DNA of 61,049 bases from Selenomonadaceae bacterium. GTDB lineage: Bacteria > Bacillota > Negativicutes > Selenomonadales > Selenomonadaceae. The stretch lies in assembly GCA_017444245.1 (NCBI GenBank), contig JAFSXD010000001.1:1-61049 (forward strand), in the 5' to 3' direction. The notes beneath the pieces were generated by a model. The model was not told where the DNA came from and made no database searches. It was given only the letters and a program-made list of their open reading frames with translations. Numbering within the stretch: position 1 is the stretch's first letter; every line of letters begins with the position of its first letter. Of the stretch, positions 1 to 61,049 are shown one piece after another. Made by a program: the position numbers and the translations under genes.

Positions 1-759
1 TACAACGACTTTGCGCCCGAGTTGCCGCGCGATTTTTGCCGCCTCAACATAAACTTGAGTTTTTCCCGAACCCGTCACGCCGTGCAATAAAAATCCTGAA
101 AATTTTTTCGCGTCAATGGATTTTTTCAGCGCGTCAACAGCGGCAATTTGTTCAGCAGTCAACTCAAAATTTTTTTGTACGGGCTTGATTTGTGCGTAGC
201 TGTCACGAAGAACGCGGCGCATTTCGACTTCAATTAAATTTGTGTCCAAAAGTTTTTTGATTACGGCATCGGAAATTTTTTCTTCGTGAAATTGCGCGGC
301 AGTCATGAAATTTTTTTCCTGCAGAATTTTTAAAGCTTTCAACTGCGCAACTTTACGCGTGAAATTTTCTTCGTCGAAAGTTCCAACCAACTTGAAAACT
401 TTTTCTAACTTCAATTTAATTTTCCGTACATGTTTTGTCGGCATGAAAAGCGACATTGATTGAGCAAGCGGGCACAAATAAAAATCTGCCAGCCATTGAG
501 CCGCCCTTAGCATTGCCGCGCTGAACCATGCCTCTTCGTCGAAGGCGTCGGCAATTTCTTTTAACGCGAAAGGAAATTTTGTATCGTCGGGAATTTTTCG
601 CACGCTCATAACGAATCCGTCAATTTTTTTTCTGTTTCCGAAAGGAACGACGACGCGCCAGCCCGCAGTTAAAAAATTTAATTTGTCGGGGACAATGTAC
701 GTGAACGTTTGCGATATTGATTTGGTTTGAACATTCGCGCAGACTTCGGCAATTATCAT
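1..759 (-). CDS. priA: primosomal protein N' (PriA), N-terminal part; the 3' end runs off the left edge
   Basis: My own translation of the minus strand from the ATG at 759-757 gives MIIAEVCANVQTKSISQTFTYIVPDKL..WRVVVPFGNRKKIDGFV.. and later LTAEQIAAVDAL..FLLHGVTGSGKTQVY (Walker A). It is absent from the ORF track because it is open at the window edge. Confidence 0.85.
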   Translation of the reverse strand, partial: MIIAEVCANVQTKSISQTFTYIVPDKLNFLTAGWRVVVPFGNRKKIDGFVMSVRKIPDDTKFPFALKEIADAFDEEAWFSAAMLRAAQWLADFYLCPLAQSMSLFMPTKHVRKIKLKLEKVFKLVGTFDEENFTRKVAQLKALKILQEKNFMTAAQFHEEKISDAVIKKLLDTNLIEVEMRRVLRDSYAQIKPVQKNFELTAEQIAAVDALKKSIDAKKFSGFLLHGVTGSGKTQVYVEAAKIARQLGRKVVV

Positions 760-777
760 GAAAAATCTCCTTAGTGA

Positions 778-2208
778 ATGGGAAGTAGGGAAAATTTGAA
801 AACGATTGTAGACGCAATGAAAGATTATTCGGCGGACGGTGCGCTTGCATTTCACACGCCGGGACACAAGCAGGGACGCGGGGCACATGAACTTTTGCGC
901 GAATTGATTACGGCGGAAGGATTGCGGCGGGAAGTTTCGCTGATGGAGGAGTTGGACGATTTGCACAGCCCTCACGGTTGCATAAAGGCGGCGGAAAAAT
1001 TTGCGGCGGAACTTTGGCACGCAGACGACGCGCTTTTCATTGTCAACGGGACGACGGGCGCAATTCAAGCCATGATTTTGGCGACGCTCAAGCCGAATGA
1101 TTTTGTTTTTGTGCCGCGAAATTCACACCGCGCAGTTACGGCGGGATTGATTTTATCGGGGGCAATTCCAATTTTTTTGCCGGTAGATTTTTCCTCTGAA
1201 TTAAAAATTCCGTTGAACGTGACGGTTGAAACAGTTCGGCAAGCGGTAAAAAAATTTCCGCAAGCACGAGGATTAATTTTGACTTCGCCAAATTATTACG
1301 GCGTTGCGGCGGACGTTGAGGAGATTGGAAAAATTTTACACGCGGCGGGAATGTTGCTGTTGGTTGACGAGGCGCACGGTGCACACTTGAAATTTTGCGC
1401 GGAACTTCCGATTTCGGCAATGGACGCGGGCGCGGATTTGGCGGCTCAGTCCACGCACAAACTTTTGGGATCGCTCACGCAAACTTCAATGTTGCTTGTG
1501 GGGAAAAATTTTTCTGACGGCGAACGAGTACGACGCGCGGCAAGTTTACTTCAGACGACCAGTCCGAACTATTTACTTTTGGCGTCGTTGGATATTGCGC
1601 GGCTGCAAATGTTTGAATGCGGGCAAAAAAAAATTTCTGCGGCTGTTGAATTATCGCGAGTTCTCCGCGCAGAAATTAAAAAAATTTTTGGGTTGGCAAC
1701 TTTCGACGCCGTGAAAAATTTTTCGTTGGATTTAACCAAAGTCACTGTCAACGTTGAAGGCTTGGGATTGACGGGCATCGACGCCGAAAAAATTTTGCGC
1801 CATGAATTTAAAATTCAGTGTGAACTTTCTGATGCGTCGAATTTGCTTTTCATCATTTCTTACGCGGACGATTCGGCGACGGTCGAAAAATTAATAACTC
1901 AACTTTCAAAGCTACAAGCTACAACCTACAACCTACAACCTACAAGCTACAACCTACAACCTACAAGCTCAAATCTCCAACCCGCTGAACTTTCGCCGCG
2001 TGAAATATTTTTTTCTCCAAGCGAAACGGTAGCGTTAGAAAAATCCGTCGGAAGAATCTGCGCGGAAGAAGTGACGTTTTATCCGCCAGGCATACCGATT
2101 TTAAATCTCGGCGAAAGAATCACGGCTGAAGTCGTTGAAAAAATTCGTGAACTTCAAGCGGTTGGCGGACGAACACTCGGCGACGCAAATTTTGTGAAAG
2201 TAATTTAG
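778..2208 (+). CDS. PLP-dependent Orn/Lys/Arg decarboxylase family protein
   Basis: The 476-aa ORF has FHTPGHKQG near the N-terminus and a STHKLLGSLTQTSML PLP-lysine motif, plus a C-terminal decarboxylase domain. The start codon is uncertain (weak RBS). Confidence 0.8.
   Translation: MGSRENLKTIVDAMKDYSADGALAFHTPGHKQGRGAHELLRELITAEGLRREVSLMEELDDLHSPHGCIKAAEKFAAELWHADDALFIVNGTTGAIQAMILATLKPNDFVFVPRNSHRAVTAGLILSGAIPIFLPVDFSSELKIPLNVTVETVRQAVKKFPQARGLILTSPNYYGVAADVEEIGKILHAAGMLLLVDEAHGAHLKFCAELPISAMDAGADLAAQSTHKLLGSLTQTSMLLVGKNFSDGERVRRAASLLQTTSPNYLLLASLDIARLQMFECGQKKISAAVELSRVLRAEIKKIFGLATFDAVKNFSLDLTKVTVNVEGLGLTGIDAEKILRHEFKIQCELSDASNLLFIISYADDSATVEKLITQLSKLQATTYNLQPTSYNLQPTSSNLQPAELSPREIFFSPSETVALEKSVGRICAEEVTFYPPGIPILNLGERITAEVVEKIRELQAVGGRTLGDANFVKVI
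1912..1981. repeat. heptanucleotide tandem repeat (CTACAAS)x8 plus 2 degenerate units, inside the decarboxylase CDS
   Basis: Direct reading gives ctacaag ctacaac ctacaac ctacaac ctacaag ctacaac ctacaac ctacaag ctcaaat ctccaac. It is translated as ATTYNLQPTSYNLQPTSSNLQP. Confidence 0.95.
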
Positions 2209-2549
2209 CGATGTTCGGCAATGTACTTGCGCATGAACTTAATCGTTTCGTCGGAAATAATATTTTCTTTCTTTTCGTAGTTGATGATACGAAACAGCAT
2301 GCTGACGCGCTCAATGATTGGCTTGTTGGCGGTCTTGAATTTTTCGTTATTGATTGTGAGTTCGACTTTGCCACTGGTGGACAGCACGCTGAACGACGCG
2401 CCGAGAAGTTCTTTTCCTTCGGGATTTTTAATTGAATAGCGGATATCCAAATCGCCCGCAGAAGTTTCCCACGTAAGCTGTCGGTTAATTGCCTGATAAA
2501 CCAAAATGTCGATGTACTCTCTGATAATTTCATGCGTTCTGGTATTCAT
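2205..2549 (-). CDS. hypothetical protein (114 aa)
   Basis: The ORF lies downstream of the FliH-like gene on the same strand. I recognised no motif. Confidence 0.5.
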   Translation of the reverse strand: MNTRTHEIIREYIDILVYQAINRQLTWETSAGDLDIRYSIKNPEGKELLGASFSVLSTSGKVELTINNEKFKTANKPIIERVSMLFRIINYEKKENIISDETIKFMRKYIAEHR

Positions 2550-2589
2550 AAAATTTCATCCTTTCCAAATTTAGTGAGCAGTGTATTAC

Positions 2590-3456
2590 TTACTTATTCA
2601 TCATTGATTTAACCGCGTTGGTGAGAGCGTCCATTTGCGAAGACAGCCGCGCATCCACTCCGCCGTTTGGAGTTTCAATGACACAATCTCCTGGTTTCAG
2701 CGCGTCATCAGAAATTATTTCCAAAATCGCCGTGCCGTCCGTCAACAAAGATTGCAATTCGCCGCGCGCCGTCAAAACCAAATCGTAACTGTTCGGCTCA
2801 ACGTGAACTTTAATTTCTTTTTGGTCACGAACGTACTTGATTGATTCGCGAACTACGGGTAAAATTTCTTTTGGCACGTCAATAAAATGTTGGGGCAAAA
2901 TTTTTTCAATCGCCATCATCAAAATTTTTGCGATGTCGTCTTCTGCGCGAATGAAATATTCTGCGGTGGCTTCTTTGGCATCTTGAATGGTTTTCTGCGC
3001 TTTTTTGTTGGCGGCGTCAATAATTTCTTTCAGCTCGTCGTGAGCGTCCTTGTCGCCCTTCTCGAATCCCTCGTGATGTCCCGCCTCGAAACCTTCATTG
3101 TGACCTGCCTCGCGTGCCCTTTGACGAAGTTGTTCGGCGTCTTGTTTTGCGTCGTTCAGCATGCCGTCGCATTCGGCTTGAGTACGTTGCTTGAGTTCTT
3201 TAATTTTCTTCTCGTCTTTTTGCAACGCGATAAATCTTTCGGCAAGATTTTTTTCACGCTGATCGATATCGTCAAGCATTTGTTTCAAAGTTTCTTCGTT
3301 GATTCGGTCTTCGTCGGCGTTGTTTTCTTCTTCGACTTTTTCGCTATCTTCGGCAGGCTTTTCTTCCTTCTCATCTTTAACGGGAACTCCGATTTTCACA
3401 GGTTCGCCGCTAGCCATTGTGTAACGTACAATTTTGTTTGGCACTCTCATCATCAT
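2590..3456 (-). CDS. fliH: FliH/SctL-like flagellar (type III) export stator protein
   Basis: It has a charged coiled-coil N-terminal half. A GxxxG repeat block (GHNEGFEAGHHEGFEKG) is typical of FliH/YscL. The C-terminal ..KPGDCVIETPNGGVDARLSSQMDAL.. is also FliH-like. Confidence 0.7.
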   Translation of the reverse strand: MMMRVPNKIVRYTMASGEPVKIGVPVKDEKEEKPAEDSEKVEEENNADEDRINEETLKQMLDDIDQREKNLAERFIALQKDEKKIKELKQRTQAECDGMLNDAKQDAEQLRQRAREAGHNEGFEAGHHEGFEKGDKDAHDELKEIIDAANKKAQKTIQDAKEATAEYFIRAEDDIAKILMMAIEKILPQHFIDVPKEILPVVRESIKYVRDQKEIKVHVEPNSYDLVLTARGELQSLLTDGTAILEIISDDALKPGDCVIETPNGGVDARLSSQMDALTNAVKSMMNK

Positions 3457-3587
3457 ATAAATTACCCCGCATTGAAAAATTTCCGTAGCTTTTTCAGAAA
3501 ATTATATCACGAACTTTTTTTTTCGTCTATAATTGCAGTCTTCTTTGACGCGTAAAAATTTTTCCCGTTCCTTAAAGAGGTGAATTT

Positions 3588-4925
3588 ATGGCGACAAAAA
3601 ATTTGCCGCAAGTTGCAGACATGGAGCTGGAACTTTTAGGCATGATGCTTTTGAAAAACGGCGAAGCAATTCCGACAATAGCGGCGATAATTCGCGCGGA
3701 GGATTTTTTCCTTGAAGAGCACAAAATTATTTTCGGTACGATAATGAATTTGTACATCAGGAAAATTACGCCGAATATTCTTTCGCTGTACGAAGAATTG
3801 CGCAGAAAAAATGATTTGGACAAAGTCGGTGAAACGCTCGTGCTTTCTTTGGGCGAAGTTGCCTACACGACGGCTTTTGCCGAATCTTACGCGAACAAGA
3901 TTAAAGAAAAATCTTTGTTGCGTCAGCTGATTCAAGCGGGCGAAGAAATTGTAACCGATTCTTACGCCGATGAAAAACCTGTCGAAGAAATTTTGGACGA
4001 CGCCGAAAGAAAAATTTTTCGCGTGACTGCAAAGAGTAGCGGCGCGGAAATTGAATCCATTCAGCCGATTTTGCAACGCGCATTTGAAAAAATTCAGCTT
4101 GCCGTTGACAACAAAGGAAAACCGACGGGCGTCAGCAGCGGCTACGTAGATTTTGATCAATCGACGAGTGGTTTTCAAAAGTCCGATTTAATTTTGATTG
4201 CGGCGCGTCCGTCAATGGGCAAAACTGCTTTTGCGCTGAACATTGCAATGAACGCGGCGGATTTGGAATTGGGGAAAAAAACCGTCGCTGTGTTTTCTCT
4301 GGAGATGAGCAAGGAACAACTTGGACAGCGTCTGTTGAGTTCGCAGAGCGGAATTAATTCAATGAAGTTGAGTACAGGAAATCTTGAGCCAAATGAAATT
4401 ATGGAAATTGGGCAGACCATTGACCGAATGGCGGATTGGAAACTTTTCATTGATGACACTCCGGCAATTTCTGTTTTGGAATTGAGATCGAAGGCGCGGC
4501 GATTAATGAATGAGTACGGTTTGGATTTAATCATAATTGATTATCTTCAGCTGATGCAGGGCAGGGCGACGCGAAATTCTGAAGGCAACAGACAACAGGA
4601 AATTTCGGAAATATCGCGCAGTCTCAAGGCGTTGGCTCGTGAATTGCAAGTGCCGATAATTGCGTTGAGCCAACTTTCACGCGGCGTGGAACTTCGCGCG
4701 GATAAACGTCCGTTGCTTAGCGATTTGCGCGAATCCGGTTCGCTGGAGCAAGACGCCGATATTGTCATGTTCATTTACCGCGAAGAGTATTACAATCAGG
4801 AAACGGACAACGCGAACATTGCGGAAATTATCATTGCGAAAAATCGTAATGGTCCGACGTCGTCAATCAAGTTGCGTTTTGACAAAGCCTGCATGAAATT
4901 TCAAAGTCTTGCAAGCGAAGAGTGA
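3588..4925 (+). CDS. dnaB: replicative DNA helicase DnaB
   Basis: 445 aa. Motifs seen: Walker A ARPSMGKTAFALN, IIIDYLQLM, and SQLSRGVE..DLRESGSLEQDADIV. Confidence 0.95.
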   Translation: MATKNLPQVADMELELLGMMLLKNGEAIPTIAAIIRAEDFFLEEHKIIFGTIMNLYIRKITPNILSLYEELRRKNDLDKVGETLVLSLGEVAYTTAFAESYANKIKEKSLLRQLIQAGEEIVTDSYADEKPVEEILDDAERKIFRVTAKSSGAEIESIQPILQRAFEKIQLAVDNKGKPTGVSSGYVDFDQSTSGFQKSDLILIAARPSMGKTAFALNIAMNAADLELGKKTVAVFSLEMSKEQLGQRLLSSQSGINSMKLSTGNLEPNEIMEIGQTIDRMADWKLFIDDTPAISVLELRSKARRLMNEYGLDLIIIDYLQLMQGRATRNSEGNRQQEISEISRSLKALARELQVPIIALSQLSRGVELRADKRPLLSDLRESGSLEQDADIVMFIYREEYYNQETDNANIAEIIIAKNRNGPTSSIKLRFDKACMKFQSLASEE

Positions 4926-4967
4926 TTAGATCGATAGATCGATGGATCGATGGATCGATAGTTAGTT
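4926..4967. repeat. 8-nt-period boundary repeat (RGATCGAT)x4 followed by AGTTAGTTG
   Basis: The sequence ttagatcgatagatcgatggatcgatggatcgatagttagttg follows the dnaB stop codon directly. Confidence 0.9.
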
Positions 4968-4969
4968 GA

Positions 4970-5012
4970 AAAAAAAATCGCCGAAGAAAATTTTTCGGCG
5001 AGTGTAAAAAAA
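4970..5012 (-). terminator. rho-independent terminator between convergent genes
   Basis: The stem is tcgccgaa (4978-4985) paired with ttcggcga (4994-5001). An A-run on the plus strand gives a T-run on the minus strand. Confidence 0.6.
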
Positions 5013-5014
5013 TT

Positions 5015-5668
5015 TTACTGATAATCTGACGGCAAAGTTAATCTTCGTTGTTGTCCGTCGAAATGCATTTGAGTGATTCGCGCCGCCTTCGACGATTCCA
5101 TTTTCGCGATAACTTGTCCTGCGTTGGCTTCGTTCATTTTTTGGAGAATCAAAACGACTGTGTCCAAGCTTACGTCGTTTAAAGCCTTCGCTGCTTCTTC
5201 CGGTTTCATGTTGTCGTAAATTCGCGCCAACTTAGAGATACGTTTTTTCTCTGCCGCCTCGCGTGCCTTCGCTTGCTCTTCAATTTGTTTTTGCGAAACT
5301 TTCACGTCTTTGGACTTACGCTCATCCTTTTTCTCTTCGGGTTTAGGTTCAGGCGGTTTGTTATTTTGCGCGACAACGGGCGCAGTTTCGGCGGGTTTAC
5401 TTTCCTCTTCGGGCTGTGGCTCGGGTTCAGGCGGCGGAGGCCACACCACGCCTTCAGGCACAGCAAAATATTCAAACTGCTGACCCGTGCCAACCAGCGG
5501 CAACCTGTACAAGCCGACCGTTTCATTTACCCAATCAACTTTTTCTTTTTCGATGACTTCGTAGTAAATGCACGCGGCAAACGCACTGATACCGACCAAC
5601 GCCAAGAAAACTATAACGAAAAGTCCAATCAAAATTTTTTTTAAGATGCCACCTTTTTTTTTCGCCAT
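5015..5668 (-). CDS. membrane-anchored MgtE_N-domain protein, YlxF/MotE/FlbB-like
   Basis: It has an N-terminal TM helix, a Pro/Glu-rich linker (PPPPEPEPQPEEE), and a C-terminal ARIYDNMKPEEAAKALNDVSLDTVVLILQKMNEANAGQVIAKM segment. It lies downstream of the fliJ-like gene, as in fla/che operons. Confidence 0.6.
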   Translation of the reverse strand: MAKKKGGILKKILIGLFVIVFLALVGISAFAACIYYEVIEKEKVDWVNETVGLYRLPLVGTGQQFEYFAVPEGVVWPPPPEPEPQPEEESKPAETAPVVAQNNKPPEPKPEEKKDERKSKDVKVSQKQIEEQAKAREAAEKKRISKLARIYDNMKPEEAAKALNDVSLDTVVLILQKMNEANAGQVIAKMESSKAARITQMHFDGQQRRLTLPSDYQ

Positions 5669-5689
5669 TTCGCCACACCTTTCAAATCG

Positions 5690-6466
5690 TTAGCCGCTGA
5701 TAATATCCATTATGCGCCCAACATAATTTTGAGTTTCACTGTACGGAGGGACGCCGCCATATTTTTGAACTGCGCCCGGCCCTGCGTTGTACGCGGCAAG
5801 AGCATGTTGAACGTTGCCGTTGAATTTGTCAAGCATTTGCCGCAAATAAATTGTCCCGCCTTCAATGTTTTGCGCTTTGTCATAGGGATTTACTCCAAGC
5901 GCGGCGGCAGTCTCCGGCATCAGTTGCATTACGCCGATTGCGCCGACGGGAGAAATTTCATTTTGATTCATGTCTGATTCGGCGATTGCAACTGCTCTGA
6001 CGAGTGAGGGAGAAACTCCGTTGCGACGTGCAGAAAGATTTATCAAATCTTCTGTGGAAGAATCGCGCGATTGTTCAAAGTTTGAATCCTTGTCCGGCGC
6101 GTCGTTGGGGCTTGGGGCTTTTAACTCCTCAAAAATTTTTTCGATTGACGAAGTCGACAAAATATTTGGCGTTGCGACGTTACCGGAAGTCAATGCGGCG
6201 ACAAAATCTGTGACGTTGACGGCGTCTTTTTTATTTGCGGACAAATCGGAAGAATTTTTTTCCGAAGCGGCGGCGTCTTTGTTCTCATGAATTTTTTCTT
6301 GACGAGAAATTTCGGCGTCCAATTTCGTTTGAAAGTCCGCACTGATTTTGTCCGCGCTCAAATTCTTTTCCGTCTCGACAAATTGATTTTGAATTGACGC
6401 TATCCGATTTTGAATCTGCGCAATTCTTGCGGGAACTCCGATTCGTTCAATGGGGTTTATTTCCAA
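5690..6466 (-). CDS. lytic transglycosylase (SLT domain) protein
   Basis: C-terminal motifs AESDMNQNEISPVGAIGVMQLMP and AAYNAGPGAV are present. Confidence 0.8.
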   Translation of the reverse strand: MEINPIERIGVPARIAQIQNRIASIQNQFVETEKNLSADKISADFQTKLDAEISRQEKIHENKDAAASEKNSSDLSANKKDAVNVTDFVAALTSGNVATPNILSTSSIEKIFEELKAPSPNDAPDKDSNFEQSRDSSTEDLINLSARRNGVSPSLVRAVAIAESDMNQNEISPVGAIGVMQLMPETAAALGVNPYDKAQNIEGGTIYLRQMLDKFNGNVQHALAAYNAGPGAVQKYGGVPPYSETQNYVGRIMDIISG

Positions 6467-6507
6467 AACATAATCATCCTTTCAAAAATTTAACGGCTCA
6501 AAAAATT

Positions 6508-6954
6508 TTAATGGCGCATGCTAAGTTGCAAACCGATTTCGTCTAAAAATTTTTGTTCCTCCGCAAGCAATGCCTCGTTGTATTCGCGCAAACGTTTTTC
6601 TTTGAGTTGCTCGATACTTTTCACGTACGTCATTAAATCCGTCAGCACTTTCAATTTTTGTTGACGCTCCTGCATTGTCCGCAAAATTAATTGTTGTTGC
6701 TGTTCGATTTGTTCGCGTTTCCAGTTGACGAAGTTCGTGTAAATCATGATGACATCAACGGTAATTGTTTTGCCTTCGGAAGTTCGGGCGGCGTATTCGG
6801 CTTGTCCCGCCTGCAATTCTTGCAACAAAGTTTGCAAATGCGCTCTGTGCTCCTCAAGGCGGCGCGAAACTTCGGCAAATTGAAGTTCTGCCTCATCTTT
6901 TTTTCTTTGCGTGACGTTGAGGAGTGTTTCAAGTTGGAATTTAAATTTTTTCAT
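6508..6954 (-). CDS. fliJ: FliJ-like flagellar export chaperone
   Basis: A 148-aa all-coiled-coil protein that starts MKKFKFQLETLLNV.., the typical FliJ opening. It lies upstream of the SLT and YlxF-like genes. Confidence 0.6.
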   Translation of the reverse strand: MKKFKFQLETLLNVTQRKKDEAELQFAEVSRRLEEHRAHLQTLLQELQAGQAEYAARTSEGKTITVDVIMIYTNFVNWKREQIEQQQQLILRTMQERQQKLKVLTDLMTYVKSIEQLKEKRLREYNEALLAEEQKFLDEIGLQLSMRH

Positions 6955-6966
6955 CGCGGTAAGATT

Positions 6967-7491
6967 TCAAACGAGAACTGCGGCGCGTTTGGCAATTACA
7001 AATTCTTCGACGCGCATTAACATGAAACAGTAGTCGGACAGACGGTTCAAAAAAATTCCGTCGACTTCGTGAACTGCTTCAAAACGTGCAAGCTTGCAAA
7101 AAATTCTTTCGGCGCGGCGCGCAGTTGTACGGGCAAAGTCGATAATCGCGCCTGATTTTGTATTGCCCGGCGTGAGGAAAGATTTCAGCGGCGGCAAAAG
7201 TTTATCCATTTCGTCCATTTCTCTTTCCAAAGTTTTAACGTCGTCTTCGGTGATGAGCGCAGGTTTATTCATGCTTGCAAGGTCCGCCATGAGACGTGGC
7301 AAAATTTTTTGCAACTGAAAAATTTTTTCGCGCACTTCCGCAACGTCCGAAAACGCCCGCGCCATTCCCAGCACAGAATTAAGTTCGTCAACCGTCCCGT
7401 AAGTTTGCACGCGCGGATCGTCCTTGTCAACTCTTTCCCCCGTAAACAAACCGGTCTTGCCGTCGTCGCCGGTCTTCGTGTAAATTTTCAT
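6967..7491 (-). CDS. PduO-type ATP:cob(I)alamin adenosyltransferase
   Basis: It starts MKIYTKTGDDGKTGLFTGERV..YGTVDELNS, the canonical N-terminus. Confidence 0.85.
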   Translation of the reverse strand: MKIYTKTGDDGKTGLFTGERVDKDDPRVQTYGTVDELNSVLGMARAFSDVAEVREKIFQLQKILPRLMADLASMNKPALITEDDVKTLEREMDEMDKLLPPLKSFLTPGNTKSGAIIDFARTTARRAERIFCKLARFEAVHEVDGIFLNRLSDYCFMLMRVEEFVIAKRAAVLV

Positions 7492-7535
7492 TGTTGATCT
7501 CCTTCGTTGAGGATTGTCACGTTGACGCCAAAAAT

Positions 7536-9350
7536 TTATTCAAGCACAAAATTTTCATTCGCCGCGATAAATTTTTCTGCGTCCTTGAAGTTGGGAAAAT
7601 TTTTTTTAATCTTATCGAAGTCCCAATCCCACCACTTAACTTTCTGCAACGCGTCAATAATTTCCTGCGAAAAGCGATAATCAATAATCTGCGCGGGATT
7701 GCCGGCAACTATCGCGTAGGGCGGAACATCTTTTGTGACTACCGCGTTGTCCTCAATTATCGCGCCGTCGCCAATCACAAGCGGATTATCGGCGTCACTT
7801 GCAATTAAAGTTGCATCTGAATTTATTTTCACATCCGAGCCGATTAAAATTTTGTGCACTCCGTTTTGAATTTGAGTGCCTTCAAAATCATAGACGCTGA
7901 CAAAATTTTTTTCGGGCTTGCGGAAAAATTTTACTTTCACGTTGTCCAAAATTGAAGTGTAATTGCCGACGTGCATTTCCCCCAAAACATTTTTGCAACT
8001 GAACAAAATTTTTTTCGCGTAACTTTCTTTGCCAAGAGAAATTGCAACATTCCCGCCGACTAAAAAAATTCTTTGATGAACTGTTCGACTTTCGTCGCTA
8101 AATTCATTCCCTGCAATTTCGCCGTAAGCCATGCCTTCAGCAAAAAATTTTGGGAAATTTAAATTTGGAATTTGAAAAACTCTTCCGTCCAAAATTGCAT
8201 CTTGAGGAATTTGAAATGACTCAAGTATTTTCCGATGCTCATGAAAATTATTTCCCGCCATAACGACAGCTATTTCAAAGGAGGGCGGGTCTATAATTTT
8301 TCCGCCAAGCTTTTCGTAGAAAATAATTTCTCTTCCCTCAACAATCGCGTAGCCGACGATGTTTATAAAATCTTTTTCCTCAAACGGCTTGATGTAATTG
8401 TAAAGTTCATAGTTGAACGGATTCGTACTCCAAAGCAACGTCCTCTTTCCAAATTTCGATTTAATGGAAAGCGTTTCACTCAAGCCGCGTTTTTTCAAAA
8501 ATTCATTGGCAATTTTTACCATGTCGTCGGCAACTTGAAATTGCACTCTTCGTTGAAGATGATCTACAATTTCCAAGTAATCATCTCTGGAATTTACGTA
8601 CTCGCTGTAATTGATTAACTTAACATTATCGCAATCAGCAAATTCTTTTTCCAACAGAGGATTTATTTTTTTTCGTCTGGTCGCCTTGATTATCGAGGCT
8701 TTAGTTTCGTCATAAGCCGTTTCGATACCAAGCATGATAACCAGCAAAACTTTTTCGGGAATCAACGAACGGATTTTTTTGTAATTCTCTACAATTTCTT
8801 CCGGCTCAAGAGGTCCTTCGTATTCAAAGTTTTCACGGAAACGCCGTAGCATTTCGTAAGTATATTTCGCGTCGCAATACCACGCATCTTTTCCTGAAAC
8901 GTAGTCAGCCCACTTTTCTGAATCAGTCAAATCGTCCCAAGCTTTGAAAACTATACGAGCTCCGGTTTTTTTATTCCGATAAACATTCGCGTAAGTGTCA
9001 ACCAACGTGCTCAAGAAAATCACGTCGTAATTTCCGGAAAAAATTTCTGTTTCAAAACTTCTTGCGTCAATGAAAGGAAAATTTTTCGCCATGTCGTTTA
9101 TTTCTTCGGCGGGCAGGTAAGTTGATTCGATTATGTGCACGCTGTGACTTTGGGCGGAAATTAAAACTCCATGTTCGTTTACAAAATTTGTTTCTAAATC
9201 AACTTTGCCTAAGGATTGGAGAATTTGAAGTATTTGCAGAAGATCGCACGGACCTTTCATCAAAATTCGCGGTGCATTTTGCACAGTAATTTTTTCGGCG
9301 TCACTTGCTTGCGAAAAATATTTTTTAAGAGAAATCTCCTCAACCCAAAT
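7536..9350 (-). CDS. C-terminal fragment of a frameshifted multidomain glycan-modifying enzyme (unknown middle region plus left-handed beta-helix acetyltransferase)
   Basis: The frame continues directly from the C9 tract (..IWVEEISLKKYF..). The C-terminus GSDVKINSDATLIASDADNPLVIGDGAIIEDNAVVTKDVPPYAIVAGNPAQII is a hexapeptide-repeat acetyltransferase. The track ORF (to 9461) has a spurious N-terminus. Confidence 0.75.
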   Translation of the reverse strand: MWVEEISLKKYFSQASDAEKITVQNAPRILMKGPCDLLQILQILQSLGKVDLETNFVNEHGVLISAQSHSVHIIESTYLPAEEINDMAKNFPFIDARSFETEIFSGNYDVIFLSTLVDTYANVYRNKKTGARIVFKAWDDLTDSEKWADYVSGKDAWYCDAKYTYEMLRRFRENFEYEGPLEPEEIVENYKKIRSLIPEKVLLVIMLGIETAYDETKASIIKATRRKKINPLLEKEFADCDNVKLINYSEYVNSRDDYLEIVDHLQRRVQFQVADDMVKIANEFLKKRGLSETLSIKSKFGKRTLLWSTNPFNYELYNYIKPFEEKDFINIVGYAIVEGREIIFYEKLGGKIIDPPSFEIAVVMAGNNFHEHRKILESFQIPQDAILDGRVFQIPNLNFPKFFAEGMAYGEIAGNEFSDESRTVHQRIFLVGGNVAISLGKESYAKKILFSCKNVLGEMHVGNYTSILDNVKVKFFRKPEKNFVSVYDFEGTQIQNGVHKILIGSDVKINSDATLIASDADNPLVIGDGAIIEDNAVVTKDVPPYAIVAGNPAQIIDYRFSQEIIDALQKVKWWDWDFDKIKKNFPNFKDAEKFIAANENFVLE

Positions 9351-10234
9351 GGGGGGGGGTAGGAATTTAGTTGTGATGCGACTTCTCCTACAGTTGTAAT
9401 TTGTGGAAAATTTAATTTTGCGTAAATGAATTGTTCGACGCCCATGCCGAGCACGCGGCACGAAAATAAAAAATGTTGCAGACGATTTTCCACCGTGTCA
9501 AGGCAATAAAAACCGACTGCACCATAATCACCGAATTTGTCACGCACAAAAATCAATGCGCAATTATAGCGATCGTCTTCAACCAATTTTTCCAAATCAG
9601 ATTTTGAATCGCGGCGTTTCGTGAAGTTCAGCTGATTCGTTCGCGCAACCAACTCCGCAATGCGCTCAAGATTTTTTCTGCAGTCATGGGAAATTGCAAG
9701 CTGAATGTTGGCACTCTGTAAAAATTCTTCGTTAGACGCGGCGGATTTTTTTTCCGATTGCTTTTTCTCCAAAATTTTGTACCGGTTCAATCGTTCGTGT
9801 TTGGCGTCAGAAATTTTCAGCGAATCGGCCGCGCTATAAAGTTCGTCAAGATTTTTTGCGTCAAGCGTCATAATCTCCGGCAAATAAAATTTCGCCTCGC
9901 CCAAATTGCTTGAGTTGTCGTCGACGAACAAAACATTTTCTGCGCGAAGTCCCATATCGTCAAGCATGGACTTTATACGTTCGCCCTTAGGCGTCCAATC
10001 TATTGACGGAAAAACGAATAAATCCCAAATGTCCCACGCGATTAATTTTTCTTTGACGGGCTGAAAATCATTTTTTGAACAAATTGAATTGATAATGCCT
10101 GCGTCCGTTAATTTTCGTAGTGTTGAAAAATTTTTTTCAATCGGTGTAACGGGAATTTCTGAAGTTATCGTCCCCGCCCAAAATGTTTCGTCCAAATCCC
10201 AAATTACGAGCTTAACTTTTGTGATGTCAAACAT
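9260..10234 (-). CDS. N-terminal fragment: FkbH-like HAD-IIIC phosphatase domain
   Basis: Motifs seen: MFDITKVKLVIWDLDETFW (DxDxT), LFVDDN, RTNQLNFTKRR, DKFGDYGAVG and FLFSCRVLGMGVE. The last ~27 codons after the C9 tract are out-of-frame tail. Confidence 0.8.
   Translation of the reverse strand: MFDITKVKLVIWDLDETFWAGTITSEIPVTPIEKNFSTLRKLTDAGIINSICSKNDFQPVKEKLIAWDIWDLFVFPSIDWTPKGERIKSMLDDMGLRAENVLFVDDNSSNLGEAKFYLPEIMTLDAKNLDELYSAADSLKISDAKHERLNRYKILEKKQSEKKSAASNEEFLQSANIQLAISHDCRKNLERIAELVARTNQLNFTKRRDSKSDLEKLVEDDRYNCALIFVRDKFGDYGAVGFYCLDTVENRLQHFLFSCRVLGMGVEQFIYAKLNFPQITTVGEVASQLNSYPPPFGLRRFLLKNIFRKQVTPKKLLCKMHREF
9351..9359 (-). repeat. homopolymer C9 (minus strand) that splits the FkbH-HAD/acetyltransferase gene
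   Basis: There are nine G on the plus strand. The upstream frame reads ..SQLNSYPPP and the downstream frame ..PPPIWVEEISL. C10 or C7 would fuse the two frames. Confidence 0.9.
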
Positions 10235-10236
10235 TT

Positions 10237-10656
10237 TCAGTCCTCAAAAATTTCTAGTTCGCTGAAATAAATTTTAATTTCACGCGCGGCATTTTCGGGG
10301 CTGTCCGAAGCGTGAACGGCGTTTCTGGTGCTGCTCTCCGCGTAAAGTTTGCGTACCGTTCCTTCTGCGGCGTTGTCTGGATTCGTTGCACCGTGAATTT
10401 CGCGAACTCGTTTGATGACATTTTCCCCAGCCAAAACCAACGCCATAATCGGCGCACTTGTCATGAACTTTACAAGATCGTCGTAATACGCCCGCCCGAT
10501 GTGTTCGACGTAATGACTTGCGGCAATTTTTTCATCCATTTTCAAAATTTTTGCCGCGCAGATTTTAAAACCTTCCGCCTCGTACATTTTCAAAATATCG
10601 CCGCAATGACCCGCGCCAAATGCGTCCGGCTTTATCAATACCAAAGTTTTTTCCAC
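10237..10656 (-). CDS. ndk: nucleoside-diphosphate kinase
   Basis: Starts MEKTLVLIKPDAF and carries NAVHASDS (catalytic His). Confidence 0.9.
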   Translation of the reverse strand: MEKTLVLIKPDAFGAGHCGDILKMYEAEGFKICAAKILKMDEKIAASHYVEHIGRAYYDDLVKFMTSAPIMALVLAGENVIKRVREIHGATNPDNAAEGTVRKLYAESSTRNAVHASDSPENAAREIKIYFSELEIFED

Positions 10657-10681
10657 GTTAATTTCTCCTTAAAAAATTTTT

Positions 10682-10721
10682 CATTACGCATTGCGCGTTA
10701 CAAATTACACATTACGCATTG
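10682..10721. repeat. 7-nt-period boundary repeat (CATTRCG/xxTTACA)
   Basis: The units read cattacg cattgcg cgttaca aattaca cattacg cattg. The repeat overlaps the prfC stop codon. Confidence 0.75.
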
Positions 10722-12316
10722 TCAAACGGCGTTGCGTTCATCAAAAGTTTTGGATTATTGTCACCAATCCAGCCGAGCGACCACTCATTTTCGACAATCA
10801 GCACAGGATTTTCTTTTCTGTCCAAGACAAACATTCCGCGATCCGCGCCGCGCAGAGTTGCAGGCGTAACTTTGCTGTCGTCTTCGTATTTCAGCCAACG
10901 CGCAACTTCAAACGGCAACATCGTCAGCAAAATATCAACGTTGTATTCGGATTTCAAACGGTACTGCAAAACTTCAAATTGCAAAGTCCCAACCGTGCCG
11001 ACAATGTACGAATCCGTTCCCGCACCGACGGGATAAAAAAGTTGAATCGCGCCCTCCTGCGTCAACTGTTCGATACCCTTTGCAAACTGCTTGCGTTTCA
11101 TCGTGTCCTTTGCTTGAACGCGCGCAAATTTTTCCGGCGGGAAAATCGGAAAGTCTTCAAACTTAAACTTATGCGTGGCGTCCGTCAAAGTGTCGCCGAT
11201 TCCGAAAATTCCCGTGTCGAAAAGTCCTACAATGTCGCCGGGAAAAGCTTCTTCGATAATTTGACGCTCCTGCGCAAGAAATTGTTGAGGTTGCGAAAGT
11301 TTAACGAGTTTATTCGACGGCGCATGCCAAACGTTCATGTTTCGTTCAAATTTCCCTGAACAAATTCGTATGAAAGCTAATCTGTCGCGGTGCGCAGGAT
11401 TCATATTAGCTTGGATTTTGAAAACGAAGGCAGAAAATTTTTCGTCGGTGGGCTCAATAATTCCGTCGTCCGAAAGTCTTGGTGCAGGCGGCGGCGCAAG
11501 TCTCAAGTACTCTTCCAAAAAATTTTTCACGCCGAAATTTGTCATTGCCGAGCCAAAAAAAGTTGGCGTCAAATCCCCCGCGTTGATTTTGTCCAAATCG
11601 AATTTTTCTCCCGCCTCGTCCAGCAACATCAAATCATCTTGCAAGGCGTCAAAATTATTTTGCCCGATACGTTTAATAACTTCCGCGTCGTTCGGCGAAA
11701 AAATTTCTGAAATGCGTTCGGTCTGTCCATGCGAAGTGTCTTCGGCAAAAAGTTCAACCAAATTTTTTTCGCGGTCGTAAACGCCGAGATATTTTCCGTC
11801 CGTGCCGATTGGAAAATTCATCGGATAAGCGCGAATCCCCAAAACTTTTTCAACTTCGTCAAGCAAATCAAGCGGAACTTTTCCGTAGCGATCCAATTTG
11901 TTTATGAAAGTGAAAATTGGAATGCGCCGTTCACGACAAACCTTAAAAAGTTTTTTTGTCTGCGCCTCGACGCCCTTAGCAGCGTCCAAAACCATAACCG
12001 CGCTGTCGACAGCCATAAGCGTGCGGTAAGTGTCTTCGGAAAAATCCTGATGTCCCGGCGTGTCCAAAATATTTATTCGGCAACCCGCGTAATCGAATTG
12101 CAAAACTGAACTCGTTACGGAAATTCCGCGTTGCTTTTCAATTTCCATCCAATCAGAAACGGCGTGACGTTGCGCCTTGCGTGATTTTATTGACCCCGCA
12201 AGGTGTATTGCGCCGCCGTACAGCAAAAGTTTTTCGGTCAGCGTGGTTTTGCCTGCGTCGGGGTGTGAGATTATCGCGAACGTCCGCCGCTTAGCTATTT
12301 CTTCGGTAAATGACAA
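10712..12316 (-). CDS. prfC: peptide chain release factor 3
   Basis: RTFAIISHPDAGKTTLTEKLLLYGGAI and DTPGHQDF GTPase motifs; 534 aa. Confidence 0.95.
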   Translation of the reverse strand: MSFTEEIAKRRTFAIISHPDAGKTTLTEKLLLYGGAIHLAGSIKSRKAQRHAVSDWMEIEKQRGISVTSSVLQFDYAGCRINILDTPGHQDFSEDTYRTLMAVDSAVMVLDAAKGVEAQTKKLFKVCRERRIPIFTFINKLDRYGKVPLDLLDEVEKVLGIRAYPMNFPIGTDGKYLGVYDREKNLVELFAEDTSHGQTERISEIFSPNDAEVIKRIGQNNFDALQDDLMLLDEAGEKFDLDKINAGDLTPTFFGSAMTNFGVKNFLEEYLRLAPPPAPRLSDDGIIEPTDEKFSAFVFKIQANMNPAHRDRLAFIRICSGKFERNMNVWHAPSNKLVKLSQPQQFLAQERQIIEEAFPGDIVGLFDTGIFGIGDTLTDATHKFKFEDFPIFPPEKFARVQAKDTMKRKQFAKGIEQLTQEGAIQLFYPVGAGTDSYIVGTVGTLQFEVLQYRLKSEYNVDILLTMLPFEVARWLKYEDDSKVTPATLRGADRGMFVLDRKENPVLIVENEWSLGWIGDNNPKLLMNATPFDNA

Positions 12317-12340
12317 ATTTTTTCAAACCTCCTGCGCGGA

Positions 12341-12940
12341 TTAATTAAGCGTTATACCAAATTTTTGAATCAAGTCTTTGTGATTTTTGAGTTGCTCCAT
12401 GAACTCGGGCAAAATATTTTTCAAGTATGCAAGCTCCTGCGGATTTTCGGTAAGTTCAATACTTTTTGCGTAGCGGACATACGCAAGGAACGTTTCAAAA
12501 TCTTCTTGAGTATATTTTTCTGCTACGTCGTCGCCAAAATATTTTCGAAGATTTTCGCTGATAATGTAGCAGAAAGGTCCTCCATGCTGACTTTTAAAAA
12601 ACATAGAAATTTGCGAGTCAATGTAGATTGCATTTAATTTGTTGAACTGGTTTAAGCACAGTTGCACTACATTCAAATCACAAAATCGCGGAATTAAAAT
12701 ACTCTCCGTTTCATCTTTAAGAAATATTGTATTGTGCGAAACCGATCCGACTGTTGAAGCAAAAATTTCAGAATTTGCCAAAATATTGAGCTGTGCCTCA
12801 AGAGGAACCCTTTCAGGCTGTATTATGGAATAGCCCTTAGACTGAAAATAATTTGCCAGTCGTTCTTCTCCTATTTGTTTACCAAAACCGTGAAAAAAGT
12901 AGAACTTTTTTTCCGGCAGTGTCGAAAAATTTTTCTGCAT
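12341..12940 (-). CDS. C-terminal fragment of a frameshifted GT61/DUF563 glycosyltransferase
   Basis: EKKFYFFHGFGKQIGEERL..LNILANSEIFASTVGSVSHNTIFL is present. The same frame is open back to the G-tract (QKLLYTTEYAETIDRVRNFMQ..). Confidence 0.75.
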   Translation of the reverse strand: MQKNFSTLPEKKFYFFHGFGKQIGEERLANYFQSKGYSIIQPERVPLEAQLNILANSEIFASTVGSVSHNTIFLKDETESILIPRFCDLNVVQLCLNQFNKLNAIYIDSQISMFFKSQHGGPFCYIISENLRKYFGDDVAEKYTQEDFETFLAYVRYAKSIELTENPQELAYLKNILPEFMEQLKNHKDLIQKFGITLN

Positions 12941-13536
12941 AAAGTTTCGTACTCTGTCAATAGTTTCAGCATATTCGGTGGTGTAAAGCAGTTTCTGCCC
13001 CCCCCCCCCGCGTAGAAAAGCGACGGGTCAGGTAGAATCACGTTTTGAAATTTGGTTGCGTGTGTAATTATGTTTAATCTCGAAAGGTCTACTTCCAAAA
13101 CTTGAAGAAGTTTTACAAAATTGGGAATTATGTTCTGTCCCATTAAATTTACTGCCAGCTTACAAGTTGAAAAGTATCTTTTGTAAGGATCGCTAGTCAA
13201 AAACCACAATCTTTTTATGTGATCTGTCAGACAATGCCCCCAAACAGAATTAAAAGTTCCAAGAAAAATCACAGTTTCTGGACTAATTCGTAAATCTTCA
13301 TTTGGAGTGTAAACGTCGCCAATGCCTTCATGGACTGAAGTTCCTTCTACGAAATTTCCTTTGCCGTCAATGATGCCACCGAAACCATTTAATCCAAGAC
13401 GACCATCTAAATCTAAGTGTGGCAAAATTGTTCCATTCTCGATAATTCGGAAATGCAATTTTTTATCGGAGAAATGAGTTTCGTTTAGCTTGTCGCCAAA
13501 AAATTCTCTGTTATACAAACCGTCGTAGTTTACCAT
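12871..13536 (-). CDS. N-terminal fragment of the GT61/DUF563 glycosyltransferase
   Basis: FLGTFNSVWGHCLTDHIKRLWFL is a GT61-type GH..D...RL motif. The tail after the G12 tract is out of frame. Confidence 0.7.
   Translation of the reverse strand: MVNYDGLYNREFFGDKLNETHFSDKKLHFRIIENGTILPHLDLDGRLGLNGFGGIIDGKGNFVEGTSVHEGIGDVYTPNEDLRISPETVIFLGTFNSVWGHCLTDHIKRLWFLTSDPYKRYFSTCKLAVNLMGQNIIPNFVKLLQVLEVDLSRLNIITHATKFQNVILPDPSLFYAGGGGRNCFTPPNMLKLLTEYETLCRKIFRHCRKKSSTFFTVLVNK
12998..13009 (-). repeat. homopolymer G12 (minus strand) that splits the GT61 gene
   Basis: I counted twelve C on the plus strand. The upstream frame reads ..LFYAGGGG then goes out of frame. G13 or G10 would join it to QKLLYTTEY.. 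Confidence 0.9.
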
Positions 13537-13551
13537 AAAAATTTTTCCACC

Positions 13552-14466
13552 TTATTGAGTTATGATTTTGCCGACGAGTTCAGAAATATTTTTCAGCCGG
13601 CGACGTTGCAAATATTTTTCCAAGTCGGCGATTATTTTCATAATTACGTTTGGGTCGGCGAAATTTGCCGTACCGATTGCGACAGCAGATGCCCCCGCCA
13701 AAAAAAATTCCACAGCGTCCGCGCAACTGCGAATGCCACCCATGCCAATCACGGGAATTTTTACTGCTTGAGCAACTTGATAAACCATGCGAACCGCCAC
13801 AGGTTTCACCGAGCCGCCGGACAATCCGCCCGTAATATTTCCAAGCGTCGGTTTCCACGTCTCAATATTAATTTCCATGCCAATCAGCGTGTTTATCAGC
13901 GAAACGCAATCCGCCCCCGCGCCTTCCACAGCCAAAGCAATTTCCGCAACGTCCGTGACATTTGGGCTTAGTTTCACGATAACGGGCTTGTCTGTATTTT
14001 TTTTCGCCGACGCCGTCACTGATGCCGCCGCGTTCGGATTCGTCCCAAAAATAATTCCGCCGTCTTTCACGTTCGGACATGAAATATTTAATTCAATCGC
14101 CGCCACCCCGTCAACGTCCAAAAGTTTTGCAAGCTCGCCGTAATCTTCGACGCTTGAGCCGCTGATATTTACGATGACGTTCATGCCAAAATTTTTTATG
14201 CGCGGGAGAATTTCCGATAAAAATTTTTCCACGCCGGGATTTTCCAGCCCGATTGAATTTAACATTCCCGACGGCGTCTCGGCAATGCGCACGCCCTTAT
14301 TTCCGTTGCGCGGCTTCAGCGTCAAGCATTTTGTAACGACGCCGCCCATTTGTGCAAGGTCTACAAAATTTGCAAACTCTTCACCAAATCCAAACGTCCC
14401 CGACGCGGAAAGTATCGGCGTTTGCATTTTTATGCCGCAAATTTCTGTTTTTAAAAGTTCACTCAT
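13552..14466 (-). CDS. pyrD: dihydroorotate dehydrogenase, catalytic subunit (class 1B)
   Basis: ILSASGTFGFGEEF, NVIVNISGSS and ELNISCPNV motifs. I prefer the ATG at 14466 (AAGGGA RBS) over the track start at 14508. Confidence 0.9.
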   Translation of the reverse strand: MSELLKTEICGIKMQTPILSASGTFGFGEEFANFVDLAQMGGVVTKCLTLKPRNGNKGVRIAETPSGMLNSIGLENPGVEKFLSEILPRIKNFGMNVIVNISGSSVEDYGELAKLLDVDGVAAIELNISCPNVKDGGIIFGTNPNAAASVTASAKKNTDKPVIVKLSPNVTDVAEIALAVEGAGADCVSLINTLIGMEINIETWKPTLGNITGGLSGGSVKPVAVRMVYQVAQAVKIPVIGMGGIRSCADAVEFFLAGASAVAIGTANFADPNVIMKIIADLEKYLQRRRLKNISELVGKIITQ

Positions 14467-14545
14467 CAAAATTTCCCTTAAGCAATTATTTTTGTCACTA
14501 TTACCCAACGCATGAGCGTGACGCGAATGTTACGAACTTTTTTTA

Positions 14546-14581
14546 CTGACTAACTAGCGATCTGGCGATCTAACTAACTAA
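14546..14581. repeat. 8-nt-period boundary repeat (CTAACTAG CGATCTGG CGATCTAA CTAACTAA)
   Basis: It lies between the pyrD start and the flavoprotein stop, and overlaps that stop codon. Confidence 0.85.
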
Positions 14582-15221
14582 TTACGAGTTCACGCCCGAT
14601 TTTGTAAGCGTCATCAAGTTGCGTCTGCCAAAATTTTTTTCTGTACTCAATTTTATGCTGTTCGTCGAAAATCGAAGACTCGTACTTTGAATAATCTTTA
14701 AATTGAAGTGTATCGAAAGCCAAAAGTCTTTTTGGTTTAACTCCCAAAACATTTTCAGAAAATCTTTCGTACATTCCCGCCAAATGTTCCATGTTGAATT
14801 GTTCCCAATGATCTTTCGTCATGTTCATCGTGTAAAAAAATGCGCTTGGAAGTTTTTTAGGAAAGACCGTTGGAATTTCCGTGCTGTAAATGTAGTTGGA
14901 GAAAATCAGCCGCTCAATGAACGCAATCATTCCCGAAGATAAATTCATAAAATAAATTGGCGAGCCGAAAATTATCGCGTCGGCAAGTTTAATTTCTTCC
15001 AAAATCGGCGACAAATCATCTTTCATCGCGCAAGTGCCGTGCTCTTTACTTTTCAGCTTGCAATAAAAACAACTCGTGCAACCTTTAAAATTCAGCGCGT
15101 AAAGATTAATCGTCGTGACTTCCGCGCCCGCGTCCTGCGCACCGATCGCCGCACTCTTCAAAAGTTGCGCGGTGTTTCCGTTTTTGCGCGGACTGCCGTT
15201 AACCAAAATAATTTTTTTCAT
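14574..15221 (-). CDS. flavodoxin-fold NAD(P)H-dependent FMN reductase / iron-sulfur flavoprotein family
   Basis: Starts MKKIILVNGSPRKNGNT and has a CTSCFYC cysteine cluster. It is inserted between pyrK and pyrD. Confidence 0.7.
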   Translation of the reverse strand: MKKIILVNGSPRKNGNTAQLLKSAAIGAQDAGAEVTTINLYALNFKGCTSCFYCKLKSKEHGTCAMKDDLSPILEEIKLADAIIFGSPIYFMNLSSGMIAFIERLIFSNYIYSTEIPTVFPKKLPSAFFYTMNMTKDHWEQFNMEHLAGMYERFSENVLGVKPKRLLAFDTLQFKDYSKYESSIFDEQHKIEYRKKFWQTQLDDAYKIGRELVIS

Positions 15222-15248
15222 TCTAATTCTAAGCTCTCCAAAAAAATT

Positions 15249-16016
15249 TTACGTGTTGAAAATAAATTCCCTTGCGTCGAATACCGGACCGTCCTTGCAA
15301 ACTTTTTTCCGTCCGTTTATCGTGTCAATCGAACAACTCAAGCAAGCCCCGAGCCCGCACGCCATACGACGTTCAAAACAAATTTCACAGTGCAAACCGT
15401 TTGCGATTGCCTCAAGTGCCGTGCCGTACATCATGATATCCGGTCCGCAGGTGTAGACGGCTGAATATTTATCGGCGGACAAAATTTCCGGCAAATAATC
15501 CGTCGCAAAACCTTTTCGCCCGTAACGATAGCTACCGTCGTCCGTCGTCACAAAAATAATGTCAATCGAGGGCAAGTGACTAAATTCTTTTATCCAAAAC
15601 GTAACTTCGTCACGATTGCGCCCGCCAATTAAAATTTCAACTTCGCGCAATTTTTCAGCCACGCTCAAAAGCGGAGCAAGCCCCATGCCCCCGCCGACCA
15701 ACAAAACTTTACTGCTTGCGTTCATGCTGAACCCGTTGCCCAGCGGTGCCAAAAGATTCAACGAACTGCCCGCCTTCAACGTCGACAAAAATTCTGTGCC
15801 GCGTCCAACCACGCGATAAAAAATTTTCACGCCGTTAATGGTTGACGCAATTCCAAACGGTCGACGCAGTGTAAATTCCGAAGAGGGCAACTTTATTTGT
15901 ACAAACTGCCCCGCCTTCGCTGTCGCCGCAATTTCCGGCGCGTCCACTTCCAATTTGAAAACACTCGGCGCAACTTCTACATTGGATTTTATTTCGCTCT
16001 CAAAAAGTTTACTCAT
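15249..16016 (-). CDS. pyrK: dihydroorotate dehydrogenase electron-transfer subunit
   Basis: RRPFGIAS FAD-binding motif, GGGMGLAPL, and a C-terminal CGLGACLSC 2Fe-2S motif. Confidence 0.9.
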   Translation of the reverse strand: MSKLFESEIKSNVEVAPSVFKLEVDAPEIAATAKAGQFVQIKLPSSEFTLRRPFGIASTINGVKIFYRVVGRGTEFLSTLKAGSSLNLLAPLGNGFSMNASSKVLLVGGGMGLAPLLSVAEKLREVEILIGGRNRDEVTFWIKEFSHLPSIDIIFVTTDDGSYRYGRKGFATDYLPEILSADKYSAVYTCGPDIMMYGTALEAIANGLHCEICFERRMACGLGACLSCSIDTINGRKKVCKDGPVFDAREFIFNT

Positions 16017-16056
16017 TTAATTTCGCCCCCTTCTTCCTGTGCCAGTCGTTGAAAAA

Positions 16057-16743
16057 TTATTCTGCGCGAACGAAAATTAAAACGTTGCCCTGCGTTGAGA
16101 ATTTCCATTTGTAATTTGAAATTGCCTTGAAGAACGCGAAGGAGCAATCCTCTTTCAAATCGTCGTGAAGTACGACAGCCAAGACTTTCACTCTGGAAAG
16201 CCACTCGTCAACATTGTTCGCGCTGAAGACTTCTTTTTCTGCGCCGTTGATGTCAATTTTAAGCAAGTCAATTTTTTCCGCGCCGGACTCCGCCAAAATT
16301 TTTGAAAGCGTCGTGGATTTAATTGCGTTTGAATCATCTGCGCCGGTTTCAACTACCGTGTAACCACTTTCGCCGTTTTCGTTTTCTTCCACGCGCAGAG
16401 AAGTTTCCCAACTCCAAACTGCCGAATTTGCAAGTTTGATGTTGTCGTAGAAAATCGTGTTGTATTGCAAAAATTTGAAATTGGTTTTGTCAGGCTCAAT
16501 GGCGAAAATCTGCGCGTCGGGATATTCGTTTGCAAAAAAGATTGTGCTGTAGCCGATATTCGCGCCGCAATCGACAATCAATTTCGGCTGAAAATTTTCC
16601 AATTCCAATTTGTACTTGCCGTAATCAAAAATTTCTTGTCCAACGGTTTCGTCAGTCGTGCCGCCGCGATAAGAGAACGGCAAGCCCATAACGTCGCTAA
16701 TTTGCAAATCGAGACTACGAATAAAATCAACAGTGTTTGACAT
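16057..16743 (-). CDS. FkbM-family SAM-dependent methyltransferase
   Basis: VDCGANIGYSTIFFANEYPDAQIFAIEPDKTNF is present. Confidence 0.8.
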   Translation of the reverse strand: MSNTVDFIRSLDLQISDVMGLPFSYRGGTTDETVGQEIFDYGKYKLELENFQPKLIVDCGANIGYSTIFFANEYPDAQIFAIEPDKTNFKFLQYNTIFYDNIKLANSAVWSWETSLRVEENENGESGYTVVETGADDSNAIKSTTLSKILAESGAEKIDLLKIDINGAEKEVFSANNVDEWLSRVKVLAVVLHDDLKEDCSFAFFKAISNYKWKFSTQGNVLIFVRAE

Positions 16744-16773
16744 GAAATAAAACCTCCGTTTGTTAGTGATTAG

Positions 16774-16808
16774 CTTAAAGCTTGAAGCTTGAAGCTTAAA
16801 GCTTCTAG
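16774..16808. repeat. 7-nt-period boundary repeat (CTTRAAG)x4 plus CTTCTAG
   Basis: The units read cttaaag cttgaag cttgaag cttaaag cttctag. It lies between the FkbM start and the carB stop. Confidence 0.9.
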
Positions 16809-16812
16809 CGAC

Positions 16813-19800
16813 TTAACTCAACGCATCGCCGCCGCCAACATAATCTTGAATCGCCAGCGAATAAACAAGCCGCCTGTCACGCATGAAAGTCAGCATGCGT
16901 AAAACTTCCCAAGCCGTGTCCAAACTCGTAAGGCAGGGAATGCCATGTTCAACGGTCGCGCGTCTGATTCTGAAACCGTCACGCATGACATGTTGTCCCG
17001 GTGCTTGAGTGTTTACGACAAGATGAATTTTTCCATTTTTGATTCGCTGAATTATATCCACGCTGCGCTGATGAACTTTGCCGACAACTTCTGCGTCAAT
17101 TCCAATTTTCTGCAACGCATTGGCAGTTCCCTGCGTCGCCGCGATTTTGAATCCCAAATCGTAAAACGCCCGCGCCAACTGTTTGACCTCTTCCTTGTCT
17201 TTGTCAGCAACGGTGAAAAGTATGCAACCTTCAACGGGAATGTTCATGCCCGCGCCGGTTATCGCCTTGTACAACGCCCGCGCGTAATGGTAGTCAATTC
17301 CCATGACTTCGCCCGTCGATTTCATTTCCGGTCCAAGAGAAATGTCAACGTCTTGCATTTTCGCAAAAGAAAATACGGGTGCTTTAACCGCGACGTAGGC
17401 TTTCGGTTCGATAAGTCCGGAGTAAAATCCCTGTTGCTTGAGAGTTTTTCCCAACGCCACTTGAGTTGCAACGTTTACCATTTTTATGTTGGTAACTTTG
17501 CTAAGGAAAGGAACGGTACGGCTGGAACGCGGATTAACTTCAATGACGTAAACAATTCCGTCCGCCACGACGTATTGAATGTTCAGCAGACCTTTCACTT
17601 GAAGAGCAAGTGCCAATCGTTTCGTGTAATCCGTGATGATGTAAGTAATTTTTGAAGTCAAAGTTTGCGGCGGATAAACTGCAATGCTGTCGCCGCTGTG
17701 AACGCCCGCCCGTTCGACGTGTTCCATAATTCCCGGTATCACGACATCAACGCCGTCCGATATTGCGTCGACTTCAACTTCCGTACCTTGAACATAGCGG
17801 TCAACAAGTACGGGATGATCCGGCGTCACTTTAACCGCGCGGCTCATGTAATCGCGCAATTCGTTTTCGTTGTAGACAATTTCCATTGCCCGCCCGCCTA
17901 AAACGTAACTGGGACGAACCATGACGGGATAACCTATTTCCTCCGCGCCTTTAATTGCCTCGTCAAGATTAGTGACGCTAATTCCTTTTGGACGCGGTAT
18001 TCCCACTTCCGTTAAAACTTCGTCGAAACGTTCGCGATCTTCTGCGCGGTCGATGTCGTCAACGGAAGTGCCGAAAACTTTCACGCCGGCTTCTTGAAGA
18101 CTTGCCGCAAGATTTATCGCCGTCTGTCCGCCAAATTGAACGATGACTCCTTCAGGTTTTTCTTTGTCGATAATATTCAAAACGTCTTCGGTAGTCAACG
18201 GCTCGAAATAAAGTCTGTCTGAAATGTCAAAGTCCGTTGAAACAGTTTCTGGATTGTTGTTGATGATGATAGCTTCAATTCCCATTTCGCGCAGTGCCCA
18301 AACGGAATGAACGGAGCAGTAGTCGAACTCCACGCCTTGACCAATGCGAATTGGACCGGAGCCGAGCACGATAACTTTTTTGTTGATTGTGACTTCGACT
18401 TCATCTTCTTCAGCGTGATAGGTTGAGTAGTAGTAAGGCGTGACTGCCTCGAACTCCGCCGCGCAGGTGTCAACCATTTTGTAGAAGGGATAAATTTTAT
18501 TTTCAATGCGCAGTTGCCGAACTTCCTTTTCGGTCTTGCCCGTCAATTCGGCGATTGATTTATCGCAGAGTCCCAAAATTTTTGCGTTGCGGACGTTGCG
18601 CAAATTTAAATCGTCACGAGACAACTTAACTTCAAAGTCCGCAATATTTTTTATCTTTTGAATGAACCAGCGATCTACTTTCGTTATGTCATGAATTTCG
18701 TCGACTGTTGCAATGTTACGGCGGAGAGCTTCGGCAATTACAAAAATTCTTTCGTCATTGATTCTGGCAAGACGCTGTTTAATTTTTTCGTCGCTCCACT
18801 CGTCAAGCTGTTCAAAGTGCAAACGATGTACGCCGATTTCCAAACTGCGGATTGCTTTCAAGAGTGCGCCTTCAAAAGTGCGGTCGATGCTCATGACTTC
18901 GCCCGTCGCTTTCATCTGCGTGCTTAAAGTTTTGTCCGCGTAAACAAATTTGTCGAACGGGAAACGCGGAATTTTCACAACGCAATAATCCAGCGCGGGC
19001 TCAAAACATGCTTTCGTTTTGTGCGTGACGGCGTTCGTAATTTCGTCCAGCGTGTAACCAATCGCAATTTTTGAACTGACTTTCGCAATGGGATAGCCCG
19101 TCGCCTTCGACGCCAACGCGGAAGAACGACTCACGCGCGGATTAACTTCAATGACGTAATAATTTTGACTGTTCGGATCAAGCGCGAATTGAACGTTGCA
19201 ACCGCCTTCAATTTTCAGTGCGCGAATAATTTTCAAACTGGCTGAACGCAAAAGTTGATATTCCAAATCCGTCAACGTTTGACTTGGCGCAACAACGATT
19301 GAATCGCCCGTGTGGACGCCGACGGGATCAAAATTTTCCATGTTGCAAACGGTTATGCAGTTGTCGTTGGAATCGCGCATGACTTCGTATTCAATTTCTT
19401 TCCAGCCGGCGACGCTGCGTTCAATCAAAACTTGCCCAATCATGGAATATTTCAAGCCGCGAATGACAATTTCAATTAATTCTTCTTCGTTTTCCGCGAT
19501 GCCGCCGCCTGTTCCGCCGAGTGTGTACGCGGGACGAACAATCAGCGGATAACCGATTTGTTTTGCAAAATCAACGGCACTGTGAATATCTTCAACGATT
19601 GTGGATTCGGGAATGGGCTCACCGATTTCAGTCATGGTTTCCTTGAAAAATTCGCGGTCTTCCGCTTTTTTTATTGCGGTTAAGGAAGTTCCCAAAAGTT
19701 CAACGTGATTTTTTTCCAGCACGCCTTTTTCGGAAAGTTTGACTGCAAGATTTAAACCTGCCTGTCCGCCGAGCGTCGCAAGCAAACCGTCGGGGCGTTC

Positions 19801-20046
19801 CTTTTCGATTATCGCCGTCAAAAATTCCAAAGTCAACGGCTCGATGTAAACTCTGTCAGCAATGTTCGTGTCCGTCATAATCGTTGCCGGATTGGAATTG
19901 ACGAGGACGACTTCAAGCCCTTCCTCTTTCAACGCGCGGCAAGCTTGAGACCCCGCGTAGTCAAACTCCGCCGCTTGCCCAATTATGATTGGTCCTGAAC
20001 CTATTACTAATACTTTCCTAAGATTTTTTTTCTTCGGCAAAGTCAA
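16813..20046 (-). CDS. carB: carbamoyl-phosphate synthase large subunit
   Basis: 1077 aa with duplicated ATP-grasp halves and an MGS-like C-terminus. It has a TTG start with a GGAGG RBS. Confidence 0.97.
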
Positions 20047-20055
20047 ACCTCCCTA

Positions 20056-20091
20056 TTAGATCGATGGATCGATAGATCGATGGATCGATGG
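20056..20091. repeat. 8-nt-period boundary repeat (RGATCGAT)x4
   Basis: ttagatcgatggatcgatagatcgatggatcgatgg fills the whole upp-carB intergenic gap, up to the carB RBS. Confidence 0.9.
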
Positions 20092-20751
20092 TTAAAATCC
20101 AAAAATTCTGTCGCCCGCGTCGCCCAAGCCCGGAAGTATGTAACAATTTTCGTTTAAGCCTTCGTCGAGTGTGGCGGTGTAAATCGGTACGTCAGGATGT
20201 TCGGAAGAAATTTTTTCAACGCCTTGCGGTGCGGCAACTATGCAAAGGAACAAAATTTTTCGTGCGCCTTTGTCCTTCAACATTTTCAATGCGGCTGAAG
20301 CACTGCCACCCGTCGCCAACATTGGATCTGTCACGAGTAAAATTTTTTCGTCAAGATTCGGCGGCATTTTGCTGTAGTATTCGACCGGCTGAAAAGTTTT
20401 TTCGTCGCGATAAAGTCCGATAGGTCCGACTGATGCGTTTGGAAAAATTTTCAGTACGCCGCTTGCCATGCCCAAACCTGCGCGGAGTATCGGCACAATC
20501 ACAAAATTTTCTTCGTGCAAAATTTTCACGCGGCATGTTGCCAACGGCGTTTCAATTTCCGTTTCGTCGCTCTCAAATTCGCGCCCAACTTCGTACGTCA
20601 TGAGCATTGCAATTTCTTCAACGAGTTCACGAAAAATTTTTGACGGCGTTCGTTTGTCCCTCAACTGTGCAAGTTTGTGCGCGATTATCGGATTGTCAAC
20701 TACTTCAATCAATTCAAATTCCGCCCTTCGTAGCCGAAAAGTTTTGTACAT
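20092..20751 (-). CDS. upp: uracil phosphoribosyltransferase
   Basis: IEVVDNPIIAHKLAQLRDKRT and LLVTDPMLATGGSA are present. The real start is the ATG at 20751 or the TTG at 20712. The 340-aa track ORF is over-extended. Confidence 0.9.
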   Translation of the reverse strand: MYKTFRLRRAEFELIEVVDNPIIAHKLAQLRDKRTPSKIFRELVEEIAMLMTYEVGREFESDETEIETPLATCRVKILHEENFVIVPILRAGLGMASGVLKIFPNASVGPIGLYRDEKTFQPVEYYSKMPPNLDEKILLVTDPMLATGGSASAALKMLKDKGARKILFLCIVAAPQGVEKISSEHPDVPIYTATLDEGLNENCYILPGLGDAGDRIFGF

Positions 20752-20843
20752 TATATCTGTCAAAAAGATTTTTTGCCACACAAAATTTTTGCTTGAAGAT
20801 ATTGTCAAGGAGAAATTTTTTTTGTAAGCTGTGATGAAAGGTT

Positions 20844-21125
20844 GTGATTTTTTTGGCTGATGAAAATAAATTTCCATGCGAAATGTGCGGTTGTTGCTGT
20901 CGACAAGTGGGAAAAACTTCTCTTGGCAAGTCAATGGCTCTTCCCGACGGCTCATGCAAATTCCTTGACCATGAAAAAAATTTGTGCACGATTTATTATG
21001 AGCGTCCGATATTTTGCCGCGTCGACGAATACTACGAAAATTTTTTGAGTGACAAAATGTCCCGCGCAGAATATTACGCATTGAACAAAGAATCTTGCGA
21101 AAAATTGCGCGCACTCCTCAACTAA
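20844..21125 (+). CDS. YkgJ-family (UPF0153) cysteine-cluster protein
   Basis: FPCEMCGCCC followed by CKFLD..NLCTIYYERPIFCR. Confidence 0.7.
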   Translation: MIFLADENKFPCEMCGCCCRQVGKTSLGKSMALPDGSCKFLDHEKNLCTIYYERPIFCRVDEYYENFLSDKMSRAEYYALNKESCEKLRALLN

Positions 21126-21877
21126 AATTTTTCAATCTTACGTTGACAAAAAGTTACGGGTGTCAATCCAATTTCTTGAACAAAATCTAACGCCGCTTGA
21201 AAATGATCTCCGATGACTTCCGCGCGGTGGGCATCAGAACCGATTGTCACATACTTGCCGCCAAAATTTTTGTAGCTCGTGTAGACCGGTTTCAGCTCGT
21301 CGAAAACTTTTTTATGGCGAAGTCGGCGCGTGTTCAGTTCCAAAACTTTTTCGCGCTCAACGATTATTTTCAAGACGTTATCAATCTCCGCCTTGAAAGT
21401 GTCGTAATCAATCGACGTGTCGTCATACGTGGCGGCGCGGCAAATGTAATCGATGTGCCCCAAAACGTCGAAGTCATTAACCGCCGCTTCCTGCGCCATT
21501 ACTTGAAAATAATTCGTGTAGACGGAAAATTTTTCTTTGCCTTCAAAAAATTCTTTGATGTAAATATCTTCGCCGTCAATCGTATGAATTGAGCCGATGA
21601 CTTGATCGAAATCTGCCGACAAAACAAAATTTTTGCTTGCCTCCCGCGCAGTTTTCGTCATACCGACTTCAACGCCTAAACGTAATTTTTCACCGCGAAA
21701 TTTTTTGTATTCGTCCATGTATTCAGCAGCTACGAAATTAAATCCTTCCATGTCGTAATCAAAATGTTCCGTGAAGACCAAGCCGAAGTTCAAACTTTCA
21801 GCGCGGGCAATGGCGTCAACCGCTTTCATTTTTGAATCCGCAGAAAATTTTGTGTGCGTGTGACTGTCGAAAATCAT
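21122..21877 (-). CDS. PHP-family histidinol-phosphatase (HisJ/HisK type)
   Basis: MIFDSHTHTKFSADS, VLGHIDY and IGSDAHR motifs. The start at 21877 has an AAGGA RBS. Confidence 0.75.
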   Translation of the reverse strand: MIFDSHTHTKFSADSKMKAVDAIARAESLNFGLVFTEHFDYDMEGFNFVAAEYMDEYKKFRGEKLRLGVEVGMTKTAREASKNFVLSADFDQVIGSIHTIDGEDIYIKEFFEGKEKFSVYTNYFQVMAQEAAVNDFDVLGHIDYICRAATYDDTSIDYDTFKAEIDNVLKIIVEREKVLELNTRRLRHKKVFDELKPVYTSYKNFGGKYVTIGSDAHRAEVIGDHFQAALDFVQEIGLTPVTFCQRKIEKF

Positions 21878-21966
21878 GATAATTCGTCCGTCCTTTACAA
21901 AAATTTTTGAGACTGCTAAAATCTTACACCGCACAAATAATTTGGTCAACGATTGGGGAAATTTTT

Positions 21967-23331
21967 ATGGAACTCAAGGAAAAAAATGTTTTGGTAATCG
22001 GCGCGGGGATAAGCGGATTTGCCGCCGCGAAAATTGCAAAAAAATTTGGCGCGCACGTTGTTTTGAGCGACGCCAAAGACGAATCGGATTTGAAATTTAA
22101 TTTTGAAGAACTGCGCGAATGTGGAATCAATTTAATTTTCGGCAAGCAGGAAGAAAAACTTTTGGACGGCGTGGACTTGGTGATTGTGTCGCCCGCCGTG
22201 CCGTTGCGCATACCGATTTTGCAAGCCGCGTTGAATAAAAAAATTTCCGTCATCAGCGAAGTTGAGTTGGCGTACAATCTTGCGAAGTCTCCGATTTGCG
22301 CGGTGACCGGCACGAACGGAAAAACCACGACGGTTACGCTGTTGGGATTGTTGCTTGAAAGTCAATTTGAAAAAGTTGGCGTCGGCGGAAATATCGGCGT
22401 TGCGTTGAGTGAAGTTGCGTTAGAAGTTGGCGCGGGCGGGTACATCGCGGCGGAAATTTCCAGTTACCAAATGGAGGCGACAAATAATTTCAAGCCGCAC
22501 ATCTCGGCGATTTTGAACGTCACGCCGGATCATTTGAAACGTCATGGCACAATGGAAATTTATCAGGCGATGAAAGAAAAAATTTTCGCGCAGGAGACGG
22601 CGGACGACTTTTTAGTTTTGAACTACGATGACGAAAAAGTTAGGGAAATTAAATCCCGCGCAGGTTGCAAAGTTTTTTACTTCAGCCGCAAAAAAATTTT
22701 GGACGAAGGCGCGTTTATCGACGGCGGGAAGTTAGTCATAAAATTTGGCGGAAAAATTTTTGAACTCTGCACGGTTGACGAACTTGGAATTAAAGGCGGG
22801 CACAATGTTGAAAATGCGTTGGCGGCGTCAATGATTGCGTTCTTGGCGGGCGTGACGGCGGAAAATATTTGCGGTGTGCTGAAAAGTTTTCAAGGCGTCG
22901 AACATCGAATTGAATTTGTCCGCGAAATTGACGGCGTGAAATTTTACAACGATTCAAAGGCGACGAACACGGATTCCGCGATTAAAGCGTTGGAAACTTT
23001 CGACGGACACATAAATTTAATTGCGGGCGGCGACGACAAACTTACCGACTTGACGGAATTTTTGACGTTGGTCAATCAGCGCGTGGACAATTTAATTTTG
23101 GTCGGCGACGCGGCTAAACGTTTCAAAGAAGACGCAATAAAAAACGGCTTTGACGCAGGAAAAATTTTTGACGCCGGCTACTCAATGGAAAAAGCCGTTG
23201 ATATTGCGAGAAAAATTTCCACGCCGCCGCAAGTTGTTTTGCTTAGTCCCGCTTGCGCAAGTTTTGATATGTACGACAACTTCGAGGAGCGCGGCAAAGA
23301 TTTTAAGCGGATCGTTATGGAGATGATTTAA
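21967..23331 (+). CDS. murD: UDP-N-acetylmuramoyl-L-alanine--D-glutamate ligase
   Basis: VLVIGAGISG and AVTGTNGKTTT motifs. The ATG at 21967 has a GGGGA RBS. Confidence 0.92.
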   Translation: MELKEKNVLVIGAGISGFAAAKIAKKFGAHVVLSDAKDESDLKFNFEELRECGINLIFGKQEEKLLDGVDLVIVSPAVPLRIPILQAALNKKISVISEVELAYNLAKSPICAVTGTNGKTTTVTLLGLLLESQFEKVGVGGNIGVALSEVALEVGAGGYIAAEISSYQMEATNNFKPHISAILNVTPDHLKRHGTMEIYQAMKEKIFAQETADDFLVLNYDDEKVREIKSRAGCKVFYFSRKKILDEGAFIDGGKLVIKFGGKIFELCTVDELGIKGGHNVENALAASMIAFLAGVTAENICGVLKSFQGVEHRIEFVREIDGVKFYNDSKATNTDSAIKALETFDGHINLIAGGDDKLTDLTEFLTLVNQRVDNLILVGDAAKRFKEDAIKNGFDAGKIFDAGYSMEKAVDIARKISTPPQVVLLSPACASFDMYDNFEERGKDFKRIVMEMI

Positions 23332-23363
23332 TTGACTTCAAAAAAAATTTACTGCCCGTGCAT
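23311..23363 (+). repeat. direct repeat copy 1 (last 6 murD codons, the stop codon, and the next 32 nt)
   Basis: atcgttatggagatgatttaattgacttcaaaaaaaatttactgcccgtgcat. Compare 24068-24120. Confidence 0.85.
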
Positions 23364-24039
23364 TGCGTTTAAGATGAATTATTGCGACGGCGGCAAAGAT
23401 TCTGAACATGTAGGATTTTACGGCATTTGTAGCGATAAAATTATCGAATATAATATCAAACATCATCGCGCTTGGTGTTCAAATGAAGATTGCGCTTGCA
23501 AGCAATATTACGATAAAAAAATTTCCCGTGATGAACTTAAAAAAAATTGGGATGAAGAAAATAACGGTGCGTATATTTGTTATGAAAGTGCCGCACTTCG
23601 CGATTGGTGCTTTGAGGCGGGTTATGATGATTATAACGGCGGCAGAACAATTCGCGGCGCAAAGGCAGGTCATCTTTGTTTGCTTACGACGGTAGCGCCT
23701 AATATGAAAGAAGAAGACAGATTTATTGTCGCAATGTTTATTATCGGAAGATTTTCTGAAGGCGACGGGGAGAATTGCGGTTTTGTTGGCTCGTATGAAA
23801 ATCTTGATTACGCTTTAGAATTTATGCCGAATGAAGTTCATAAAATGAAGTTTTGGAAAGTTTATCACAATTCCGACGGCTCGATTAAATGGAGCAGCGG
23901 GCTTTTCAGATATTTCAGCGACGATGACGCGATAAAATTTTTGAAAATGGCTGTCGAAGTTAAACGCGGAACTGATGACGAAAAGGTTGCAAAAAACTTT
24001 CTCAAGCATTACTGCGAACTTAACAATCTGTCTTCGTAA
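23332..24039 (+). CDS. Cys-rich hypothetical protein (235 aa)
   Basis: The ORF has a TTG start abutting the murD stop. It has multiple Cys pairs in the N-terminal 60 aa and no motif I recognise. Confidence 0.55.
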   Translation: MTSKKIYCPCIAFKMNYCDGGKDSEHVGFYGICSDKIIEYNIKHHRAWCSNEDCACKQYYDKKISRDELKKNWDEENNGAYICYESAALRDWCFEAGYDDYNGGRTIRGAKAGHLCLLTTVAPNMKEEDRFIVAMFIIGRFSEGDGENCGFVGSYENLDYALEFMPNEVHKMKFWKVYHNSDGSIKWSSGLFRYFSDDDAIKFLKMAVEVKRGTDDEKVAKNFLKHYCELNNLSS

Positions 24040-24067
24040 TTGATCATGTTGAAGAATTTTTAAATGT

Positions 24068-24120
24068 ATCGTTATGAAGACGATTTAACTGACTTCAAAA
24101 AAATTTACCGTCCGTGACAT
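24068..24120 (+). repeat. direct repeat copy 2 (degenerate copy of the murD 3' end)
   Basis: atcgttatgaagacgatttaactgacttcaaaaaaatttaccgtccgtgacat, roughly 85% identical by eye to copy 1. Confidence 0.85.
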
Positions 24121-24473
24121 CAAATGAAACTTTCAAGAATTGTCGCCGATTCTTCGACACAGCCGATACACGGGCGCAAATTTTTACTTCTTATTTCGCG
24201 GCAATTTATTGCGCCGACTTTGTCGAAGAATTTTTTTTCAAACTCCGCATGAAGTTTTTGGGCGTTCTCTTCGCCGAACTTTGCAGTTAGCACAAGTTCC
24301 GCCGCGCAGACTGCTCCGCATTTAATTTTTCGTCCGCCTGAATATGGGGCGGCAATTTTTTTTGCTTCGTCGTGAGTAATTCCCGCGTCGTCGCAAAACG
24401 CGCACATAACTGATTGCGAACAACTGTAACTGCCGCGCATGTATTCGACGGCTTTTTCTGCTTTAACTCCCAT
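24120..24473 (-). CDS. C_GCAxxG_C_C family protein
   Basis: YSCSQSVMCAF and KCGAVCAA motifs. Confidence 0.7.
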   Translation of the reverse strand: MGVKAEKAVEYMRGSYSCSQSVMCAFCDDAGITHDEAKKIAAPYSGGRKIKCGAVCAAELVLTAKFGEENAQKLHAEFEKKFFDKVGAINCREIRSKNLRPCIGCVEESATILESFI

Positions 24474-24492
24474 AAAATTTTCTCCCCACTAA

Positions 24493-26424
24493 TTAATATT
24501 GTTCCATTGTTGAACCGATATTGCCGATACGAATTTCGCCCAACTGCAACTTGAGATCGTCAAGAGAATTTCTAAGCTCGTCAACGTAAGTTGAAAATTC
24601 TGCGGCGGTTTCGCCTTGAGAAAAATAAAATCTCATGTCAAGTTGATTTCCTTCATAAATTCGGAAAGTCAATTCAGCCGCGCCGATATTGTCCGTCAAA
24701 ACGCAAATGCGCACCCAAGTTTCTTTTTTCTCTTGTCCTGTCTCGTTGTCGCGCGTGCTTTCATCGTAAACATTCAAGTAAGTCGGATAACTCATTTCGT
24801 TTACGTTTAAATAGATCGGCACCATCATCTGGAAGGAGCGTTGATTTTGTACGGGGGCGGTGAAGTTGTCGCCGCTCATGGATTTGCGAAGAGAATTTGA
24901 AAATTCCCAAATATCTTTGCCGGCACTTCTGAATTGTCGACCTTTGTAACTCATGGGAAGTTTTGCCATGTCGCAAAGTTGCATGAACGCCCAAAGTCGC
25001 GGAAGGTCCGGCAAATTTTGTTGAACTGCCGCTTGCCGAACTGTCGCCGGAACATTTTGTTGACACAGCCGCAACAAATTTTGCAAGTGACGATTTTCGA
25101 GCAATGAAAAAGTTTTCTGCGGATTGTTCACGAAATTTTGAAGTGTCGCCGCGTCTTGTGGATTCATTTCGGTATTTTGGAGGAGGAATCGCGCAAGACT
25201 TTTCATCGTGTCGAGAGTGCGCGGGGAATTTTCAAGCGGCTGACGCATAATTTGCGCGTGGGCGTCCTTCATTTGTTGACGGACGCTTTGTTGTTGTGCC
25301 ATGAGTTCTTCCGTCGACGTTGGCTGTTGGAAATTTTGTTGAGGTTGTTGCTGATTCATTGGTTGCTGGAAATTTTGTTGAGGTTGTTGCTGATTCATGG
25401 GTTGTTGGAAATTTTGTTGGAAAGGTTGTTGCTGATTCATGGGTTGTTGAAAATTTTGTTGGAATGGTTGTTGCTGATTCATTGGTTGTTGGAAATTTTG
25501 TTGGAAGGGTTGTTGTTGATTCATTGGTTGCTGAAAATTTTGTTGGAAAGGTTGTTGCTGATTCATTGGCTGCTGGAAATTTTGTTGAGGTTGTTGTTGA
25601 TTCATTGGTTGCTGGAAATTTTGTTGGAAAGGTTGTTGCTGATTCATTGGCTGTTGAAAATTTTGTTGAGGTTGTTGCTGATTCATTGGTTGCTGGAAAT
25701 TTTGTTGAGGTTGTTGCTGATTCATTGGTTGCTGGAAATTTTGTTGAGGTTGAGCATTGTCGGCGGCGGGGCGCGGCATAAAAAATTTGACGAGCTTGTT
25801 TAAAAAGTTCATCACGTCGGATTCGCCCTGCGGTTGCTGATTGGCTTGCGACAATGGCTGTGAAAGTTGCGTCAAAATTTCGTACAACGCCGGCGGAAGT
25901 TGGTCAGGGATTTTTGAATCAAGCAATTCAAATGAAGATTTTGTCATGAGAACGGGCTCAAGTGCATTGCCGCCCTCCGCTGAAACCAAAAAATTTTTGA
26001 ACTGCGACAAAAGCGTTTGTATCTCCGGCGAAATTTTCATGGAAAATCCTCTGTCCGCCAAAGAGCCGAGCTGAAAAAGCATTCTGCCGAAAGTTGAAAG
26101 TTGTTCCATAGAAAAACGTTGGCTTTCAATGGTACTGCCGACGCCTTTTCCTAAAGTTTCCTGCAACGAGAGAGCTTGCTCAAGAATATTTTTGACGATC
26201 TGTCCGATCTCGTTGGGAATTTTTGTCATACCAAGTTTTTCGGCGGTTGCAATACGCTCAAGAGTTCCCGCCAAATCGCTTATGGCTGTTCGTAAGGCAA
26301 CGTTGGTCTGCGGTCTAAAGCCGGCAACTGTACCTTCGTCTCGACGCTGAACGCCTTCTTGTTCGCGTAAAGGTCGTTCCGTCGTTACCGGGCGAATTCC
26401 TATTGCGCCTGTATTTATTGGCAT
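24493..26424 (-). CDS. Gln-rich repeat protein, YlqG/FliK-like (possible hook-length-control-type C-terminus)
   Basis: It sits directly downstream of rnhB, as ylqG does in Bacillus. The C-terminal ..VRICVLTDNIGAAELTFRIYEGNQLDMRFYFSQGETAAEF..LKLQLGEI resembles the FliK C-terminal fold pattern. The assignment is tentative. Confidence 0.45.
   Translation of the reverse strand: MPINTGAIGIRPVTTERPLREQEGVQRRDEGTVAGFRPQTNVALRTAISDLAGTLERIATAEKLGMTKIPNEIGQIVKNILEQALSLQETLGKGVGSTIESQRFSMEQLSTFGRMLFQLGSLADRGFSMKISPEIQTLLSQFKNFLVSAEGGNALEPVLMTKSSFELLDSKIPDQLPPALYEILTQLSQPLSQANQQPQGESDVMNFLNKLVKFFMPRPAADNAQPQQNFQQPMNQQQPQQNFQQPMNQQQPQQNFQQPMNQQQPFQQNFQQPMNQQQPQQNFQQPMNQQQPFQQNFQQPMNQQQPFQQNFQQPMNQQQPFQQNFQQPMNQQQPFQQNFQQPMNQQQPQQNFQQPMNQQQPQQNFQQPTSTEELMAQQQSVRQQMKDAHAQIMRQPLENSPRTLDTMKSLARFLLQNTEMNPQDAATLQNFVNNPQKTFSLLENRHLQNLLRLCQQNVPATVRQAAVQQNLPDLPRLWAFMQLCDMAKLPMSYKGRQFRSAGKDIWEFSNSLRKSMSGDNFTAPVQNQRSFQMMVPIYLNVNEMSYPTYLNVYDESTRDNETGQEKKETWVRICVLTDNIGAAELTFRIYEGNQLDMRFYFSQGETAAEFSTYVDELRNSLDDLKLQLGEIRIGNIGSTMEQY
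25318..25757 (-). repeat. in-frame 39/42-nt tandem repeat, about 10-11 copies (PMNQQQP[F]QQNFQQ)
   Basis: I counted 10 PMNQQQP units in the translation, 5 of 13 aa and 5 of 14 aa. The DNA copies are near-identical. Confidence 0.95.
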
Positions 26425-26441
26425 GTAATTTCACTTCCTTG

Positions 26442-27110
26442 TCAACGATTAGAATTATTTTGCAACATAGATTTCACCGGATTAAAACTGTGTCGATGAA
26501 TTTCCGTAGCTCCCAAATTTTTTATTGCGTCGCGATGAAATTTCGTACCGTAGCCGCGATTTTTTTCAAAACCATAATTCGGAAAAATTTTACTCCACTC
26601 ATCCGCAAGTTTATCGCGCGTAACTTTCGCAACAATCGAGGCGGCGGCTATTGAGGCGGAAAGAGTATCGCCGCGCACGATCGCAAGGCTGTCAATTTCG
26701 TCGAATTCAACTTTCATTGCGTCCGTCAAAACAAAATCCGGTTGAGGATTCAAGGCGACAACTGCGCGTTTCATTCCAACAAGAGTAGCTTGGTAGACGT
26801 TCAGCGTGTCAATTTCATCTATGCTGACTTCCACGCAGGAATAGGCAATCGCCGCAGATTTTATTTCTTCGCAAAGTTTTTCGCGAATGTGCGCAGAAAT
26901 TTTTTTTGAATCGTTCAACTTGGCAAAATAAAAATCCGGCGGAAGTATCACGGCGGAAACTAATACAGGTCCAATCAGCGAACCGCGCCCGACTTCATCA
27001 ACGCCGGCAATGAGTTTGTATCCTTGACGGCGCGCGTCGTCTTCGTAGTGATACAAATTTGAGACGCGTACTCTGTCTTCTTCTTCGTCAAATTTTTTTC
27101 CCAACGCCAC
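26442..27110 (-). CDS. rnhB: ribonuclease HII
   Basis: IAGVDEVGRGSLIGPV and DSKK motifs. Confidence 0.92.
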   Translation of the reverse strand: MALGKKFDEEEDRVRVSNLYHYEDDARRQGYKLIAGVDEVGRGSLIGPVLVSAVILPPDFYFAKLNDSKKISAHIREKLCEEIKSAAIAYSCVEVSIDEIDTLNVYQATLVGMKRAVVALNPQPDFVLTDAMKVEFDEIDSLAIVRGDTLSASIAAASIVAKVTRDKLADEWSKIFPNYGFEKNRGYGTKFHRDAIKNLGATEIHRHSFNPVKSMLQNNSNR

Positions 27111-27158
27111 CGCTCCATTGCAAGAAAATTTTTTACGACGCCTTCACCGGTTGGATAT

Positions 27159-27449
27159 TCAAAGTTCAGCTCTAACGTCATTGGTTATGTCGACTTCTTG
27201 TCCGCGTTTCAACTTCTTGCGAATTTTCGACGGCACTTCATCAGCGGGCACAACGCCGAAATTATTTTTTCGATCCATACCGGAAATAACCGATAAGAAC
27301 GAACCGGAGTCACGGAATTTAATTTCGACTTTATCGCCTTCGCTCAAAGCTAAAACTTTTGTCGAGCTATTTTTACGAAAATAATTCAAAACTCCTTCCC
27401 AGTCCGTGATAAATTCAGGAAACACCTGAGGAATTTTAGCAATAACCAC
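27159..27449 (-). CDS. hypothetical protein (96 aa)
   Basis: The ORF lies upstream of rnhB. I recognised no motif. Confidence 0.45.
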   Translation of the reverse strand: MVIAKIPQVFPEFITDWEGVLNYFRKNSSTKVLALSEGDKVEIKFRDSGSFLSVISGMDRKNNFGVVPADEVPSKIRKKLKRGQEVDITNDVRAEL

Positions 27450-27551
27450 AGCGGAACAACTCCTTCATTTAGCTTCTAGTTTTAGGTTGAGATTATTTTA
27501 TCATGTCAAAAAAAATTGTAAACCGAAAAATTCTCAAGCCGTCGCCGCGCA

Positions 27552-30500
27552 GTGTCGCCACTTGCTTTTAGGAAAAAATGGTGTAATAATACAAACACAA
27601 TTTCAGTTTTGGAACGGCAAAAATTTTTTCCGAAAGGACCGGTTAAATTGAAACAGAAAACTGTAACTTTGAGAAGTCGCGAAGAATTTTTTGTTTGGAT
27701 TAATGAGCTAAAGTCAAGCGAAGATTATAAAAACGCACAAAAAATTTTGTTCAAAATCATGACTGCGGCGGAAAAATTTACCAACACAGACGCAAGATCC
27801 ATGCATTACGAACTTAAAAAAAATTTCCCCGACGCGGGAATTATGGGCGTTTCCATGACAAGTTTTTCCACGAAGAACGGTAAGGGCGGTTGGTTCTCCA
27901 AGTTCAGAGAGGACAACAACAACGTCGTGGTCAGCACATTTTTTTTCTATTCTTCGACGGTAGAAATTTTTGAAATTGACGCCGACGAAATTAACAGTTT
28001 TGGTGAGACCATAGAATATTTTGTTGAGAGTTTGAAAAAAGTTCCGAACTTAAAAGGCGTCGAAATAATTTGCTCAAGCAAACAACCGTTCATCACTAAA
28101 GCGTTGGATTTGCTGTCAAAAGATTTTCCGGACGTACCTTTTTTTGGCGCGCTTGCCGGAATGATTCACACGGAAAAAGTTACCTGCCAGTACCACAGCA
28201 TCATAAACGAAATGCGTGGCAAAACGGGAACGCAATTTGTCATGGGCAAAGATTATCACGTTGAAGGCGTGGTTATGGCGGCGTACAGCGGCGAAGATTT
28301 AAACGTAATGGTTAATTACGGATTCGGCTGGAAACCTATCGGCAAAGAAATGACTGTCACTGAAACACTCGGCGAATCCTGCTTGGCGAAAGTTGACGGC
28401 GTTCCCGCGATTGACATTTACAAAAAATATTTGAGTATCGTCCCCAATGAATATTTGATGTTCAACGTCTTTGAATTTCCTCTTCTTGTGGATCGTGGCG
28501 GCGTCGACGTTGCCCGCATACCGAATTTGTACGACGAGTACGGCAGACTTTATTTTAACACAGACGTTAAATGTGATGAAAAAGTTCGTTTAAGTTACGC
28601 CAACCCCGCCGATTTGTTGAGAGAATCTGAAAACGTCGGACGCGCATTTAAAAATTTCGACGCGCAGGCAATAACGCTTTACATTTGCGGGGCGCGAACA
28701 ATTTTCTTGAAAGCTGATTCGCAAGTTGAAATAGGAATTTTTAGGAAAGTCAATCCCAACGCGGTGTACTGTTTCGGCAACGGAGAAATTTACAAATATC
28801 AAGGCAAGGGCGGCATGCTCGGTTCGGCAATAATTTCAGCCGCCTTTCGTGAAGGTCCCGCGCTTGAAACTTCGGTGTGTGATGCGCCTATCGTTGCTGA
28901 AAAATTTTCAGGTATCATTCCTTTGGCAAAACGTCTTGCGGCATTTTTGGAAGCGACGACCGACGAACTTAAAGCGACAAACGAAAATTTGAAAGACGCG
29001 GCGGAGGCGGCGGAGGCGGCGAATAAATCCAAATCGCAATTCCTCTCCAACATGAGCCACGAAATCAGGACGCCGATTAACGCCATACTCGGAATGAACG
29101 AAATGATTTTGCGCGAATCCAACGACAAAACTATTTTGGAGTACGCTGAAAATATTCGCAGTGCCGGAAACAGTTTGCTTGGAATTGTCAACGACATTTT
29201 GGACTTCAGCAAAATTGAAGCGGGCAAAATGGATATTATCCCCGTCGAATATTCGTTGAGTTCCCTGCTGAATGACTTGGTTAACATGGTGCAGAAACGC
29301 GCAGAAGATAAAAATTTGGAATTTCACATTGAAGTTGATGAAACTTTGCCCAGCGAACTTTTCGGCGACGAAATCAGAATTAAACAAGTTATCACAAATA
29401 TTTTGACGAACGCCGTCAAGTACACGGAGAAAGGCGGCGTCACGCTCAAAGTTGGTTACAAAAAAAATTCCGATGAAGAAATTTTACTTTGCGTCAGCGT
29501 CAAAGACACGGGCATTGGAATTAAGCCGGAGGATATTAAAAAACTTTTCAGCGCGTTTGAACGCATTGAGGAGAAACGCAACCGCACAATCGAAGGCACG
29601 GGCTTGGGCATGAATATAACGCAACGCCTTCTTGAAATGATGGGGACTTCTCTGCAAGTTGCCAGCGTGTACGGCGAAGGTTCGGAATTTTATTTTGAAA
29701 TCGCGCAGAAAATTATCAACGATCATCCGATTGGAAATTTCGCCGAAACTTACCGCCATTCGCTTAGCCAACACAAAAAGTACAAAGAAAAATTTACCGC
29801 GCCGAATGCCAGAATTTTAGTCGTCGACGATACGGTTATGAATTTAACCGTTGTGAAAGGTTTGCTGAAGACGACGAAAGTTAGAATTGACACGGCGGAG
29901 AGCGGCTTTGAATGTTTGAATCTGGTGACGCAAACAAAGTACGATATAATTTTTTTGGATCATCGCATGCCGGGAATTGACGGAATCGAAACGCTCAAGC
30001 GCATGAAAAATCTTGAAGGAAATTTGAACGTCGACACGCCGACAATTTCGCTCACGGCAAACGCGGTTAGCGGCGCAAGAAAAATTTATTTGGACGCGGG
30101 CTTTCAAGATTATTTGACGAAACCTATCGACAGTTCCAAACTTGAAGAGATGATGATAGCGTACTTGCCGAAAGAAAAAGTTATTTTCAATGGGGCGGGC
30201 GCGGGCGACGCGGAGACGGACGAAGAAGAAAAAATTCCTGCGTGGCTGAACGAAATTTCCGGTCTGGACGTTGAAGAGGGAATTAAGCATTGCGGCGGCA
30301 TTTCGTCGTACCTTGACGCGTTGACGGTCTTTGCCAAATCAATAATGTCCGGCGCGAAAGAAATTGCGGAATTTTACGGGCGCAACGACATAAAAAATTA
30401 CACCGTCAAAGTCCACGCGTTGAAAAGTTCTGCGCGGGTTGTCGGTGCAAAGGAATTGAGCGAAAGGGCGCGGCGGCTTGAAGAGGCGGGCAATGCCGGC

Positions 30501-30815
30501 TACGTCGACGAGATAAAAAAATTTACTGACGGACTTTTGGAACTGTACATAAGTTTTGCGGATAAATTGTCGCCGCTGATTAAGGTTGAAGAAGACGACG
30601 CGGACAAACCGCCGATTGACGAAGACGCGTTGGCGGAGGCTTACGAAACATTGCGGGAAGTCGCGCAAACTTTTGACTACGATTCAATGTTGTTTGTGAT
30701 TCAATCGTTGGAGGAATATAAATTGCCGACGGACGAGGCGAAAAAATTTTCCGCGCTGAAAGTTGCCGCCGAAAAACCCGATTGGGAAAAAGTTCATGAG
30801 TTGCTTGCAAGTTAA
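27552..30815 (+). CDS. hybrid sensor histidine kinase/response regulator with a FIST-like N-terminal sensor, HisKA-HATPase, REC and HPt domains
   Basis: FLSNMSHEIRTPIN (H-box), DTGIGI and GTGLGM boxes, VVDDTVMN..DHRMPGIDG (REC), and a C-terminal HPt-like VHALKSSARVVGA. The real start may be the TTG at 27648 (AAAGGA RBS). Confidence 0.85.
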   Translation: MSPLAFRKKWCNNTNTISVLERQKFFPKGPVKLKQKTVTLRSREEFFVWINELKSSEDYKNAQKILFKIMTAAEKFTNTDARSMHYELKKNFPDAGIMGVSMTSFSTKNGKGGWFSKFREDNNNVVVSTFFFYSSTVEIFEIDADEINSFGETIEYFVESLKKVPNLKGVEIICSSKQPFITKALDLLSKDFPDVPFFGALAGMIHTEKVTCQYHSIINEMRGKTGTQFVMGKDYHVEGVVMAAYSGEDLNVMVNYGFGWKPIGKEMTVTETLGESCLAKVDGVPAIDIYKKYLSIVPNEYLMFNVFEFPLLVDRGGVDVARIPNLYDEYGRLYFNTDVKCDEKVRLSYANPADLLRESENVGRAFKNFDAQAITLYICGARTIFLKADSQVEIGIFRKVNPNAVYCFGNGEIYKYQGKGGMLGSAIISAAFREGPALETSVCDAPIVAEKFSGIIPLAKRLAAFLEATTDELKATNENLKDAAEAAEAANKSKSQFLSNMSHEIRTPINAILGMNEMILRESNDKTILEYAENIRSAGNSLLGIVNDILDFSKIEAGKMDIIPVEYSLSSLLNDLVNMVQKRAEDKNLEFHIEVDETLPSELFGDEIRIKQVITNILTNAVKYTEKGGVTLKVGYKKNSDEEILLCVSVKDTGIGIKPEDIKKLFSAFERIEEKRNRTIEGTGLGMNITQRLLEMMGTSLQVASVYGEGSEFYFEIAQKIINDHPIGNFAETYRHSLSQHKKYKEKFTAPNARILVVDDTVMNLTVVKGLLKTTKVRIDTAESGFECLNLVTQTKYDIIFLDHRMPGIDGIETLKRMKNLEGNLNVDTPTISLTANAVSGARKIYLDAGFQDYLTKPIDSSKLEEMMIAYLPKEKVIFNGAGAGDAETDEEEKIPAWLNEISGLDVEEGIKHCGGISSYLDALTVFAKSIMSGAKEIAEFYGRNDIKNYTVKVHALKSSARVVGAKELSERARRLEEAGNAGYVDEIKKFTDGLLELYISFADKLSPLIKVEEDDADKPPIDEDALAEAYETLREVAQTFDYDSMLFVIQSLEEYKLPTDEAKKFSALKVAAEKPDWEKVHELLAS

Positions 30816-30835
30816 GCGTCGAAAAAAAAATTTTA

Positions 30836-31478
30836 CCATTCAGTGATGGAAATAATTTTGTTCATATCGTTTAAAGATATAAGCCAAACTTTTTCAACAA
30901 CAAAATTGCAGTCGTCAAAACGGAAGATAAAAGCCTTTGGATAACTTATCTTGTAATCTCGTAGTTTGCGTCGCCAAAATCAATGTAGACCGGCTGAATT
31001 GGAAGAATACCAACTTCGTAAGGATTAATGGCACTTTTTTCTTGGAATAACGCAATTTTTGCTGAGCGGAAAAATTTCAACCGATGGACTACCGTCAGAA
31101 GAAGATTTTTCACGATAAACTCGTTCAACACGGAAAATGCAAAATGTTCGTCACGTGTTCACACTTACCAAAAAATTTTTTCGGCAAAGCACCGTGTACT
31201 ATCAAATTTTTTGGAGTTAAAACTTTTATTCCTTCTTCAAGTCCCTGCACAAAGAATTGACGTTCTTCCAAATTTTTTAAGCAACCGAGCGAGCCGATAG
31301 CAATATGCCACCAGTGAGCTAAAAGTCGCCCATTAAAAATTGCATCCTTTTGCTTGTGTAAAGGCATGTTCCGCAGGACGCTGAAATCCGGTGAAATTAC
31401 TCCATAAAATTTTTTCAATATAGGCAAATATTTCTTCGGAGCTTTCCAGATTTTTGTAGAGACACTCTTTAAAAACAT
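30836..31478 (-). pseudogene. degraded DUF4417-like gene(s), three out-of-frame fragments
   Basis: The fragments are 31478-31125 (..KIWKAPKKYLPILKKFYGVISPDFSVLRNMP..), 31131-30946, and 30945-30836 (YPKAFIFRFDDCNFVVEKVW..). The family assignment is from memory of DUF4417 motifs. Confidence 0.4.
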
Positions 31479-31503
31479 CGGTCATTGTGATTCATCTCTT
31501 TTA

Positions 31504-31520
31504 GATTTGAATTTCAAATC
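31504..31520. promoter_or_regulatory. 17-bp perfect palindrome GATTTGAA-T-TTCAAATC just upstream of the DUF4417-like fragment
   Basis: Read directly. A related copy lies at 32354-32373. Confidence 0.5.
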
Positions 31521-31539
31521 AATTATGTTTCAAAAAAAA

Positions 31540-32340
31540 TTAGAACAATCGCTGCTGTCCCACGCTTTCCTGAAATTCTATTTCGCTACGATAATAATTT
31601 CCTTGATTGTCGACGTAAATTAATTTCAATTCTTTTGAAAGACGAATTTTCACTGCTTCCTTAGACACGCAAAATTTTTCTGCAAGGCATTCTAAGTCAT
31701 ACTCGGTAAACGGCTCAACTATTTTGCTGTATTCTTCCCGTACTAATTTTTCCGGCATCAGAAGATATACCGCAAACAAATCAGCCTGTCTTTCTATATT
31801 CCCGGCAAATTTGCCAACCGCACGACAAAAAAATTTTTTTGTTGCAGGTAGTGCGGTTTTCCTTAAATCCCTGTGCAAAATATAGTGACCGAGTTCATGT
31901 GCTATGGTGAAATTTTTTCTGTCTTTATTGCGACAAAGCTCATACTCTTTTGAAGAATTTAGAACAATTACTTTCTCCGCAACATTAATTGCAGCTAAGA
32001 CATCGCCCGAGTTTGAATAATTACCTAAATCACCTATTCCGAAACTCAAATCGTAAGACAAATCTGCTATTTGCGTTGCCATAACGGGCGGTTCAGTTAC
32101 ATTCTCATTCTGAAGAATATTATTCGCTATTTTCTCAATTTCGAATGGGCGCACAGGATACAACTTATTTTTTCCCTCCGCTTCATCAATAATTTCTTTC
32201 ACAGCCTTGCGTTGTTTAGCATTAAATTTTGGTACGACCCGCAAAAAATCAACAGCCAATTTATCTTGAACGACCATATCTTGAAAATTCTGTGGGACTT
32301 TTTTTGCCAAAATTATTAACTCTTCGGCACTTGTTCCCAA
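31540..32340 (-). CDS. ImmA/IrrE-family metallopeptidase (DUF955)
   Basis: FTIAHELGHYILH (HEXXH). It has a TTG start after an AAGGAG RBS. Confidence 0.8.
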   Translation of the reverse strand: MGTSAEELIILAKKVPQNFQDMVVQDKLAVDFLRVVPKFNAKQRKAVKEIIDEAEGKNKLYPVRPFEIEKIANNILQNENVTEPPVMATQIADLSYDLSFGIGDLGNYSNSGDVLAAINVAEKVIVLNSSKEYELCRNKDRKNFTIAHELGHYILHRDLRKTALPATKKFFCRAVGKFAGNIERQADLFAVYLLMPEKLVREEYSKIVEPFTEYDLECLAEKFCVSKEAVKIRLSKELKLIYVDNQGNYYRSEIEFQESVGQQRLF

Positions 32341-32353
32341 AACTTCTCCTTTA

Positions 32354-32373
32354 GAGTTGAATTTCAGTTCAAC
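32354..32373. promoter_or_regulatory. imperfect palindrome AGTTGAA-tttcag-TTCAACT upstream of the ImmA gene
   Basis: The block tctcctttagagttgaatttcagttcaa matches tctcttttagatttgaatttcaaatcaa at 31494-31523. Confidence 0.5.
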
Positions 32374-32454
32374 TTGCCGAAATTGTCAAGTTTTATTTTG
32401 CGCAAAACTATAATCACGCACGAGCCGACATTAACGACTGCTACACACTAACTC

Positions 32455-32916
32455 TTAAAGTTCGCTGACATTACGCGAAACAATTTCGCCGTTCGTCTCG
32501 CGATAAATTACTGTAGAAATTTGCGCGTTCTTAATCATGCGACGGCAGAGAAGGCACGGCGCACCGGAGGCAAAACTTCCGTCCGCAACATTTATGCCGA
32601 CAATGTAAATAGTCGCGCCCTGCATTTTCAACGGGTCGGCGTTTATAATCGCGTTTTGTTCGCCGTGAACTGCAACGCAAAGTTCGTAACGTTCACCCTT
32701 CGGAACATGCAGGCGTTCACGTTCACAAAGTCCCGTTTCAATGCAATTTGCCTCGCCGCGTGGAGAACCATTGTAACCTGTGCTGATAATGATGTTGTCT
32801 TTCACGATAATTGCGCCGTAACGACGACGAAGACACGTTGAGCGTTTGCCGACTTCCTGCGCGATGTTAAGAAAGTATTCGTCCCAATCGGGGCGTTTAT
32901 TTTTTTCCAAAATCAT
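32455..32916 (-). CDS. dCMP deaminase (ComEB-type)
   Basis: VHGEQNAI and PCLLCRRMI zinc motifs. The start at 32916 has an AAGGGGG RBS. Confidence 0.88.
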   Translation of the reverse strand: MILEKNKRPDWDEYFLNIAQEVGKRSTCLRRRYGAIIVKDNIIISTGYNGSPRGEANCIETGLCERERLHVPKGERYELCVAVHGEQNAIINADPLKMQGATIYIVGINVADGSFASGAPCLLCRRMIKNAQISTVIYRETNGEIVSRNVSEL

Positions 32917-32923
32917 TTCCCCC

Positions 32924-33538
32924 TTAAGCGTCGCCACCACATTTTAAAATTTTCACGTGACGCCCTTCGATTTTCAATTTGCCTTCGACAAAAAGTTTTA
33001 TCGCCTTCGGGTAAATGATATGCTCTTGCTCTAAAATTCGCGCAGATAAAGTTTCTTCGGTGTCGTCGTCGCGAACTTCAACGGCGGCTTGCAAAATTAT
33101 CGGTCCTGAATCCGTGCCTTCGTCTACAAAATGAACCGTGCAACCGGAAATTTTTACGCCGTAATTCAAAACGTCACGGTGTGCATGCGCGCCCGGAAAT
33201 GCAGGCAACAACGACGGATGAATATTCATCAGCCGCCCTTCGTAGTGGCGCACAAATTCCGGACTTAAAATTCTCATGAATCCCGCCAAAACTACCAAGT
33301 CGACGCCTTCAAGATTTTTTAAAAGTTCCGATTCAAAATCTGCGCGGTTTGTAAATTTTTTTCTGTCGACGCAAATATTTTTAATTCCCGCCTTCGCCGC
33401 CCGCTCCAACGCCATGACATTCGGTTTGTCAGTGAGTACGATTGAAATTTCCGCATTGAGTTCGCCGCGTTGAATTGCGTCAATTATCGATTGCAAGTCC
33501 GTGCCGCGCCCCGAACATAAGACTGCTAACTTAGTCAT
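32924..33538 (-). CDS. purN: phosphoribosylglycinamide formyltransferase
   Basis: LAVLCSGRGTDLQ, NIHPSLLPAFPG and HFVDEGTDSGPII motifs. Confidence 0.92.
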   Translation of the reverse strand: MTKLAVLCSGRGTDLQSIIDAIQRGELNAEISIVLTDKPNVMALERAAKAGIKNICVDRKKFTNRADFESELLKNLEGVDLVVLAGFMRILSPEFVRHYEGRLMNIHPSLLPAFPGAHAHRDVLNYGVKISGCTVHFVDEGTDSGPIILQAAVEVRDDDTEETLSARILEQEHIIYPKAIKLFVEGKLKIEGRHVKILKCGGDA

Positions 33539-34577
33539 TGAACACCCCGCCAAAAACTTTTACGCCGCTACCTTCGACGACGCGTCCGATTCTGTAAAAT
33601 TTTTCGCCCGCCGCGTCAAGATATTTACCAATTTCATCAACAAAATTTTTGTCGACGATTAAAACCATGCCGACGCCGCAGTTAAACGTACGGAACATTT
33701 CGCGCCACTCAACATTTCCCCAACTTTGAATCAGCCTGAAAATTTGCGGCACTGCCCAAGCGTCCGCGTCAATTTCCGCGCCAAAATTTTCCGGCAAGGC
33801 ACGCGGGATGTTGTCATAAACACCGCCGCCCGTGATGTGAACCATGCCATGAATTTTTTCACCAAAGTTTTTTATCAGCGGCAGACACGTTGACGGGTAA
33901 AGGCGCGTTGGCGTCAAAAGTTCTTCGCCGATCGTTTTTCCCAGTTCGGAAATAAATTCGTCGCCTTTGAAATTTTTTCGTTCAAAAACAATTTTTCTCA
34001 CGAGTGAAAATCCGTTTGAATGAAGTCCGCTTGACGGCAAACCAAGCAAAACGTCGCCAACTTTTACCCGCGCAGAAGTTATCAGAGATTTTTTTTCCAC
34101 GACGCCGACGGCAAATCCGGCAATGTCATATTCGCCGCCTTGATAAAAGCCGCTCATCTCTGCCGTTTCTCCGCCGATTAAAGCGCAACCCGACGCCTTG
34201 CAAGCCCGCGCAACTCCTCCGACAATTTCCGCAACCTGCGCGGGATTTAATTTGCCGACTGCAAGGTAATCCAAAAAAAATAGCGGCTCCGCGCCCTGTA
34301 CCAAAATGTCATTCACGCACATTGCAACGGCGTCTTGCCCGATCGTGTCGTGCTTGTTGAGACGAAAAGCAATTTTTAATTTCGTTCCCACGCCGTCAGT
34401 GCCGGAAATTAAAATCGGCTCGTCATATTTTTTCAGCGCGAAAAGCCCGCCAAAGCCGCCTAAATCGCCTAAAACTTCTTCGCGATAGGTAGATTTAACC
34501 GCGTCCTTTATAAGCCTAACTGATTCGTTTCCTGCGTCAATGTCAACGCCCGAATCTTTGTATGTCATTCTTTCCAA
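33531..34577 (-). CDS. purM: phosphoribosylformylglycinamidine cyclo-ligase (AIR synthetase)
   Basis: YKDSGVDIDAGN and GTDGVGTKL motifs. Confidence 0.95.
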   Translation of the reverse strand: MERMTYKDSGVDIDAGNESVRLIKDAVKSTYREEVLGDLGGFGGLFALKKYDEPILISGTDGVGTKLKIAFRLNKHDTIGQDAVAMCVNDILVQGAEPLFFLDYLAVGKLNPAQVAEIVGGVARACKASGCALIGGETAEMSGFYQGGEYDIAGFAVGVVEKKSLITSARVKVGDVLLGLPSSGLHSNGFSLVRKIVFERKNFKGDEFISELGKTIGEELLTPTRLYPSTCLPLIKNFGEKIHGMVHITGGGVYDNIPRALPENFGAEIDADAWAVPQIFRLIQSWGNVEWREMFRTFNCGVGMVLIVDKNFVDEIGKYLDAAGEKFYRIGRVVEGSGVKVFGGVFND

Positions 34578-34630
34578 AGTCTTACTTCCTTAAAAAAATT
34601 AGGGAATAGGAAGAAGAAAATTTTTCCAAT

Positions 34631-34652
34631 CCCTACTCCCTACTGAATACTG
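34631..34652. repeat. 7-nt-period boundary repeat (CCCTACT CCCTACT GAATACT)
   Basis: It lies between the purM start and the small secreted-protein gene. The neighbouring tagggaataggaag (34600-34613) is partly complementary to it. Confidence 0.7.
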
Positions 34653-34665
34653 CCTGATGAAATTT

Positions 34666-35007
34666 TTAATAATTCCTGATGACTTGAACCATTTCCCATT
34701 CAATCGGCGTTTCATAGCGATTGGCGATGCCGCTGTAACCTTCGTCGTTGCTGAAACGCATGACATCACGTCCCGAATCGTACCAAAAACTGTAGCCGAG
34801 ATACCTTATGCTTCTGTCCGTGTACATTTTCAAAGTGACGTAGGTCACGCCGTCGTTTGAACGCTCAATCGTATTCGTCAACACGTAGCATTCCCAACCA
34901 GTAGAAGGTGACGTTCCGACGTAAACTTCTGCCGCCTCCGCCTTAGTAATCCCCGCGCAGGTTACGACGACGCTAACAACTAAAACCAACAAAAAATTCT
35001 TCAACAT
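34666..35007 (-). CDS. small secreted hypothetical protein (signal peptide)
   Basis: MLKNFLLVLVVSVVVTCAGITKAEA is a signal peptide. The mature part is Trp/Tyr-rich. The gene is inserted between purC and purM. Confidence 0.6.
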   Translation of the reverse strand: MLKNFLLVLVVSVVVTCAGITKAEAAEVYVGTSPSTGWECYVLTNTIERSNDGVTYVTLKMYTDRSIRYLGYSFWYDSGRDVMRFSNDEGYSGIANRYETPIEWEMVQVIRNY

Positions 35008-35027
35008 GGAAACATGCCCCCTTAGAC

Positions 35028-35070
35028 TTAAAAAAATCGGCGGTCAAGAAAATTTTTCCAAACCGCCGAC
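35028..35070 (-). terminator. rho-independent terminator right after purC
   Basis: On the minus strand: TCGGCGGT-ttggaaaaattttcttg-ACCGCCGA followed by TTTTTTT. Confidence 0.65.
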
Positions 35071-35082
35071 AGTTGCTAAAAA

Positions 35083-35790
35083 TTACATCGTCAAACGTGT
35101 CAACATTTCTTTATAAGCTTCTTCGACGCCGCCCATGTCATGACGGAAACGATCCTTGTCCAATTTTTCATGCGTCGCCATATCCCAGAAACGGCAATTA
35201 TCGGGAGAAATTTCGTCAGCCAAAATAATCTTGTCTCTTTCGTCGCGTCCAAACTCAAGCTTGAAGTCAATCAAATCAATGTTCTTTGAACGCAGAGTAT
35301 CTTTCAAAATCGTGTTGACGCAGAAGGCAATGTGCTCAATTTCGTCCAGTTCGCTGACGCGCGCAATGTCAATCGCCATGATGTGGTAGCGATTAAGCAT
35401 GGGATCGCCCAGTTCGTCATTTTTGTAAAAATATTCCAGCACGGGAACTTTGAGCGGCGTGCCTTCCTCAAGCCCAAGACGTTTTGCAAGACTTCCTGCG
35501 GCGACGTTGCGGACAACAACTTCAAGGGTAATCATGCGCAGAGACTTGACGACCATTTCACGATCGGAAATCGTTTCGACAAAGTGACTTTCAATTCCGC
35601 GCGACTTGAGGAGTTTGAAAAAATACGCGCTGATTTTGTTGTTGATAATGCCCTTGTCTTGAATGGTGCCGCGCTTTTCGCCGTTGCCTGCCGTTGCGTC
35701 GTCTTTGAAGTAGACAATAAATTTGTCCGGCTCATCGGTGGCGTACATAATTTTTGCCTTGCCTTCAAAGAGCATTTCACCTTTCGTCAT
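35083..35790 (-). CDS. purC: SAICAR synthetase
   Basis: LFEGKAKIMY and EVVVRNVAAGSL motifs. Confidence 0.95.
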   Translation of the reverse strand: MTKGEMLFEGKAKIMYATDEPDKFIVYFKDDATAGNGEKRGTIQDKGIINNKISAYFFKLLKSRGIESHFVETISDREMVVKSLRMITLEVVVRNVAAGSLAKRLGLEEGTPLKVPVLEYFYKNDELGDPMLNRYHIMAIDIARVSELDEIEHIAFCVNTILKDTLRSKNIDLIDFKLEFGRDERDKIILADEISPDNCRFWDMATHEKLDKDRFRHDMGGVEEAYKEMLTRLTM

Positions 35791-35802
35791 AAAAAAACCT
35801 CC

Positions 35803-36297
35803 CTACTTTGATTGAAGTTCATTAGCAATTTTTTTAGCTTTCTTCTCCACTTCTTGAACCATTCCCGCGCGGTAATCGTCGAGTTTCAGTTTCAAGTTTT
35901 CATTTTTTACAGCTAGAATCTCAAGTGCAAAAATTGCGGCATTCTTCGCGCCGTTAATCGCCATAGTAGCGACGGGAACGCCCGACGGCATTTGCACTGT
36001 GCTAAGGAGGGAATCCCAGCCCTTGAGCGGTTCAGCGGCAATAGGAACGCCGATAACAGGTCTTGTGGTGTACGAGGCAACGACGCCCGCCAAATGTGCC
36101 GCACAACCCGCCGCCGCTATAAAAACTTTCACGTCCTGCGCGTCACAGCTGTTGACGAACTCTTGGACTTTGTACGGCGTCCGATGAGCCGACGCAACCG
36201 TAACTTCCACGTCAACATTAAATTTATTCAACATGTCGTAGGCTTTCTTCACTACCGACCAGTCGCTGTCACTGCCCATTATAATTGCTACGTCCAA
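35803..36297 (-). CDS. purE: N5-carboxyaminoimidazole ribonucleotide mutase
   Basis: VAIIMGSDSDW and SAHRTP motifs. There is a likely TTG start at 36297 after AAGGGGGGAA. The track ORF is over-extended. Confidence 0.9.
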   Translation of the reverse strand: MDVAIIMGSDSDWSVVKKAYDMLNKFNVDVEVTVASAHRTPYKVQEFVNSCDAQDVKVFIAAAGCAAHLAGVVASYTTRPVIGVPIAAEPLKGWDSLLSTVQMPSGVPVATMAINGAKNAAIFALEILAVKNENLKLKLDDYRAGMVQEVEKKAKKIANELQSK

Positions 36298-36389
36298 AAT
36301 TGCGTTCCCCCCTTGAATTACTTTTCGGCACAATCTTGCAGTACTCGTGCGCCATAAAAATTTCCTTTCGCCAAAAATTTCTGAACATA

Positions 36390-36418
36390 ATAATAACAAT
36401 TTGCCGCGAAACTGTCAA
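36390..36418 (-). promoter_or_regulatory. candidate sigma-70-type promoter of the pur genes
   Basis: On the minus strand: TTGACA (36418-36413), a 17-nt spacer, then TATTAT (36395-36390). Confidence 0.5.
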
Positions 36419-36438
36419 CGATTCGCTAATCCAAATTC

Positions 36439-36467
36439 TTGCCATTGCTCGGCGCGTGATTTATAAT
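36439..36467 (+). promoter_or_regulatory. candidate promoter of mutL (divergent from the pur promoter)
   Basis: TTGCCA (36439-36444), a 17-nt spacer, then TATAAT (36462-36467). Confidence 0.5.
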
Positions 36468-36486
36468 TTGAGCAGAAATTTTTTTA

Positions 36487-38472
36487 GTGAAGGTGGTTTT
36501 ATTGAGCAAAATCAATGTGCTTGACGGCGACACCGTGACAAAGATTCAAGCTTGGGCACATTTTAACAGCCTGTCGTTCTGCGTCAAAGAACTCGTTGAA
36601 AATTCTATCGACGCCGGCGCAACGCGAATTGAAATTGAAACCATTGACAGCGGAAAATCTTTGATTCGCGTAACGGACAACGGCGTTGGCATGACTGCCG
36701 AAGACGCCCTGCTTGCCGTGCAGAAACACTCTACAAGCAAAATTGTAAGTGCCGAAGACTTGATGAATATTTCCACGCTCGGATTTCGCGGCGAAGCTCT
36801 GGCAATAATCGCGGGCATTTCTAAATTTTCCCTTCAAACGCGTACAGAATCCTCCGAACTCGGCACGCTCATAAAAATTGACGGCGGCAAACTCGTTGAT
36901 AATCTAAGCGTCGGTTGCAAAGTCGGTACGACAATTCGCGTCGAAAATTTATTTTTCAACATTCCTTCGCGGTCCGCTTTCATTAAGTCCGGCAGTACTG
37001 AAAATACTAAAATTCATGATTTGGTTACCCGTCTTGCAATAAGCCGCCCGGATATTTCTTTCAAGCTAATCAGCAGTAACCGCAATTCGTTCACGACGCC
37101 CGCAAATGGAAAAATTCTCGACACTTTAACCGAACTTTACGGCGTTGACGTTGCCAAATCCATGCTCCCCTTCGATGTCACCGCAAAAGATTTCAAAATT
37201 TCCGGCTACGTCAGCAAACCAACTTCATTAACTGCCAGACGAATCCGTCAATTCGTAATTGTCAACGGGCGGGTTATTACCGAATGTTCAGCGATTTTCG
37301 GCGCGATTGATGATGCTTACATGTCTCAAACTCAAGTGTCGAAAAAGGCAGGCTATCCTTACGTCGTTTTGCGAATTGACGCTCCAAAAGATTTTGTAGA
37401 CGTGAATGTACAGACGCAAAAGTTGCAAATAAAATTTCGTGACGAAGGCGAAATTTATAGCCACGTTCGCCATGCAATTCGTCAAGCTTTTTCGACGGAA
37501 AAAAATAATCGCGACCTTCGCCAAGTTGCCGCCATGCCGGAAAAATTTCAATTTACGCCGATGAATCTCGATGAAACTTTTGGCAGGCAAAACGTCCGCG
37601 ACGAAAAAATAATTGTGCCGAATGCCGCCAAGCCCGCGTTGACTGTCGGGGAAATGCGCGAAAAGTTGGGGCGCAATGACGACTTGCCGAAAGATTTTTT
37701 TGAAGAGGAATTAGAAAAGTTTGACGGCAACTCTAATCAGGAAAATCAAACGACGCAAGAGAATCAAACCACGAACGAAACTTTCAGCGACGAAAATTTT
37801 TTTGACCAGCCGGAAAATGAAACGCCAACTCAATCTGAATTTGAGGAGTTCGCGCAGGAAAATTCTGATTCGCTTGAACTTCTTCAGCCGATTGGACAAG
37901 TGAGTTTGTGTTACATTGTTGCGCAGACTGCCAAAGATTTATTTTTGATTGACCAGCACGCGGCGCACGAACGGATTTTGTTCGACAAATTGAGCAATTA
38001 CGCTGATGAAATTCCCGCGCAGATTTTGTTGATTCATCAAAATTTGAAATTCGATTCGCGCGAAACGGCGACGATTGAAAATAATTTGGAACTCTTTGCA
38101 AAGTTAGGTTTTTCAATGGAACTTAGCGGAGAAAATCAATTCCGCTTGACTTCCGTACCTGCCGATGCCGCCAAAATGGACGCAAGCGAAACGTTACGCG
38201 AAATTATTTCCGACTTGCCCGCAATCGATAACGCCGCGCAGGTTGACGACGAACGCCGCGCCGAAATTGCCGCCGATATTCGCAAAAAATTTATCGCTAT
38301 TGCGTCGTGTCGTGGCGCGATTAAGGCGGGACAAAAACTTTCAATCAGTGAAATGGAAATTCTTTTGAAAAATTTAAGTCAAACGCCTCATCCGTATACT
38401 TGTCCGCACGGTCGCCCGACGATTATAAAATTTTCCGCCAAAGATTTAGCGAAAATGTTTAAGAGAGTTTAG
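36487..38472 (+). CDS. mutL: DNA mismatch repair protein MutL
   Basis: VKELVENSIDAGAT and TLGFRGEAL motifs, and a C-terminal dimerisation domain with QHAAHERILF. The start may be the TTG at 36502. Confidence 0.92.
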   Translation: MKVVLLSKINVLDGDTVTKIQAWAHFNSLSFCVKELVENSIDAGATRIEIETIDSGKSLIRVTDNGVGMTAEDALLAVQKHSTSKIVSAEDLMNISTLGFRGEALAIIAGISKFSLQTRTESSELGTLIKIDGGKLVDNLSVGCKVGTTIRVENLFFNIPSRSAFIKSGSTENTKIHDLVTRLAISRPDISFKLISSNRNSFTTPANGKILDTLTELYGVDVAKSMLPFDVTAKDFKISGYVSKPTSLTARRIRQFVIVNGRVITECSAIFGAIDDAYMSQTQVSKKAGYPYVVLRIDAPKDFVDVNVQTQKLQIKFRDEGEIYSHVRHAIRQAFSTEKNNRDLRQVAAMPEKFQFTPMNLDETFGRQNVRDEKIIVPNAAKPALTVGEMREKLGRNDDLPKDFFEEELEKFDGNSNQENQTTQENQTTNETFSDENFFDQPENETPTQSEFEEFAQENSDSLELLQPIGQVSLCYIVAQTAKDLFLIDQHAAHERILFDKLSNYADEIPAQILLIHQNLKFDSRETATIENNLELFAKLGFSMELSGENQFRLTSVPADAAKMDASETLREIISDLPAIDNAAQVDDERRAEIAADIRKKFIAIASCRGAIKAGQKLSISEMEILLKNLSQTPHPYTCPHGRPTIIKFSAKDLAKMFKRV

Positions 38473-38496
38473 ATCGATGGAGCGATGGATCGTTGG
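38470..38496. repeat. 8-nt-period boundary repeat (degenerate RGATCGAT units)
   Basis: tagatcgatggagcgatggatcgttgg overlaps the mutL stop codon. Confidence 0.75.
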
Positions 38497-38539
38497 TACA
38501 CTTTTTCTAAAATTCTATCGATCTAACAAGGAGTTAAAC

Positions 38540-41500
38540 ATGGCATTTGAAATAATTATCGGCAGAGCAGGCGCAGGAAAAACTTTTGCCCTCCTCGACC
38601 GCGTGAAAAAAATTTTGCAAGTCGCGCCACTTCGCACAAAAATATTTTTGTTGCTCCCCGCCTATCAAACTTACCGCGCAGAATTGGAACTTGCAGAAAT
38701 TACCGGCGGCTCATTTAATGCCGTGATGTGCAACTTTCAACACTTTGCACGGCAAATTCTCTCCGAAGTCGGCGGCTCAATCGTCCCGCGCATTTCTGAA
38801 ATCGGCAGGAGAATTATTCTGCGAAAAATTTTGAAGAAGAACGCCAAAGATTTACGCTACTATCGCAAGGCGGCGGATCAGCGCGGCTTCACGGAAATTT
38901 TGTCTCAAGAATTGAGCGAACTGCGTACCTACTCCGTCGACGCTGAAAAAATTCGTAACTTAATCGACGCAGAAAATTTTGATGACGAGCTGAAAAATAA
39001 ACTTCACGATTTGGCTTTGATTTACGAAAAATTCCGCGCAGAAATTTCAGGACGTCAAAACGACGAAAGCGATTTACTTGAACAGGCGGCGGCGTTGCTG
39101 AAGGATTCGCCGTCAATCAAGGACGCTGAAATTTTTGTCGACGGATTTATTTTCTTCGACCCTCAACAGAGAAACCTTCTGCAGGAAATGTTTCAGTACG
39201 CAAAAAATGTTTACGTCGCCTTGCCAATGGAAGTGAACTTGAACAGCCGCGAAAATGTTTTGAGCGTGGGAATTTTTAATCGTTCCTTTGAAACTTTCAA
39301 GATGATTCGTCGTCTTGCCACGATTGCAAAAGTTCATTTCAGCGTAACTCGTTTTGATTCTCCGCGCAGGTTTGAAAGTGCCGAATTGAAATTCATTGAA
39401 CAAAATTTTTTTAGTCACTTCAGCAAAAAATTTGACGGCGAATGTACCAATTTGAAAATCGTTGAGGCTGTCAACAAGCGCGTCGAAGTTGAAGCCGTTG
39501 CGCGTGACATTCTCAAGCTTACGCGTGAAAGGCAAATTCGTTTTCGCGACATCGGAATAATTTTTCGTGACGAAACGTATAACAATTTAGTCAAGCCGGT
39601 TTTTGAAATTCACCAAATTCCGCATTTCATTGACAGGAAACGGGCGGCGGCGCATCATCCCGTTGCTGAACTGATTCGTTCTGCGCTGGAAGTTTTGCGG
39701 ACGTGGCGCACCGAATCAATTTTCCGTTGTCTTCGCACGGGATTTTTCGACGTGACGCAAGAGGAAATTGATTTGCTTGAAAATTATGTTTTGGAATTTG
39801 GATTGCGCGGGAAAAAAATTTGGACTCAATCGGCGGCGTGGCATTGGTATCGTCACGGTTTGGACGACGACGCGACGGAGATTGAGAAGGCGCGCCCCGT
39901 TGCCATTGACGAGATTCGTCGACGCGCAGTCTTGCCGCTGATAAATTTTTCAAATGCCGTTGATGCCGTGAAAAAAAAATCTGAACGTAAACCTGATGAT
40001 GAAAATTTCAGCGAAGGCAACACGCGGGAACTTGCGAAAATTTTATTTGAATTTATCGAGCGGCTGAAAATTCATGACAAGTTGGTTGATTGGTCAGAGC
40101 TTGAAGAAAATCTGGGCAACTTGGATTTGTCGCGGGAACATTTGAGCATTTGGGACGACGTTGTAACGTTGCTTGAGCAAATTGCGGATTCTTCGGACGA
40201 AGATTTAATCACGCTGAACGAGTTCGATTACATCGTAAACGAGGGGCTTGACGCGCTGGAAATGTCTCTGATACCGCCGGGACTTGACGCCGTGACTGTC
40301 GCGCAGTTTGACCAAAATTCTCTGCAAAATTCCAAAGCGATTTACATTTTGGGATTCAGTGACGAAGATTTTCCGCGAACTTCCCACGAAAAACTTTTGC
40401 TTTCGGACGCGGACAGACTTCATTTAAACGACGCGGGCATGGAAATTTCCAAAGGCGGCAACGAAAATCTTTTGGCGGAAAAATTTTTAATTTATCGCGG
40501 GTTGACTGTCGCAAAAAATTATCTATACGTTTCATATCCTCTGGCAAATTCCGAAGGTGAGGCAATGCACCCGTCGCAGTTCGCGGACAGATTGAAATTT
40601 CTTTTTCCGAAAGTCAACGTCGAATTGGTTCAGCTGGACGTTTTGGAAAATCTTGGCACGCAGGGAAATTATTCAATCGTCGAACCGCAAAAAAAATTGG
40701 ACGACGGCATTGCGTTGCAACTTTACGCGGCGAAAAATAAAATGCGAGGTTCTGTCACGCGCTTTGAAAAATTTAACAAGTGCCCGTTCCAATATTTTGC
40801 AACTTACGGCTTGAAACTGGAAGAGCGGCGCGAATACAAATTGAAACCGCCGGACGTTGGAAATATTTTGCACAGCATAATGCGGCAATTCGGCGAAGAT
40901 TTGCAGGCAGAAAATTTGCGTTGGGGCGACGTGGGCAGGGAAGAAATTTCGCGGCGTGTCACAAAAATTTTAGACGACCTCACGCCAAAACTGCTGAACA
41001 AAATTTTGTTGAGTTCAAAAACGCTTGAACATCAGCGCGACAGAATAAAAAATGTTGCGATTGCGTCACTTCGACGGCTCACGGAATTGGACAGGCACAG
41101 CAAATTTCATCCGGAAATTTTTGAAGCGACGTTCGATTCAATGTCCAAGCAGGCGTTGGTTTACAACATTAACGGCGTCGAAATGGAATTTGTCGGCAAA
41201 ATTGATCGGATTGATTTCAGCGAAGACGGAAAATATTTTCTGATAATCGACTACAAAACGGGCAAAGCTTACTTGAATTTGTGGGAAATTTATTGCGGCG
41301 TCAATCTGCAAATGCTGACGTACTTAATGGTGACAAATAACATGTCCGTCATAGAAAATCGCATGCCCGCCGCCATGCTGTATTACTTTTTGAAATTCCC
41401 CGTAGGACGCGGCGAAAATGTTTCAAACGCGGCGAACGAAATTAACAAGACGCTGAAAATGTCCGGCTACATTCTCGACGAAAAAGATGTTGTGTTGAGC

Positions 41501-41824
41501 ATTGATGAAACGCTTGAAAGTTTGCCGATTAAGTTTAAAGCCAACGGAGATTTTGAAAAAAAATCGTTGGAAAAAATTTTGAAGAGCCGAGAAATTTTTT
41601 CACTGCTGATGAAAAACGTTGAAGAAAGTTTAAAGGCAACGGGGCGGAAAATTTTGGGTGGAAACATCGCCGCCGAACCGTTCAAGACGAAGACAACTAC
41701 CGCCTGTAAATATTGCGCGTACGCTGAAGTTTGCCGCCTTGACAAAAGAATAGATACGCCTGCGCCGACGCCGCTTGACGACGAAAAAATTTTGGAACAG
41801 ATGCGAAAAATACTAACTAACTAG
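38540..41824 (+). CDS. addB: ATP-dependent helicase/nuclease subunit B (AddB/RexB)
   Basis: MAFEIIIGRAGAGKTF at the N-terminus. C-terminal nuclease/Fe-S cysteines are present (CPFQYF .. CKYCAYAEVC). The ATG at 38540 follows an AAGGAG RBS. Confidence 0.9.
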   Translation: MAFEIIIGRAGAGKTFALLDRVKKILQVAPLRTKIFLLLPAYQTYRAELELAEITGGSFNAVMCNFQHFARQILSEVGGSIVPRISEIGRRIILRKILKKNAKDLRYYRKAADQRGFTEILSQELSELRTYSVDAEKIRNLIDAENFDDELKNKLHDLALIYEKFRAEISGRQNDESDLLEQAAALLKDSPSIKDAEIFVDGFIFFDPQQRNLLQEMFQYAKNVYVALPMEVNLNSRENVLSVGIFNRSFETFKMIRRLATIAKVHFSVTRFDSPRRFESAELKFIEQNFFSHFSKKFDGECTNLKIVEAVNKRVEVEAVARDILKLTRERQIRFRDIGIIFRDETYNNLVKPVFEIHQIPHFIDRKRAAAHHPVAELIRSALEVLRTWRTESIFRCLRTGFFDVTQEEIDLLENYVLEFGLRGKKIWTQSAAWHWYRHGLDDDATEIEKARPVAIDEIRRRAVLPLINFSNAVDAVKKKSERKPDDENFSEGNTRELAKILFEFIERLKIHDKLVDWSELEENLGNLDLSREHLSIWDDVVTLLEQIADSSDEDLITLNEFDYIVNEGLDALEMSLIPPGLDAVTVAQFDQNSLQNSKAIYILGFSDEDFPRTSHEKLLLSDADRLHLNDAGMEISKGGNENLLAEKFLIYRGLTVAKNYLYVSYPLANSEGEAMHPSQFADRLKFLFPKVNVELVQLDVLENLGTQGNYSIVEPQKKLDDGIALQLYAAKNKMRGSVTRFEKFNKCPFQYFATYGLKLEERREYKLKPPDVGNILHSIMRQFGEDLQAENLRWGDVGREEISRRVTKILDDLTPKLLNKILLSSKTLEHQRDRIKNVAIASLRRLTELDRHSKFHPEIFEATFDSMSKQALVYNINGVEMEFVGKIDRIDFSEDGKYFLIIDYKTGKAYLNLWEIYCGVNLQMLTYLMVTNNMSVIENRMPAAMLYYFLKFPVGRGENVSNAANEINKTLKMSGYILDEKDVVLSIDETLESLPIKFKANGDFEKKSLEKILKSREIFSLLMKNVEESLKATGRKILGGNIAAEPFKTKTTTACKYCAYAEVCRLDKRIDTPAPTPLDDEKILEQMRKILTN

Positions 41825-41848
41825 CGATCTAGCGATCTGGCTAACTAA
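41813..41848. repeat. 8-nt-period boundary repeat (CTAACTAA CTAGCGAT CTAGCGAT CTGGCTAA CTAA)
   Basis: It overlaps the addB stop codon. Confidence 0.85.
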
Positions 41849-41850
41849 TC

Positions 41851-41889
41851 AAAAAAGAGTTCCCCGAATTTGAGGAACTCTCTTTTTTT
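41851..41889. terminator. bidirectional rho-independent terminator
   Basis: aaaaaAGAGTTCC-ccgaatttga-GGAACTCTcttttttt lies between convergent addB and the giant gene. Confidence 0.8.
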
Positions 41890-41984
41890 ATGCACCGCCC
41901 GAAGGCGGCAACTTCGCTACCCTAACCGCTACGGATTAGAAGTCGTTTAAAAATCTAGCCGAAAAGTCTAATCGGATTCGTCAA

Positions 41985-44900
41985 TTACTCCCAATGACGA
42001 TTGCCGGTGTTGACGGATTTAATATTCTGCCAGCCGCCGTTGCCGTCTGAAAGTCTGAAGTTGGTCTCTGTGCCGACACCCGTCACGACAACTCCGCCGC
42101 CGTCCTTAAGCACAACGTCGATTCTGCCGCTGGAAATAGCCGTCTTATCATTGTCGATGTCGTCCAAAGTTACGTCATAGAGCCAGACGAGGTCTTCAGT
42201 GCCAACAGTGGTAATCGTATCCGTGCTGGAACGGTAGACGCCTTCACTGGTGGTGTAGCCGTAGGACTTGAAGAAGAAGAAGGTCTCTTCGCCGCCGTTG
42301 CTACCAACGAGTGAATTGGTTTCGCCGCCGCCGCCCCACAGGCTCGTGGAAGTGTTGCTACCGCCGGACAAGATCGTATTGTTGGACGCGCCGCCCGCCA
42401 ATGTCAAATTGCCGTTCTGGACTGAAGACGCGTTGACCATTCCGATGCCGCCGTAGGAGACACTGTCAAGGCGTGAATCGTTCAGCCAAATGTTGACGTT
42501 GGACGTATCGGAGGAAACATTCAGAACGTCGCGCGGACGGCTGTTGCTTACGCCGCCATAGTAAATGTCGGTTTCGCCGTCATATGTGAAGGTGTTGACG
42601 CTGTTGCTGACACCAAACTTGATGTTGTAAATCTTGCTGTCGTTCGCAAATTGCGCTCTTACAGCTTTGTGATCGCTCGTCGTAAAGTCGCCGCTGATAA
42701 CAACAGTTTCGTCGCCCGAGAGGGAAACTTCCAATCTGGTTGAAGTCGCGCTGACGCCTTTGTAATTGTCACGATCGCCCAAGTACAGCAAGTCTGCCGA
42801 AGAAACGTTGACGTCTTGATCTTGACCCTTGTAGAAGTTGAATCCGGTAATCGTAGTTCTGCCGCTGCTGTAGGTTACGCCGTTAGAACTGCCGAAGTAG
42901 AAGTTGTTGCCGGATTTTGTAGTATCGTTGCCACCGGAAACGAGCACGTCATTGCCGCCGCCGACTGCAACATACTTGCGAGAACCTGCGTCTGCACTGC
43001 CGGAAACCGTAATGCTTTCGTTAGCACTTGAACCCCAAACAGTAGCTCTGGCTTCGCTTGCGACGTTGAGTTTCGTGATGTTGGAAAGTTTCGCAGAACC
43101 GAGCGTGACTTCAAACGCAGTGGTTACGGAATCAGTTACGTAAATGCCGCCGGCTTTTTCGCCTTTGTAGTAAGCACTCAAATCAGCATTCGTGCTAACC
43201 GTTGCCGTTGCATCAGGAGCGATGAAGGATACAGGCGTTCCGTTGACCAAGAATCTGTACGCGCCGTCAACCGTCGACAAACCGTTAAAGTTGATTGAAG
43301 CGTTGCCGCTGGAGGCTACAACAGCATCTCTCAATTTGAAGGAAAGGCTGTCAATGCTGTCCGCGAGCAGGACGTTTGCGCCGCTGTCCGCATCAAAGCC
43401 GCTCTTCCAACCGTAGACATCAGTCTTGCCGCTTGTGAGGGTAATCGTTGCGCCGCGTTGTCCCGATCCGCTGTCCGCACTTGCAAGCGAAACTGTATCA
43501 GTACCTGCGCCCGGATTAATCGTATCGTTAGGTCCTGCAACAATCGTGTCGTTCAAGGAAGAACCGACGACTGTATTTTCTGCGCCGCCGTTGATGCTGG
43601 AAATCATGAGCGCGCCGCCGTTGATTGTAATTTCGCTGGCGTCAAGCAGACTGCCATAGTTGCCCGCCCAGATAAGATTCTTTCTGTCGCCGACGTTCGC
43701 ATTTGTAATAATCGCCTTCGTTGCCGTAGCCGGATCGTAATCTGAACCGCCAACCGTAATTGTTGAGCCGTTAGCTATCGCAATCTTGTTGCCGTCAAGC
43801 TGAACGTTATCCGGAGTAAGTCTTGCACTGGTTGAAAGTTTCGTCGCAACGATAACGTCTCTGTCATCAAAGCTGTAGTCCGCAATTTCAAAAGCGTTCG
43901 TGTCATAGAAGTAGTCGATACCTGCGCCGCCTTCGATGTAATCTGAACCGGAACCGTAGATCGTATCAGAGCCCGAGCCGCCCAAAATGGTTGCCGCGCC
44001 GCCTCTGTTGTAAATGTACGAGCCATTGTCGCCAGCTTTGACGTAGTTGTTACCTGTCGCCTTAGGTCCAATCAAGATTGAAACATTTCTTGCGCTGGTG
44101 CTGCCAAGAATCGTGTGGTTGGTTGCGAATGCGGCAATATCGGAATCAGTATTCATACCGACAGCAATAAGGGTGTTCGGGCTACCGGTTGCGTCGATAA
44201 CCGCAGTGCGAATCGTGGAAACTCCCGTGCGCAGACCTTCAAGATATTCAACGTTAATCGGGTTGCTGATGTAGGACTGCAAGGTTATGTTGCGCGGGAA
44301 TGTGCCGTCAGCTGCACCAAGCGGTTCGTCGCCGTAAATGTTGACGCCCGTTCCTTGAGCAACAGTTTCAGGAGAATCAACCGTTGCACTTGCATAACCG
44401 GCAACTGTTCCATATGTCCCATCGAAAGCTTGCGTGGTTTCGTTATAAATGTTGTAGAAGTCGTGGAAAGCCTCAACCGTCGTGTTGCCGCCGTTCAAGC
44501 TGCTTGCCAACTGATTAACCAAGCTGTCGCGGTCGATACGGATTTGAGCAACAACAGAGTCTTCAGCAGTGACATTGCCGATGCTGTCAACATACAAGTA
44601 ACCGATACTGTCATTGACTTCAACCGTTGCACTTGAACCGACGCTGTAAACGCCCGCGCCAACCGTAATTGTTGAGTTCTTCGCAATGCCGCCGGTAATT
44701 GTGACATTCGGTTTTGCACTGCCGGATTTGCTTACGTACATCTGAATTGCGGATGCCGTTGAATCCAACACGCCGTCGCTACCGCCGTTCATGGTTACGC
44801 CAACGTCATTAATCGCCATAGCAACCGTATCTGTGGACGCCGCCATAGCTGAATCGTAAGTGAAGCCCGCCGCAAAGACGCTGTCGCTCGCAGTCTTGAC

Positions 44901-47276
44901 TGTGTCGCCAACCTTCAAGCCGCCGACGCTTACGATAGCATCATTTTCACCGGAAACGATGTAGGCACTGTCAAGGTTGGAGCTTGAAGATGCGCCCAAT
45001 GTGACTTCTGCCGCGTTAACCGTGACTTTAGCCGTACCGCCGGAAGAAACCGTAGAATCAATATCGTAGTAAACTGTGCCGCCGGTTACGCTGTAAGCAT
45101 CGCCGTCAACAACGTCGTTAACCGTGATTGAGGATGAGCCGCCAAGCGTGAAGTCAACCGCGCTAACTGTATTCGTAAGTTTCGATACGTCAAATTTATC
45201 GTTAATCGTGAAGTGGCTGTCGCCTGAAACCGTTGCGCCGGAGTTCAAACTCGTGATTCCTGCGAGACCCGCAACGGAAACGTCTGAATCGAGTTGTACA
45301 ACGATTTCATTATTGCTGTCGTGAGCAACGACACTTGCGCCGTTAAAGCTACCGCTAATTGTATTAGCTTCGCCGGCAACTGTTACTGTAGCGTCAGCCG
45401 CCATAACTTTCAAGGAATCGCCTGCGCCGAGTGATACACCTGCGCCGGTTGAATCCATAACTACCGCGCCGACTGATGCGCCCGAGACCGTCCAAGCTGT
45501 GCCCATAACTTCAACGCCGGAAAGTGTTGCACTGGAAGGTGCGCTGATTGTCATGTTGCCCGTCAAGCTGGAAACTGCGGAGACTGACGCGCCGTTTACA
45601 CTGCTTGCCGTGAGTATCGCATAGACGCTGTCCGTTGCTCTTGCAAATGTTGCAGTAACTCCGCCAACGTTAACTGTACGTGCGCCGCTACCGCCCTTTA
45701 CGAGCCAGTTGCTACCTTCGTTGAGTGCCGACGCTGCAGTTACGAGTGCTGAACTGTTGAGAGATACACTCTGTCCGCTGCTCACCGCAAGGGTATCGCC
45801 CGCCGCGCCTACAACTGTTCTTGCTTGACCGCCGGACAACAACATTGTGCCTGCGCCCGTACCGGAATTGACTGTGATGTTACCCGAAGCGTCGAGTACT
45901 GCATTAATCGTCGCGGCACTGTCATCTTCAAGATCAACATCCCAAGAAGAGCCGCTGATAATTCCCAAAGCATCGTGATCGCCGACCGCGTTAATTGTCA
46001 CGTTGCCGCTTTCAGGATTGAAGAGAGCCGCCTGCGCACCGGTGGCACCTGCTGTGATAGTGCCTTGCACGCTGTCAAACGCAACCGTATCATTACCGAG
46101 TTGAACAGCACCTGCACTGCTTGCAACTGTCCAACGTCCATTCGCCGCAAGAGCGTCAACCGCTTTGATTACGGATGAGTCAGTAGATTGACTTACGACA
46201 GAGGCGGTTGAACCGCTAGCAAGAGCAACTGCGCCGCCGCTTGCACCGTCGCCAACAGAGAACACGCCGGCATTGTTCGCATGCGCCGTCATCAACGTGC
46301 TGTCTACCGGGTAAACTTCCGCCTGCGTCGTAGCAACACCGTTGAGAATTACGCCGTTTACGTCTACTGTATCTCTGGGGCTTGAACCTGAACTTGAGAA
46401 TTCTACGCCTGCGCCATTTTCTACGTTCAACGCAAGATAATTGCCTGCGCCCTTAGTAGCCGTGAATGATTCGCCAACTGCGGCGGCACTCAAAGCACCA
46501 AATACTACGTTGTTGCCGTTAGATACGTTCCAAATTTGATTTGCGTCAACAGAAGAGAGCGCCGCATTGCCTGCCGCCTGAATCGTTACTGCGTCGTTTG
46601 AGTCTGTCGAACCTGTCAACGTAACCGCATTACTACTCAAAGAGACATTGATTGACGCGCCGTTAAGAGTTTGACGGAACTGTGCCGGTGCGGCAAGTGT
46701 AGCCTGCACTGCGCCGCGCAAGCTGGAATAATTTACGGCATTGTTGCTTGCCGTCATGCCAAGAGACGCGGCATTTGAAACAGCCACCGTATCAAGCAAG
46801 GAGTCATTGTTGGTATATCTGACCAAGAAAGTATCAGCTTCGCCGCCGCCGGTCAACCAGAGAGGACTGCTAACAGAGACATTCTCGGCGAACGTCAATT
46901 CTGGAGTAGTTGATCCTATTGAAGCTTCCTCAGCTGTGCCAACGCTGGCGTATCCGTAGGCTGTAACAGATTTATTTTCTCCCTTAGTGATTACAGCGGC
47001 ATTAGCCGGAACACTAGCCTCACCACTGCTGAAGGCGTAGACAGTTGCGGAAGAAGTTACCGTATCAGTGCGATAAATAACGCCGTCAACATCGACTGTA
47101 TCGCCTGTAACGGTCGTAGGTGTACCACTATCGTCGACGCCACCATTCACCGAAATAGCGCCACTGGATGCCCTGATGGTTGGGTTAGCGTCCAAAGCAA
47201 ACAGTTGCAAATCAAACTCCCAATTTTTCGTTGTCATAAAGAATGGCGTCAAGACCTCGTTACATGAGAGGGACAA
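41985..47276 (-). CDS. giant Gly/Ser/Thr/Ala/Val-rich surface/secreted protein with RTX-type GGxGxD repeats
   Basis: GGSGSDTIYGSGSDYIEGGAGIDYFYD is present and there are no Cys residues. The start is either the TTG at 47276 (11 nt after AAGGAGG) or the ATG at 47237 (MTTKNWEFDLQLFA..). The first ~80 codons of the track ORF lie in the leader. Confidence 0.75.
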   Translation of the reverse strand: MSLSCNEVLTPFFMTTKNWEFDLQLFALDANPTIRASSGAISVNGGVDDSGTPTTVTGDTVDVDGVIYRTDTVTSSATVYAFSSGEASVPANAAVITKGENKSVTAYGYASVGTAEEASIGSTTPELTFAENVSVSSPLWLTGGGEADTFLVRYTNNDSLLDTVAVSNAASLGMTASNNAVNYSSLRGAVQATLAAPAQFRQTLNGASINVSLSSNAVTLTGSTDSNDAVTIQAAGNAALSSVDANQIWNVSNGNNVVFGALSAAAVGESFTATKGAGNYLALNVENGAGVEFSSSGSSPRDTVDVNGVILNGVATTQAEVYPVDSTLMTAHANNAGVFSVGDGASGGAVALASGSTASVVSQSTDSSVIKAVDALAANGRWTVASSAGAVQLGNDTVAFDSVQGTITAGATGAQAALFNPESGNVTINAVGDHDALGIISGSSWDVDLEDDSAATINAVLDASGNITVNSGTGAGTMLLSGGQARTVVGAAGDTLAVSSGQSVSLNSSALVTAASALNEGSNWLVKGGSGARTVNVGGVTATFARATDSVYAILTASSVNGASVSAVSSLTGNMTISAPSSATLSGVEVMGTAWTVSGASVGAVVMDSTGAGVSLGAGDSLKVMAADATVTVAGEANTISGSFNGASVVAHDSNNEIVVQLDSDVSVAGLAGITSLNSGATVSGDSHFTINDKFDVSKLTNTVSAVDFTLGGSSSITVNDVVDGDAYSVTGGTVYYDIDSTVSSGGTAKVTVNAAEVTLGASSSSNLDSAYIVSGENDAIVSVGGLKVGDTVKTASDSVFAAGFTYDSAMAASTDTVAMAINDVGVTMNGGSDGVLDSTASAIQMYVSKSGSAKPNVTITGGIAKNSTITVGAGVYSVGSSATVEVNDSIGYLYVDSIGNVTAEDSVVAQIRIDRDSLVNQLASSLNGGNTTVEAFHDFYNIYNETTQAFDGTYGTVAGYASATVDSPETVAQGTGVNIYGDEPLGAADGTFPRNITLQSYISNPINVEYLEGLRTGVSTIRTAVIDATGSPNTLIAVGMNTDSDIAAFATNHTILGSTSARNVSILIGPKATGNNYVKAGDNGSYIYNRGGAATILGGSGSDTIYGSGSDYIEGGAGIDYFYDTNAFEIADYSFDDRDVIVATKLSTSARLTPDNVQLDGNKIAIANGSTITVGGSDYDPATATKAIITNANVGDRKNLIWAGNYGSLLDASEITINGGALMISSINGGAENTVVGSSLNDTIVAGPNDTINPGAGTDTVSLASADSGSGQRGATITLTSGKTDVYGWKSGFDADSGANVLLADSIDSLSFKLRDAVVASSGNASINFNGLSTVDGAYRFLVNGTPVSFIAPDATATVSTNADLSAYYKGEKAGGIYVTDSVTTAFEVTLGSAKLSNITKLNVASEARATVWGSSANESITVSGSADAGSRKYVAVGGGNDVLVSGGNDTTKSGNNFYFGSSNGVTYSSGRTTITGFNFYKGQDQDVNVSSADLLYLGDRDNYKGVSATSTRLEVSLSGDETVVISGDFTTSDHKAVRAQFANDSKIYNIKFGVSNSVNTFTYDGETDIYYGGVSNSRPRDVLNVSSDTSNVNIWLNDSRLDSVSYGGIGMVNASSVQNGNLTLAGGASNNTILSGGSNTSTSLWGGGGETNSLVGSNGGEETFFFFKSYGYTTSEGVYRSSTDTITTVGTEDLVWLYDVTLDDIDNDKTAISSGRIDVVLKDGGGVVVTGVGTETNFRLSDGNGGWQNIKSVNTGNRHWE

Positions 47277-47654
47277 GACGCACTCCACCTCCTTAAAACA
47301 TTTACAAAAAACTTTTCGCCGTTGAGGCGAGTGCGGGCTTTTTGACAATGCGTAGAAGTTGAACATACGCATTCCTAATCTTAGGGACGCCGCCCGATAG
47401 CGTTCATTAACGACGCTTGCGCTCTCCGCGAAGGAAGCTGAACTCGTCGATTCAAAAAATTTCTTACCCCTCCTTCTTGCGGATACGCACTGCGCCAAAT
47501 ATTTCATCCGACACCGCAAACCACGAAGTCGGCAGTAGATTAGAAATGGAACTCAAAGAAAGAGGATGAGTCCGCGACCAAGCTTTTGGCGAGTGATCAA
47601 TTCGCCGCCAGGTCAACACGTCGCCCGAGACCTCCTTGTCTCAATCGCGGCTAT

Positions 47655-47682
47655 TTTATAACCAAACTTGCCTTCGTGTCAA
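47655..47682 (-). promoter_or_regulatory. candidate promoter of the giant gene, implying a ~370-nt leader
   Basis: On the minus strand: TTGACA (47682-47677), a 16-nt spacer, then TATAAA (47660-47655). Confidence 0.45.
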
Positions 47683-47744
47683 TACTTTATCGTGATTAAA
47701 AGGTTTGTACTTAAAATTTTCAATGATTTTTGAATGAAAGGAGT

Positions 47745-47807
47745 TTAGATCGATAGATCGACAGATCGATAGATCGCCAGATCGATAGTTGTTAGTTGAT
47801 AGTAGTT
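47745..47807. repeat. 8-nt-period boundary repeat, longest copy in the window
   Basis: ttagatcgatagatcgacagatcgatagatcgccagatcgatagttgttagttgatagtagtt. Confidence 0.9.
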
Positions 47808-47834
47808 CGGAGGTTTTATCCTAAAAAACCTTCC

Positions 47835-48521
47835 CTACCCCTTACTTTCTAAATTTTTTATCTGCCAATCGATTGGAGTTTCGCCGATTGACGACAAAAA
47901 ATTATTCACGCGTGAAAAAGGTTTACTGCCGAAAAATCCTCCGCTTGCAGAAAGTGGGCTTGGGTGTGCAGATTCTACGATAAAATGTCTTGGGTTGGTA
48001 ATCATAATTTTTTTTGCGCGCGCAGGTCTGCCCCAAAGGACAAATGCAATCGGGCGTTCGCGTTCGTTGAGTAGCTCAATAATTCTGTCCGTGAAAATTT
48101 CCCAGCCTTGTCCGCTGTGGGAGTTCGCTTGATGTGCGCGGACAGTTAAAACCGCGTTCAAAAGTAAAACGCCTTGATCCGCCCAAGATTTTAAGTAGCC
48201 GTTATCCGGAATGGCGCAACCCAAATCAGAATTTAATTCCTTAAAAATATTTCGCAATGACGGCGGCGGTTGAACTCCTTCTTTGACGGAAAAGCTAAGC
48301 CCGTGCGCTTGTCCTTCTTCGTGGTAGGGGTCTTGTCCCAGAATGACAACTTTCGTGTCGGCGTAACTCGTGAAGTGCAAAGCGTTGAAAATATCGTACA
48401 TATCCGGGAAAATTTTTCGCGTGCGGTATTCATGAATTAAAAATTGCCGCAACCTTTGGTAGTACGGTTTTTCAAGTTCGGCGTCCAAAAAATTTGCCCA
48501 ATCGTTTCTAAAAATTTGCAT
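47835..48521 (-). CDS. ung: uracil-DNA glycosylase
   Basis: [10 protein letters not shown] and HPSPLSA motifs. The ATG at 48521 follows a GAGGGAA RBS. Confidence 0.92.
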
Positions 48522-48606
48522 GGATTCCCTCAAACAAAAAAGTTGCCGAAAATTTTCAGCGTCAACTTTCGGCAACTCATTACAGCATGATTTCAATGAA
48601 AAAATT

Positions 48607-49572
48607 TTACACGAGGACACTGGCAAGGCGGACAAGTTCAGGGTCAAGCGGTTTTCTGTTGTTGACGGAGTCGAAGAGATTAATGCTGACAACTTTTCCT
48701 TCGTCGAAACCGAACACGACATCAGAAACGCCGGAAATTAATGCGAGTGCCGCACGTTCGCCGAGCATTGAAGCTTTCATACGATCTTCCATAGTTGGGG
48801 AACCGCCGCGTTGAATGTGTCCAAGAATCGAAACGCGCGTATCAATGCCGGTTTTTTCTTGCACAACATTTTTCAAGCCAACGCCGGAGCATGCGCCTTC
48901 AGCGACGACGATAATGCTGTAGCGACGACCTTTTTGGTAAGATTCGACAATTTCACGACAAATTTCGTCCAAATCGTACTTGACTTCGGGAACGATGATA
49001 TATTCCGCGCCACCTGCAATACCCGCCGTCATTGCGAGCCAGCCGGAAGTGTGACCCATGACTTCAACAATCATGATGCGACGATGAGCGGAGGCAGTAT
49101 CGCGCAGTTTGTTAATCGCGTCAACTGCAGTGTTTGCCGCCGTGTCACAACCTATGGTATAATCTGTTCCCCAAACGTCATTGTCGATTGTGCCGGGAAG
49201 TCCGACGATGGGAATGCCGCCCATTTTCGAGAGCAACGAGCCGCCGGTTAATGAACCGTCACCGCCGATGATGACAAGACCTTCTATGCCATGTTTTTGC
49301 AAATTGTTGAGACCTTTACGGCGTCCTTCTTCGGTTTTAAATTCTTTGCAGCGTGCAGTTCCCAAAAATGTGCCGCCGCGTTGAATCAAGTCGCTGACAC
49401 TGCGGGCATTGAGCTCAACAATTTCGTCGGCAAGCATGCCCTTGTAGCCGTTGTAAATGCCGAAAACTTTAACGCCTTCGTAGAGTGCCGTTCTGACTAC
49501 AGCACGTGCCGCCGCGTTCATGCCCGGACTGTCGCCGCCGGATGTCATTACAGCTATTGCTCCTGTTATCAT
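48607..49572 (-). CDS. pfkA: ATP-dependent 6-phosphofructokinase
   Basis: [22 protein letters not shown] and PGTIDND motifs. The start at 49572 follows a GGGAGG RBS. Confidence 0.93.
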
Positions 49573-49680
49573 AAAACTCTGCCTCCCAACTATCAAACGC
49601 CCATTGACGCAATTCCTAACCATTTTCTTTACGCTATTTTAGAAAATTTTTCGCGCATTGTAAAGTGATTTTTTTGTTGG

Positions 49681-49712
49681 AGCGATAGATCGATAGATCG
49701 ATGGATCGATGG
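49681..49712. repeat. 8-nt-period boundary repeat (RGATCGAT)x4
   Basis: agcgatagatcgatagatcgatggatcgatgg lies between divergent pfkA and the CYTH gene. Confidence 0.9.
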
Positions 49713-49728
49713 TACGGAGTTGATTCAC

Positions 49729-50178
49729 ATGGCTTTTGAGATTGAACGAAAATTTTTAGTTGACGCGTCGAAGTTGCCCGCGCAGATTTTGGTTGACGGG
49801 GAAAAAATTTCTCAAGGATATTTGTGTAGCGAACCTGCGCGAACGGTACGCGTGAGGACGAAGGGCAAACGCGGTTTCTTGACGGTGAAAAGTGCCAACG
49901 TCGGCATTGTGCGAAAAGAATTTGAATTTGAAATCCCGCTTGACGACGCCGAAGAAATTTTAAAACTTTGTCCTAACGTTTTGCAAAAGGTACGTTACAA
50001 AGTTGAGCACGCGGGAAAAATTTGGGAAGTCGACGTTTTTTCCGGCAGGCATGACGGATTAATTTTAGCGGAAGTGGAATTGTCCGCAGAAAATGAAATC
50101 GTAGAGTTGCCTGACTGGTTGGGCGAGGAAGTTTCAAACGACCCGCGCTATTTCAATTCGTCGTTAGCTTTGTCGTAA
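49729..50178 (+). CDS. CYTH-domain protein (triphosphatase / class IV cyclase fold)
   Basis: MAFEIERKFLV (ExExK motif); about 150 aa. Confidence 0.85.
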   Translation: MAFEIERKFLVDASKLPAQILVDGEKISQGYLCSEPARTVRVRTKGKRGFLTVKSANVGIVRKEFEFEIPLDDAEEILKLCPNVLQKVRYKVEHAGKIWEVDVFSGRHDGLILAEVELSAENEIVELPDWLGEEVSNDPRYFNSSLALS

Positions 50179-50179
50179 A

Positions 50180-50222
50180 CAAAAAACGCTACCAAAAATT
50201 TTTGATAGCGTTTTATTTTTTC
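50180..50222. terminator. bidirectional rho-independent terminator
   Basis: aaaaaaCGCTAcCAAAAATTTTTGaTAGCGttttatttttt. Confidence 0.7.
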
Positions 50223-50235
50223 GTTCGCAAAAAAA

Positions 50236-50670
50236 TTATCTTCCGGCAGAAACGCCGTCTTTGATGATGTTGGATAATTTGCCGTCAACTTTTTCTGAAT
50301 GTTCGATTCTCAAAATTTCACTACGAAATTCTTGCAATCCTCTAATCGCCGCGTCGAGTTGTTTCAGTGTAAAAACTCCTTCGGTTTCAGCAAGATTTTT
50401 TAAAGACTTCCTGCAACTTGCCGAAAGTTTTTCCAAAAGTTTTTCGCGGCGTTCCTTACGTGCTTTAAATTCTTTTTCAAGATTTATGAGTTGTTCCATT
50501 GAATGAACTGCCGCTAAATAATCGTACTTCAACTGCGCTGATAATGGTTCGCCGCCTTCGGGGGTGACAGTGCCGTTTTTCAGCGCGTCTTGAAATCTTT
50601 CAAACGTTCCCACGCTAAACCCTCCCGAAAAATTTTTTCCTATTCTAAACCAAAAATCTTTTGACGGCAA
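50236..50670 (-). CDS. hypothetical coiled-coil protein
   Basis: ORF only, with a TTG start. I recognised no motif. Confidence 0.4.
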   Translation of the reverse strand: MPSKDFWFRIGKNFSGGFSVGTFERFQDALKNGTVTPEGGEPLSAQLKYDYLAAVHSMEQLINLEKEFKARKERREKLLEKLSASCRKSLKNLAETEGVFTLKQLDAAIRGLQEFRSEILRIEHSEKVDGKLSNIIKDGVSAGR

Positions 50671-50679
50671 GAAAAATTT

Positions 50680-51027
50680 TCAATACGCCCCTTCTAACGG
50701 ATCTTTGCCAAAACGATTTGGTCCGTCAGTTCCTTTCGCGAACATGAGGTAGAGCCCCAAGAGAAAGCCGACAACCGGAATCAAAGCGATAAAGCCGAAA
50801 TAGCCGCTCTTGTCCAAGTCGTGAAGTCTTTTGACAAGCAATGAAATACTTCCCGCAATCACTGCCAAGCCGACGACCATTCCAAAAATTGCGATTAACG
50901 TGCTTGATGAATGTTCGGCAAGATATCCCATTATCGTCGAAATTAAAGAGAGTGAAAAAGTGCCGATGATGTACGGTTTACGGTTCAATCTTCCTTCAAG
51001 CGAGAAAAAAATTTTTTGTAAGTCCAA
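50680..51027 (-). CDS. DUF805-family inner-membrane protein
   Basis: FSLEGRLNRKPY .. VKRLHDLDKSGY .. NRFGKDP. There is a TTG start at 51027 after an AGGAGG RBS. Confidence 0.8.
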   Translation of the reverse strand: MDLQKIFFSLEGRLNRKPYIIGTFSLSLISTIMGYLAEHSSSTLIAIFGMVVGLAVIAGSISLLVKRLHDLDKSGYFGFIALIPVVGFLLGLYLMFAKGTDGPNRFGKDPLEGAY

Positions 51028-51028
51028 A

Positions 51029-51901
51029 TTAAATTCCTCCTGCCAAATTAATTTGCGGAAAATTTTCCAGCAAATTATTTTTTTGTGCAAGCCGATAAAA
51101 AATTTTCAGCGCGTCAATGCCTTCGTTCGTCAAATCCCATTTGATGACGCCGCCCAAATATTTATCCAACTCGTCAAAGGTAAACGGCTTTTCGTCCAAA
51201 ACGGAATTTATCGCCGCCGCCTTTTTCTGCAGACCGAATTTTAAACCTTCATGGATTTTTTTGCAAACTTTTTCAAGAAGTTCAGGAAAATCTTGGGCAA
51301 ATTTTTTTCGCGCCGCCCAAACAGCATAAACCATTTGCCGCCCCGTCAACTTATGCCATTCGTTGCCCAAATCGTAATAAAAAATTTTTTCCTGCCTGTG
51401 CAAGTGCAAGTAAAGTGCTTCGTCACCAATGAACAACGCGGCGGTTGCGTCACGCGGCACGGGATTTTTCACGTCTAAATTTTCTACGACGTAATTCGGT
51501 TTAAGATTGTAACTTTCCGCCAAAATTATTTTCAAAAGACAATGTGCCGTTGCAGACTTCGACGTTATCGCGACAATTTCGCCGTCCAAGCGTTCAATCG
51601 GTTTTCGCGAAAGCAACATTATGCTGGTGACGTTTCCTTCTGCGCGAATACAAATTTTCGGAACGAGCAAGAGATTTTCATTTTGGCGGGCGTATTCAAT
51701 CGACGACATTAAGGCAACGTCGAGAGAGCCGCTTTTCATCTGCGCGTTGACGAAAGCGGGAACGCCCATTGCAACCGAAAAAATTTTTGCGGCGTCCGTC
51801 GTGTAGAAATAATTCAGCGGCAGTACATTCAAAAAATTTATGTGACCAATTTTCGGTTTGTAATCGCTACTCAAAAAATTTTTCACTTCCCGACTATCCA
51901 T
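51029..51901 (-). CDS. mqnA: MqnA-type menaquinone (futalosine pathway) biosynthesis protein
   Basis: KIGHINFLNVLPL near the N-terminus, SSIEYAR, and periplasmic-binding-like fold pattern (PF02621-type, from memory). Confidence 0.65.
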   Translation of the reverse strand: MDSREVKNFLSSDYKPKIGHINFLNVLPLNYFYTTDAAKIFSVAMGVPAFVNAQMKSGSLDVALMSSIEYARQNENLLLVPKICIRAEGNVTSIMLLSRKPIERLDGEIVAITSKSATAHCLLKIILAESYNLKPNYVVENLDVKNPVPRDATAALFIGDEALYLHLHRQEKIFYYDLGNEWHKLTGRQMVYAVWAARKKFAQDFPELLEKVCKKIHEGLKFGLQKKAAAINSVLDEKPFTFDELDKYLGGVIKWDLTNEGIDALKIFYRLAQKNNLLENFPQINLAGGI

Positions 51902-52031
51902 CGATCCATCGATCTATCGATCCAACGATCTAACTTATGTGACCAATTTTCGGTTTGTAATCGCTACTCAAAAAATTTTTCGCTTCCCGACTATCCATCG
52001 ATCCATCGATCTATCGATCCAACGATCTAAC
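51838..52031. repeat. 2 x 97-bp tandem duplication covering the mqnA start, its RBS and the GATCGAT-type repeat
   Basis: 51838-51934 and 51935-52031 differ at one position (cacttcc vs cgcttcc). This explains the two track ORFs that both start MTNFRFVIATQKIF. Confidence 0.95.
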
Positions 52032-53862
52032 TTTGAATCCAAAGGAGTTGATATTTTTCCATTTGTTTCAAAACGTGATCGAAGAAAGGTTTTGAAGTGT
52101 CGGGGTGCGCCAAGAAAAGTGAATAAGTTTTTTCAAGCGGAACTATCAAAAGCTTTGCTTGCTCCGTCAAAACTTCGGCAGAAATAATTGTGCGGGGATT
52201 TTGAATAAAAACATTTTCGTTAATCCAACCGCCTTTAGAAATGATATCCAACGCCTTGAACCAACCGTCGCCCTTGTCCAAACTTCGCGCCAACTTTCCT
52301 TCGACGACGAAAATCAAATTTTCCCTCAAAATATCCCCGTAAATTCTGTCGCCTTCAAATTTCGTGACAAGTTGAGTGCTGTCCGCGAAGAAAGCCAACG
52401 TGCCGCCGCCGCTGCCTTGAAGTATCGGATGCTGTACGATGAAGTTTGAAATAGTTTTTTTGTCGTCCGAAGATTGAAATTGCCCGCCTTCTTCAGTTTC
52501 GATTTTCATTTGGTGCATGAGTTTTTCCATAAAAGTTTTGAACGGCGAATGCCAATGCACGAGCATTTGACGCAAGACGAGATTGTAAATTCGCGCGAAA
52601 CGTTCACCGGCGTTTTGGAAAAATTTATTGGCGTCGTAGAGGAAAGTTAAAGATAAAGTTGTTTCCGCGTACTGAAAATAAATTCCGAGCTTGACGCCCT
52701 GCGGATCCCATGAATTTGTCGTGACGACTGCGCCAAAAGGTTCTGCCTTCGTCTCTGAATAAGTTGCCTCCTTCGTCCCCTTGAAGTCGAGGAAACTAAG
52801 GAAGTGATCAAAAGTTTTTCCCTTCGTCAATTCTTGGAGCGTGTCCCAATCAGAAAAACCGTAGGGTTGCGACACGACGAGTTGACGAAACTGTTGCGTT
52901 ATGATTTGTTCGATTGTCATATCGTCGGGACTTTTTTGGCGCACGGGAATGACATTGAACGCGGACTCATTGCCCTTTGAACCGGCACTGAATTGACAGA
53001 AAATCACGTCGTCAAGCGTGCGCGTTGACTGCAGGAAAAATCCCCATGCACTTTGCAAAATCGTCATCAACATTACGCGGCTTGACTTTGCTTTTTCGCG
53101 CAGGTCGGACAAAATATCTGCGGGAATATTTTCACGAAACGCCTTCGGATTGTACGGCGCATTTGAATGTTTCGCGTAAGGTAACGTCGGCATTTGCGGT
53201 AAATCTTTCAAAAGTTTTGACCAGTAATCGCGAATTGCCGTTTCAACATTTTTTTGTTGTGTGCCGCCGGAAATTTTTTTGACGCGCTTAAATTTTTCTA
53301 TGCCCAATGCCGAAAGGAAAAAATTTTTTGGATCGAAGGCATTTGAAATTAACCGCGACATCGTGACGAGGACAGCAAATTCATTTTCTTCCGTCTTTAA
53401 GATTGTGAATCGGATTAAATTACCGCGCTTCACGTCGAAATTAACGCGGCGGTCGGCTTCCATGATTTTCGTTAAAGTTTCGTCAATTTCTTCAGGGTCT
53501 GCTTGCGAAAGCGCGCGATAAACGACATCTGGCAAAGTGCGCCGCTCAACGAAAATAACTCTGACGGTTCGGTTTTCGAGTTCGCAAAAATTTGAACGAA
53601 AGGTGTCGTCACTTTTAACCATGTCATGGACAACGCGATTAAATTTTATCGGCGTGATGTCGCCTTGAACTTTGTAAAGCGTCTGCACAGAAAAATAGGG
53701 CGATATAAATTGTTTCTGCGCGAAGAAAACTTTTTCGTCCGTCGTCAACTCCTCAACTTTTTCAATTTGGTTGGGATTGTAGCCGACAGAGCCGGTAAGT
53801 TGCCGCCCATAAACTGTCTCCAAAATATTTTTTTCGGTCGCCGTTAATTTCAAAATGCTCAT
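52027..53862 (-). CDS. condensation (NRPS C)-like domain lacking the HHxxxDG histidines, fused to a cNMP-binding-like C-terminal domain
   Basis: FAVLVTMSRLISNAFD sits where HHxxxDG is expected. RDYWSKLLKDLPQMPTLPY and MTILQSAWGFFL are C-domain-like. The C-terminal LIFVVEGKLARSLDKGDGWFKALDIISKGGWINE is a CAP-type beta-barrel pattern. Confidence 0.55.
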   Translation of the reverse strand: MSILKLTATEKNILETVYGRQLTGSVGYNPNQIEKVEELTTDEKVFFAQKQFISPYFSVQTLYKVQGDITPIKFNRVVHDMVKSDDTFRSNFCELENRTVRVIFVERRTLPDVVYRALSQADPEEIDETLTKIMEADRRVNFDVKRGNLIRFTILKTEENEFAVLVTMSRLISNAFDPKNFFLSALGIEKFKRVKKISGGTQQKNVETAIRDYWSKLLKDLPQMPTLPYAKHSNAPYNPKAFRENIPADILSDLREKAKSSRVMLMTILQSAWGFFLQSTRTLDDVIFCQFSAGSKGNESAFNVIPVRQKSPDDMTIEQIITQQFRQLVVSQPYGFSDWDTLQELTKGKTFDHFLSFLDFKGTKEATYSETKAEPFGAVVTTNSWDPQGVKLGIYFQYAETTLSLTFLYDANKFFQNAGERFARIYNLVLRQMLVHWHSPFKTFMEKLMHQMKIETEEGGQFQSSDDKKTISNFIVQHPILQGSGGGTLAFFADSTQLVTKFEGDRIYGDILRENLIFVVEGKLARSLDKGDGWFKALDIISKGGWINENVFIQNPRTIISAEVLTEQAKLLIVPLEKTYSLFLAHPDTSKPFFDHVLKQMEKYQLLWIQS

Positions 53863-54061
53863 CTCCGTTACTGAAAACTTATAGAAAGTTGTAAACTCTT
53901 ATGTTTCATTCCTGATTCATCGCGTCCGCTTTTGCCGAAGCTACTCACGTTTGGTGTAACGCTCCACAGGCTTCAATTCCCCGCTAACGTACGGGTATTT
54001 TTTCAATCAGCTCGCGTATCGTTTTAAATTTATCGCCGCTTGTAAATCCCGGTCTATTTCG

Positions 54062-54127
54062 TTACCTCCTTACCAATTTTGTAGGACCTTTAGAATTTTT
54101 TACACCTTTTTTTCAACTGTTGAAAGC
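54062..54127 (-). promoter_or_regulatory. ~67-nt conserved leader element, copy 1, containing the palindrome TTTCAAC-N-GTTGAAA
   Basis: The minus strand reads GCTTTCAACAGTTGAAAAAAAGGTGTAAAAAATTCTAAAGGTCCTACAAAATTGGTAAGGAGGT, roughly four-fifths identical by eye to 60912-60978 on the plus strand. Confidence 0.6.
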
Positions 54128-54153
54128 TTTCTTTCATCTTCCAATCTGAAAAG

Positions 54154-54182
54154 AGAATACGACGCGGCAATTTAATTGTCAA
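54154..54182 (-). promoter_or_regulatory. candidate promoter of the 611-aa gene, implying a ~285-nt leader
   Basis: On the minus strand: TTGACA (54182-54177), a 17-nt spacer, then TATTCT (54159-54154). Confidence 0.4.
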
Positions 54183-54192
54183 GTTTAGCCGA

Positions 54193-54231
54193 AATAAAAA
54201 AAACTGACAACGAATTAAATCCGTCATCAGT
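54193..54231 (-). terminator. rho-independent terminator after the HPr-fusion gene
   Basis: On the minus strand: CTGATGACG-gatttaatt-CGTTGTCAG (imperfect stem) followed by TTTTTTTT. Confidence 0.5.
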
Positions 54232-54278
54232 TGGAAAAAGTTTAGTCAAAAAATTTCGTCAGAAAAAATCTCTCTGTA

Positions 54279-55961
54279 TCATGCCAAAACTTTTTTCAAG
54301 CCGTCAATGTATTCTTCCGTCGACGGCAAATAGATGTGTTGCCTGCTCTCAGCTACAGGTTCGGCAATTTCCGCAATAAGGTTGTATGCAAATTGCGGGC
54401 GATCTTTGGATGCGTACATGTCCTTCAAGGTATCGCCGTCCAACGTCTTACTAAGTTTATCGGCTATCGTGTCAGCTTCCGTTTTGTTAAGAATAAAATC
54501 AACTGAAACTGTCTGAAATTCATCTTCCAAAATCTTGCACATTTTCTTGCTGTCATCTTCGATAATTTCATCGGTTACAGCTTTTGAAACTTTGCTTGCC
54601 GCAGTGCTCGATAACCAAGCAGCAATTAACATTCCTACTGGTCCAAAGGGAGCACCCAACATCGCGCCGCCAATTCCGCCTGCGACTCCTGCGCCAGAGT
54701 TCACAACATTTTTGAAAAGTTGAGACGCCGAAATTCTGCCGCGAAGAATATTTATCACGTCGCCCGCTGACATAATCGCAACCGTTGCAATTCCCGTGAC
54801 AGCATTCCCGCGCAGTAACTTAGACGCACTTTTCATTGCCGCCGCCCCGTAAATACTCGTGCCTTCTCTGAAAGCATTCACCAAATGTGCTGACATCTTC
54901 GGACCCATAGCTTTAACGAGTGCATCGGACGCAGGAATAAGCATTGTGTTGAAGCCCGCCTTCGTAATTTGTCCCGCTACAATCGAACCTGCCCATGCCA
55001 TGCCGCCGACTTGCAAGCCCGCTTTAACCGAATTTTCCAAAGCAACTTCAAAAGATTCACCGTTCCAAATGCAAACCGCAAAATTTATCGCCGCAGAAAT
55101 TCCGCCACTGTACGCGCCAATTTTTATTCCGTCTATCGCGTCATAAGTCAATGATTCGATTGTTCCCGCCTTCGCAATATTTTTTGCCTGCTCGTAAGTC
55201 ACATTGCCTTTGCGGATAATGTCTTCAGCTTTTTTGACGCCGCGAATTTGTCCTCTATCAATTCGACTTTGCATTGCTCTAACCGCGTCGTCGTACTTAT
55301 CGGCGGGAACTTCAATTTGCATTGGCGAACCGTCACGATTGTAATAGCGAAATTCTCCGTTGTGGAAACATTCTTGAACACACTTTGAGCCGGTGGCACA
55401 GTACTTGCTTTGAATGTTCGCGCCGTTTACGAGTCTGTCCGCACCGTTTTTAGCGTTGTCGTCGCCGACAATGTGTGCGTCTTTGCCTGTCATTCTGTCG
55501 TACAAGTCATTGGCGCGTTCTGCGGCAAAACCATGCCCCTTTGAACCGTGAAATTTTTCTTCAAAGTAAACCTTTTCTGTACCAACAAAAGCACCTTGTG
55601 CAAGTCCTGTATTTTTTGCGCCGCGTGAAGGTTCATTATTTGAAAAATGAAACCCTTCCGCACTTTCTTCTTCCTCTTCAAGATCAACAAAATAGCCTTC
55701 TTCGCCGAACCTGCTATCTACGAGTCTCTTCAAAGTTTTCACTGCCTCGTATTCGTCAGGTCCATCCGCCGCGATAGTAATTTCCGTGCCTTTAGTCAAG
55801 CCCATGCTCATAATCATGAGAATACTTTTCGCGTCAACTCTTTTGCCTTTCGCTTTAATCCAAACTTTTGATTTGAACTTGGACGCAGTCTGCACGAACA
55901 CCGACGCGGGGCGCGCATGAATACCGGTTTTGTTTTCGATAGTAGTTGTAAGCTCAAACAT
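54279..55961 (-). CDS. HPr (PTS phosphocarrier) domain fused to a ~470-aa domain of unknown function with a Gly/Ala-rich membrane-active-looking C-terminal half
   Basis: The N-terminal 88 aa align to HPr: KTGIHARPASVFVQTASKF (His15), VDAKSILMIMSMGLTKG (Ser46), EITIAADGPDE. Next comes KGHGFAAERANDLYDRMTG..GDDNAKNGADRLVNGANIQSKYC, followed by GGISAAINF.., AGLQVGGMAWAGSIVAG.. and GAGVAGGIGGAMLGAPFGPVG. Confidence 0.8.
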   Translation of the reverse strand: MFELTTTIENKTGIHARPASVFVQTASKFKSKVWIKAKGKRVDAKSILMIMSMGLTKGTEITIAADGPDEYEAVKTLKRLVDSRFGEEGYFVDLEEEEESAEGFHFSNNEPSRGAKNTGLAQGAFVGTEKVYFEEKFHGSKGHGFAAERANDLYDRMTGKDAHIVGDDNAKNGADRLVNGANIQSKYCATGSKCVQECFHNGEFRYYNRDGSPMQIEVPADKYDDAVRAMQSRIDRGQIRGVKKAEDIIRKGNVTYEQAKNIAKAGTIESLTYDAIDGIKIGAYSGGISAAINFAVCIWNGESFEVALENSVKAGLQVGGMAWAGSIVAGQITKAGFNTMLIPASDALVKAMGPKMSAHLVNAFREGTSIYGAAAMKSASKLLRGNAVTGIATVAIMSAGDVINILRGRISASQLFKNVVNSGAGVAGGIGGAMLGAPFGPVGMLIAAWLSSTAASKVSKAVTDEIIEDDSKKMCKILEDEFQTVSVDFILNKTEADTIADKLSKTLDGDTLKDMYASKDRPQFAYNLIAEIAEPVAESRQHIYLPSTEEYIDGLKKVLA

Positions 55962-56019
55962 AAAATCCCTCCTTCACATTAACCAAAACTTATGAAATTA
56001 CGCAACATTCCTGCATTTT

Positions 56020-56049
56020 ATTCTACCCCCCCCCTCAAAGATTTGTCAA
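56020..56049 (-). promoter_or_regulatory. promoter of the HPr-fusion gene with a G9 tract in the spacer
   Basis: On the minus strand: TTGACA (56049-56044), aatctttga, G9, then TAGAAT (56025-56020). The spacer is 18 nt. A 58-nt leader ends in AAGGAGG and the ATG at 55961. Confidence 0.65.
56026..56034 (-). repeat. homopolymer G9 (minus strand) inside the promoter spacer
   Basis: I counted nine C on the plus strand (56026-56034). Confidence 0.95.
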
Positions 56050-56093
56050 GAATAGATTCAGAAAATTTTTGTCTTGAATTCATTCTACTTCCT

Positions 56094-56432
56094 TTAGTTT
56101 GCAAAATACTCCGCGATTTTCCAGCCCGCCGATTCAACCATTGCAACGGTCAAGATGCTTGGATGTATCATTGGACATGAAATTGGAATCCACATTCTCT
56201 TGGACAGGAATTGTTTGTTAAGTTTCTCCTGCGCAATCTTTGTTGCAAGAGTTTCTGAAATTGTAACATTGGAAACTTTTACCAACGCCATCGTCATTGT
56301 CGTAAGTGCTTTTTCGTCGACCGCGTCAAGCTCATAGGGTATCATTATATGATTTTTCCCCGACAACACGTCACGCGCATGGTGTTTAATGACGTCTTCG
56401 CACTGATGTTTTTCGGCTTTTGTCATCGCCAT
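56094..56432 (-). CDS. small DUF697-like paralog A (112 aa)
   Basis: MAMTKAEKHQCEDVI.. ..MVESAGWKIAEYFAN. It shares its termini and leader with paralog B. The DUF697 assignment is from memory of the family pattern. Confidence 0.65.
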   Translation of the reverse strand: MAMTKAEKHQCEDVIKHHARDVLSGKNHIMIPYELDAVDEKALTTMTMALVKVSNVTISETLATKIAQEKLNKQFLSKRMWIPISCPMIHPSILTVAMVESAGWKIAEYFAN

Positions 56433-56640
56433 GAAACATTCCTCCTCTGTGTGACTGAAAAATAATTTACCTGTGCATAAGATACAACAATCGCAATTTC
56501 ATTTTGTAATTGTCATTTCCCCATTCAGAAAATTTTTCACGGTTTAATAAATGTGAAGGAGCGCACGTCCTTGTACGCCCCCTCAACCCAAGTTCAAGTG
56601 CTGAACAGTATCCGTTTTCATGAAGAAATTTTAGTGGAGA

Positions 56641-56829
56641 CTATTTCATTTGTTTCAATTTTTCATCGTAGTATTTCACTCTGGCGTAATGTCTTTTTGC
56701 AATGCCATAGTGTGGACCTGCCTCAACGTCGTTGGACGCATTTTTAGCCGCCGCCCATTCGCGTTTGGCATTTTTCAAAGCACGATCCCGCGCACTTTCC
56801 GCAAGTTCACGCTTTCTTTCTTCCGTCAT
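56641..56829 (-). CDS. small charged helical protein (62 aa)
   Basis: MTEERKRELAESARDRALKNAKREW.. with an AAAGGAGGTG RBS. The track ORF starts further upstream, inside paralog B. Confidence 0.5.
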   Translation of the reverse strand: MTEERKRELAESARDRALKNAKREWAAAKNASNDVEAGPHYGIAKRHYARVKYYDEKLKQMK

Positions 56830-56833
56830 ATTT

Positions 56834-57184
56834 TCACCTCCTTTGATTCGCAAAATTTTCCGCGATTTGCCAACCCGCCGATTCAATCATTGTGACAGTC
56901 AACGCTGCTGATGCAATGTTTCCAAGTCCGGGAAAAATTTTCACGAACTCTGAAACAACCATTTTGCCTGCCAATTCTTTCAACGCGTTAACCGCCGTAG
57001 TTGCGGCAAGAGTTTCTGACATTGAAACGTTGAAAGTGTTTGCCAATGCCATCGTCATCGTCGTAAGTGCCGCCACGTTAATCGGCGTGCCGACTCCAGG
57101 TATCAGTGAACCACCAATGACAGCCCACGCGTGACCGTGAATGATGTCTTCGCACTGATGTTTTTCGGCTTTTGTCATCGCCAT
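56834..57184 (-). CDS. small DUF697-like paralog B (116 aa)
   Basis: MAMTKAEKHQCEDII..GGSLIPGVGTPINVAALTTMTMALA..FPGLGNIASAALTVTMIESAGWQIAENFANQRR. Confidence 0.65.
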   Translation of the reverse strand: MAMTKAEKHQCEDIIHGHAWAVIGGSLIPGVGTPINVAALTTMTMALANTFNVSMSETLAATTAVNALKELAGKMVVSEFVKIFPGLGNIASAALTVTMIESAGWQIAENFANQRR

Positions 57185-57393
57185 GAAACATTCCTCCTCT
57201 TTGTGACTGAAAAAATAATTTACCTGTACATAAGATACAACAATCGCAATTTCATTTTGTAATTGTCATTTCCCTATTCAGAAAATTTTTCACGGTTTAA
57301 TAAATGTGAAGGAGCGCACGTCCTTGTACGCCCCCTCAACTCAAGTTCAAGTGTTGAACAGTCTCCGTTTTCGTGAAGAAATTTTAGTGGAGA

Positions 57394-57450
57394 CTATTTC
57401 ATTTGTTTCAATTTTTCTTCGTAGTACTTTCTACTTCGGCGTATCTTTTG
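57394..57450 (-). pseudogene. decayed remnant of a second copy of the 62-aa gene
   Basis: The 3' end ctatttcatttgtttcaattttt.. is identical to 56641-56663. After that it diverges, with an internal deletion. Confidence 0.55.
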
Positions 57451-57461
57451 CCGTCCTGTCG

Positions 57462-57821
57462 TTAACTCCTTTGATTTGCAAAATTCTCCGCGATTTGCCA
57501 ACCCGCCATTTCAACCCTTTTATAAGCCGTTGGGTCAATCACCATAGGGATAAAACAAAATGGGAACATCAGAGGCTTCATCAACCCTGTTATCAACCCT
57601 GAAACGAAGGGCAATTTAGCCAATTCTTCTTCGACGTTTTTCAGCGCGTTAACCGCCGTAGTGTTAGCAAGAGCTTCCGTCATCGAAACGTTGAAAACTT
57701 TTGCAAGAGCCAGCGTCATTTTTGTGAGTTCTGCCAAATTCACAGGCGCGCAACCAATCACAGCGGCACACTTGCAAATGATGTCCTTGCACAATTTTTT
57801 TTCAGCCTTTGTAATTTTCAT
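57462..57821 (-). CDS. small DUF697-like paralog C (119 aa)
   Basis: MKITKAEKKLCKDII.. ..VEMAGWQIAENFANQRS. Confidence 0.6.
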   Translation of the reverse strand: MKITKAEKKLCKDIICKCAAVIGCAPVNLAELTKMTLALAKVFNVSMTEALANTTAVNALKNVEEELAKLPFVSGLITGLMKPLMFPFCFIPMVIDPTAYKRVEMAGWQIAENFANQRS

Positions 57822-57909
57822 AAAAACTTCTCCAATCGATTAAGTGAAAAGTTATCTTCGACGCGCCCCGCGCATTTTGTACGAGGACGCGTTTTTTTTC
57901 TTCCGTCAA

Positions 57910-58269
57910 TTATTGACGTCTTTGATGCGCAAAATCTTCTGCCATTTGCCAGCCCGCCAATTCAACCGTTGTGCATGTCAACGAAACCGGCAAAGTCTCT
58001 CCCCTGTTGGGAAATTTTTCTATGTACTCTCTAACATTGATTCTGCGTTCAACTTCTTTCAGCATGTTAACCGCCGTAATTGTTGCAAGAGTTTTAGTCA
58101 TTGAAACCTTAAACATTTTCGCCAACGTCCGCGTCATCTTTGTAATTTCTTCCAGATTAACGGTAGGACCAAATTTTGTTTTGAGCGATCCGCCGATGGA
58201 ATGCTTTGTGTGATAGCGAATGATTTGTTCACATTTTTGACGTTCGGCTTTGGTAATCAACGTTCTCAT
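57910..58269 (-). CDS. small DUF697-like paralog D (119 aa)
   Basis: ..ITKAERQKCEQII.. ..VELAGWQMAEDFAHQRRQ. Confidence 0.6.
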   Translation of the reverse strand: MRTLITKAERQKCEQIIRYHTKHSIGGSLKTKFGPTVNLEEITKMTRTLAKMFKVSMTKTLATITAVNMLKEVERRINVREYIEKFPNRGETLPVSLTCTTVELAGWQMAEDFAHQRRQ

Positions 58270-58315
58270 GAAAAATTCCTCCTGTAATTCAGAAAAGTTT
58301 TACCGACAAAATTTT

Positions 58316-58579
58316 TTACTGTGAAAATTTGTCAACGAGCAAGTCGAAAATATTTCTTGCCAAATCACGCGGCGTGTGTGACAAATCCGCGCCCTTCGAC
58401 CTGTTGTCGTGTTTGCACATCGCCTGCAAGTTCCAATCGCTGTCCGGTCCGCCGTATTTTTGCGGGATAATGTGATCCACGTCCATTTCGGACTTTCTGA
58501 AATTCTTTCCGCACTCGGGGCATTTGTGCCAGCCGCCGTGCGTTTTGTGCGAATCGAAGTAGTCTTTCCTGTAACCCAT
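58316..58579 (-). CDS. mini HNH endonuclease (87 aa)
   Basis: CPECGKNF..MDVDHIIPQKYGGPDSDWNLQAMCKHDNRSKG. The ATG at 58579 follows an AGAGGAGGAAA RBS. Confidence 0.8.
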   Translation of the reverse strand: MGYRKDYFDSHKTHGGWHKCPECGKNFRKSEMDVDHIIPQKYGGPDSDWNLQAMCKHDNRSKGADLSHTPRDLARNIFDLLVDKFSQ

Positions 58580-58739
58580 AAAAAAATTTCCTCCTCTGTA
58601 AATCACCAAAAAATTCATTTAAAGTTGCTTGCAATATTCAGTTTTCAAAGAACCCTTCAAAAAAGTTTTTACTTTTCTGTTGTCGAGCGTCGAAGTATTT
58701 GTCGCCGACCGCTGTTGAAACCTCCTACTGTAATAATAA

Positions 58740-59015
58740 AACACTCGGGATTTTATTTTGTAATTGTCATTTCCGCGTTCAGAAAAATTTTTTTGGAAGT
58801 TTTATTCTAGTCTCTTTAGTGTGCAAAATTCTGCGTTCAGAAAAATTTTTTTGAAATTTATTCCGGTCTCTTTCGTGTGCAAAATATTCCGCGATCTGCC
58901 GACCCGCCGATTCAATTTCATCTTCTCTGTGTGACTGAAAAAATTTATCCATGTGTAAGATACACCAAGCGCAATTTCAATTTGTAATTGTCACTTCCGC
59001 GTTCAAAGATTTTTT
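58740..59015 (-). pseudogene. stack of collapsed paralog copies: leader fragments fused directly to paralog 3' ends
   Basis: 58745-58790 and 58960-59010 repeat the leader core (attttgtaattgtcatttcc..ttcagaaaa). 58866-58916 is a paralog 3' end (..IESAG.QIAEYFAH) joined straight to the RBS-proximal leader (ctctgtgtgactgaaaaa). Confidence 0.6.
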
Positions 59016-59093
59016 AAACTTTCTTTGTGGGCAGGAAATTTTAGCCGCCGTAAAGAATTAAACAAAAAACTTTTCATTGGGGGGAAAAATTTT

Positions 59094-60368
59094 ATGGGTT
59101 TAATTCAAGCGGCGATTAGTGCTGTCGGCGGAACGCTCGGAGATCAATGGAAGGAACTTTTCTATTGTGACAGTTTAGGCGCGGATATTTTGGCGGCAAA
59201 AGGACATCGTCGCACGCGCAGAGGAAGTTCCAACGCCGGCGACGATAACATCATTACGGACGGGTCGCTTATCTCCGTGAACAACGGGCAATGCATGATG
59301 ATCGTTGAGCAAGGAAAAGTTGTAGACTTCTGCGCGGAGCCCGGCGAATACACGTACGACAAAGGAACTGCGCCTTCGCTTTTCTCCGGTGGCAGTCTCG
59401 CTTCAAACATTCAAGCAGTTTTTCATGAAATTGGCAGACGTTTCACTTTCGGCGGCGACACGGGAAAAGATCAGCGCATTTACTATTTCAACACGAAAGA
59501 AATTGTCGGCAACAAGTACGGTACGCCGAGCCCCGTTCCCTTCCGCGTCGTCGATTACAATATCGGCTTGGACGTGGACATTGCGATAAAATGTTTTGGT
59601 TCGTACAGCTACAAGATCGTCAATCCGATTTTGTTTTACACAAACGTTTGCGGCAACGTGGCAGAAACTTATAATCGTTCGGAAATTGATGCGCAGTTGA
59701 AAACGGAATTGATGACGGCGTTGCAACCTGCCTTCGCAAAAATTTCTGAAATGGGCATTCGTTACAGCGCACTGCCGGGACATACTCAAGAAATTGCCGA
59801 CGCGTTGAACGAAGTCTTAAGCAAGAAATGGGGCGAACTGCGCGGCTTGCAAGTCGTATCTTTCGGCGTCTCCAACGTCAGCGCAAGCGAAGAAGATGCC
59901 GCAATGATTAAGGAAATGCAACGTAACGGCGCATTGAGAAATCCGGCAATGGCGGCGGCTCATTTGACGGGCGCACAAGCAAGCGCAATGCAAGCGGCGG
60001 CGAACAACACGGCAGGCGCAATGACAGGATTCATGGGCATGGGCATGGCGCAGAACGCAGGCGGTGCTAATCCCGCAAATCTTTTCGCTATGGCTCAACA
60101 ACAAACTCAACCTCAACAGAATCAACCGCCCACATGGAAATGTCCGTCTTGCGGCAACGAAGGCAATCGAGGAAATTTCTGCATGAATTGCGGCGCAAAA
60201 AAACCTGCACCTGTCGCCGGTTGGAAATGCGAATGCGGCGCGACCAATACAGGAAGATTCTGTTCAGAGTGCGGCAAACCGAAACCTGCTTCAGACGAAT
60301 GGACTTGTTCATGCGGCGCAGTCAACAAAGGAAAATTCTGCGCGGAATGCGGAAAACCCAGAGCGTAA
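59094..60368 (+). CDS. SPFH-domain protein of the COG4260/YdjI type with three C-terminal zinc ribbons
   Basis: MGLIQAAISAVGGTLGDQWKE.. Then CPSCGNEGNRGNFCMNCG, CECGATNTGRFCSECG and CSCGAVNKGKFCAECG. The ATG at 59094 follows a GGGGGG run. Confidence 0.75.
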   Translation: MGLIQAAISAVGGTLGDQWKELFYCDSLGADILAAKGHRRTRRGSSNAGDDNIITDGSLISVNNGQCMMIVEQGKVVDFCAEPGEYTYDKGTAPSLFSGGSLASNIQAVFHEIGRRFTFGGDTGKDQRIYYFNTKEIVGNKYGTPSPVPFRVVDYNIGLDVDIAIKCFGSYSYKIVNPILFYTNVCGNVAETYNRSEIDAQLKTELMTALQPAFAKISEMGIRYSALPGHTQEIADALNEVLSKKWGELRGLQVVSFGVSNVSASEEDAAMIKEMQRNGALRNPAMAAAHLTGAQASAMQAAANNTAGAMTGFMGMGMAQNAGGANPANLFAMAQQQTQPQQNQPPTWKCPSCGNEGNRGNFCMNCGAKKPAPVAGWKCECGATNTGRFCSECGKPKPASDEWTCSCGAVNKGKFCAECGKPRA

Positions 60369-60389
60369 ATTTTTGCGGAGGATTTTAAT

Positions 60390-60713
60390 TTGCTGGTAAT
60401 ATCGATTGTACTTGCAGTATTTATCGGATATCTTTTTCGCGCCACTTTGATTGATTCGATGAGCAACGTTAAAGTCGCTCAAGAGGCGCAGGAATATTTG
60501 AACAAGGACAGCGTAGACTTAACGACGGAAATTGACACTTACCTTTACACGAACATCACCGTAATTCCGAAGGACAAAGACGAAGACGAAGACCAAAAAC
60601 AAATTGAAGATGACAATAATGACGATTCGGATGATGACGCGGACGACGATTCGGACAATGATTCAGACAATGATTCGGACAGCGGAAGTGACGGCGGCAA
60701 TGGTGACAATTGA
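60390..60713 (+). CDS. single-pass membrane protein with a poly-acidic (D/S/N) tail
   Basis: An N-terminal TM helix (LVISIVLAVFIGYLF) and a C-terminal DDNNDDSDDDADDDSDNDSDNDSDSGSDGG tail. TTG start. Confidence 0.5.
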   Translation: MLVISIVLAVFIGYLFRATLIDSMSNVKVAQEAQEYLNKDSVDLTTEIDTYLYTNITVIPKDKDEDEDQKQIEDDNNDDSDDDADDDSDNDSDNDSDSGSDGGNGDN

Positions 60714-60789
60714 TTCGGTTGACTGATTCGTTTAATGGTAAGATTATCTGCGCGAAAAATTTTTCAAATCAAAAATAGTTTTCCGAAGA

Positions 60790-60836
60790 AAAGGGGGTGT
60801 GTTCATTTTGGGGCATGCCCCCTTTGAAAAATCAAG
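60790..60836 (+). terminator. possible terminator hairpin
   Basis: AAAGGGGG..GGGGCATGCCCC..CCCCCTTT nested palindromes. The T-run is weak. Confidence 0.3.
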
Positions 60837-60911
60837 TTCGTTTGATATAATGAGTTGAAAATTATTTTAGTCGTTTGATGTATTTAGGTTATGATTGACA
60901 AAAATTTTGGA

Positions 60912-60978
60912 GGCTTTCAACTGTTGAAGAGAAGTTGTCAAAAAATTTAAAAGTCCTTAAAAACTTGTAAGGAGGTGA
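60912..60978 (+). promoter_or_regulatory. ~67-nt conserved element, copy 2, with the palindrome TTCAAC-T-GTTGAA
   Basis: GCTTTCAACTGTTGAAGAGAAGTTGTCAAAAAATTTAAAAGTCCTTAAAAACTTGTAAGGAGGT. Confidence 0.6.
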
Positions 60979-61003
60979 ATTCCGTTACTGAAAAATTTTT
61001 ATG

Positions 61004-61032
61004 TTGACTTTAATTCAATCTAACGGTAGAAT
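61004..61032 (+). promoter_or_regulatory. candidate promoter reading out of the right edge of the window
   Basis: TTGACT (61004-61009), a 17-nt spacer, then TAGAAT (61027-61032). Confidence 0.5.
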
Positions 61033-61049
61033 CTAAACGACTCTTTGAA

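Follow-up and report, generated by a model that had tools for sequence, protein, structure and literature searches.

The window, a 61-kb stretch of the genome of a rumen-type Selenomonadaceae bacterium in which genes were defined by simple ORF calls, carries short tandem arrays of 7- or 8-nt units (Table 1), and was compared with a biased set of loci from relatives. All 12 arrays of the original prediction are present in the sequence at the coordinates given, and ten of them were recovered by TRF alone; the arrays at 14546-14581 and 38470-38496 lie outside TRF recovery and are degenerate or composite, but visible by eye. A thirteenth array that had been missed, CTACAAC x7.9 at 1912-1966, lies in frame within a decarboxylase-family gene. 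At a TRF score of at least 40 and a period of 7 or 8, the window holds nine arrays, whereas 100 shuffles that preserved dinucleotides held 0.03 on average and never more than one; the arrays are real and non-random. Twelve of the 13 fall within the non-coding ~11% of the window, and about one fifth of short gene-to-gene spacers hold 7- or 8-base repeat arrays. An octamer that contains nested palindromes dominates among the units, and the arrays co-exist with a hyper-abundant short palindrome, AAAATTTT.

Table 1. Repeat arrays and neighbouring hairpins of the window.
Feature	Position	Strand	Context	Detection
Heptamer array CTACAAS x7.9	1912-1966	+	inside Orn/Lys/Arg-decarboxylase-family gene 796-2208	TRF
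Octamer array T(A/G)GATCGA x4.4, tail TAGTTAGTT	4926-4967	.	convergent spacer	TRF
Canonical intrinsic terminator, 8-bp stem + T9	4978-5001	-	belongs to gene 5015-5668(-)	
Degenerate heptamer array CATTRCG x5.6	10682-10721	.	between prfC and ndk	TRF
Composite array, TTAG runs + octamer variant AGATCGCY	14546-14581	.		
Heptamer array AAGCTTR x4.7	16774-16808	.		TRF
Octamer array x4.1 (16-mer TAGATCGATGGATCGA x2.1)	20056-20091	.		TRF
Inverted heptamer pair TAGGGAG TAGGGAT / TCCTATTCCCTA	34590-34652	-	13-bp-stem hairpin then T-run	
Degenerate octamer array 38470-38496 + inverted partner CTATCGATCTAA 38515-38526	38469-38527	+		
Composite array CTAACTAA + CTAGCGAT x2.2 + CTAACTAA	41813-41848	.	convergent spacer	TRF
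Bidirectional terminator-type hairpin, A-run/15-bp stem/T-run	41849-41890 (approximate)	.	serves gene 41985-47519(-)	
Octamer array x5.4, variants GATCGAC, GATCGCC, TAGTTGT-type tail	47745-47807	.		TRF
Octamer array x4.4	49681-49712	.	divergent pfkA / CYTH spacer	TRF
97-nt tandem duplication x2, 1 mismatch	51838-52031	.		TRF

Stop codons lie inside five arrays and adjoin two others. Read on the minus strand, the 10682 array has as its first unit the final two prfC codons together with the TAA stop (10712-10714), and the ndk Shine-Dalgarno (SD) site AAGGAG comes directly after the array. The FMN-reductase-like gene takes its TAG stop (14574-14576) from the 14546 array, the mutL stop is the first TAG of the 38470-38496 array, and the addB stop (41822-41824) is contained in the 41813 array. 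Together with its inverted partner, the mutL array forms a 14-bp-stem hairpin (dG -18.8, z -2.9), after which come the SD AAGGAG and the addB ATG (38540). The fifth stop, the TAG of the condensation-domain gene (52027-52029), is supplied by an octamer array of the 97-nt duplication, each unit of which comprises the first 59 nt of an mqnA-like gene and a 38-nt octamer array; the arrays at 51897-51934 and 51994-52031 are two copies inside this one duplication, and an octamer array also contains the ATG (51899-51901) at which the mqnA-like gene is annotated to start. The duplication starts exactly at an array edge, and is the one case in support of the suggestion that arrays are recombination hot spots. 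The adjoining stops are those of dnaB (4923-4925), 1 nt past which the 4926 array begins (self-fold -11.3 / -9.7 kcal/mol), and of upp (20092-20094), from which the 20056 array fills the spacer to the carB SD GGGAGG and TTG start (20040). The 16774 array lies between the carB stop (16813-16815) and the SD and ATG of a Methyltransf_21 gene (start 16743), and the 47745 array lies 27 nt after the stop (47835-47837) of a UDG-family gene, with a promoter-like site for the gene 41985-47519(-), which encodes 1844 aa, downstream of it at 47682-47653. An SD GGAG and ATG 49729 come after the 49681 array.

The proposal that arrays substitute for terminators is not supported by their surroundings. A canonical hairpin with a T-run adjoins arrays at 4978-5001, at ~41849-41890, where the hairpin is directly next to the 41813 array, and in the related locus L003, and operon-internal arrays lead straight into an SD and start codon without T-runs. 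The terminator at 4978-5001 sits between the gene that it belongs to and the 4926 array, which is therefore not the terminator. Only one array pair, 34590-34652, itself forms a terminator stem (dG -22.0, z -4.1), which provides gene 34666-35007(-) with its intrinsic terminator; the predicted array at 34631-34652 has only 2.1 copies and is one arm of this pair.

The in-frame array at 1912 encodes LQATTYN/LQPTSYN/LQPTSSN in a hypervariable linker, as aligned to PDB 2x3l. An alignment of decarboxylase orthologues shows that the linker is length-variable and carries other 7-aa repeats, and the array occupies a permissive protein linker.

When the window was pooled with two related MAGs, the upstream stop was overlapped or no more than 5 nt away for 19 of the 37 arrays in co-directional spacers, against 6.0 expected by random placement and 10.2 when 12 nt are kept for a ribosome-binding site (P about 1e-4). 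The tight link to gene ends that had been predicted is thereby upheld as an enrichment at stop codons. The SD is kept after six of the seven arrays that precede a start codon. Units are 4-6-fold enriched in TAG/CTA, and TAA/TTA are likewise strongly enriched; octamers are oriented about 12:11 relative to transcription, and stop triplets occur in the sense orientation only in 11 arrays, in the antisense only in 12 and in neither in seven. Array orientation relative to transcription is random.

In two related rumen Selenomonadaceae MAGs, the RGATCGAT octamer was found at 25 fetched loci, along with many heptamer families that include the ATTACGC (CATTRCG) and AGCTTx (AAGCTT) types of the window, and the unit families therefore recur beyond it. 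These arrays are nearly all intergenic in DNA that is 88% coding, and more than 20 unrelated unit families are present within one genome. ATTACGC lies in L036 of MAG RGIG3739, a locus unrelated to prfC/ndk. TAG:TGG unit ratios in six genome groups are 7:7, 40:30, 18:0, 0:17, 0:15 and 11:1; the loci of one genome share a unit 'dialect', so units are copied or homogenized in-genome and do not arise by separate local slippage.

Orthologous junctions in sister species are array-free or carry unrelated units, and give no sign of a conserved function. At the carB/Methyltransf_21 junction, the AAGCTTR array of the window is matched by an array-free 32-nt spacer in L076 and by AGGGCTT and ACTATTC arrays in L077, whereas the stop, GGAGG and ATG are conserved around the varying spacers; CarB is 93% identical between these species. 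The FMN_red/pyrD spacer measures 4 nt in L077 but ~110 nt in the window, where it is headed by the 14546 array, and the FMN-reductase-like C-terminus reads ELILG* in L077 and ELVIS* in the window. Sister loci L076 and L078 (23 kb each) hold no arrays, L077 holds four and L079 two. The L003 orthologue of the gene beside the 49681 array lacks an array at this place and has a CTTAATC array after its stop instead. In two other samples, whose sequences match at 99.5-99.8% identity, four arrays are unchanged, with the 4926 array identical in L001 and L002, the 14546 array in L080/L081 and the 16774 array in L080. Arrays are gained, lost and replaced over the time that separates species, but are fixed within the species. 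The arrays are additions to otherwise minimal spacers that run from a stop to the next SD, promoter or terminator.

Short tandemly repeated repetitive sequences (STRR) occur in heterocystous cyanobacteria alongside the short palindrome HIP1. Like the window, they comprise several short-unit tandem families at many loci, nearly all intergenic and often within operons, with HIP1 as the counterpart of AAAATTTT. STRR heptamers had been named as the nearest precedent, which is the right class, although the host here belongs to the Negativicutes, its dominant unit is a palindrome-bearing octamer, and none of the STRR units CCCCAGT, TTGGTCA and CAACAGT is found in tandem in the material analysed. Of the heptameric SSRs GGGAATC of Xanthomonas and GGGGAYT of Nostoc, 89-93% are intergenic; they are found mainly between ORFs of the same orientation and nearer the end of the upstream ORF, are strand-neutral, form inverted pairs as potential hairpins and vary in length and sequence among close relatives (Rehm et al. 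2015; PMC4692102). The window shares the intergenic placement near upstream ORF ends, the lack of strand preference, the inverted pairs and the variation among close relatives; however, those units are G-rich and quadruplex-forming with one dominant per genome, whereas window units are TA-rich or palindromic and of many families, and Xanthomonas SSRs are mostly at the same loci in two species, whereas sister species do not share the positions seen in the window. In marine Beggiatoaceae, TAACTGA direct repeats form hundreds of intergenic arrays of 2-6 copies, some in ORFs, and the unit also occurs in some Cyanobacteria and Bacteroidetes, with no evident transfer mechanism (MacGregor 2015; PMC4679880). 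[quoted passage not shown] In Geobacter metallireducens, repeat families in which 7- or 8-nt units occur in tandem runs of 3-5 are found at about 16-49 loci, intergenic and intragenic and often paired on opposite strands; they were read as global-regulator binding sites, with no stop-codon association reported (PMC2700814). They are likewise hepta- and octanucleotide families, but with other, GC-rich units. REP/BIME/REPIN elements resemble the arrays in being extragenic, dispersed and hairpin-forming, often past stops or between convergent genes, and in their concerted evolution within a genome, but a REP is a single 20-40 nt imperfect palindrome mobilized by a RAYT, unlike tandem 7-8-nt units of variable copy number. 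Contingency-locus SSRs, as in Haemophilus and Neisseria, have 1-5(7)-nt units and belong to surface or R-M genes, where they lie within the ORF or in the promoter spacer. They share short tandem units that are in principle prone to slipped-strand mispairing, but vary between sibling strains, whereas the genes beside window arrays are housekeeping genes, and strains that are 99.5% identical carry the arrays unchanged.

Taken together, the arrays are best explained, with a probability of about 0.6, as lineage-specific, dispersed families of long-unit (7 or 8 nt) SSRs of the STRR / heptameric-SSR class, a reading on which they are mostly neutral or selfish filler that is largely dispensable and not a conserved regulatory device.

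It is rather unlikely that the arrays are RNA-level cis elements, which would fold or bind a multimeric RNA-binding protein once transcribed and then stabilize mRNA 3' ends, serve as processing sites or modulate how the next cistron is translated. Transcription is probable for most arrays, since these lie in co-directional spacers; arrays with palindromic cores reach folding energies of -7 to -14 kcal/mol (z -1 to -3.4), array pairs in relatives fold at -42 and -54 kcal/mol, the mutL-addB stem lies just 5' of the addB SD, the 34590-34652 pair is a terminator stem, and a part in translation has been suggested for TAACTGA and the Nostoc heptamers. However, units differ at the same junction without conservation, orientation is unbiased, many unrelated families occur within one genome, several arrays are non-palindromic and do not fold (10682, and 1912 on its sense strand), and sister species manage without arrays.

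A role at the DNA level is improbable, with clusters of GATC/TCGA/ATCGAT (and AAGCTT) as putative methylation or protein-binding platforms that could serve as nucleoid or replication marks, or as restriction-modification sinks or decoys, in a genome that otherwise avoids these words. Throughout the clade, GATC is 2- to 30-fold depleted outside arrays (O/E 0.50 in the window and 0.03-0.39 in relatives), and arrays hold 29% of GATC sites in the window (30/104) and 66% in the RGIG3739 loci (131/198). Such a role would also predict the orientation independence observed, and the TAG/CTA enrichment of units contrasts with avoidance of the palindrome CTAG in the rest of the genome (O/E 0.27). Against this, CATTRCG, CCCTACT, CTACAAC, CTTAATC and ACTCTTC arrays are similarly placed with no GATC or palindrome, close relatives with equal GATC avoidance have no octamer arrays, and array positions are not conserved.

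There is also little likelihood that the arrays, above all inverted pairs around a conserved centre, are non-autonomous MITE/REPIN-like elements that a transposase from another part of the genome would mobilize in trans, and of which the solitary arrays of the window would be decayed or half copies. RGIG3739 has at least four composite elements in which R- and Y-oriented arms flank a conserved centre, GATAGAAAACCATC, array ends recur (tTAGATCG... ...GATCGATAGTNG), inverted pairs occur in Acidobacteriota loci too, and the genome-specific dialects imply copying within a genome. Every copy differs in arm length, however, target-site duplications and fixed termini were not seen, the conserved centre is not in the window, no transposase or RAYT gene lies within its 61 kb, and many families are solitary direct arrays. 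Mobilization of this kind is compatible with the filler reading as a candidate dispersal step.

The original prediction that arrays may be frame-independent translational insulators, selected for all-frame stops that block read-through or frameshifting into the next cistron, is very improbable and largely refuted by strand symmetry: the stops within and beside arrays, the TAG and TAA enrichment and the TTAG/CTAA runs of 14546 and 41813, which close all three frames on both strands, would fit it, but all three transcribed-strand frames are closed in only three of 12 arrays (10682, 14546 and 41813, against 7-10% of random intergenic windows) and not in the other nine, octamer orientation is random and sister species are array-free at the same junctions.

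Under the preferred reading of the arrays as dispersed SSR filler, a seed of a few units would be copied ectopically to a new site, with template switching, gene conversion and MITE/REPIN-like mobilization as candidate routes, and would then grow or shrink through slipped-strand or unequal exchange in one- or two-unit blocks, as the 16-mer higher-order units suggest. Purifying selection would purge insertions except in dispensable DNA, and TAG/TAA-rich units that overwrite a gene's last codons would provide a stop at once, which would account for the clustering of arrays there. The creation of stop codons, of a start codon and of a 21-codon pseudo-ORF would be incidental, and so would a terminator stem here and there, replication-slippage duplications at array edges, short-read assembly breaks and the imperfect hairpins formed by inverted array pairs or by the palindromic cores ATCGAT and AAGCTT.

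Stop adjacency beyond the SD constraint, along with TAG/CTA enrichment, is a counterpoint to filler and could mean function or an insertion-site preference instead of a filter that lets only tolerated insertions persist. The concentration of GATC in arrays is not predicted by a purely neutral model, and DNA without a function would have to be gained at a high rate in order to last in the face of bacterial deletion bias. In their behaviour the arrays resemble the fast-evolving and seemingly dispensable repeats of STRR type described before in cyanobacteria, Beggiatoa, Xanthomonas and Geobacter, rather than a new regulatory device.

The twelve period-7 and -8 tandem arrays that the original prediction placed in the window are all present in the sequence (table below), and Tandem Repeats Finder (TRF) picks up ten of them as well as a thirteenth. 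The arrays, named here by their start coordinates, have periods of 7 and 8 nt, 3-8 copies and 75-100% matches in TRF. At a TRF score of 40 or more the window has nine arrays of period 7 or 8, whereas 100 shuffles of it that preserve dinucleotide counts have 0.03 on average and never more than one. At least five unit types are spread over the 13 sites in 61 kb. The octamer RGATCGAT, also written T(A/G)GATCGA, accounts for nine sites if its variants AGATCGCY and TAGTTAG are included, and arrays 14546 and 41813 are assigned to this family (on the other strand) because those variants are counted in; the remaining arrays are the heptamers CATTRCG, AAGCTTR, CCCTACT and CTACAAS. When the window is pooled with loci of two related rumen Selenomonadaceae MAGs, RGIG3739 and RGIG4933, 38 heptamer arrays comprise 23 distinct canonical units. 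TAG/CTA is strongly enriched in these units (19 of the 38 arrays, compared with 8-13% of random 7-mers) and TAA/TTA is also enriched, whereas TGA/TCA is not; the enrichment is a strand-symmetric property at the DNA level. An Rfam scan of the window returned no family at any array, and a tRNA scan of the window returned none.

Arrays and other features located in the window
Feature	Coordinates	Strand	Remarks
Array 1912	1912-1966		CTACAAC x7.9 (TRF)
Array 4926	4926-4967		
Array 10682	10682-10721		
Array 14546	14546-14581		degenerate composite
Array 16774	16774-16808		
Array 20056	20056-20091		
Array 34631	34631-34652		two copies only
Array 38470	38470-38496		degenerate composite
Array 41813	41813-41848		
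Array 47745	47745-47807		
Array 49681	49681-49712		
Array 51897	51897-51934		
Array 51994	51994-52031		
Canonical terminator	4978-5001	-	adjoins array 4926
Pyrimidine operon	12341-20040		carB-pyrK-pyrD-pyrF-pyrE
pyrD	13552-14466		
carB start	20040		second TTG
carB longest-ORF start	20046		TTG
643-aa ORF	24493-26424	-	no Pfam match
Internal tandem repeat of 643-aa ORF	25320-25752		42/81-nt periods, 10.7/5.3 copies, 90% matches
Terminator hairpin	34590-34652	-	inverted heptamer pair, dG -22, z -4.1
addB longest-ORF start	38477		ATG inside array
addB start	38540		after SD AAGGAG
1844-aa ORF	41985-47519	-	no Pfam domain; array on either flank
Promoter-like site	47682-47653		near-consensus; upstream of 1844-aa ORF
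97-nt tandem duplication	51838-52031		
Condensation-domain gene	52027-53862	-	
RAGATH-18 RNA	53909-53970	-	Rfam RF03064, 73.8 bits, E 5.6e-13
Repeat of ~240 nt, two copies	56433-56673 and 57185-57426		96% identical
Hairpin in ~240-nt repeat	56554-56585 and 57307-57338	-	identical, 13-bp stem
Pieces related to ~240-nt repeat	58750-58998		

Simple ORF tiling shows the window to be about 89% coding, and all but one of the 13 arrays fall outside ORFs; among some 76 pooled arrays the great majority are intergenic or at ORF edges, although the DNA is 88% coding. The predicted association with gene ends holds: among the 37 arrays of co-directional spacers in the window and the two MAGs, 19 overlap the upstream stop codon or lie no more than 5 nt from it, compared with 6.0 expected from uniform placement and 10.2 once 12 nt are set aside for a ribosome-binding site (P about 1e-4), and the median distance is 10 nt to the stop versus 24 nt to the start. 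The stop codons of mutL, addB, an FMN-reductase-like gene, prfC and the condensation-domain gene lie inside arrays, as does the annotated ATG of an mqnA-like gene, and those of dnaB and upp abut arrays. A canonical Shine-Dalgarno site (SD) is kept between array and start codon in six of seven cases. Junctions with arrays are co-directional, convergent and divergent in the ratio 8:2:1, roughly proportional to the 40:6:6 or so of all window spacers, and the octamer is oriented about 12:11 relative to transcription. Since arrays supply stop and start codons, automated calls of addB, carB and the mqnA-like gene are mis-started or extended, and ORF calls are lengthened by arrays that carry ATG or lack stops. 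The longest-ORF starts of carB and addB are both artefacts, the true carB start being supported by a cluster of 1075-aa proteins.

The 1075-aa CarB places the host in the Selenomonadaceae: its identity is 93-94% to proteins named 'MAG: Selenomonadaceae bacterium' and falls to 83% for CarB of Selenomonas bovis and Quinella sp. Two ENA metagenome assemblies contain contigs that match parts of the window at 99.5-99.8% identity. Quinella, a large rumen member of the family (giant bacteria being, it is said, rich in repeats), was considered as the source and rejected on its G+C content (49-56% in published bins versus 44% here) and the 83% CarB identity. The neighbours of the arrays are housekeeping genes (dnaB, prfC, ndk, pyrD, pyrK, carB, upp, purM/N/C/E, mutL, addB, pfkA and the mqnA-like gene, whose protein had no matching record on look-up). 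The pyrimidine operon is a mosaic when compared with three loci of relatives or sister species (L076, L077 and L078), with accessory genes that differ per relative inserted among the pyr genes (Methyltransf_21, FMN reductase, Uma2, DUF4258, GIY-YIG endonuclease, alpha-amylase and Peptidase_M15_4); pyrK directly follows carB in L078. The pyrD of a conspecific contig that is 99.5% identical (L080, 5540-6466) is split into ORFs of 50 and 246 aa by a single indel, which may be a true frameshift of that strain or an error of assembly. The RAGATH-18 RNA lies directly upstream of the condensation-domain gene and has an 88% identical copy in RGIG3739 (L016, 5487-5558), and the 643-aa ORF encodes a repetitive protein. 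The ~240-nt repeat lies amid short ORFs without Pfam matches and bears no relation to the 7/8-nt arrays; in an all-against-all BLAST of intergenic segments, array matches dominate and are otherwise joined only by such unrelated repeats at 56-59 kb.

The anatomy of the arrays closely matches that of published heptameric SSR families. This class, long-unit SSRs over-represented in bacterial intergenic DNA (Mrazek 2007, cited in PMC4692102), is characterized by near-perfect head-to-tail units of 1-9 nt in at least about three copies, over-representation, a mainly intergenic position and no strand preference, and iteration, excess over shuffles, intergenic position and lack of strand preference are all found here. 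GGGAATC of Xanthomonas and GGGGAYT of Nostoc are likewise ~90% intergenic and nearer the upstream ORF, lack a strand bias, occur also as inverted pairs and differ from one relative to another (PMC4692102), and further families are TAACTGA in Beggiatoaceae (PMC4679880), hepta- and octanucleotide repeats in Geobacter (PMC2700814) and (GATAGRA)n in Chloroflexus (PMC6749651). The suggested STRR precedent is apt in that several dispersed unit families coexist and the CATTRCG, AAGCTTR, CCCTACT and CTACAAC arrays are tandem heptamers; it fails as a strict assignment, given that the STRR host is cyanobacterial, that the commonest family here is 8 nt long and that none of the STRR1-3 units CCCCAGT, TTGGTCA and CAACAGT is tandem in the window. 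The comparison with REP/REPIN elements, hairpin-forming single imperfect palindromes or inverted pairs of fixed length, points both ways: palindromic-core arrays and inverted pairs fold, but length and copy number differ at every locus here and several families do not fold. The defining features of four other categories are absent, one terminator hairpin aside. Contingency loci vary in copy number between close strains and lie in ORFs or the -35/-10 spacing of surface, antigen or R-M genes, whereas four arrays here are identical in two other samples at 99.5-99.8% identity, and the arrays lie between stop and SD with housekeeping flanks; TAACTGA-type arrays lie upstream of starts without a canonical ribosome-binding site, and two consecutive TAACTGA units occur nowhere in the window; CRISPR repeats of 24-48 nt alternate with unique spacers of similar length, whereas the 7-8-nt units here abut without spacers; and the G+C-rich stem-loop and U-run of an intrinsic terminator are found only in the hairpin that contains array 34631.

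The original prediction named, as part of its refuting outcome, that no unit family is shared beyond the window; several are. When 185,579 species genomes were scanned for three consecutive octamer units, at least 70 loci were found; among the matches listed, RGIG3739 and RGIG4933 account for 25 loci, Acidobacteriota MAGs have several each and many phyla contribute single ones. In viral contigs the octamer was found at three loci, and control octamers of the same design at four, three and five; single matches in other phyla are thus background, and a special pan-bacterial status of RGATCGAT was rejected. Among the genomes listed, only those with several loci are taken to have true octamer families, namely RGIG3739, RGIG4933 and a number of Acidobacteriota MAGs; matches in Metamycoplasmataceae resemble long microsatellites of another kind. 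The 130 kb fetched from RGIG3739 and RGIG4933 contain dozens more heptamer arrays (CTTAATC, ACTCTTC, CCTAATC, TAGTGAA and the AGCTTTx and ATTACGC types shared with the window), nearly all between ORFs, and often two to four different arrays make up one spacer as a mosaic. By comparison, an AddB-based scan of metagenome contigs, which provided a control for array density, recovered two relatives only (68-70% identity, synteny not conserved), both essentially array-free. A search of the accessible literature on Selenomonas, Selenomonadaceae and Negativicutes returned no relevant report of such repeats. Among complete short-read contigs of RGIG3739 (L021, L034, L045, L067 and L070), 6-7 of 30 contig ends fall inside 7/8-nt arrays, which therefore appear to break assemblies and add to MAG fragmentation.

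Evolutionary comparisons of junctions, strains and genomes are the decisive evidence. At the carB-Methyltransf_21 junction, where CarB of the sister species is 93% identical, L076 has a 32-nt spacer without an array, L077 has two heptamer arrays (AGGGCTT and ACTATTC) and the window has an AAGCTTR array, with the stop codon, GGAGG and ATG conserved around the insert in all three. The FMN-reductase-pyrD spacer is about 110 nt long in the window, where an array heads it and has changed the C-terminus of the reductase from ELILG to ELVIS (each before the stop), and 4 nt long in L077. No arrays were found in L076 or L078 (23 kb each), four in L077 and one inverted pair in L079, a further relative's locus; the CYTH gene ortholog in L003 has an array at another junction than that of the window. 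Arrays 1912, 4926, 14546 and 16774 recur unchanged in two other samples whose flanking DNA differs by 0.2-0.5%, so that they are not phase-variable on the conspecific scale. Usage of TAG:TGG units is genome-specific (window, 7:7; RGIG3739, 40:30 plus TAGTNNN units; RGIG4933, 18:0; a Solibacteraceae MAG, 0:17; Acidobacteriota MAG MFD06229, 0:15; Vicinamibacterales MAGs, 11:1), which implies that units are copied or homogenised within genomes rather than slipped independently at each site. The idea that the CATTRCG array was seeded locally from the prfC 3' end was rejected, given that the unit also occurs at an unrelated RGIG3739 locus. Array 1912, the one inside an ORF, falls within a linker of a protein of the decarboxylase family. 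The length of this linker is hypervariable among orthologs, and several orthologs have different 7-aa repeats of their own, so that arrays evidently invade coding DNA where tolerated. Each unit of the 97-nt tandem duplication joins a 38-nt array to the initial 59 nt of the mqnA-like gene and ends, on one side, at the array's outer edge; the new inter-copy junction has 2 nt of microhomology, a pattern that fits stalled forks or template switching at arrays.

The arrays are therefore best explained, at a probability of roughly 60%, as STRR-like dispersed families of long-unit SSRs, whose stops, start, hairpins and terminator stem would be by-products or occasional co-options. A copying process, possibly template switching, gene conversion or MITE/REPIN-like mobilisation, would seed a few units at new sites; copy number would then shift by slippage or unequal exchange, as suggested by the higher-order 16-mer repeats that TRF finds in the arrays; and selection would keep only insertions in the little dispensable DNA of the genome. 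Insertion across the last codons of a gene would end translation at once, given that most units contain TAG or TAA, and this would explain the pile-up at stops. As far as genome comparison can show, the arrays appear dispensable at any given junction, free of orientation and homogenised within genomes, so that the explanations left are those in which a copying process is combined with a filter of tolerance.

An RNA structural or regulatory role is unlikely, although some arrays do fold. Palindromic-core arrays have modest folds (-7 to -14 kcal/mol, z -1 to -3.4). A 14-bp stem forms between the mutL-addB array and CTATCGATCTAA downstream of it, and composite inverted arrays in RGIG3739, whose arms vary in length around a conserved centre, GATAGAAAACCATC, fold at -42 and -54 kcal/mol; non-palindromic arrays have no fold. 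The proposal that arrays substitute for terminators is not supported, given the separate terminators beside them: a canonical one adjoins array 4926, a bidirectional one adjoins array 41813, and in L003 an array lies between the stop codon and its terminator. Operon-internal arrays are followed by an SD and start codon with no T-run, and only the inverted heptamer pair containing array 34631 forms a terminator hairpin.

A more radical and quite unlikely alternative is an active system, such as minimal mobile DNA or an array-adding enzyme, that would paste arrays beside translation stops, its GATC/CTAG-rich units, in genomes otherwise poor in those words, marking a functional link to methylation or restriction. 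It is favoured by the genome-specific unit dialects, by a closeness to stops greater than the SD constraint accounts for and by the octamer forming a multi-locus family again in unrelated Acidobacteriota; if true, it would mean that sequence is inserted at gene ends by a new mechanism. Mobilisation by a transposase, a doubtful proposition, is compatible with the dispersed-SSR explanation; neither a transposase nor a RAYT (IS200/IS605-like) gene was found among the ORFs of the 61-kb window scanned against Pfam.

It is similarly doubtful that the arrays are DNA-level GATC or palindrome platforms, a reading favoured by a striking distribution: outside arrays GATC is 2- to 30-fold rarer than expected across the clade, yet 29-66% of GATC sites lie within them, making GATC-dense arrays paradoxical. 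Outside arrays the observed/expected ratio of GATC is 0.50 in the window and as low as 0.03 in L079. GGCC is nearly absent from the whole window (3 observed, about 188 expected), and CTAG (9 versus 33) and GAATTC (5 versus 24) are strongly avoided, as all three are in L073-L079 and the RGIG loci; avoidance of these four words suggests long-standing restriction pressure. Restriction fill-in was rejected as the origin of GATCGAT, on the reasoning that it would produce a period of 4, not 8. A separate feature of word usage is AAAATTTT, of which the window has 127 copies, about 60 times the 2.1 predicted by base composition; they are distributed over codon frames as 44/30/21, with 32 in non-coding DNA; AAAAATTTTT has 35 copies against 0.16 expected, and TTTTAAAA merely 6. 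The excess is common to all relatives examined (L073-L079 and the RGIG loci, 1.1-3.0 per kb), and AAAATTTT is a HIP1-like 'highly iterated palindrome', of which no earlier report was found.

The predicted stops in all frames occur on the transcribed strand of three of the twelve arrays and not in the other nine (random intergenic windows of array length close all three frames in 7-10% of cases), and with stop triplets over 41 arrays strand-symmetric (sense only 11, antisense only 12, both 11, neither 7) and octamer orientation near even, a role as frame-independent translational insulators is highly improbable.

The arrays are thus real and non-random, and the Selenomonadaceae set is an addition to a class that is known but mechanistically unexplained. 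Dispersed heptamer and octamer arrays have reportedly been described piecemeal since 1990 in cyanobacteria, Beggiatoaceae, Xanthomonas, Geobacter and Chloroflexus, and we know of no agreed origin or function. Their occurrence in rumen Selenomonadaceae (Negativicutes) adds a further phylum to those with such arrays, and an ecosystem from which thousands of MAGs are available, so that gain and loss are datable between near-identical and 93%-identical genomes. The arrays end many short-read contigs of related MAGs, and could serve as strain or species markers.

Follow-up and report, generated by a model that had tools for sequence, protein, structure and literature searches.

The question raised by this locus is whether a run of nine C on the minus strand of the window (the whole stretch of 61,049 nucleotides that was analysed, from an uncultured Selenomonadaceae bacterium of the gut) breaks a gene, separates two genes or switches a single gene on and off. 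The tract occupies 9351..9359 (-), as C9 on the coding strand, and encodes a Pro-Pro-Pro linker (P293-P295) directly before the near-invariant W297-I298. The minus-strand letters at the tract are ...AAATTCCTA-CCCCCCCCC-ATTTGGG..., with the nine C at window positions 9359-9351; the frame upstream reads ..VASQLNSYPPPFGLRRF.. and the frame downstream reads ..PPPIWVEEISLKKYF.. in turn. Two ORFs overlap at the tract, 9260..10234(-) with 324 aa and 7536..9461(-) with 641 aa, and the addition of one C (C10) or the removal of two (C7) in the window sequence gives a single ORF of 899 aa. An earlier note on this DNA had claimed the tract, the overlapping ORFs, their union by C10 or C7 and an OFF frame as sequenced, and each is confirmed in the sequence, C9 being out of frame. 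The OFF product ends in an out-of-frame tail (9260..9350, (-); FGLRRF...HREF, then a stop), the TGA of which overlaps the ATG of Met326 in the downstream frame (TGATG at 9262-9258).

It is suggested that C9 is a slippage-driven phase-variation switch, that is a contingency locus, within one gene of 899 codons; this reading of the sequences is well supported, though not proven, and its probability is put at roughly three in four. The tract far exceeds what is expected from chance or base composition: the window holds 17 G/C runs of length 5 and two of length 6, none of length 7 or 8, and then outliers at 9, 9 and 12, and analytic estimates (geometric and Markov) give about 0.01 G/C runs of at least nine per whole window versus the three observed. 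The PhasomeIt cut-off for a translational phase-variable locus is a G/C homopolymer of at least 7 within a reading frame (PMC6321876), and the C9 tract, lying inside the 899-codon frame, is above it.

Comparison with other assemblies identified four orthologous loci, spanning three deep lineages with the window and 50-98% identical at the amino acid level, that carry a C tract at the identical site. The tract is C9 in the window, C11 in L052 (97.7% nucleotide identity to the window, with identical 36-nt flanks), C11 in L001 (95.7%), C9 in L002 (71.5%) and C10 in L058, which represents the third lineage. The earlier note had allowed for orthologues without any homopolymer at this site, and the opposite was found. 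Every one of the five alleles is a single base away from an in-frame length, the correction needed being +1 nt in the window and L001 and -1 nt in L052, L002 and L058. In-frame (ON) alleles were found in none of the five assemblies, an outcome with P ~0.13 if the three frames are equally likely. Between the window and L002 the identity at 4-fold sites is just 0.48 and the bases adjoining the tract have diverged; the chance that nine C would be kept between these two is 0.11 if the three prolines are obligatory and 0.0014 if they are unconstrained.

The two sides of the tract belong together in relatives. Approximately 3,500 FkbH-like homologues, mostly of ~608 aa, are colinear with the fused product across the tract site over residues 1 to ~590, with 38-44% identity over that range, the same invariant residues and a near-invariant W297/I298 right after the tract position. 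The colinearity of these homologues over the site shows that the ORFs of 324 aa and 641 aa are one gene; the comparison of orthologues proposed by the earlier note thus finds the halves as one polypeptide in relatives and the poly-C kept at the site in orthologues. This HAD-IIIC family phosphatase/FkbH-like family, found in Bacillota and Bacteroidota, has the same colinear FkbH and SGNH-like domains as the product described here. However, its members have G/C runs of at most 6 in the gene, compared with C9 here, and lack both the poly-Pro at the linker and the C-terminal acetyltransferase module that are present here. No relative of ~900 aa was found among 5.8 billion clustered proteins, and when an alignment of the fused proteins was used to scan the species genomes of GTDB and metagenome contigs from JGI, no further orthologues came up, the matches being distant relatives only, either from the ~608-aa family or to the acetyltransferase part.

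The 899-aa product comprises three modules. The first, an FkbH domain at residues 7-274 (9413..10216, (-)), begins with a HAD-IIIC phosphatase part that carries D13/D15 and continues with a part that has a conserved Cys259 in FSCR. It passes TIGR01686 (FkbH; 165.6 bits against a cut-off of 146.65, residues 7-274) and TIGR01681 (36.5 bits against 35.75), as the earlier note had proposed, and matches to HAD folds support the assignment. D13, D15 and C259 fall in columns conserved at 90% or more, and we take their catalytic roles to be those of FkbH/OzmB. The second module, at residues 296-590 (8466..9350, (-)), is an SGNH/GDSL-like domain conserved in the ~608-aa family; modelled alone by AF2 it has a pLDDT of 88, and a Foldseek search with this model retrieved PAF-AH, GDSL lipases and the C-terminal domain of OatA (E 3e-4 to 5e-3; TM (target) ~0.5-0.57). 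Residues C330, F388, Y419, E505, N525 and H559 are invariant in an alignment of 48 sequences. The invariant Cys330 comes after strand 1, where SGNH enzymes have Ser, and N525 and H559 are likewise invariant, which makes the three residues candidates for the Ser-Gly-Asn-His catalytic set. The third module, at residues 597-899 (7539..8447, (-)), is an acetyltransferase made of an alpha/beta part and a left-handed beta-helix, the XAT-like helix covering residues ~792-891 (window 7563-7862, (-)). In a phmmer search against PDB sequences, residues 793-889 matched ApmA (E 1e-19) and also CatB and VatD. The matches to XAT-class models cover just the last ~100 residues and miss the equivalog cut-offs (Vat 84 versus 300 bits, CatB 75 versus 350, ApmA 79.5 versus 550), while stand-alone homologues of ~310 aa span the entire module; all Pfam matches of the fused protein were sub-threshold. 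The AF2 model of residues 1-590 has a pLDDT of ~90, the linker included. When the full-length model was used to search for folds, the matches were HAD phosphatases only, because the C-terminal 300 residues, with two homologues in the alignment, are poorly modelled. The hexapeptide-repeat acetyltransferase of the earlier note is therefore borne out as a module of ~300 aa with an ApmA/Vat/CatB-like beta-helix, and the middle region of ~450 aa that it left without assignment is refined into the SGNH-like domain, which belongs with FkbH in the two-domain family, followed by the start of the acetyltransferase module.

In the proposed switch the C9 run would act as a hypermutable homopolymer, at which slipped-strand mispairing during replication would add or remove C. 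An in-frame length, C10 here, would give the three-module enzyme, and an out-of-frame length would stop translation 30 codons past the tract and leave a polypeptide of ~300 aa with the FkbH domain only. By analogy with FkbH/OzmB, the FkbH module, with its HAD phosphatase part and conserved Cys, would take a glyceryl unit from 1,3-bisphosphoglycerate and bind it as a thioester; the SGNH-like module with its invariant Cys/His would be an acyl-transfer domain, and the third module would serve as a hexapeptide acetyltransferase. The most likely role of such an enzyme would be to decorate a surface polysaccharide with substituents other than sugars (glyceroyl and/or acetyl), and switching would then alter surface antigenicity or phage-receptor structure within the population. 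We infer the slippage mechanism, its reversibility, the chemistry and the biological pay-off.

A related reading gives the OFF state a function of its own. The linker that holds the tract comes directly behind a complete FkbH domain, and for this reason a functional stand-alone FkbH would still be produced from OFF alleles, perhaps accompanied in the window lineage by a translationally coupled SGNH-acetyltransferase started through the TGATG. From ON alleles the fused three-module enzyme would result, such that the cell would toggle between two active biochemical states. The tract would then be a switch of domain composition and belong to a poly-G/C phasome of unusual density in uncultured ruminant-gut Selenomonadaceae, and the uniform OFF state would be the selected working state in the gut. 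Three tracts in 61 kb and further polymorphic tracts in relatives are consistent with the density that it supposes. A parallel is offered by Helicobacter canadensis, in which homopolymer changes reportedly swap the attached C-terminal sequence rather than abolish the product (PMC2823697); this resembles the choice between FkbH-only and full-length forms here and the G9/G8 difference in the GNAT tail of L059/L060, with the difference that any function of the truncated product here is only putative. As a whole this reading is considered unlikely.

A contingency locus would be illusory if the true tract were C10, the gene intact and nothing switched. Consensus errors classically fall in homopolymers, the window itself comes from a metagenome assembly, and the end of the related contig L057 close to a poly-G tract suggests that assemblers have trouble at such tracts. 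Nevertheless, an assembly or sequencing error is distinctly improbable for several reasons: first, all five assemblies, which are independent and derive from four or more read sets, are out of frame, and in different frames. Second, the alignment of the window with L001 has only 3 gap bases in 5,597 bp, which flank comparison places at the tract region, with no indel elsewhere over these 5.6 kb although many A and T runs of 8-9 (A8-A9/T8-T9) are present. Third, a G tract is the only site at which L059 differs from L060 in 14.5 kb, and finally the contig names (k141_, NODE_/scaffold) suggest short-read assemblers and not error-prone long reads.

It is possible to regard the locus as a decaying pseudogene in which the frameshift is permanent and the tract incidental. 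All five alleles are OFF, the gene is an accessory island of low GC that a related species lacks, and conservation is lower in the C part than in the N part, with an amino acid identity of 50-62% compared with 78-85%; this faster evolution of the C part may reflect relaxed selection. Decay is very unlikely, however, in view of the selection on the locus. Across the five loci dN/dS is 0.11-0.18 in the N part and 0.12-0.36 in the C part, downstream of the tract, with dS up to 1.5, and both halves are under purifying selection; beyond the tract itself no further stop or frameshift occurs in the ~900 codons of any of the five loci, despite a dS of 0.8-1.5 between lineages. Furthermore, the lesion occupies one and the same hypermutable site in every allele and, being in different frames and always one step from ON, was not inherited from one ancient event. 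An ancient pseudogene was accordingly rejected, on the purifying selection in both halves, the confinement of the lesion to the tract and the differing frames.

Recoding at the C run, through slippage of RNA polymerase or a ribosomal frameshift, would yield the full-length protein from OFF DNA, and would make the state of the DNA less decisive or the site a programmed recoding signal. It would reconcile a shift needed in every allele with purifying selection, and long homopolymers are known slippage sites. Such slippage is best documented at A/T runs, and programmed sites hold a constant length and frame relation, whereas the lengths here are 9, 11, 11, 9 and 10 and the correction differs in sign between alleles; a fixed programmed frameshift was rejected on these grounds, and recoding in general is highly doubtful. 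Least credible is that a stand-alone FkbH gene and an SGNH-acetyltransferase gene merely overlap, a reading that is compatible with the split at a domain boundary, with an OFF N product (~300 aa) sized like canonical FkbH and with the stop-start overlap in the window, which would allow translational coupling, but that was rejected as hardly tenable because thousands of homologues are single polypeptides across the split point, the lineages of L002 and L058 have Leu in place of Met326, the 30 codons from the tract to Met326 align with the family, including the near-invariant W297, and the upstream stop shifts between alleles to give N fragments of 298, 303 and 324 aa.

The whole split gene (7536..10234, (-)), with a product of 899 aa if the tract is C10 or C7, has a GC content of 39.7% versus 46-48% in its neighbours and forms a single-gene island between ndk and a gene for a PduO-type cob(I)alamin adenosyltransferase; the slot between these neighbours carries other cargo in a related species, from which the split gene is absent. 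In the window neighbourhood the gene is not within a polysaccharide biosynthesis cluster, and two ~608-aa homologues that were examined lie in such clusters, one LPS-like and one Wzx/Wzy. The substrate of the 899-aa enzyme is a guess, because the gene is a lone low-GC island outside any glycan cluster. A scan of 20 neighbouring products gave no carrier-protein domain. Rfam has no match at the locus, the sole match in the window being a distant RAGATH-18, and scans for promoters and terminators inside the split gene gave background level only. The NCBI record annotates two separate proteins, an N fragment of 324 aa and a C fragment of 582 aa, which should be treated as one phase-variable gene; an exact look-up of the 324-aa fragment returned no other contig.

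Homopolymer phase variation of surface glycans is textbook knowledge for Campylobacter, Helicobacter, Neisseria and Haemophilus, and to our knowledge it is hardly documented in anaerobic gut commensals. A search of one literature library found no paper linking such phase variation to Selenomonas or Negativicutes, and the locus looks like a known mechanism in a host group, the ruminant-gut Selenomonadaceae, where such switches have not been described. The closest comparison is with the poly-G/C phase-variable surface-glycan genes of Campylobacter jejuni, which include Cj1295 and the flagellar-glycosylation and capsule loci (PMC6321876, PMC8355987, PMC3068675). Shared with these are a G/C homopolymer of at least 7 inside a glycan-modifying ORF, one-base changes that toggle the frame and several tract loci per genome, some of them in promoters. 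In contrast, the host here is a gut commensal of the Negativicutes and not a pathogen of the Campylobacterota, the enzyme architecture is another one, the tract falls between domains, in a linker a third of the way along the gene, such that OFF keeps a complete first domain, and switching is suggested by sequence comparison. An FkbH-domain gene in a glycan context, cj1302, lies in the flagellar glycosylation locus of C. jejuni (PMC7099621), and was the only mention returned by a literature search on FkbH in glycan chemistry; in PMC7099621 phase variability is reported for neither cj1302 nor FkbH. As in FkbH/OzmB and cj1302, the N-terminal 275 residues here pass TIGR01686 and hold the HAD DxD motif and conserved Cys, but FkbH is here fused to an SGNH-like domain and an acetyltransferase, with no ACP gene among the neighbours scanned. 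Bifidobacterium breve, likewise a commensal of the gut and not a pathogen, has an ON/OFF homopolymer switch in its pilus loci, in which poly-G slippage reportedly switches a sortase-dependent pilus and was measured directly by deep sequencing (PMC9187656), whereas the evidence here is comparative only.

If the contingency locus is confirmed, ruminant-gut Selenomonadaceae would possess a repertoire of such loci that governs how polysaccharides are decorated, as well as a glycosyltransferase and one promoter or more, which would bear on phage-host dynamics, immune (IgA) recognition and differences between strains in the microbiomes of rumen and gut. Polysaccharide loci contain more than 3,000 members of the FkbH-SGNH two-domain family, which has no characterised function and would be a reasonable target in the search for enzymes of glyceroyl-type glycan substituents.

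Tracts elsewhere in the lineage also favour the contingency locus, and two further G/C tracts are present in the window. The first is a G12 at 12998-13009 in a second split gene (12341..13536, (-); GC 37.1%), which encodes a GT61-family glycosyltransferase and would be ON at G10 or G13; in relatives this G tract is broken by one substitution. The second is a G9 at 56026-56034 within the spacer of a promoter-like TTGACA-18 nt-TAGAAT (56020..56049, (-)), upstream of an HPr-domain fusion gene at 54279..55961(-), and it is G10 in contig L056, which is 99.6% identical. In another Selenomonadaceae species, the contigs L059 and L060 are 99.993% identical over 14,559 bp and their single indel is a G9 versus G8 in the GNAT tail, which is the closest proxy here for length change inside a clonal population. 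Another poly-G tract follows 12 bp beyond the point at which the related contig L057 stops.

On the minus strand the split gene (7536..10234) reads ...CAACTAAATTCCTA-C9-ATTTGGGTTGAGGAG..., its nine C occupying 9359-9351. As the earlier note had claimed, it is only this tract that divides the 324-aa ORF of the N-terminal part (9260..10234, minus strand) from the 641-aa ORF of the C-terminal part (7536..9461, minus strand), on which the window sequence and the ORF list agree. The upstream frame reads ...GEVASQLNSYPPP and continues out of frame as FGLRRF... to a stop, the downstream frame reads PPPIWVEEISLKKYF..., and either C10 or C7 in place of C9 gives a single 899-aa ORF; the window needs C10 and has C9, and as sequenced the gene is out of frame (OFF). 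Chance does not account for the tract: G/C runs in the window number 17 of five bases, two of six and none of seven or eight, followed by three outliers (in plus-strand letters, G9 at 9351-9359, C12 at 12998-13009 and C9 at 56026-56034), and about 0.01 runs of at least nine bases are expected per whole window, both by geometric extrapolation and by Markov models of order 1 to 4. The observations agree with translational phase variation through slipped-strand mispairing, in the sense in which this is defined for Campylobacter and others (PMC6321876). Given that the tract is statistically anomalous and fixed in position yet variable in length, that the frame flips by single-base steps while the rest of the gene is intact and under selection, and that sibling tracts occur in glycan genes and promoters, it is probable (about 0.75) that the C tract mediates such variation.

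The full architecture is confined to a small clade, from which four further loci containing the tract region were recovered, and the orthologue comparison that the earlier note had proposed found poly-C in all five. The closest locus (L052, Logan SRR19524241, 97.7% nucleotide identity to the window) has identical flanks and C11; L001 (SRR19524240, 95.7%) also has C11, next to one additional base on its upstream side; L002 from a wolf-gut metagenome (71.5%) has C9; and L058 (SRR30827663), a third deep lineage, has C10. The gene would be in frame (ON) with 10 C in the window and L052, with 9 or 12 in L001 and L058, and with 8 or 11 in L002; since the tracts miss these lengths, all five alleles are OFF and none of the five loci examined is ON (P about 0.13 were frames equiprobable), each being exactly one step from ON: two alleles would need +1 and the other three -1. 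An assembly error at the homopolymer, which would leave the true gene intact, is improbable: the window and L001 differ by just three gap bases over 5,597 aligned bases and, in the tract-flank comparison, all three map to the tract region, although the stretch is rich in A/T runs of 8-9, and so these assemblies are not generally prone to homopolymer error. Between the window and L002, four-fold degenerate sites are 0.48 identical and the bases flanking the tract differ (aaattccta-C9-atttgggtt versus aaatcctccg-C9-gagtatgtg). The chance of nine C being kept is 0.11 on the premise that Pro-Pro-Pro is required, and about 0.001 for an unconstrained linker such as that of the ~608-aa family of two-domain homologues that lack the acetyltransferase module. 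The tract has persisted where its surroundings have not, which points to selection for the repeat itself.

The OFF state of all five alleles would also be consistent with a decayed gene. However, a pseudogene is very unlikely: no further stop or frameshift was found in any of the five loci, and Nei-Gojobori dN/dS is 0.12-0.36 over the ~590 codons after the tract and 0.11-0.18 before it, with dS between lineages reaching 0.8-1.5. The split gene thus appears not to be a pseudogene. Amino acid identity is 50-62% after the tract versus 78-85% before, and this lower conservation could reflect intermittent expression or ordinary differences in constraint. Recoding, in which transcriptional or ribosomal slippage at the tract would join the frames, is given no better a chance than the pseudogene.

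When the fused sequence was compared with 5.8 billion clustered proteins, no full-length protein of the 899-aa type was found in the collection, but about 3,500 matches were, most of them ~608-aa proteins named 'HAD-IIIC family phosphatase / FkbH-like' that align with residues 1 to ~590 and span the tract site. In a 48-sequence alignment the tract position is a short variable linker directly before a near-invariant W297-I298 (family consensus PxWIN), and therefore the post-tract frame is meaningful from its first codon. The ~608-aa homologues in the alignment have no poly-Pro at the linker, and no gene among eight fetched homologue loci has a G/C run longer than six. An AlphaFold2 model of residues 1-590 has pLDDT ~90, linker included (81-93 for residues 281-300). 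The earlier note had asked whether the halves are separate elsewhere; the homologues cover both sides of the tract as single proteins, and the two ORFs are accordingly read as one gene. Two separate genes would accord with the overlap of the window OFF-frame stop with the Met326 ATG of the downstream frame (TGATG at 9262-9258, minus strand), a layout compatible with translational coupling and here a curiosity, but this reading is highly improbable, both from the homologues crossing the tract site and because the L002 and L058 lineages have Leu in place of Met326, where gene callers put the start; a conserved internal start is thereby unlikely.

The FkbH-like HAD-IIIC domain and the hexapeptide acetyltransferase anticipated at the two ends are both present. 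Residues 7-274 score above the NCBIfam FkbH cut-off (165.6 bits vs 146.65) and pass the HAD-IIIC model, D13/D15 and C259 (FSCR) are conserved in the 48-sequence alignment, and a fold search returns HAD phosphatases. The ~450-aa middle region, previously of unknown kind, instead resolves into two parts. Residues 296-590, modelled alone (pLDDT 88), give modest matches (E 3e-4 to 5e-3, TM about 0.5-0.57) to SGNH/GDSL-fold enzymes, among them PAF acetylhydrolase, Bacteroides GDSL-like acylhydrolases, carbohydrate acetylesterases and the OatA O-acetyltransferase domain; C330, Y419, N525 and H559 are invariant, and Cys330, which follows the first strand, may be the counterpart of the SGNH nucleophilic Ser. 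Residues 597-899 form one acetyltransferase module with whole-length homology to stand-alone ~310-aa proteins, its last 100 residues matching ApmA, CatB and Vat hexapeptide acetyltransferases (E down to 1e-19), far under equivalog cut-offs. From these three assignments the 899-aa product is a two-domain FkbH-SGNH enzyme fused to an acetyltransferase. FkbH/OzmB is the established precedent for the chemistry that may be proposed by analogy, in which a glyceryl unit would be loaded on C259, the SGNH-like domain would hand it on to a sugar hydroxyl, and the third module would acetylate. That the two-domain family acts on glycans is supported by the gene neighbourhoods of two homologues. One, from Selenomonadaceae, is surrounded by GT2, GT4 and GT9 transferases, a DegT aminotransferase, an epimerase, a GHMP kinase and a nucleotidyltransferase; the other, from Ruminococcus gnavus, belongs to a Wzx/Wzy cluster that also encodes pyruvyl- and acetyl-transferases.

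The second outlier, G12 on the minus strand (12998-13009), splits a GT61 glycosyltransferase gene (12341-13536; PF04577, GC 37%) for which ON would need G10 or G13; two relatives have G10TG here, with total length unchanged; they too are OFF, and their C-terminal half is intact. The third (G9, 56026-56034) takes up half the 18-nt spacer in a promoter-like TTGACA-N18-TAGAAT (56020-56049, minus strand; 11/12 consensus matches) upstream of 54279..55961, which encodes a 560-aa protein whose HPr domain is N-terminal. The tract is G10 in a 99.6% identical contig, a further contig stopping 12 bp short of it, and it looks like transcriptional phase variation. A RAGATH-18 motif (53909-53970, minus strand; Rfam RF03064, 73.8 bits vs gathering score 44.9) lies between the HPr-fusion gene and a 611-aa ORF (52027..53862). 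Upstream of the promoter tract, 56094-58618 (minus strand) holds four tandem paralogous 112-119-aa genes with ends MxxTKAEKxxCExxI...AGWxIAExFAN in ~95% identical repeated DNA segments, adjoined by an HNH-domain ORF (58316..58618), an arrangement reminiscent of immunity-gene arrays or polymorphic toxin loci. L052 carries an extra cassette (L052:6860-7200), absent from the window and mapping to ~4971-5003, in which a hydrophobic 54-aa ORF follows TTGACA-N18-TAAAAT with G11 in its spacer, and which two terminator-like hairpins flank; its product may be a small membrane peptide or toxin subject to phase variation. In another Selenomonadaceae species, MAG GCA_029009635.1 and a Logan contig are 99.993% identical across 14,559 bp, and the sole indel, G9 vs G8 (L059:6736 / L060:6737), lies in a polysaccharide cluster, at the 3' end of the gene for a GNAT acetyltransferase whose C-terminal tail it alters (184 vs 195 aa). 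No G/C run of at least seven bases was found in 21 kb of the related MAG GCA_017554235.1. A reading in which the tract, by its place in the linker, switches the enzyme between two functional configurations as part of a dense Selenomonadaceae phasome is doubtful. The slippage mechanism is well known, and what is new is the lineage (Negativicutes, Selenomonadaceae, uncultured gut commensals) and the target enzyme: a literature search found no publication on homopolymer phase variation in Selenomonas or Negativicutes, and Bifidobacterium provides a precedent in a commensal (PMC9187656).

The window prfC product is 94% identical to its counterpart in 'Selenomonadaceae bacterium' MAG GCA_017554235.1, and related contigs derive from the metagenome series to which that MAG belongs (contig prefix XIEF21-1), which from its prefix is probably of ruminant-gut origin, and from the wolf-gut metagenome. 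The split gene is a lone low-GC island (39.7% vs 46-48%) flanked by ndk and a PduO-type adenosyltransferase gene, an interval that is a variable slot (window 7492-10236 vs L050:12042-15280) and in GCA_017554235.1 instead holds a 334-aa unknown protein and DUF4258, MNT/HepT and PIN toxin-antitoxin genes. Similarly, prfC is preceded by the GT61 gene in the window and by hisG in that MAG. A lone FkbM-type methyltransferase gene (16057-16743, minus strand; PF05050, GC 42.9%) between pyrimidine-biosynthesis genes (pyrK-like, carB) is another single-gene accessory insertion and may be linked to glycan modification.

Follow-up and report, generated by a model that had tools for sequence, protein, structure and literature searches.

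Is a glycosyltransferase gene that an assembled Selenomonadaceae genome presents as two overlapping reading frames broken, wrongly assembled, or switched off for the time being? The question is raised by a run of 12 G within a GT61/DUF563 gene that lies in a contiguous stretch of 61,049 nucleotides, referred to here as the window; the features of this gene and of two further G/C tracts are collected in Table 1. Read on the minus strand, the run at 13009-12998 is c-GGGGGGGGGGGG-c, in the context ...TTCTACGC-GGGGGGGGGGGG-CAGAAACTG.... The N-terminal ORF (...GHCLTDHIKRLW...LFYAGGGG) continues beyond the tract out of frame to its stop, and the C-terminal frame begins PVAFLRGGGGQKLLYTTEYAETIDRVRNFMQKNF.... 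The preliminary description had proposed that the run splits the gene and that the C-terminal frame is open from the tract. Both points were borne out: the arrangement of the ORFs and a Pfam match across the junction locate the frameshift precisely at the tract, and the open stretch of the C-terminal frame starts slightly upstream of it. Changing the tract length in silico gave a single ORF of 398 aa for G13 and of 397 aa for G10, the two lengths that had been predicted to restore the enzyme, whereas G11 and G12 led to early stops. G12 is the sole lesion in the gene, and both halves are free of other stops or indels.

Table 1. Coordinates of the GT61 gene, its tract and the companion tracts in the window.
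Feature	Position	Strand	Remarks
GT61 (PF04577) glycosyltransferase gene	12341..13536	-	Complete, split over two frames in the assembly
G12 homopolymer, proposed hypermutable switch	12998..13009	- (coding strand)	G12 OFF; G13 or G10 ON
OFF-state ORF, 221 aa (180 native + 41 out-of-frame residues)	12871..13536	-	Without C-terminal domain
C-terminal reading frame	12341..13027	-	Open from 18 nt upstream of the tract to the stop; intact
Shine-Dalgarno-like AAGGTGG	13547..13553	-	10 nt upstream of ATG 13536; overlaps pyrD stop codon
C9 tract, proposed companion switch in FkbH-like/acetyltransferase gene (10234..7536)	9351..9359	- (coding strand)	C9 OFF; C10 or C7 ON
Promoter-like TTGACA-18 nt-TAGAAT	56020..56049	-	11/12 consensus matches; spacer holds G9 (56034-56026)

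We consider it likely that the tract is a simple-sequence contingency locus that acts by slipped-strand mispairing and was caught in its OFF state. The G run would gain or lose bases at replication; at G10 or G13 the ribosome would read the complete enzyme, and at G11 or G12 it would run into an early stop. With G12 the 221-aa fragment would leave the enzyme off, so that the assembled genome would be a snapshot of the OFF state, and within the population, some cells would carry one additional sugar on a glycan and others would lack it. Slippage is the presumed mechanism in this strain, and its rate and reversibility are presumed likewise. It is reasonable to suppose that the GT61 activity is located at the surface and has a glycan as its acceptor, i.e., that it concerns a surface glycan; the gene itself is found among housekeeping genes and not in a glycan cluster.

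The repaired protein matches the Pfam GT61 domain from aa 99 to 278, a region that spans the junction, and scores 35.6 bits where the cut-off is 27. Some 150 full-length homologues of ~395 aa, which carry PF04577, could be aligned end to end, and the AlphaFold2 model built on this family alignment was confident (pLDDT 88.5, pTM 0.87). The family profile, when searched against PDB sequences, returned nothing useful, leaving fold comparison alone as informative: all 16 Foldseek matches in the PDB with E ≤ 0.001 were to the GT61 enzyme POMGNT2 (E 1e-5, probability 1.0, TMq 0.37-0.43). The modelled fold resembles solved GT61 enzymes, and the predicted product would be a two-domain GT-B glycosyltransferase that adds one sugar.

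According to the same model, the glycines encoded by the tract (G177-G180) make up a turn that connects strands 173-176 and 182-185 and in which the local pLDDT is lower. The tract segment is also the most indel-rich one in the family alignment, with inserts of up to ~20 aa. These three properties suggest that the protein should be able to accommodate an extra glycine or the loss of one, in keeping with G10 as well as G13 being ON lengths; as modelled, the tract glycines occupy a surface turn that is tolerant of insertions and deletions. Most of the residues that are invariant in the family (K210 to Y353) are located beyond the tract. The 221-aa OFF product is very probably inactive, since it lacks the C-terminal domain that bears most of these residues.

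The GT61 gene is tightly packed between its neighbors. Its ATG at 13536 is located 15 nt past the pyrD stop and its own stop codon 24 nt ahead of the prfC start, and no promoter-like or terminator-like site in 12200-14700 stood out against shuffled controls. Co-transcription of the gene with pyrD and prfC seems likely. Given this tight placement, early termination of translation in the OFF state might reduce the expression of prfC and ndk, although such polarity is speculation.

Long G/C runs are rare in this DNA. The window has a G+C content of 44.6%. Only two of its G/C runs are 6 nt long, the lengths 7 and 8 are absent, and the three longer runs measure 9, 9, and 12. The three runs of at least 9 compare with 0.13 expected from independent bases or 0.04 from a first-order Markov model, i.e., such runs are ~25-75 times over-represented; for runs of at least 12, the corresponding expectations are 0.0015 and 0.0003. 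Codon preference does not explain four successive GGG codons, since GGG is the rarest Gly codon in the housekeeping genes of the window and accounts for only 10% of Gly codons there. All three long runs lie at positions where a change in length would alter expression, namely in the GT61 ORF, in the FkbH ORF, and in a promoter spacer.

The consensus length of a contig is error-prone at long G runs, and 12 G is the length at which Illumina accuracy falls. The tract might have been miscalled, in which case its true length would be G13, G10 or another in-frame length, the gene would be ON, and the OFF state would be a consensus artefact. The run is long enough for length errors, the exact strain is represented by a single assembly, and metagenome contigs of relatives differ by one base at such tracts, so that an error is possible in principle. 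However, homopolymer indel errors are not general in this contig, since among its 33 A/T runs of at least 8 all those situated well inside long ORFs read in frame (18/18). The same total length of 12 was also obtained in two independent runs of a related strain, and in relatives, the alleles G8 and G9 were each seen in several assemblies that are independent of one another. A miscall is unlikely in our estimate, and a wrong length would change the stated phase only, with all features of a contingency locus remaining in place. Besides the tract genes, the only suspicious ORF overlap in the window is found at 47835-49623; we rejected it as a further frameshift, as it arises from the over-extended ORF of a UDG-family gene that follows pfk.

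The second of the three long runs is the C9 tract. The preliminary description had placed another OFF gene ~3 kb away from the GT61 gene, past prfC and ndk, and this assignment stands, since FkbH-like (HAD-IIIC) homologues of ~608 aa span the C9 site. As assembled, C9 is out of frame, and C10 or C7 fuses the FkbH ORF with an ORF ending in a hexapeptide acetyltransferase to give 899 or 898 aa. The fusion is unusual, because most of the ~608-aa homologues are without the acetyltransferase part. ndk and prfC are located between the FkbH-acetyltransferase and GT61 genes. Combinatorial variation by the two genes is a reasonable expectation, on the assumption that they act on the same or on co-displayed glycans.

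The third run, G9, is located within the promoter-like site ~65 nt upstream of gene 55961..54279, which encodes a 560-aa protein with an N-terminal PTS HPr domain. Judged from its position, this tract is a candidate for a transcriptional phase switch that would act through spacer length, and a G9 within the spacer is the usual layout of such a switch. The minus strand at 56094-58269, immediately upstream of both the promoter tract and the gene for the HPr fusion, carries four tandem paralogous ORFs of 112-119 aa (MAMTKAEKHQCE...AGWQIAENFAN). The one that was scanned (56094-56432) is without a Pfam match, as is an ORF of 1844 aa at 41985-47519 on the minus strand.

Glycan-type genes in the region 7536-20046 comprise the FkbH-acetyltransferase gene, the GT61 gene and an FkbM methyltransferase gene (16057-16743). 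They stand singly among ndk, prfC, pyrD, pyrK, and carB and do not form a cluster. The neighborhoods of GT61 paralogues are likewise made up of various housekeeping genes, among which GT8, LCP-family, and nucleotidyl-transferase genes appear now and then. We looked for an LPS-cluster context around these paralogues and did not find one, and a flagellin-glycosylation context was dropped since no flagellar genes are present in the neighborhoods.

If the tract is a switch, its length should vary in relatives. A metagenome scan with the single repaired protein recovered no relative, and a rescan with the family alignment succeeded. The homologues place the window among rumen-type Selenomonadaceae. 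The closest relatives found were only two Logan contigs (L065 and L066, 92-93% nt identity), which read G10-T-G at the tract site and, having the same total length as G12, are also out of frame. No ON allele of the window's own orthologue was seen. Neither the G13 nor the G10 version of the repaired protein has an exact match in a collection of 15 billion proteins, so that an ON allele of the exact orthologue is not on record in that collection.

Both phases were found in a sister species (83% nt identity), which shares the gene order FkbM-(amylase)-pyrK-pyrD-GT61-prfC. There, contig L067 carries G9 and a 400-aa ORF and is ON, whereas L068, from the same project, carries G8 and a 194-aa ORF and is OFF; the two contigs are 99.4% identical and the tract is their sole gap. 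Homologues at 50-56% aa identity have G9 (L070, L071, and L007, likewise adjoining prfC) or G8 (L069) at the same position. Altogether, tracts of G8-G10 occupy the codon position of the window's tract in L065-L071 and L007, and they do so even in homologues with only 50-75% aa identity. The G run is the best-conserved block in the DNA alignment of the tract stretch, and synonymous divergence between the window and L067 is saturated (dS ~2). The repeat thus appears to have been kept by selection and not by chance or codon usage.

Length polymorphism was also detected at a different site, around aa 132, in a second species with a 61%-identity homologue. Four contigs with G8 are OFF with split ORFs, and three contigs with G9 are ON with a 395-aa ORF; these seven contigs are 98-100% identical. 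One contig with G10 is OFF, and it was grouped with the others by similar, non-identical tract flanks without being aligned. Tract lengths are therefore G9/G8 in the sister species and G8/G9/G10 in the second species, and the window's species shows G12 and G10-T-G, both OFF. That the length differences of relatives are in the DNA speaks against recoding at the RNA level, i.e., polymerase slippage or ribosomal frameshifting on G12 that would leave expression lowered and not off. Long homopolymers are known sites of transcriptional slippage, but documented slippage occurs mostly at A/T runs. We regard recoding as highly improbable as the explanation of the split gene, and it may coexist with switching at the DNA level.

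A gene that was inactivated by the frameshift and is now decaying, with the tract being incidental, would look similar in some respects: the tracts of the window and of its nearest relative have equal total length and leave the frame shifted in both, and we did not find an ON allele in the window's orthologue. The part downstream of the tract argues otherwise. Although it is out of frame in both the window and L065, and would be untranslated in a dead gene, the two sequences differ there by 3 non-synonymous and 11 synonymous changes (omega 0.066, binomial p 4.8e-6). This value indicates that the correct frame of the stretch was being translated during much of the period after the window and L065 diverged, a pattern expected of a toggling gene and not of a dead one. 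Purifying selection acts on both gene halves. Moreover, the gene carries one lesion only, it retains all residues that are invariant in the family alignment, and the tract has been kept at its site across species despite saturated synonymous sites. Decay has very little probability on this evidence, and a reversible switch accounts better for the preserved downstream half.

The two halves of the gene differ in their divergence from L065. The N-terminal part has a dS of 0.23 and a dN of 0.057, and the C-terminal part a dS of 0.09 and a dN of 0.006. At 13360-13430 (residues ~36-60), this 92%-identical relative resembles the allele of the sister species. The alignment suggests recombination or diversifying selection in the N-terminal domain of GT61.

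The tract in the window is one of many in this gene family. A G/C run of at least 8 is present inside the GT61 gene at 14 of 37 Selenomonad genome loci, and five of these 14 are shifted exactly at the tract. Tract density is 0.31 per kb in the GT61 gene and 0.019 per kb in the flanks (16-fold, p 1.8e-9), in a set of loci that were chosen for containing GT61 genes and are in part redundant. Even the tracts in the flanks all lie inside further, often tandem, GT61 paralogues (7/7). Metagenome contigs provided more tract-bearing GT61 cases, most of them shifted. When all loci are taken together (1.04 Mb), GT61-homologous DNA makes up 17% of the bases and contains 51 of the 62 G/C runs of at least 8. 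The GT61 tracts represent 44 distinct genes and fall at four recurrent positions: ~aa 50; ~aa 77 (poly-C, 'YTPPP'); ~aa 132 (poly-G); and ~aa 176 (poly-G), the last being the site used in the window. Long G/C runs were thus not randomly spread over the window or the ~1 Mb of related loci, which had been named as the case that would count against a switch. Taken together, the conserved site, the ON and OFF alleles in the sister species, the enrichment in GT61 genes, and the purifying selection lend strong comparative support to the phase variation that the preliminary description had proposed.

On balance, we lean toward a broader proposal, in which the principal 'phasome' of rumen Selenomonadaceae, and of certain other gut bacteria, would consist of GT61 paralogues with poly-G and poly-C tracts. 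Dozens of family members, frequently several in one genome and arranged in tandem, would have gained such tracts at the four recurrent positions, which are loops, and they occur in ON as well as OFF states. Phage or protozoal predation, and not host immunity, would be the likely selective agent. 

Several GT61 loci show additional features. Tandem arrays of two or three GT61 genes are present in L018, L020, L021, L024, and L138, and a separate poly-C tract is usually found at the 'YTPPP' site of each tandem copy. Many GT61 paralogues at these loci have a C-terminal extension of ~150 aa with faint similarity to ChW repeats (PF07538). In the Selenomonad-type loci, the only G/C run of at least 8 outside GT61 genes is a G9 run at 12715-12723 of L069, an unlabelled metagenome contig. 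It falls within the part for the signal peptide (...LLLLTGGGV...) of a small ORF, ~110 aa long, that resembles those of secreted proteins or lipoproteins, and it is out of frame as assembled. Beyond the Selenomonads, distant GT61 homologues with long tracts of up to C15 occur in L056, L117, and L118 (Rhodocyclaceae-like), L057 (Treponema), L052 (Bacteroidales), and L055 (Muribaculaceae), and the flanks of these six contain several further G/C runs of 8-13. Long tracts in such distant homologues and their flanks suggest that other gut taxa may commonly have contingency loci of this kind.

Studies of homopolymer phase variation have so far dealt almost exclusively with host-adapted pathogens. 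In the present case, the device would operate in an uncultured rumen-type Selenomonad and mark a whole glycosyltransferase family, and we regard this family-wide pattern as a more interesting lead than the single locus. If the proposed switch is real, annotation pipelines that call such genes pseudogenes or split ORFs misread them. Tract length would then be a simple marker of strain-level glycan heterogeneity in the rumen that can be read from metagenomes, and GT61 ON/OFF patterns could be tested against phage pressure. It would also represent variation of glycans based on simple sequence repeats (SSRs) in commensal diderm Firmicutes, a group for which we found no report of a contingency locus. 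We came across no relevant paper in a literature search that combined phase variation with Selenomonas, Negativicutes, the rumen, GT61 or DUF563, and the Quinella genome paper mentions neither homopolymers nor phase variation. The switching mechanism itself is textbook knowledge; it is the link between SSRs and Selenomonadaceae, Negativicutes, rumen bacteria or GT61/DUF563 for which we found no report.

Among known systems, one may come close in the enzyme as well as in the device. The cipA gene (Cj0685c) of Campylobacter jejuni presumably carries a DUF563/GT61 domain, in which case phase variation of a GT61 enzyme would already be documented in another phylum. Helicobacter, another genus with tract-bearing glycosyltransferase genes, is not known to have canonical mismatch repair. 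In C. jejuni, cipA is a known phase-variable gene (PMC5135748), and in Campylobacter poly-G tracts of at least 8 mediate switching, with 9G and 10G as the commonest lengths (PMC6321876). The glycan loci of C. jejuni, e.g., wlaN/Cj1139c (a beta-1,3-galactosyltransferase), Cj1295, the maf genes, and cipA, resemble the locus in the window in having an intragenic G/C homopolymer of 8-13 nt. They also share the ON/OFF switching by frameshift, the many tract-bearing glycan-modifying paralogues, and tract lengths that vary between near-identical isolates (PMC6321876, PMC5135748). However, C. jejuni is an epsilonproteobacterium with 30% G+C, whereas the host of the window is a diderm Firmicute with 45% G+C and its gene is a lone GT61 between pyrD and prfC.

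In Neisseria gonorrhoeae, the pilin galactosyltransferase gene pgtA and the lgt genes likewise carry poly-G in a glycosyltransferase ORF and switch one sugar addition (PMC2193922), but these enzymes belong to another glycosyltransferase family and their acceptor, pilin or LOS, is known. The LPS genes of Helicobacter pylori and H. canadensis are similar in that glycosyltransferase genes contain poly-C/G tracts and populations differ in ON/OFF state (PMC1599737, PMC2823697), and differ in enzyme family and taxon. The closest structural counterpart is eukaryotic: POMGNT2 (6xi2, 7e9l) belongs to the same Pfam family and is the best structural match, but at a sequence identity of 10-13% and a TM-score of 0.41-0.43 its donor and acceptor are not transferable to the enzyme in the window.

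Follow-up and report, generated by a model that had tools for sequence, protein, structure and literature searches.

An HPr–YeeR_C fusion gene beside an array of HNH and DUF697-like genes in a Selenomonadaceae bacterium

The HPr–YeeR_C fusion gene and the adjoining HNH/paralog array in the window (the whole 61,049-nucleotide stretch of DNA analyzed) are probably two unrelated accessory modules lying side by side, one a stand-alone YeeR_C gene and the other an array of small genes. A first-pass annotation had described a mini-HNH gene, four small paralogs, a 62-aa gene, and a 560-aa HPr-fusion gene with a G9-containing promoter and a terminator. All of these elements are present where it placed them, the four paralogs are intact, and the HNH gene, paralogs A–D, the 62-aa gene, and the 560-aa gene all lie on the minus strand, as does every feature whose coordinates are given below. 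The annotations of the individual components (HPr fusion, DUF697-like paralogs, mini-HNH, and Gly-zipper segments) also stand. The further claim that these genes make up one undescribed system, to be abandoned if they did not co-occur in other genomes, has largely fallen because the HPr fusion, the paralogs, and the HNH were not found together elsewhere.

Gene neighborhoods of the two proposed modules

We surveyed 87 YeeR_C loci, consisting of 7 metagenomic loci and 80 GTDB species representatives, with flanks of 6–10 kb. The co-occurrence that the first-pass annotation proposed to look for in gene neighborhoods was not seen: a small paralog was present at 0 of the 87 loci, and a related HNH at only 1 of 87, ~3 kb away. 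A census of 149 flanking genes revealed no conserved YeeR_C partner, and the neighbors consisted of scattered WYL/XRE regulators, TerB, and housekeeping genes. Among relatives with usable context, the closest (L002) is 84% identical to the fusion in its C-terminal part; it occupies a different chromosomal site and has neither paralogs nor a mini-HNH upstream.

In five other contigs (L010 and L013–L016), an HNH homologue immediately precedes a paralog; the HNH–paralog intergenic region and RBS are homologous, and the paralog types and flanks differ. In L010, the HNH and paralog are followed by a housekeeping gene and no YeeR_C gene; judged from its sequence by eye, the product of this downstream gene begins like LarB. 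Because an HNH and a paralog are paired in five other contigs, one of them followed by a housekeeping gene, they form a module of their own. In L001, the HPr–YeeR_C gene is followed by a condensation gene, and in L009 an SPFH gene is followed by the array, with the same SPFH–leader–paralog synteny as in the window. The assemblies of relatives break inside the array repeats, and the L001 and L009 fragments would fit close relatives that have this juxtaposition too.

These neighborhoods bear on the proposal that the HNH, four paralogs, 62-aa protein, and HPr fusion constitute one conflict or defense system, in which the small proteins would serve a PTS-gated membrane effector as interchangeable partner or immunity subunits. 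In keeping with that proposal, the genes are co-oriented and tightly packed, a AAAWTTTTCTGAA box stands at every cassette border and before the fusion-gene promoter, the L001 and L009 synteny fragments fit the same arrangement in relatives, and Gly-rich membrane-type segments occur both in the DUF697-like proteins and in the YeeR_C core. However, the absence of paralogs from all 87 YeeR_C loci, the location of L002 (the closest paralogous gene) elsewhere without them, and the occurrence of an HNH and paralog without a downstream YeeR_C gene argue against it, as do the terminators and separate leaders that break the region up into four or more transcription units. Profile–profile comparison did not link the paralogs to YeeR_C, and in PADLOC the core genes had no match to known defense models; the fusion and 62-aa proteins were unmatched, and two paralogs gave only weak matches with E of 1e-3 or worse. 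Membership of the fusion gene and the HNH/paralog array in one system is therefore not supported, and we consider it unlikely.

The HPr–YeeR_C fusion and its promoter

The fusion gene (54279–55961), defined by its ORF and by domain searches, encodes a 560-aa protein. Its N-terminal HPr domain (aa 1–88; 55698–55961) contains His15 and Ser46, as read directly from the sequence, and matches PF00381 (E=1.8e-30) and TIGR01003 (E=3.6e-31) at aa 5–82, with the HPr-related protein 3le5 as the best PDB match (E=8e-27). Compared to the L001 ortholog, this domain has a dN/dS of 0.054 at a dS of 0.64, which reflects very strong purifying selection; the YeeR_C core has a dN/dS of 0.27 and the C-terminal domain one of 0.12. 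Pfam PF27347 (YeeR_C), carried by >2,368 homologues, accounts for the last 450 aa of the fusion, which is 33% identical to enterobacterial YeeR across ~390 aa (E=1e-65). The YeeR family is widespread, and other YeeR_C members are fused to two ACP domains, an EF-Tu GTPase, or TerD. The first-pass annotation had asked whether this region belongs to a well-characterized housekeeping family; it does fall in a catalogued family, but an uncharacterized one without a known role, housekeeping or other.

AF2 modeling and alignments place a conserved soluble α/β domain at aa 126–270 (55152–55586), with a predicted α-β-β-β-α-β topology (pLDDT 82–97) and a PD-(D/E)xK-like set of residues, E148, D175, and Q184-x-K186, that is conserved without exception in alignments of 37 and 114 sequences and in Klebsiella YeeR. 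Foldseek returned only weak local matches for this domain, to CdiA-CT tRNase and VRR-NUC (probability 0.33–0.35, E above 1), and the YeeR_C core had no Pfam or PDB sequence match to nuclease families; the structural likeness of the modeled E…D…QxK site to PD-(D/E)xK sites is weak. The adjoining Gly/Ala-rich helical region (aa 271–465; 54567–55151) has two or three hydrophobic (Gly-zipper) segments, assigned from hydropathy, with peaks at aa 281, ~388, and ~430, and from sub-threshold matches. Among family members, such matches were to C19orf12-like (17/37) and Gly-zipper_Omp (11/37) and, across many members, to DUF1269 and DUF3482; a Lactococcus homologue bears the NCBI name 'glycine zipper family protein'. 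The hydropathy peaks and family matches bear out the Gly-zipper assignment of the first-pass annotation. A C-terminal helical domain (aa 466–560; 54282–54566; AF2 helices, pLDDT 79–94) completes the protein.

YeeR_C proteins could also be viewed as membrane-anchored PD-(D/E)xK nuclease-type effectors whose fused HPr, ACP, or EF-Tu modules act as decoys that report phage or toxin attack and trigger an abortive response, with phase variation limiting the cost. The E…D…QxK residues on a predicted αβββαβ core, conserved out to enterobacterial YeeR, and the local matches to CdiA-CT tRNase and VRR-NUC are consistent with this view, as are the family's fusions to HPr, two ACP domains, EF-Tu GTPase, and TerD, the WYL/WCX genes that adjoin 12/80 loci and the XRE regulators that adjoin 6/80, and the location of YeeR in prophage-like islands within a phase-variable operon (PMC4807369). 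We nevertheless find it doubtful, as the Foldseek matches are non-significant (all with E above 1 and probability no higher than 0.35), nuclease families are unmatched in Pfam and PDB sequence searches, most members occupy ordinary contexts (e.g. after argS or near clpX/lon), and there was no PADLOC match and just 1 match among 50,697 phage records.

The fusion-gene promoter (56020–56049) is the best sigma-70-like site of the region, TTGACA–18 nt–TAGAAT with an 11/12 consensus match, and its spacer is filled by G9 (56026–56034). At the same position, the homologous promoters of the two closest relatives have G10 (L001) and G12 (L002), in agreement with the earlier description of a contingency-type promoter; all poly-G lengths were read from consensus assemblies. 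The observed −35/−10 spacers are 18 and 19 nt, and that of L002 is 16 or 21 nt depending on the −10 element chosen; all are at or beyond the optimum, and the ON state is not among them. Tracts of this kind are rare, with 3 tracts of 8 or more within 841 kb of other YeeR_C loci. Promoter anatomy and the length differences between relatives suggest that the poly-G tract confers promoter phase variation of the classic type on the fusion gene. An intrinsic terminator with a 14-bp stem and T-run (54202–54232), conserved in L001, follows the gene. The window also holds two further frameshift-type G/C tracts, in line with phase variation.

Poly-G or poly-C tracts lie between the −35 and −10 elements of Neisseria porA/opc and Bordetella fim genes. 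In those promoters, as in that of the fusion gene, the spacer is occupied by a G/C homopolymer at least 9 long, and tract length varies, as it does among the related loci here (9, 10, and 12). The present host, by contrast, is a rumen/gut Firmicute from in or around the Selenomonadaceae, and the gene encodes a predicted cytoplasm-facing membrane protein rather than a known surface antigen.

Enterobacterial YeeR, encoded in the agn43–yeeR–irmA operon of CP4-44-type islands, shares with the fusion the motif GHGFAAER…GADRLV…IQ.KYC and a Gly-rich membrane region. In E. coli, yeeR expression is phase-variable via the Dam/OxyR-controlled agn43 promoter, and YeeR has been called 'uncharacterized' (PMC4807369). 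Phase-variable expression would be common to both genes, but the putative switch of the fusion gene is a poly-G promoter tract, not Dam/OxyR. YeeR is 838 aa with a ~400-aa multi-TM N-terminal part, whereas the fusion begins with a soluble HPr domain and its gene lacks autotransporter, IrmA, or GTPase neighbors. FruB and DhaM (NCBIfam PRK11109 and PRK11377) likewise contain HPr with an active-site His covalently joined to another module, but their partners are PTS or kinase domains, whereas the partner here is a membrane protein without relation to the PTS, and sister genes of the fusion bear ACP or EF-Tu instead of HPr.

The HNH/paralog array

The four paralogs are A (112 aa; 56094–56432), which is divergent and lacks the PxPG motif; B (116 aa; 56834–57184), the copy nearest to the family consensus and with the best profile score; C (119 aa; 57462–57821), with the PxPG loop deleted and a hydrophobic insertion; and D (119 aa; 57910–58269). 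They share 30–49% pairwise identity, are only weakly hydrophobic, and are all matched by one family profile (E=1e-21 to 7e-44). Orthologs of B are 97%, 86%, and 85% identical, that of C (P0130) is 88% identical with the same indels, and that of D (P0128) is 70% identical; dN/dS for the paralogs is below 1 (0.15 for B versus L013). The window paralogs themselves did not match PF05128, but 19/56 profile-detected relatives did, and JGI lists relatives under 'DUF697 family'; fusions to MMR_HSR1 or dynamin GTPases also occur among the relatives. The label "DUF697-like" is thus right but remote, and the profile evidence marks the paralogs as stand-alone, remote members of DUF697 that belong to a rare lineage. 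DUF697 (PF05128) occurs in E. coli YcjF and in GTPase-linked membrane proteins, whereas the window paralogs are stand-alone and tandemly amplified. They have its motif pattern, IIH..A.AA….P.PG…D….M…LA.VFG … IP..G……E..GW..A..F, except that A and C lack the PxPG loop.

The mini-HNH gene (58316–58579) encodes 87 aa from an RBS-preceded ATG (Pfam HNH E=1e-12, HNH_5 E=6e-9), lies 46 nt upstream of paralog D, and has a dN/dS of ~0.2. Like the free-standing HNH homing endonucleases found in phages and mobile elements, it is a small ORF that contains only an HNH (PF01844) and is inserted between other genes, it is polymorphic in presence or absence between related arrays (those of L009 and L017 have no HNH at the first position), and it precedes differing paralog types. 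It differs from them in lacking a phage context, with 0 viral contigs carrying paralogs, and a recognized DNA-binding module such as NUMOD or AP2, and its length puts it among the very smallest members of the family.

A toxin–immunity or toxin–antitoxin island, in which the mini-HNH would be a DNase toxin and the diversified paralogs, together with the 62-aa protein, cognate and orphan immunity or antitoxin proteins, would account for the operon-like position of a paralog always directly after the HNH, the tandem diversified paralogs with decayed copies, and the purifying selection on both genes. Against it, the HNH has only 87 aa and no trafficking or secretion domain, some arrays (L009 and L017) lack the HNH at the first position, distant paralog-family members are solitary and in varied contexts, and DUF697 is a membrane- and GTPase-associated family not known for nuclease inhibitors; we judge this reading improbable.

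The 62-aa gene (56641–56829) encodes a charged helical protein, starts 5 nt beyond the B stop codon, and overlaps an 81-aa ORF with a TTG start; L008 contains a pair consisting of a B-like gene (97% identical) and a 62-aa gene with an identical product. A 96-nt leader repeat, with the box AAAATTTTCTGAA at its start and a hairpin inside, lies 5′ of A (56442–56537), with further copies 5′ of B (57194–57290) and adjoining the divergent SPFH gene (58922–59014) and a partial copy 5′ of the HNH gene (58736–58791). A terminator-like hairpin lies 3′ of the 62-aa gene (56554–56585), with a second copy at 57307–57338. The box AAAWTTTTCTGAA has exactly five copies in 61 kb, all at cassette borders, one of them directly 5′ of the fusion-gene −35 element, and this shared box could co-regulate the array and the fusion gene. 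Recent duplication, as the first-pass annotation had proposed, is evident from ~290 nt repeated at 94–97% identity (56388–56697 versus 57140–57449). Its suggestion of gene decay applies to remnants rather than to paralogs A–D, which are intact. Paralog C is flanked by two decayed fragments of a second 62-aa gene, a 3′ fragment (57393–57449, 5′ end approximate; 94% identical to 56641–56697) and a 5′ fragment after D (57867–57909; repeat family D11), and the 3′-end remnant of a fifth paralog, E, lies at 58879–58916 (92% identical to the 3′ end of B; profile E=5e-5).

A working model of the two modules

In the two-module explanation that we favor, the array would encode small, stand-alone DUF697-like proteins that form a tandem family specific to the lineage; its repeated unit would consist of a leader and a gene, optionally followed by a 62-aa gene, and a terminator. 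The HNH of 87 aa would be a free-standing endonuclease whose gene resides in one cassette's leader and is transcribed together with the paralog downstream; it is most likely a selfish, homing-type element, whose breaks may favor cassette duplication, deletion, and gene conversion.

The 560-aa gene would belong, as a stand-alone gene, to the large YeeR_C family, the proteins of which would combine a variable N-terminal adaptor, a conserved cytoplasmic α/β domain (E…D…QxK) with candidate nuclease-like or ligand-binding activity, a Gly-zipper membrane region, and a C-terminal helical domain. Slipped-strand changes in poly-G length would set the −35/−10 spacing and thereby switch expression stochastically. 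The adaptor here, a bona fide HPr that is predicted to be phosphorylatable, may couple the conserved core to the PTS phosphorylation state or to HPr partners, and ACP, EF-Tu, or Zn-ribbon modules in paralogous genes may couple it to others.

HPr domain and YeeR_C region of the fusion protein

The 560-aa fusion gene (54279-55961, minus strand) encodes a protein whose residues 1–88 match the canonical HPr profile (PF00381, E=1.8e-30, 105 bits versus a cut-off of 23) as well as TIGR01003 (107 bits, cut-off 47.9); the equivalog HPr models all scored under their cut-offs for this protein. Classic HPr is a stand-alone phosphocarrier of ~85–90 aa that passes phosphate from EI to EIIA, whereas here the domain is joined to 470 further residues. 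In the translation, His15 and Ser46 occupy their usual contexts (GIH15ARPAS and DAKS46ILMIMS), and both residues are also kept in P0005, an orthologous protein. We assign this region as an HPr domain with a predicted phosphorylatable His15 and regulatory Ser46. Purifying selection is evident in a comparison with the ortholog at locus L001, for which dN/dS was 0.054 in the HPr domain (dS 0.64), 0.74 in the linker that follows it, 0.27 in the soluble core, 0.36 in the helical region, and 0.12 in the C-terminal domain. Thus, the HPr module is the most constrained part of a functional protein and is not a recent gene-conversion artefact.

The non-HPr part had no matches in the Pfam copy that we searched, and searches of Pfam, NCBIfam, PADLOC, PHROGs, and the PDB with the fusion protein returned HPr alone, plus sub-threshold Gly-zipper matches. 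A search of 5.8 billion proteins found >2,368 homologues of this part, and precomputed matches to PF27347 (YeeR_C) were present in 120 of the 120 homologues among the matches listed. By tblastn and BLASTP, the region was 33% identical to Klebsiella/E. coli YeeR over 406 columns (E=1e-65); the genomic context confirmed that the gene for the matched enterobacterial YeeR (838 aa) has the Ag43/Cah autotransporter gene on one side and irmA on the other. Through the PF27347 matches of its homologues and BLASTP, the C-terminal part of the 560-aa protein is assigned by sequence to the YeeR_C family. YeeR is labelled 'uncharacterized' and is co-transcribed with the phase-variable agn43 gene (PMC4807369; PMC6480617). 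Our literature search found no paper naming PF27347 or giving YeeR a function, and an exact-sequence look-up returned no record of the 560-aa protein.

The C-terminal 451 aa were modelled with AF2 from a 114-sequence alignment (pLDDT 77). Three parts can be told apart in the model: a confident soluble α-β-β-β-α-β domain (H33-48, E53-55, E67-69, E72-76, H82-87, and E106-109, with pLDDT 82–97), a long helical region that is rich in Gly and Ala and peaks in hydrophobicity near aa 388 and 430, and a helical C-terminal domain. The best-conserved YeeR_C block reads GHGFAAER…GADRLV.G..IQSKYC. Within this block, E148 falls in the first helix, D175 opens strand 2, and Q184-x-K186 is part of strand 3; these conserved residues are kept in family alignments and in Klebsiella YeeR. 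In the model, the αβββαβ core and these four residues have the layout of a PD-(D/E)xK site, which we treat as a lead and not as a finding. Foldseek gave no significant match of the model to the PDB or BFVD; its local matches were to a CdiA-CT tRNase (4g6v_A, E=3.8, probability 0.33) and a phage VRR-NUC protein (E=2.5, probability 0.35), with further weak matches to phage CdiA-CT-like proteins (probability 0.33–0.35), and the fusion protein had no Pfam or PDB sequence matches to PD-(D/E)xK nuclease families. The YeeR_C core may be nuclease-like, and the HPr module would couple the core to PTS state or to HPr partners.

Across homologues, the YeeR_C core carries exchangeable terminal modules. 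The commonest is an uncharacterised ~145-aa domain (GKxGYxFTD), and other homologues have N-terminal zinc ribbons, two tandem ACP domains (protein P0001), or an RnfB-type Fe-S domain; HPr is found in the window protein and P0005. C-terminal modules are TerD, rubredoxin, Sel1, or an EF-Tu-like GTPase. Some genomes (loci L006/L007/L018, L021, and L096) have two tandem YeeR_C genes, for example encoding 395 and 467 aa in a Selenomonadales MAG.

A strong terminator (54232-54202, minus strand) follows the fusion gene. Next on the same strand is a gene for a stand-alone 611-aa protein (52027-53862) that has an NRPS condensation domain (E=1e-20) and, at its C-terminus, a weak cNMP-binding-like region; this gene is syntenic with the fusion gene in L001 too. 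The two genes are separated in the window by a ~265-nt insert (~53870-54140) that contains a RAGATH-18 RNA (Rfam RF03064, 53909-53970, minus strand; 73.8 bits versus a gathering score of 44.9). This RNA is an orphan, with no TnpB gene present, and the syntenic L001 locus lacks the insert. RAGATH-18 is the reRNA scaffold of IS607 TnpB nucleases (PMC11061315), and the insert is likely to be an IS607 relic. At lower window coordinates, a 1,844-aa ORF without a Pfam match (41985-47519, minus strand) lies in a stretch of raised G+C content (51–53% versus ~44% elsewhere).

Poly-G promoter and other homopolymer tracts

The fusion-gene promoter (56049-56020, minus strand) consists of TTGACA and TAGAAT hexamers separated by an 18-nt spacer that is largely a G9 tract (aatctttga followed by G9). 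The two closest relatives have the same promoter, with a −35 region of CTTGAC(A/T)AA and a poly-G tract that abuts the −10 hexamer, and the tract at the aligned position reads G9 in the window, against G10 at L001 and G12 at L002, a locus with a sister gene in which two ACP domains precede YeeR_C. These length differences at one promoter position provide good comparative support for the proposal, made in the first-pass annotation from the sequence alone, that the gene is phase-variable. Slipped-strand mispairing would toggle promoter strength, and contraction to G8 would give an optimal 17-nt spacer. At 1750-1930 of L002, the G12 promoter is combined with a C9 tract directly past an ATG that an RBS precedes and whose frame differs from that of the long ORF, which suggests double phase control, transcriptional and translational. 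Tracts of at least 7 were found upstream of 0 of 90 other YeeR_C ORFs, and tracts of at least 8 occurred three times in 841 kb of those loci.

Two more long tracts are present in the window, each in an overlap of open frames. One is a G9/C9 tract (9351-9359) in a 238-nt overlap between ORFs 9260-10234 and 7536-9461 (minus strand), neither of which has a Pfam match; a ±1 slip there would join both frames into a ~900-aa protein, making this pair a candidate frameshift-type phase-variable gene. The other is a C12/G12 tract (12998-13009) in the overlap between ORFs 12871-13536 and 12341-12940 (minus strand). The downstream frame matches Glyco_transf_61, and the split glycosyltransferase-61 gene is a candidate phase-variable glycosyltransferase. 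Thus, the lineage appears to use homopolymer contingency switches, and three poly-G/C tracts in 61 kb suggest that such switches, which have been little studied in this rumen/gut lineage, may be common in it.

The HNH/DUF697-like cassette array

The features that had been described at 54.2–59.0 kb were all recovered in the sequence, so their coordinates and descriptions are correct. In transcription order on the minus strand, the array begins with a leader repeat (58922-59014) that adjoins a divergent gene, followed by a 38-nt remnant of a paralog 3' end (E, 58916-58879), a partial leader (58736-58791), the 87-aa HNH gene (58579-58316), paralog D (58269-57910), a 5' fragment of a 62-aa gene (57909-57867), and paralog C (57821-57462). 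Next come a 3' fragment of the 62-aa gene, a terminator-like hairpin, and a leader (57449-57194 in total, with the leader at 57194-57290), then paralog B (57184-56834), an intact 62-aa gene (56829-56641) that starts 5 nt past the stop codon of B, a hairpin (56585-56554), another leader (56442-56537), and paralog A (56432-56094), beyond which lie the fusion-gene promoter and the fusion gene. The divergent gene (59025-60368, plus strand) encodes an SPFH/Band_7_1 protein; it contains a linker rich in Gln and Ala, and its C-terminal part carries three CxxC…CxxC zinc ribbons.

The paralogs encode small DUF697-like proteins of 112–119 aa. A word-indexed search detected seven relatives only; when a family profile was run with HMMER against the full set of 1.84 billion representatives, 162 clusters were detected at E ≤1e-3, mostly of 110–130 aa. 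PF05128 matched 19 of 56 sampled profile-detected relatives (best E=2.7e-7), some of these PF05128-containing proteins are fused to MMR_HSR1 or dynamin GTPases, and several relatives are annotated 'DUF697 family' by JGI; paralogs A–D had no match to PF05128 at E ≤0.1. The family motif is clear, with B fitting best and the PxPG loop lost in A and C. Orthologs elsewhere share the same peculiarities (88% identity for C, 70% for D), and all pairwise dN/dS values were <0.6, with 0.15 for B versus its ortholog at L013; the copies are therefore genes that have diversified and not pseudogenes. Decay is confined to remnant E and to two fragments, on either side of C, of a second 62-aa gene; pseudogenisation of the whole array was rejected, given intact ORFs and dN/dS <1. 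The pair of B and the 62-aa gene was found again at locus L008, where identity is 97% for B and complete for the 62-aa product.

Paralogs were absent from GTDB species representatives, IMG/VR, PLSDB plasmids, and INPHARED phages, and JGI metagenomes contained them at one locus (L017). Distant members of the family stand alone or beside unrelated small partners, and their contexts vary. In Anaerobutyricum soehngenii (loci L101/L102, 5600-10300), a distant 122-aa DUF697-like relative and small flanking ORFs have a WYL regulator on one side and RT-Cas1/Cas2 on the other, with an AAA_15/RloB pair adjacent, a defence-island context in an otherwise context-less family.

The HNH gene product scored 48 bits against PF01844 (cut-off 21.4) and contains the motif DVDH-IIPQKYGG…WN-LQAMCKHDN, preceded by CPEC, with the catalytic ββα-metal pattern (His … Asn … His/Asn). 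It is predicted to be an HNH endonuclease. A reading of it as part of IscB or Cas9 was rejected, as matches to those models were confined to the HNH motif and reached 24–27 bits against cut-offs of 175–375. An HNH gene of this type is directly upstream of a paralog in L010 and L013–L016, with a homologous intergenic region, and the paralog behind it varies (B-like in L013, of the type of protein P0124 in L010, and D in the window). The HNH–paralog pair of L010 is followed by a terminator and another gene; from the translation, we take the product of that gene to start like LarB. The paralogs of L009 and L017 are in tandem, with no HNH gene in the first position, and the SPFH–leader–paralog synteny is common to L009 and the window. 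The HNH protein may be a selfish homing-type enzyme whose breaks would drive cassette turnover.

The 96-nt leader repeat has a AAAWTTTTCTGAA box at its start and an imperfect palindrome, ACAATTAC…GCGATTGT, within it. Leaders had no sigma-70 promoter at the scan threshold and no Rfam match, and their fold z-score of −2.3 was unremarkable. In the 61 kb, AAAWTTTTCTGAA with at most one mismatch occurred 21 times versus 2.6 expected; two copies (58778-58790 and 58288-58300) bracket the HNH insertion. The fetched loci contained no exact copy. The box may be an operator, an UP-like element, or simply a repeat-unit flank.

Two separable modules and their meaning

The first-pass annotation had combined the HPr fusion, the small paralogs, and the HNH gene into a single candidate undescribed system. 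Its calls of the individual components were right for the most part; the reading as one system was not borne out by co-occurrence. We searched 87 YeeR_C loci (80 from GTDB species representatives and 7 metagenomic) in six frames with the paralog profiles, the HNH protein, and the 62-aa protein. None of the 87 had a paralog or 62-aa gene, and one (L087) had a related HNH gene, which is longer and ~3 kb away. A census of 149 flanking genes revealed no conserved neighbour of YeeR_C: WYL/WCX regulators were found at 12 and XRE regulators at 6 of 80 loci, an unknown 140-aa protein at 13 loci, TerB at 4 loci, and otherwise housekeeping genes (argS, YkuD, clpX, lon). The ACP-fused sister gene of L002 sits downstream of homologues of the genes at 24.1–25.7 kb of the window, which is another chromosomal site. 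HNH plus paralog, on five contigs, was the only component pair that co-occurred elsewhere. These neighbourhoods therefore support two units, the YeeR_C gene alone and HNH with one or more DUF697-like cassettes.

In PADLOC-DB 2.0, the fusion protein, paralogs A and C, and the 62-aa protein had no match, B and D had weak ones (PDC-S29, E=0.0011, and Cas1fv, E=0.017, respectively), and the HNH protein had generic nuclease matches only (E ≥3e-4). Two possible ties between YeeR_C and the paralogs were also rejected: profile–profile comparison showed no relationship (probability 1.5%), and the YeeP-like GTPase beside enterobacterial yeeR, a possible bridge from YeeR to DUF697, lacks DUF697.

The reading as one system retains a low probability because of the distribution of AAAWTTTTCTGAA and a possibly conserved juxtaposition. 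All five exact copies of the box in the 61 kb are at cassette borders, every border has one, and one copy is just upstream of the −35 element of the fusion gene. In addition, the L001 sequence breaks off 97 nt upstream of the HPr–YeeR_C gene there, as it would if that gene were next to a repeat array, and close relatives may thus share the arrangement. A new multi-gene defence system would matter more, but the co-occurrence data do not back it. With the two units taken as separate, what remains interesting is a rare HPr-fused, poly-G-switched YeeR_C member and a small family of HNH/DUF697 cassettes.

At the most speculative end, and quite improbably in our estimation, YeeR_C proteins would form an unrecognised and widespread class of PD-(D/E)xK-type effectors, anchored in the membrane, whose exchangeable terminal modules copy abundant host proteins (HPr, ACP, EF-Tu, TerD) and act as decoys or adaptors sensing attack on, or the state of, those proteins, with bet-hedging by the poly-G promoter in the window clade and the HNH/DUF697 array as an independent second module for conflict.

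YeeR_C is a large family, with >2,300 cluster representatives by word-indexed search in Firmicutes, Synergistota, Desulfovibrio, and Enterobacteria, and the virulence-island operon that contains its E. coli member is well studied. For this family, the window offers handles in a conserved putative catalytic or ligand site (E148, D175, Q184, and K186), a rare architecture with a fully conserved and strongly constrained N-terminal HPr domain, and a conserved poly-G promoter switch.
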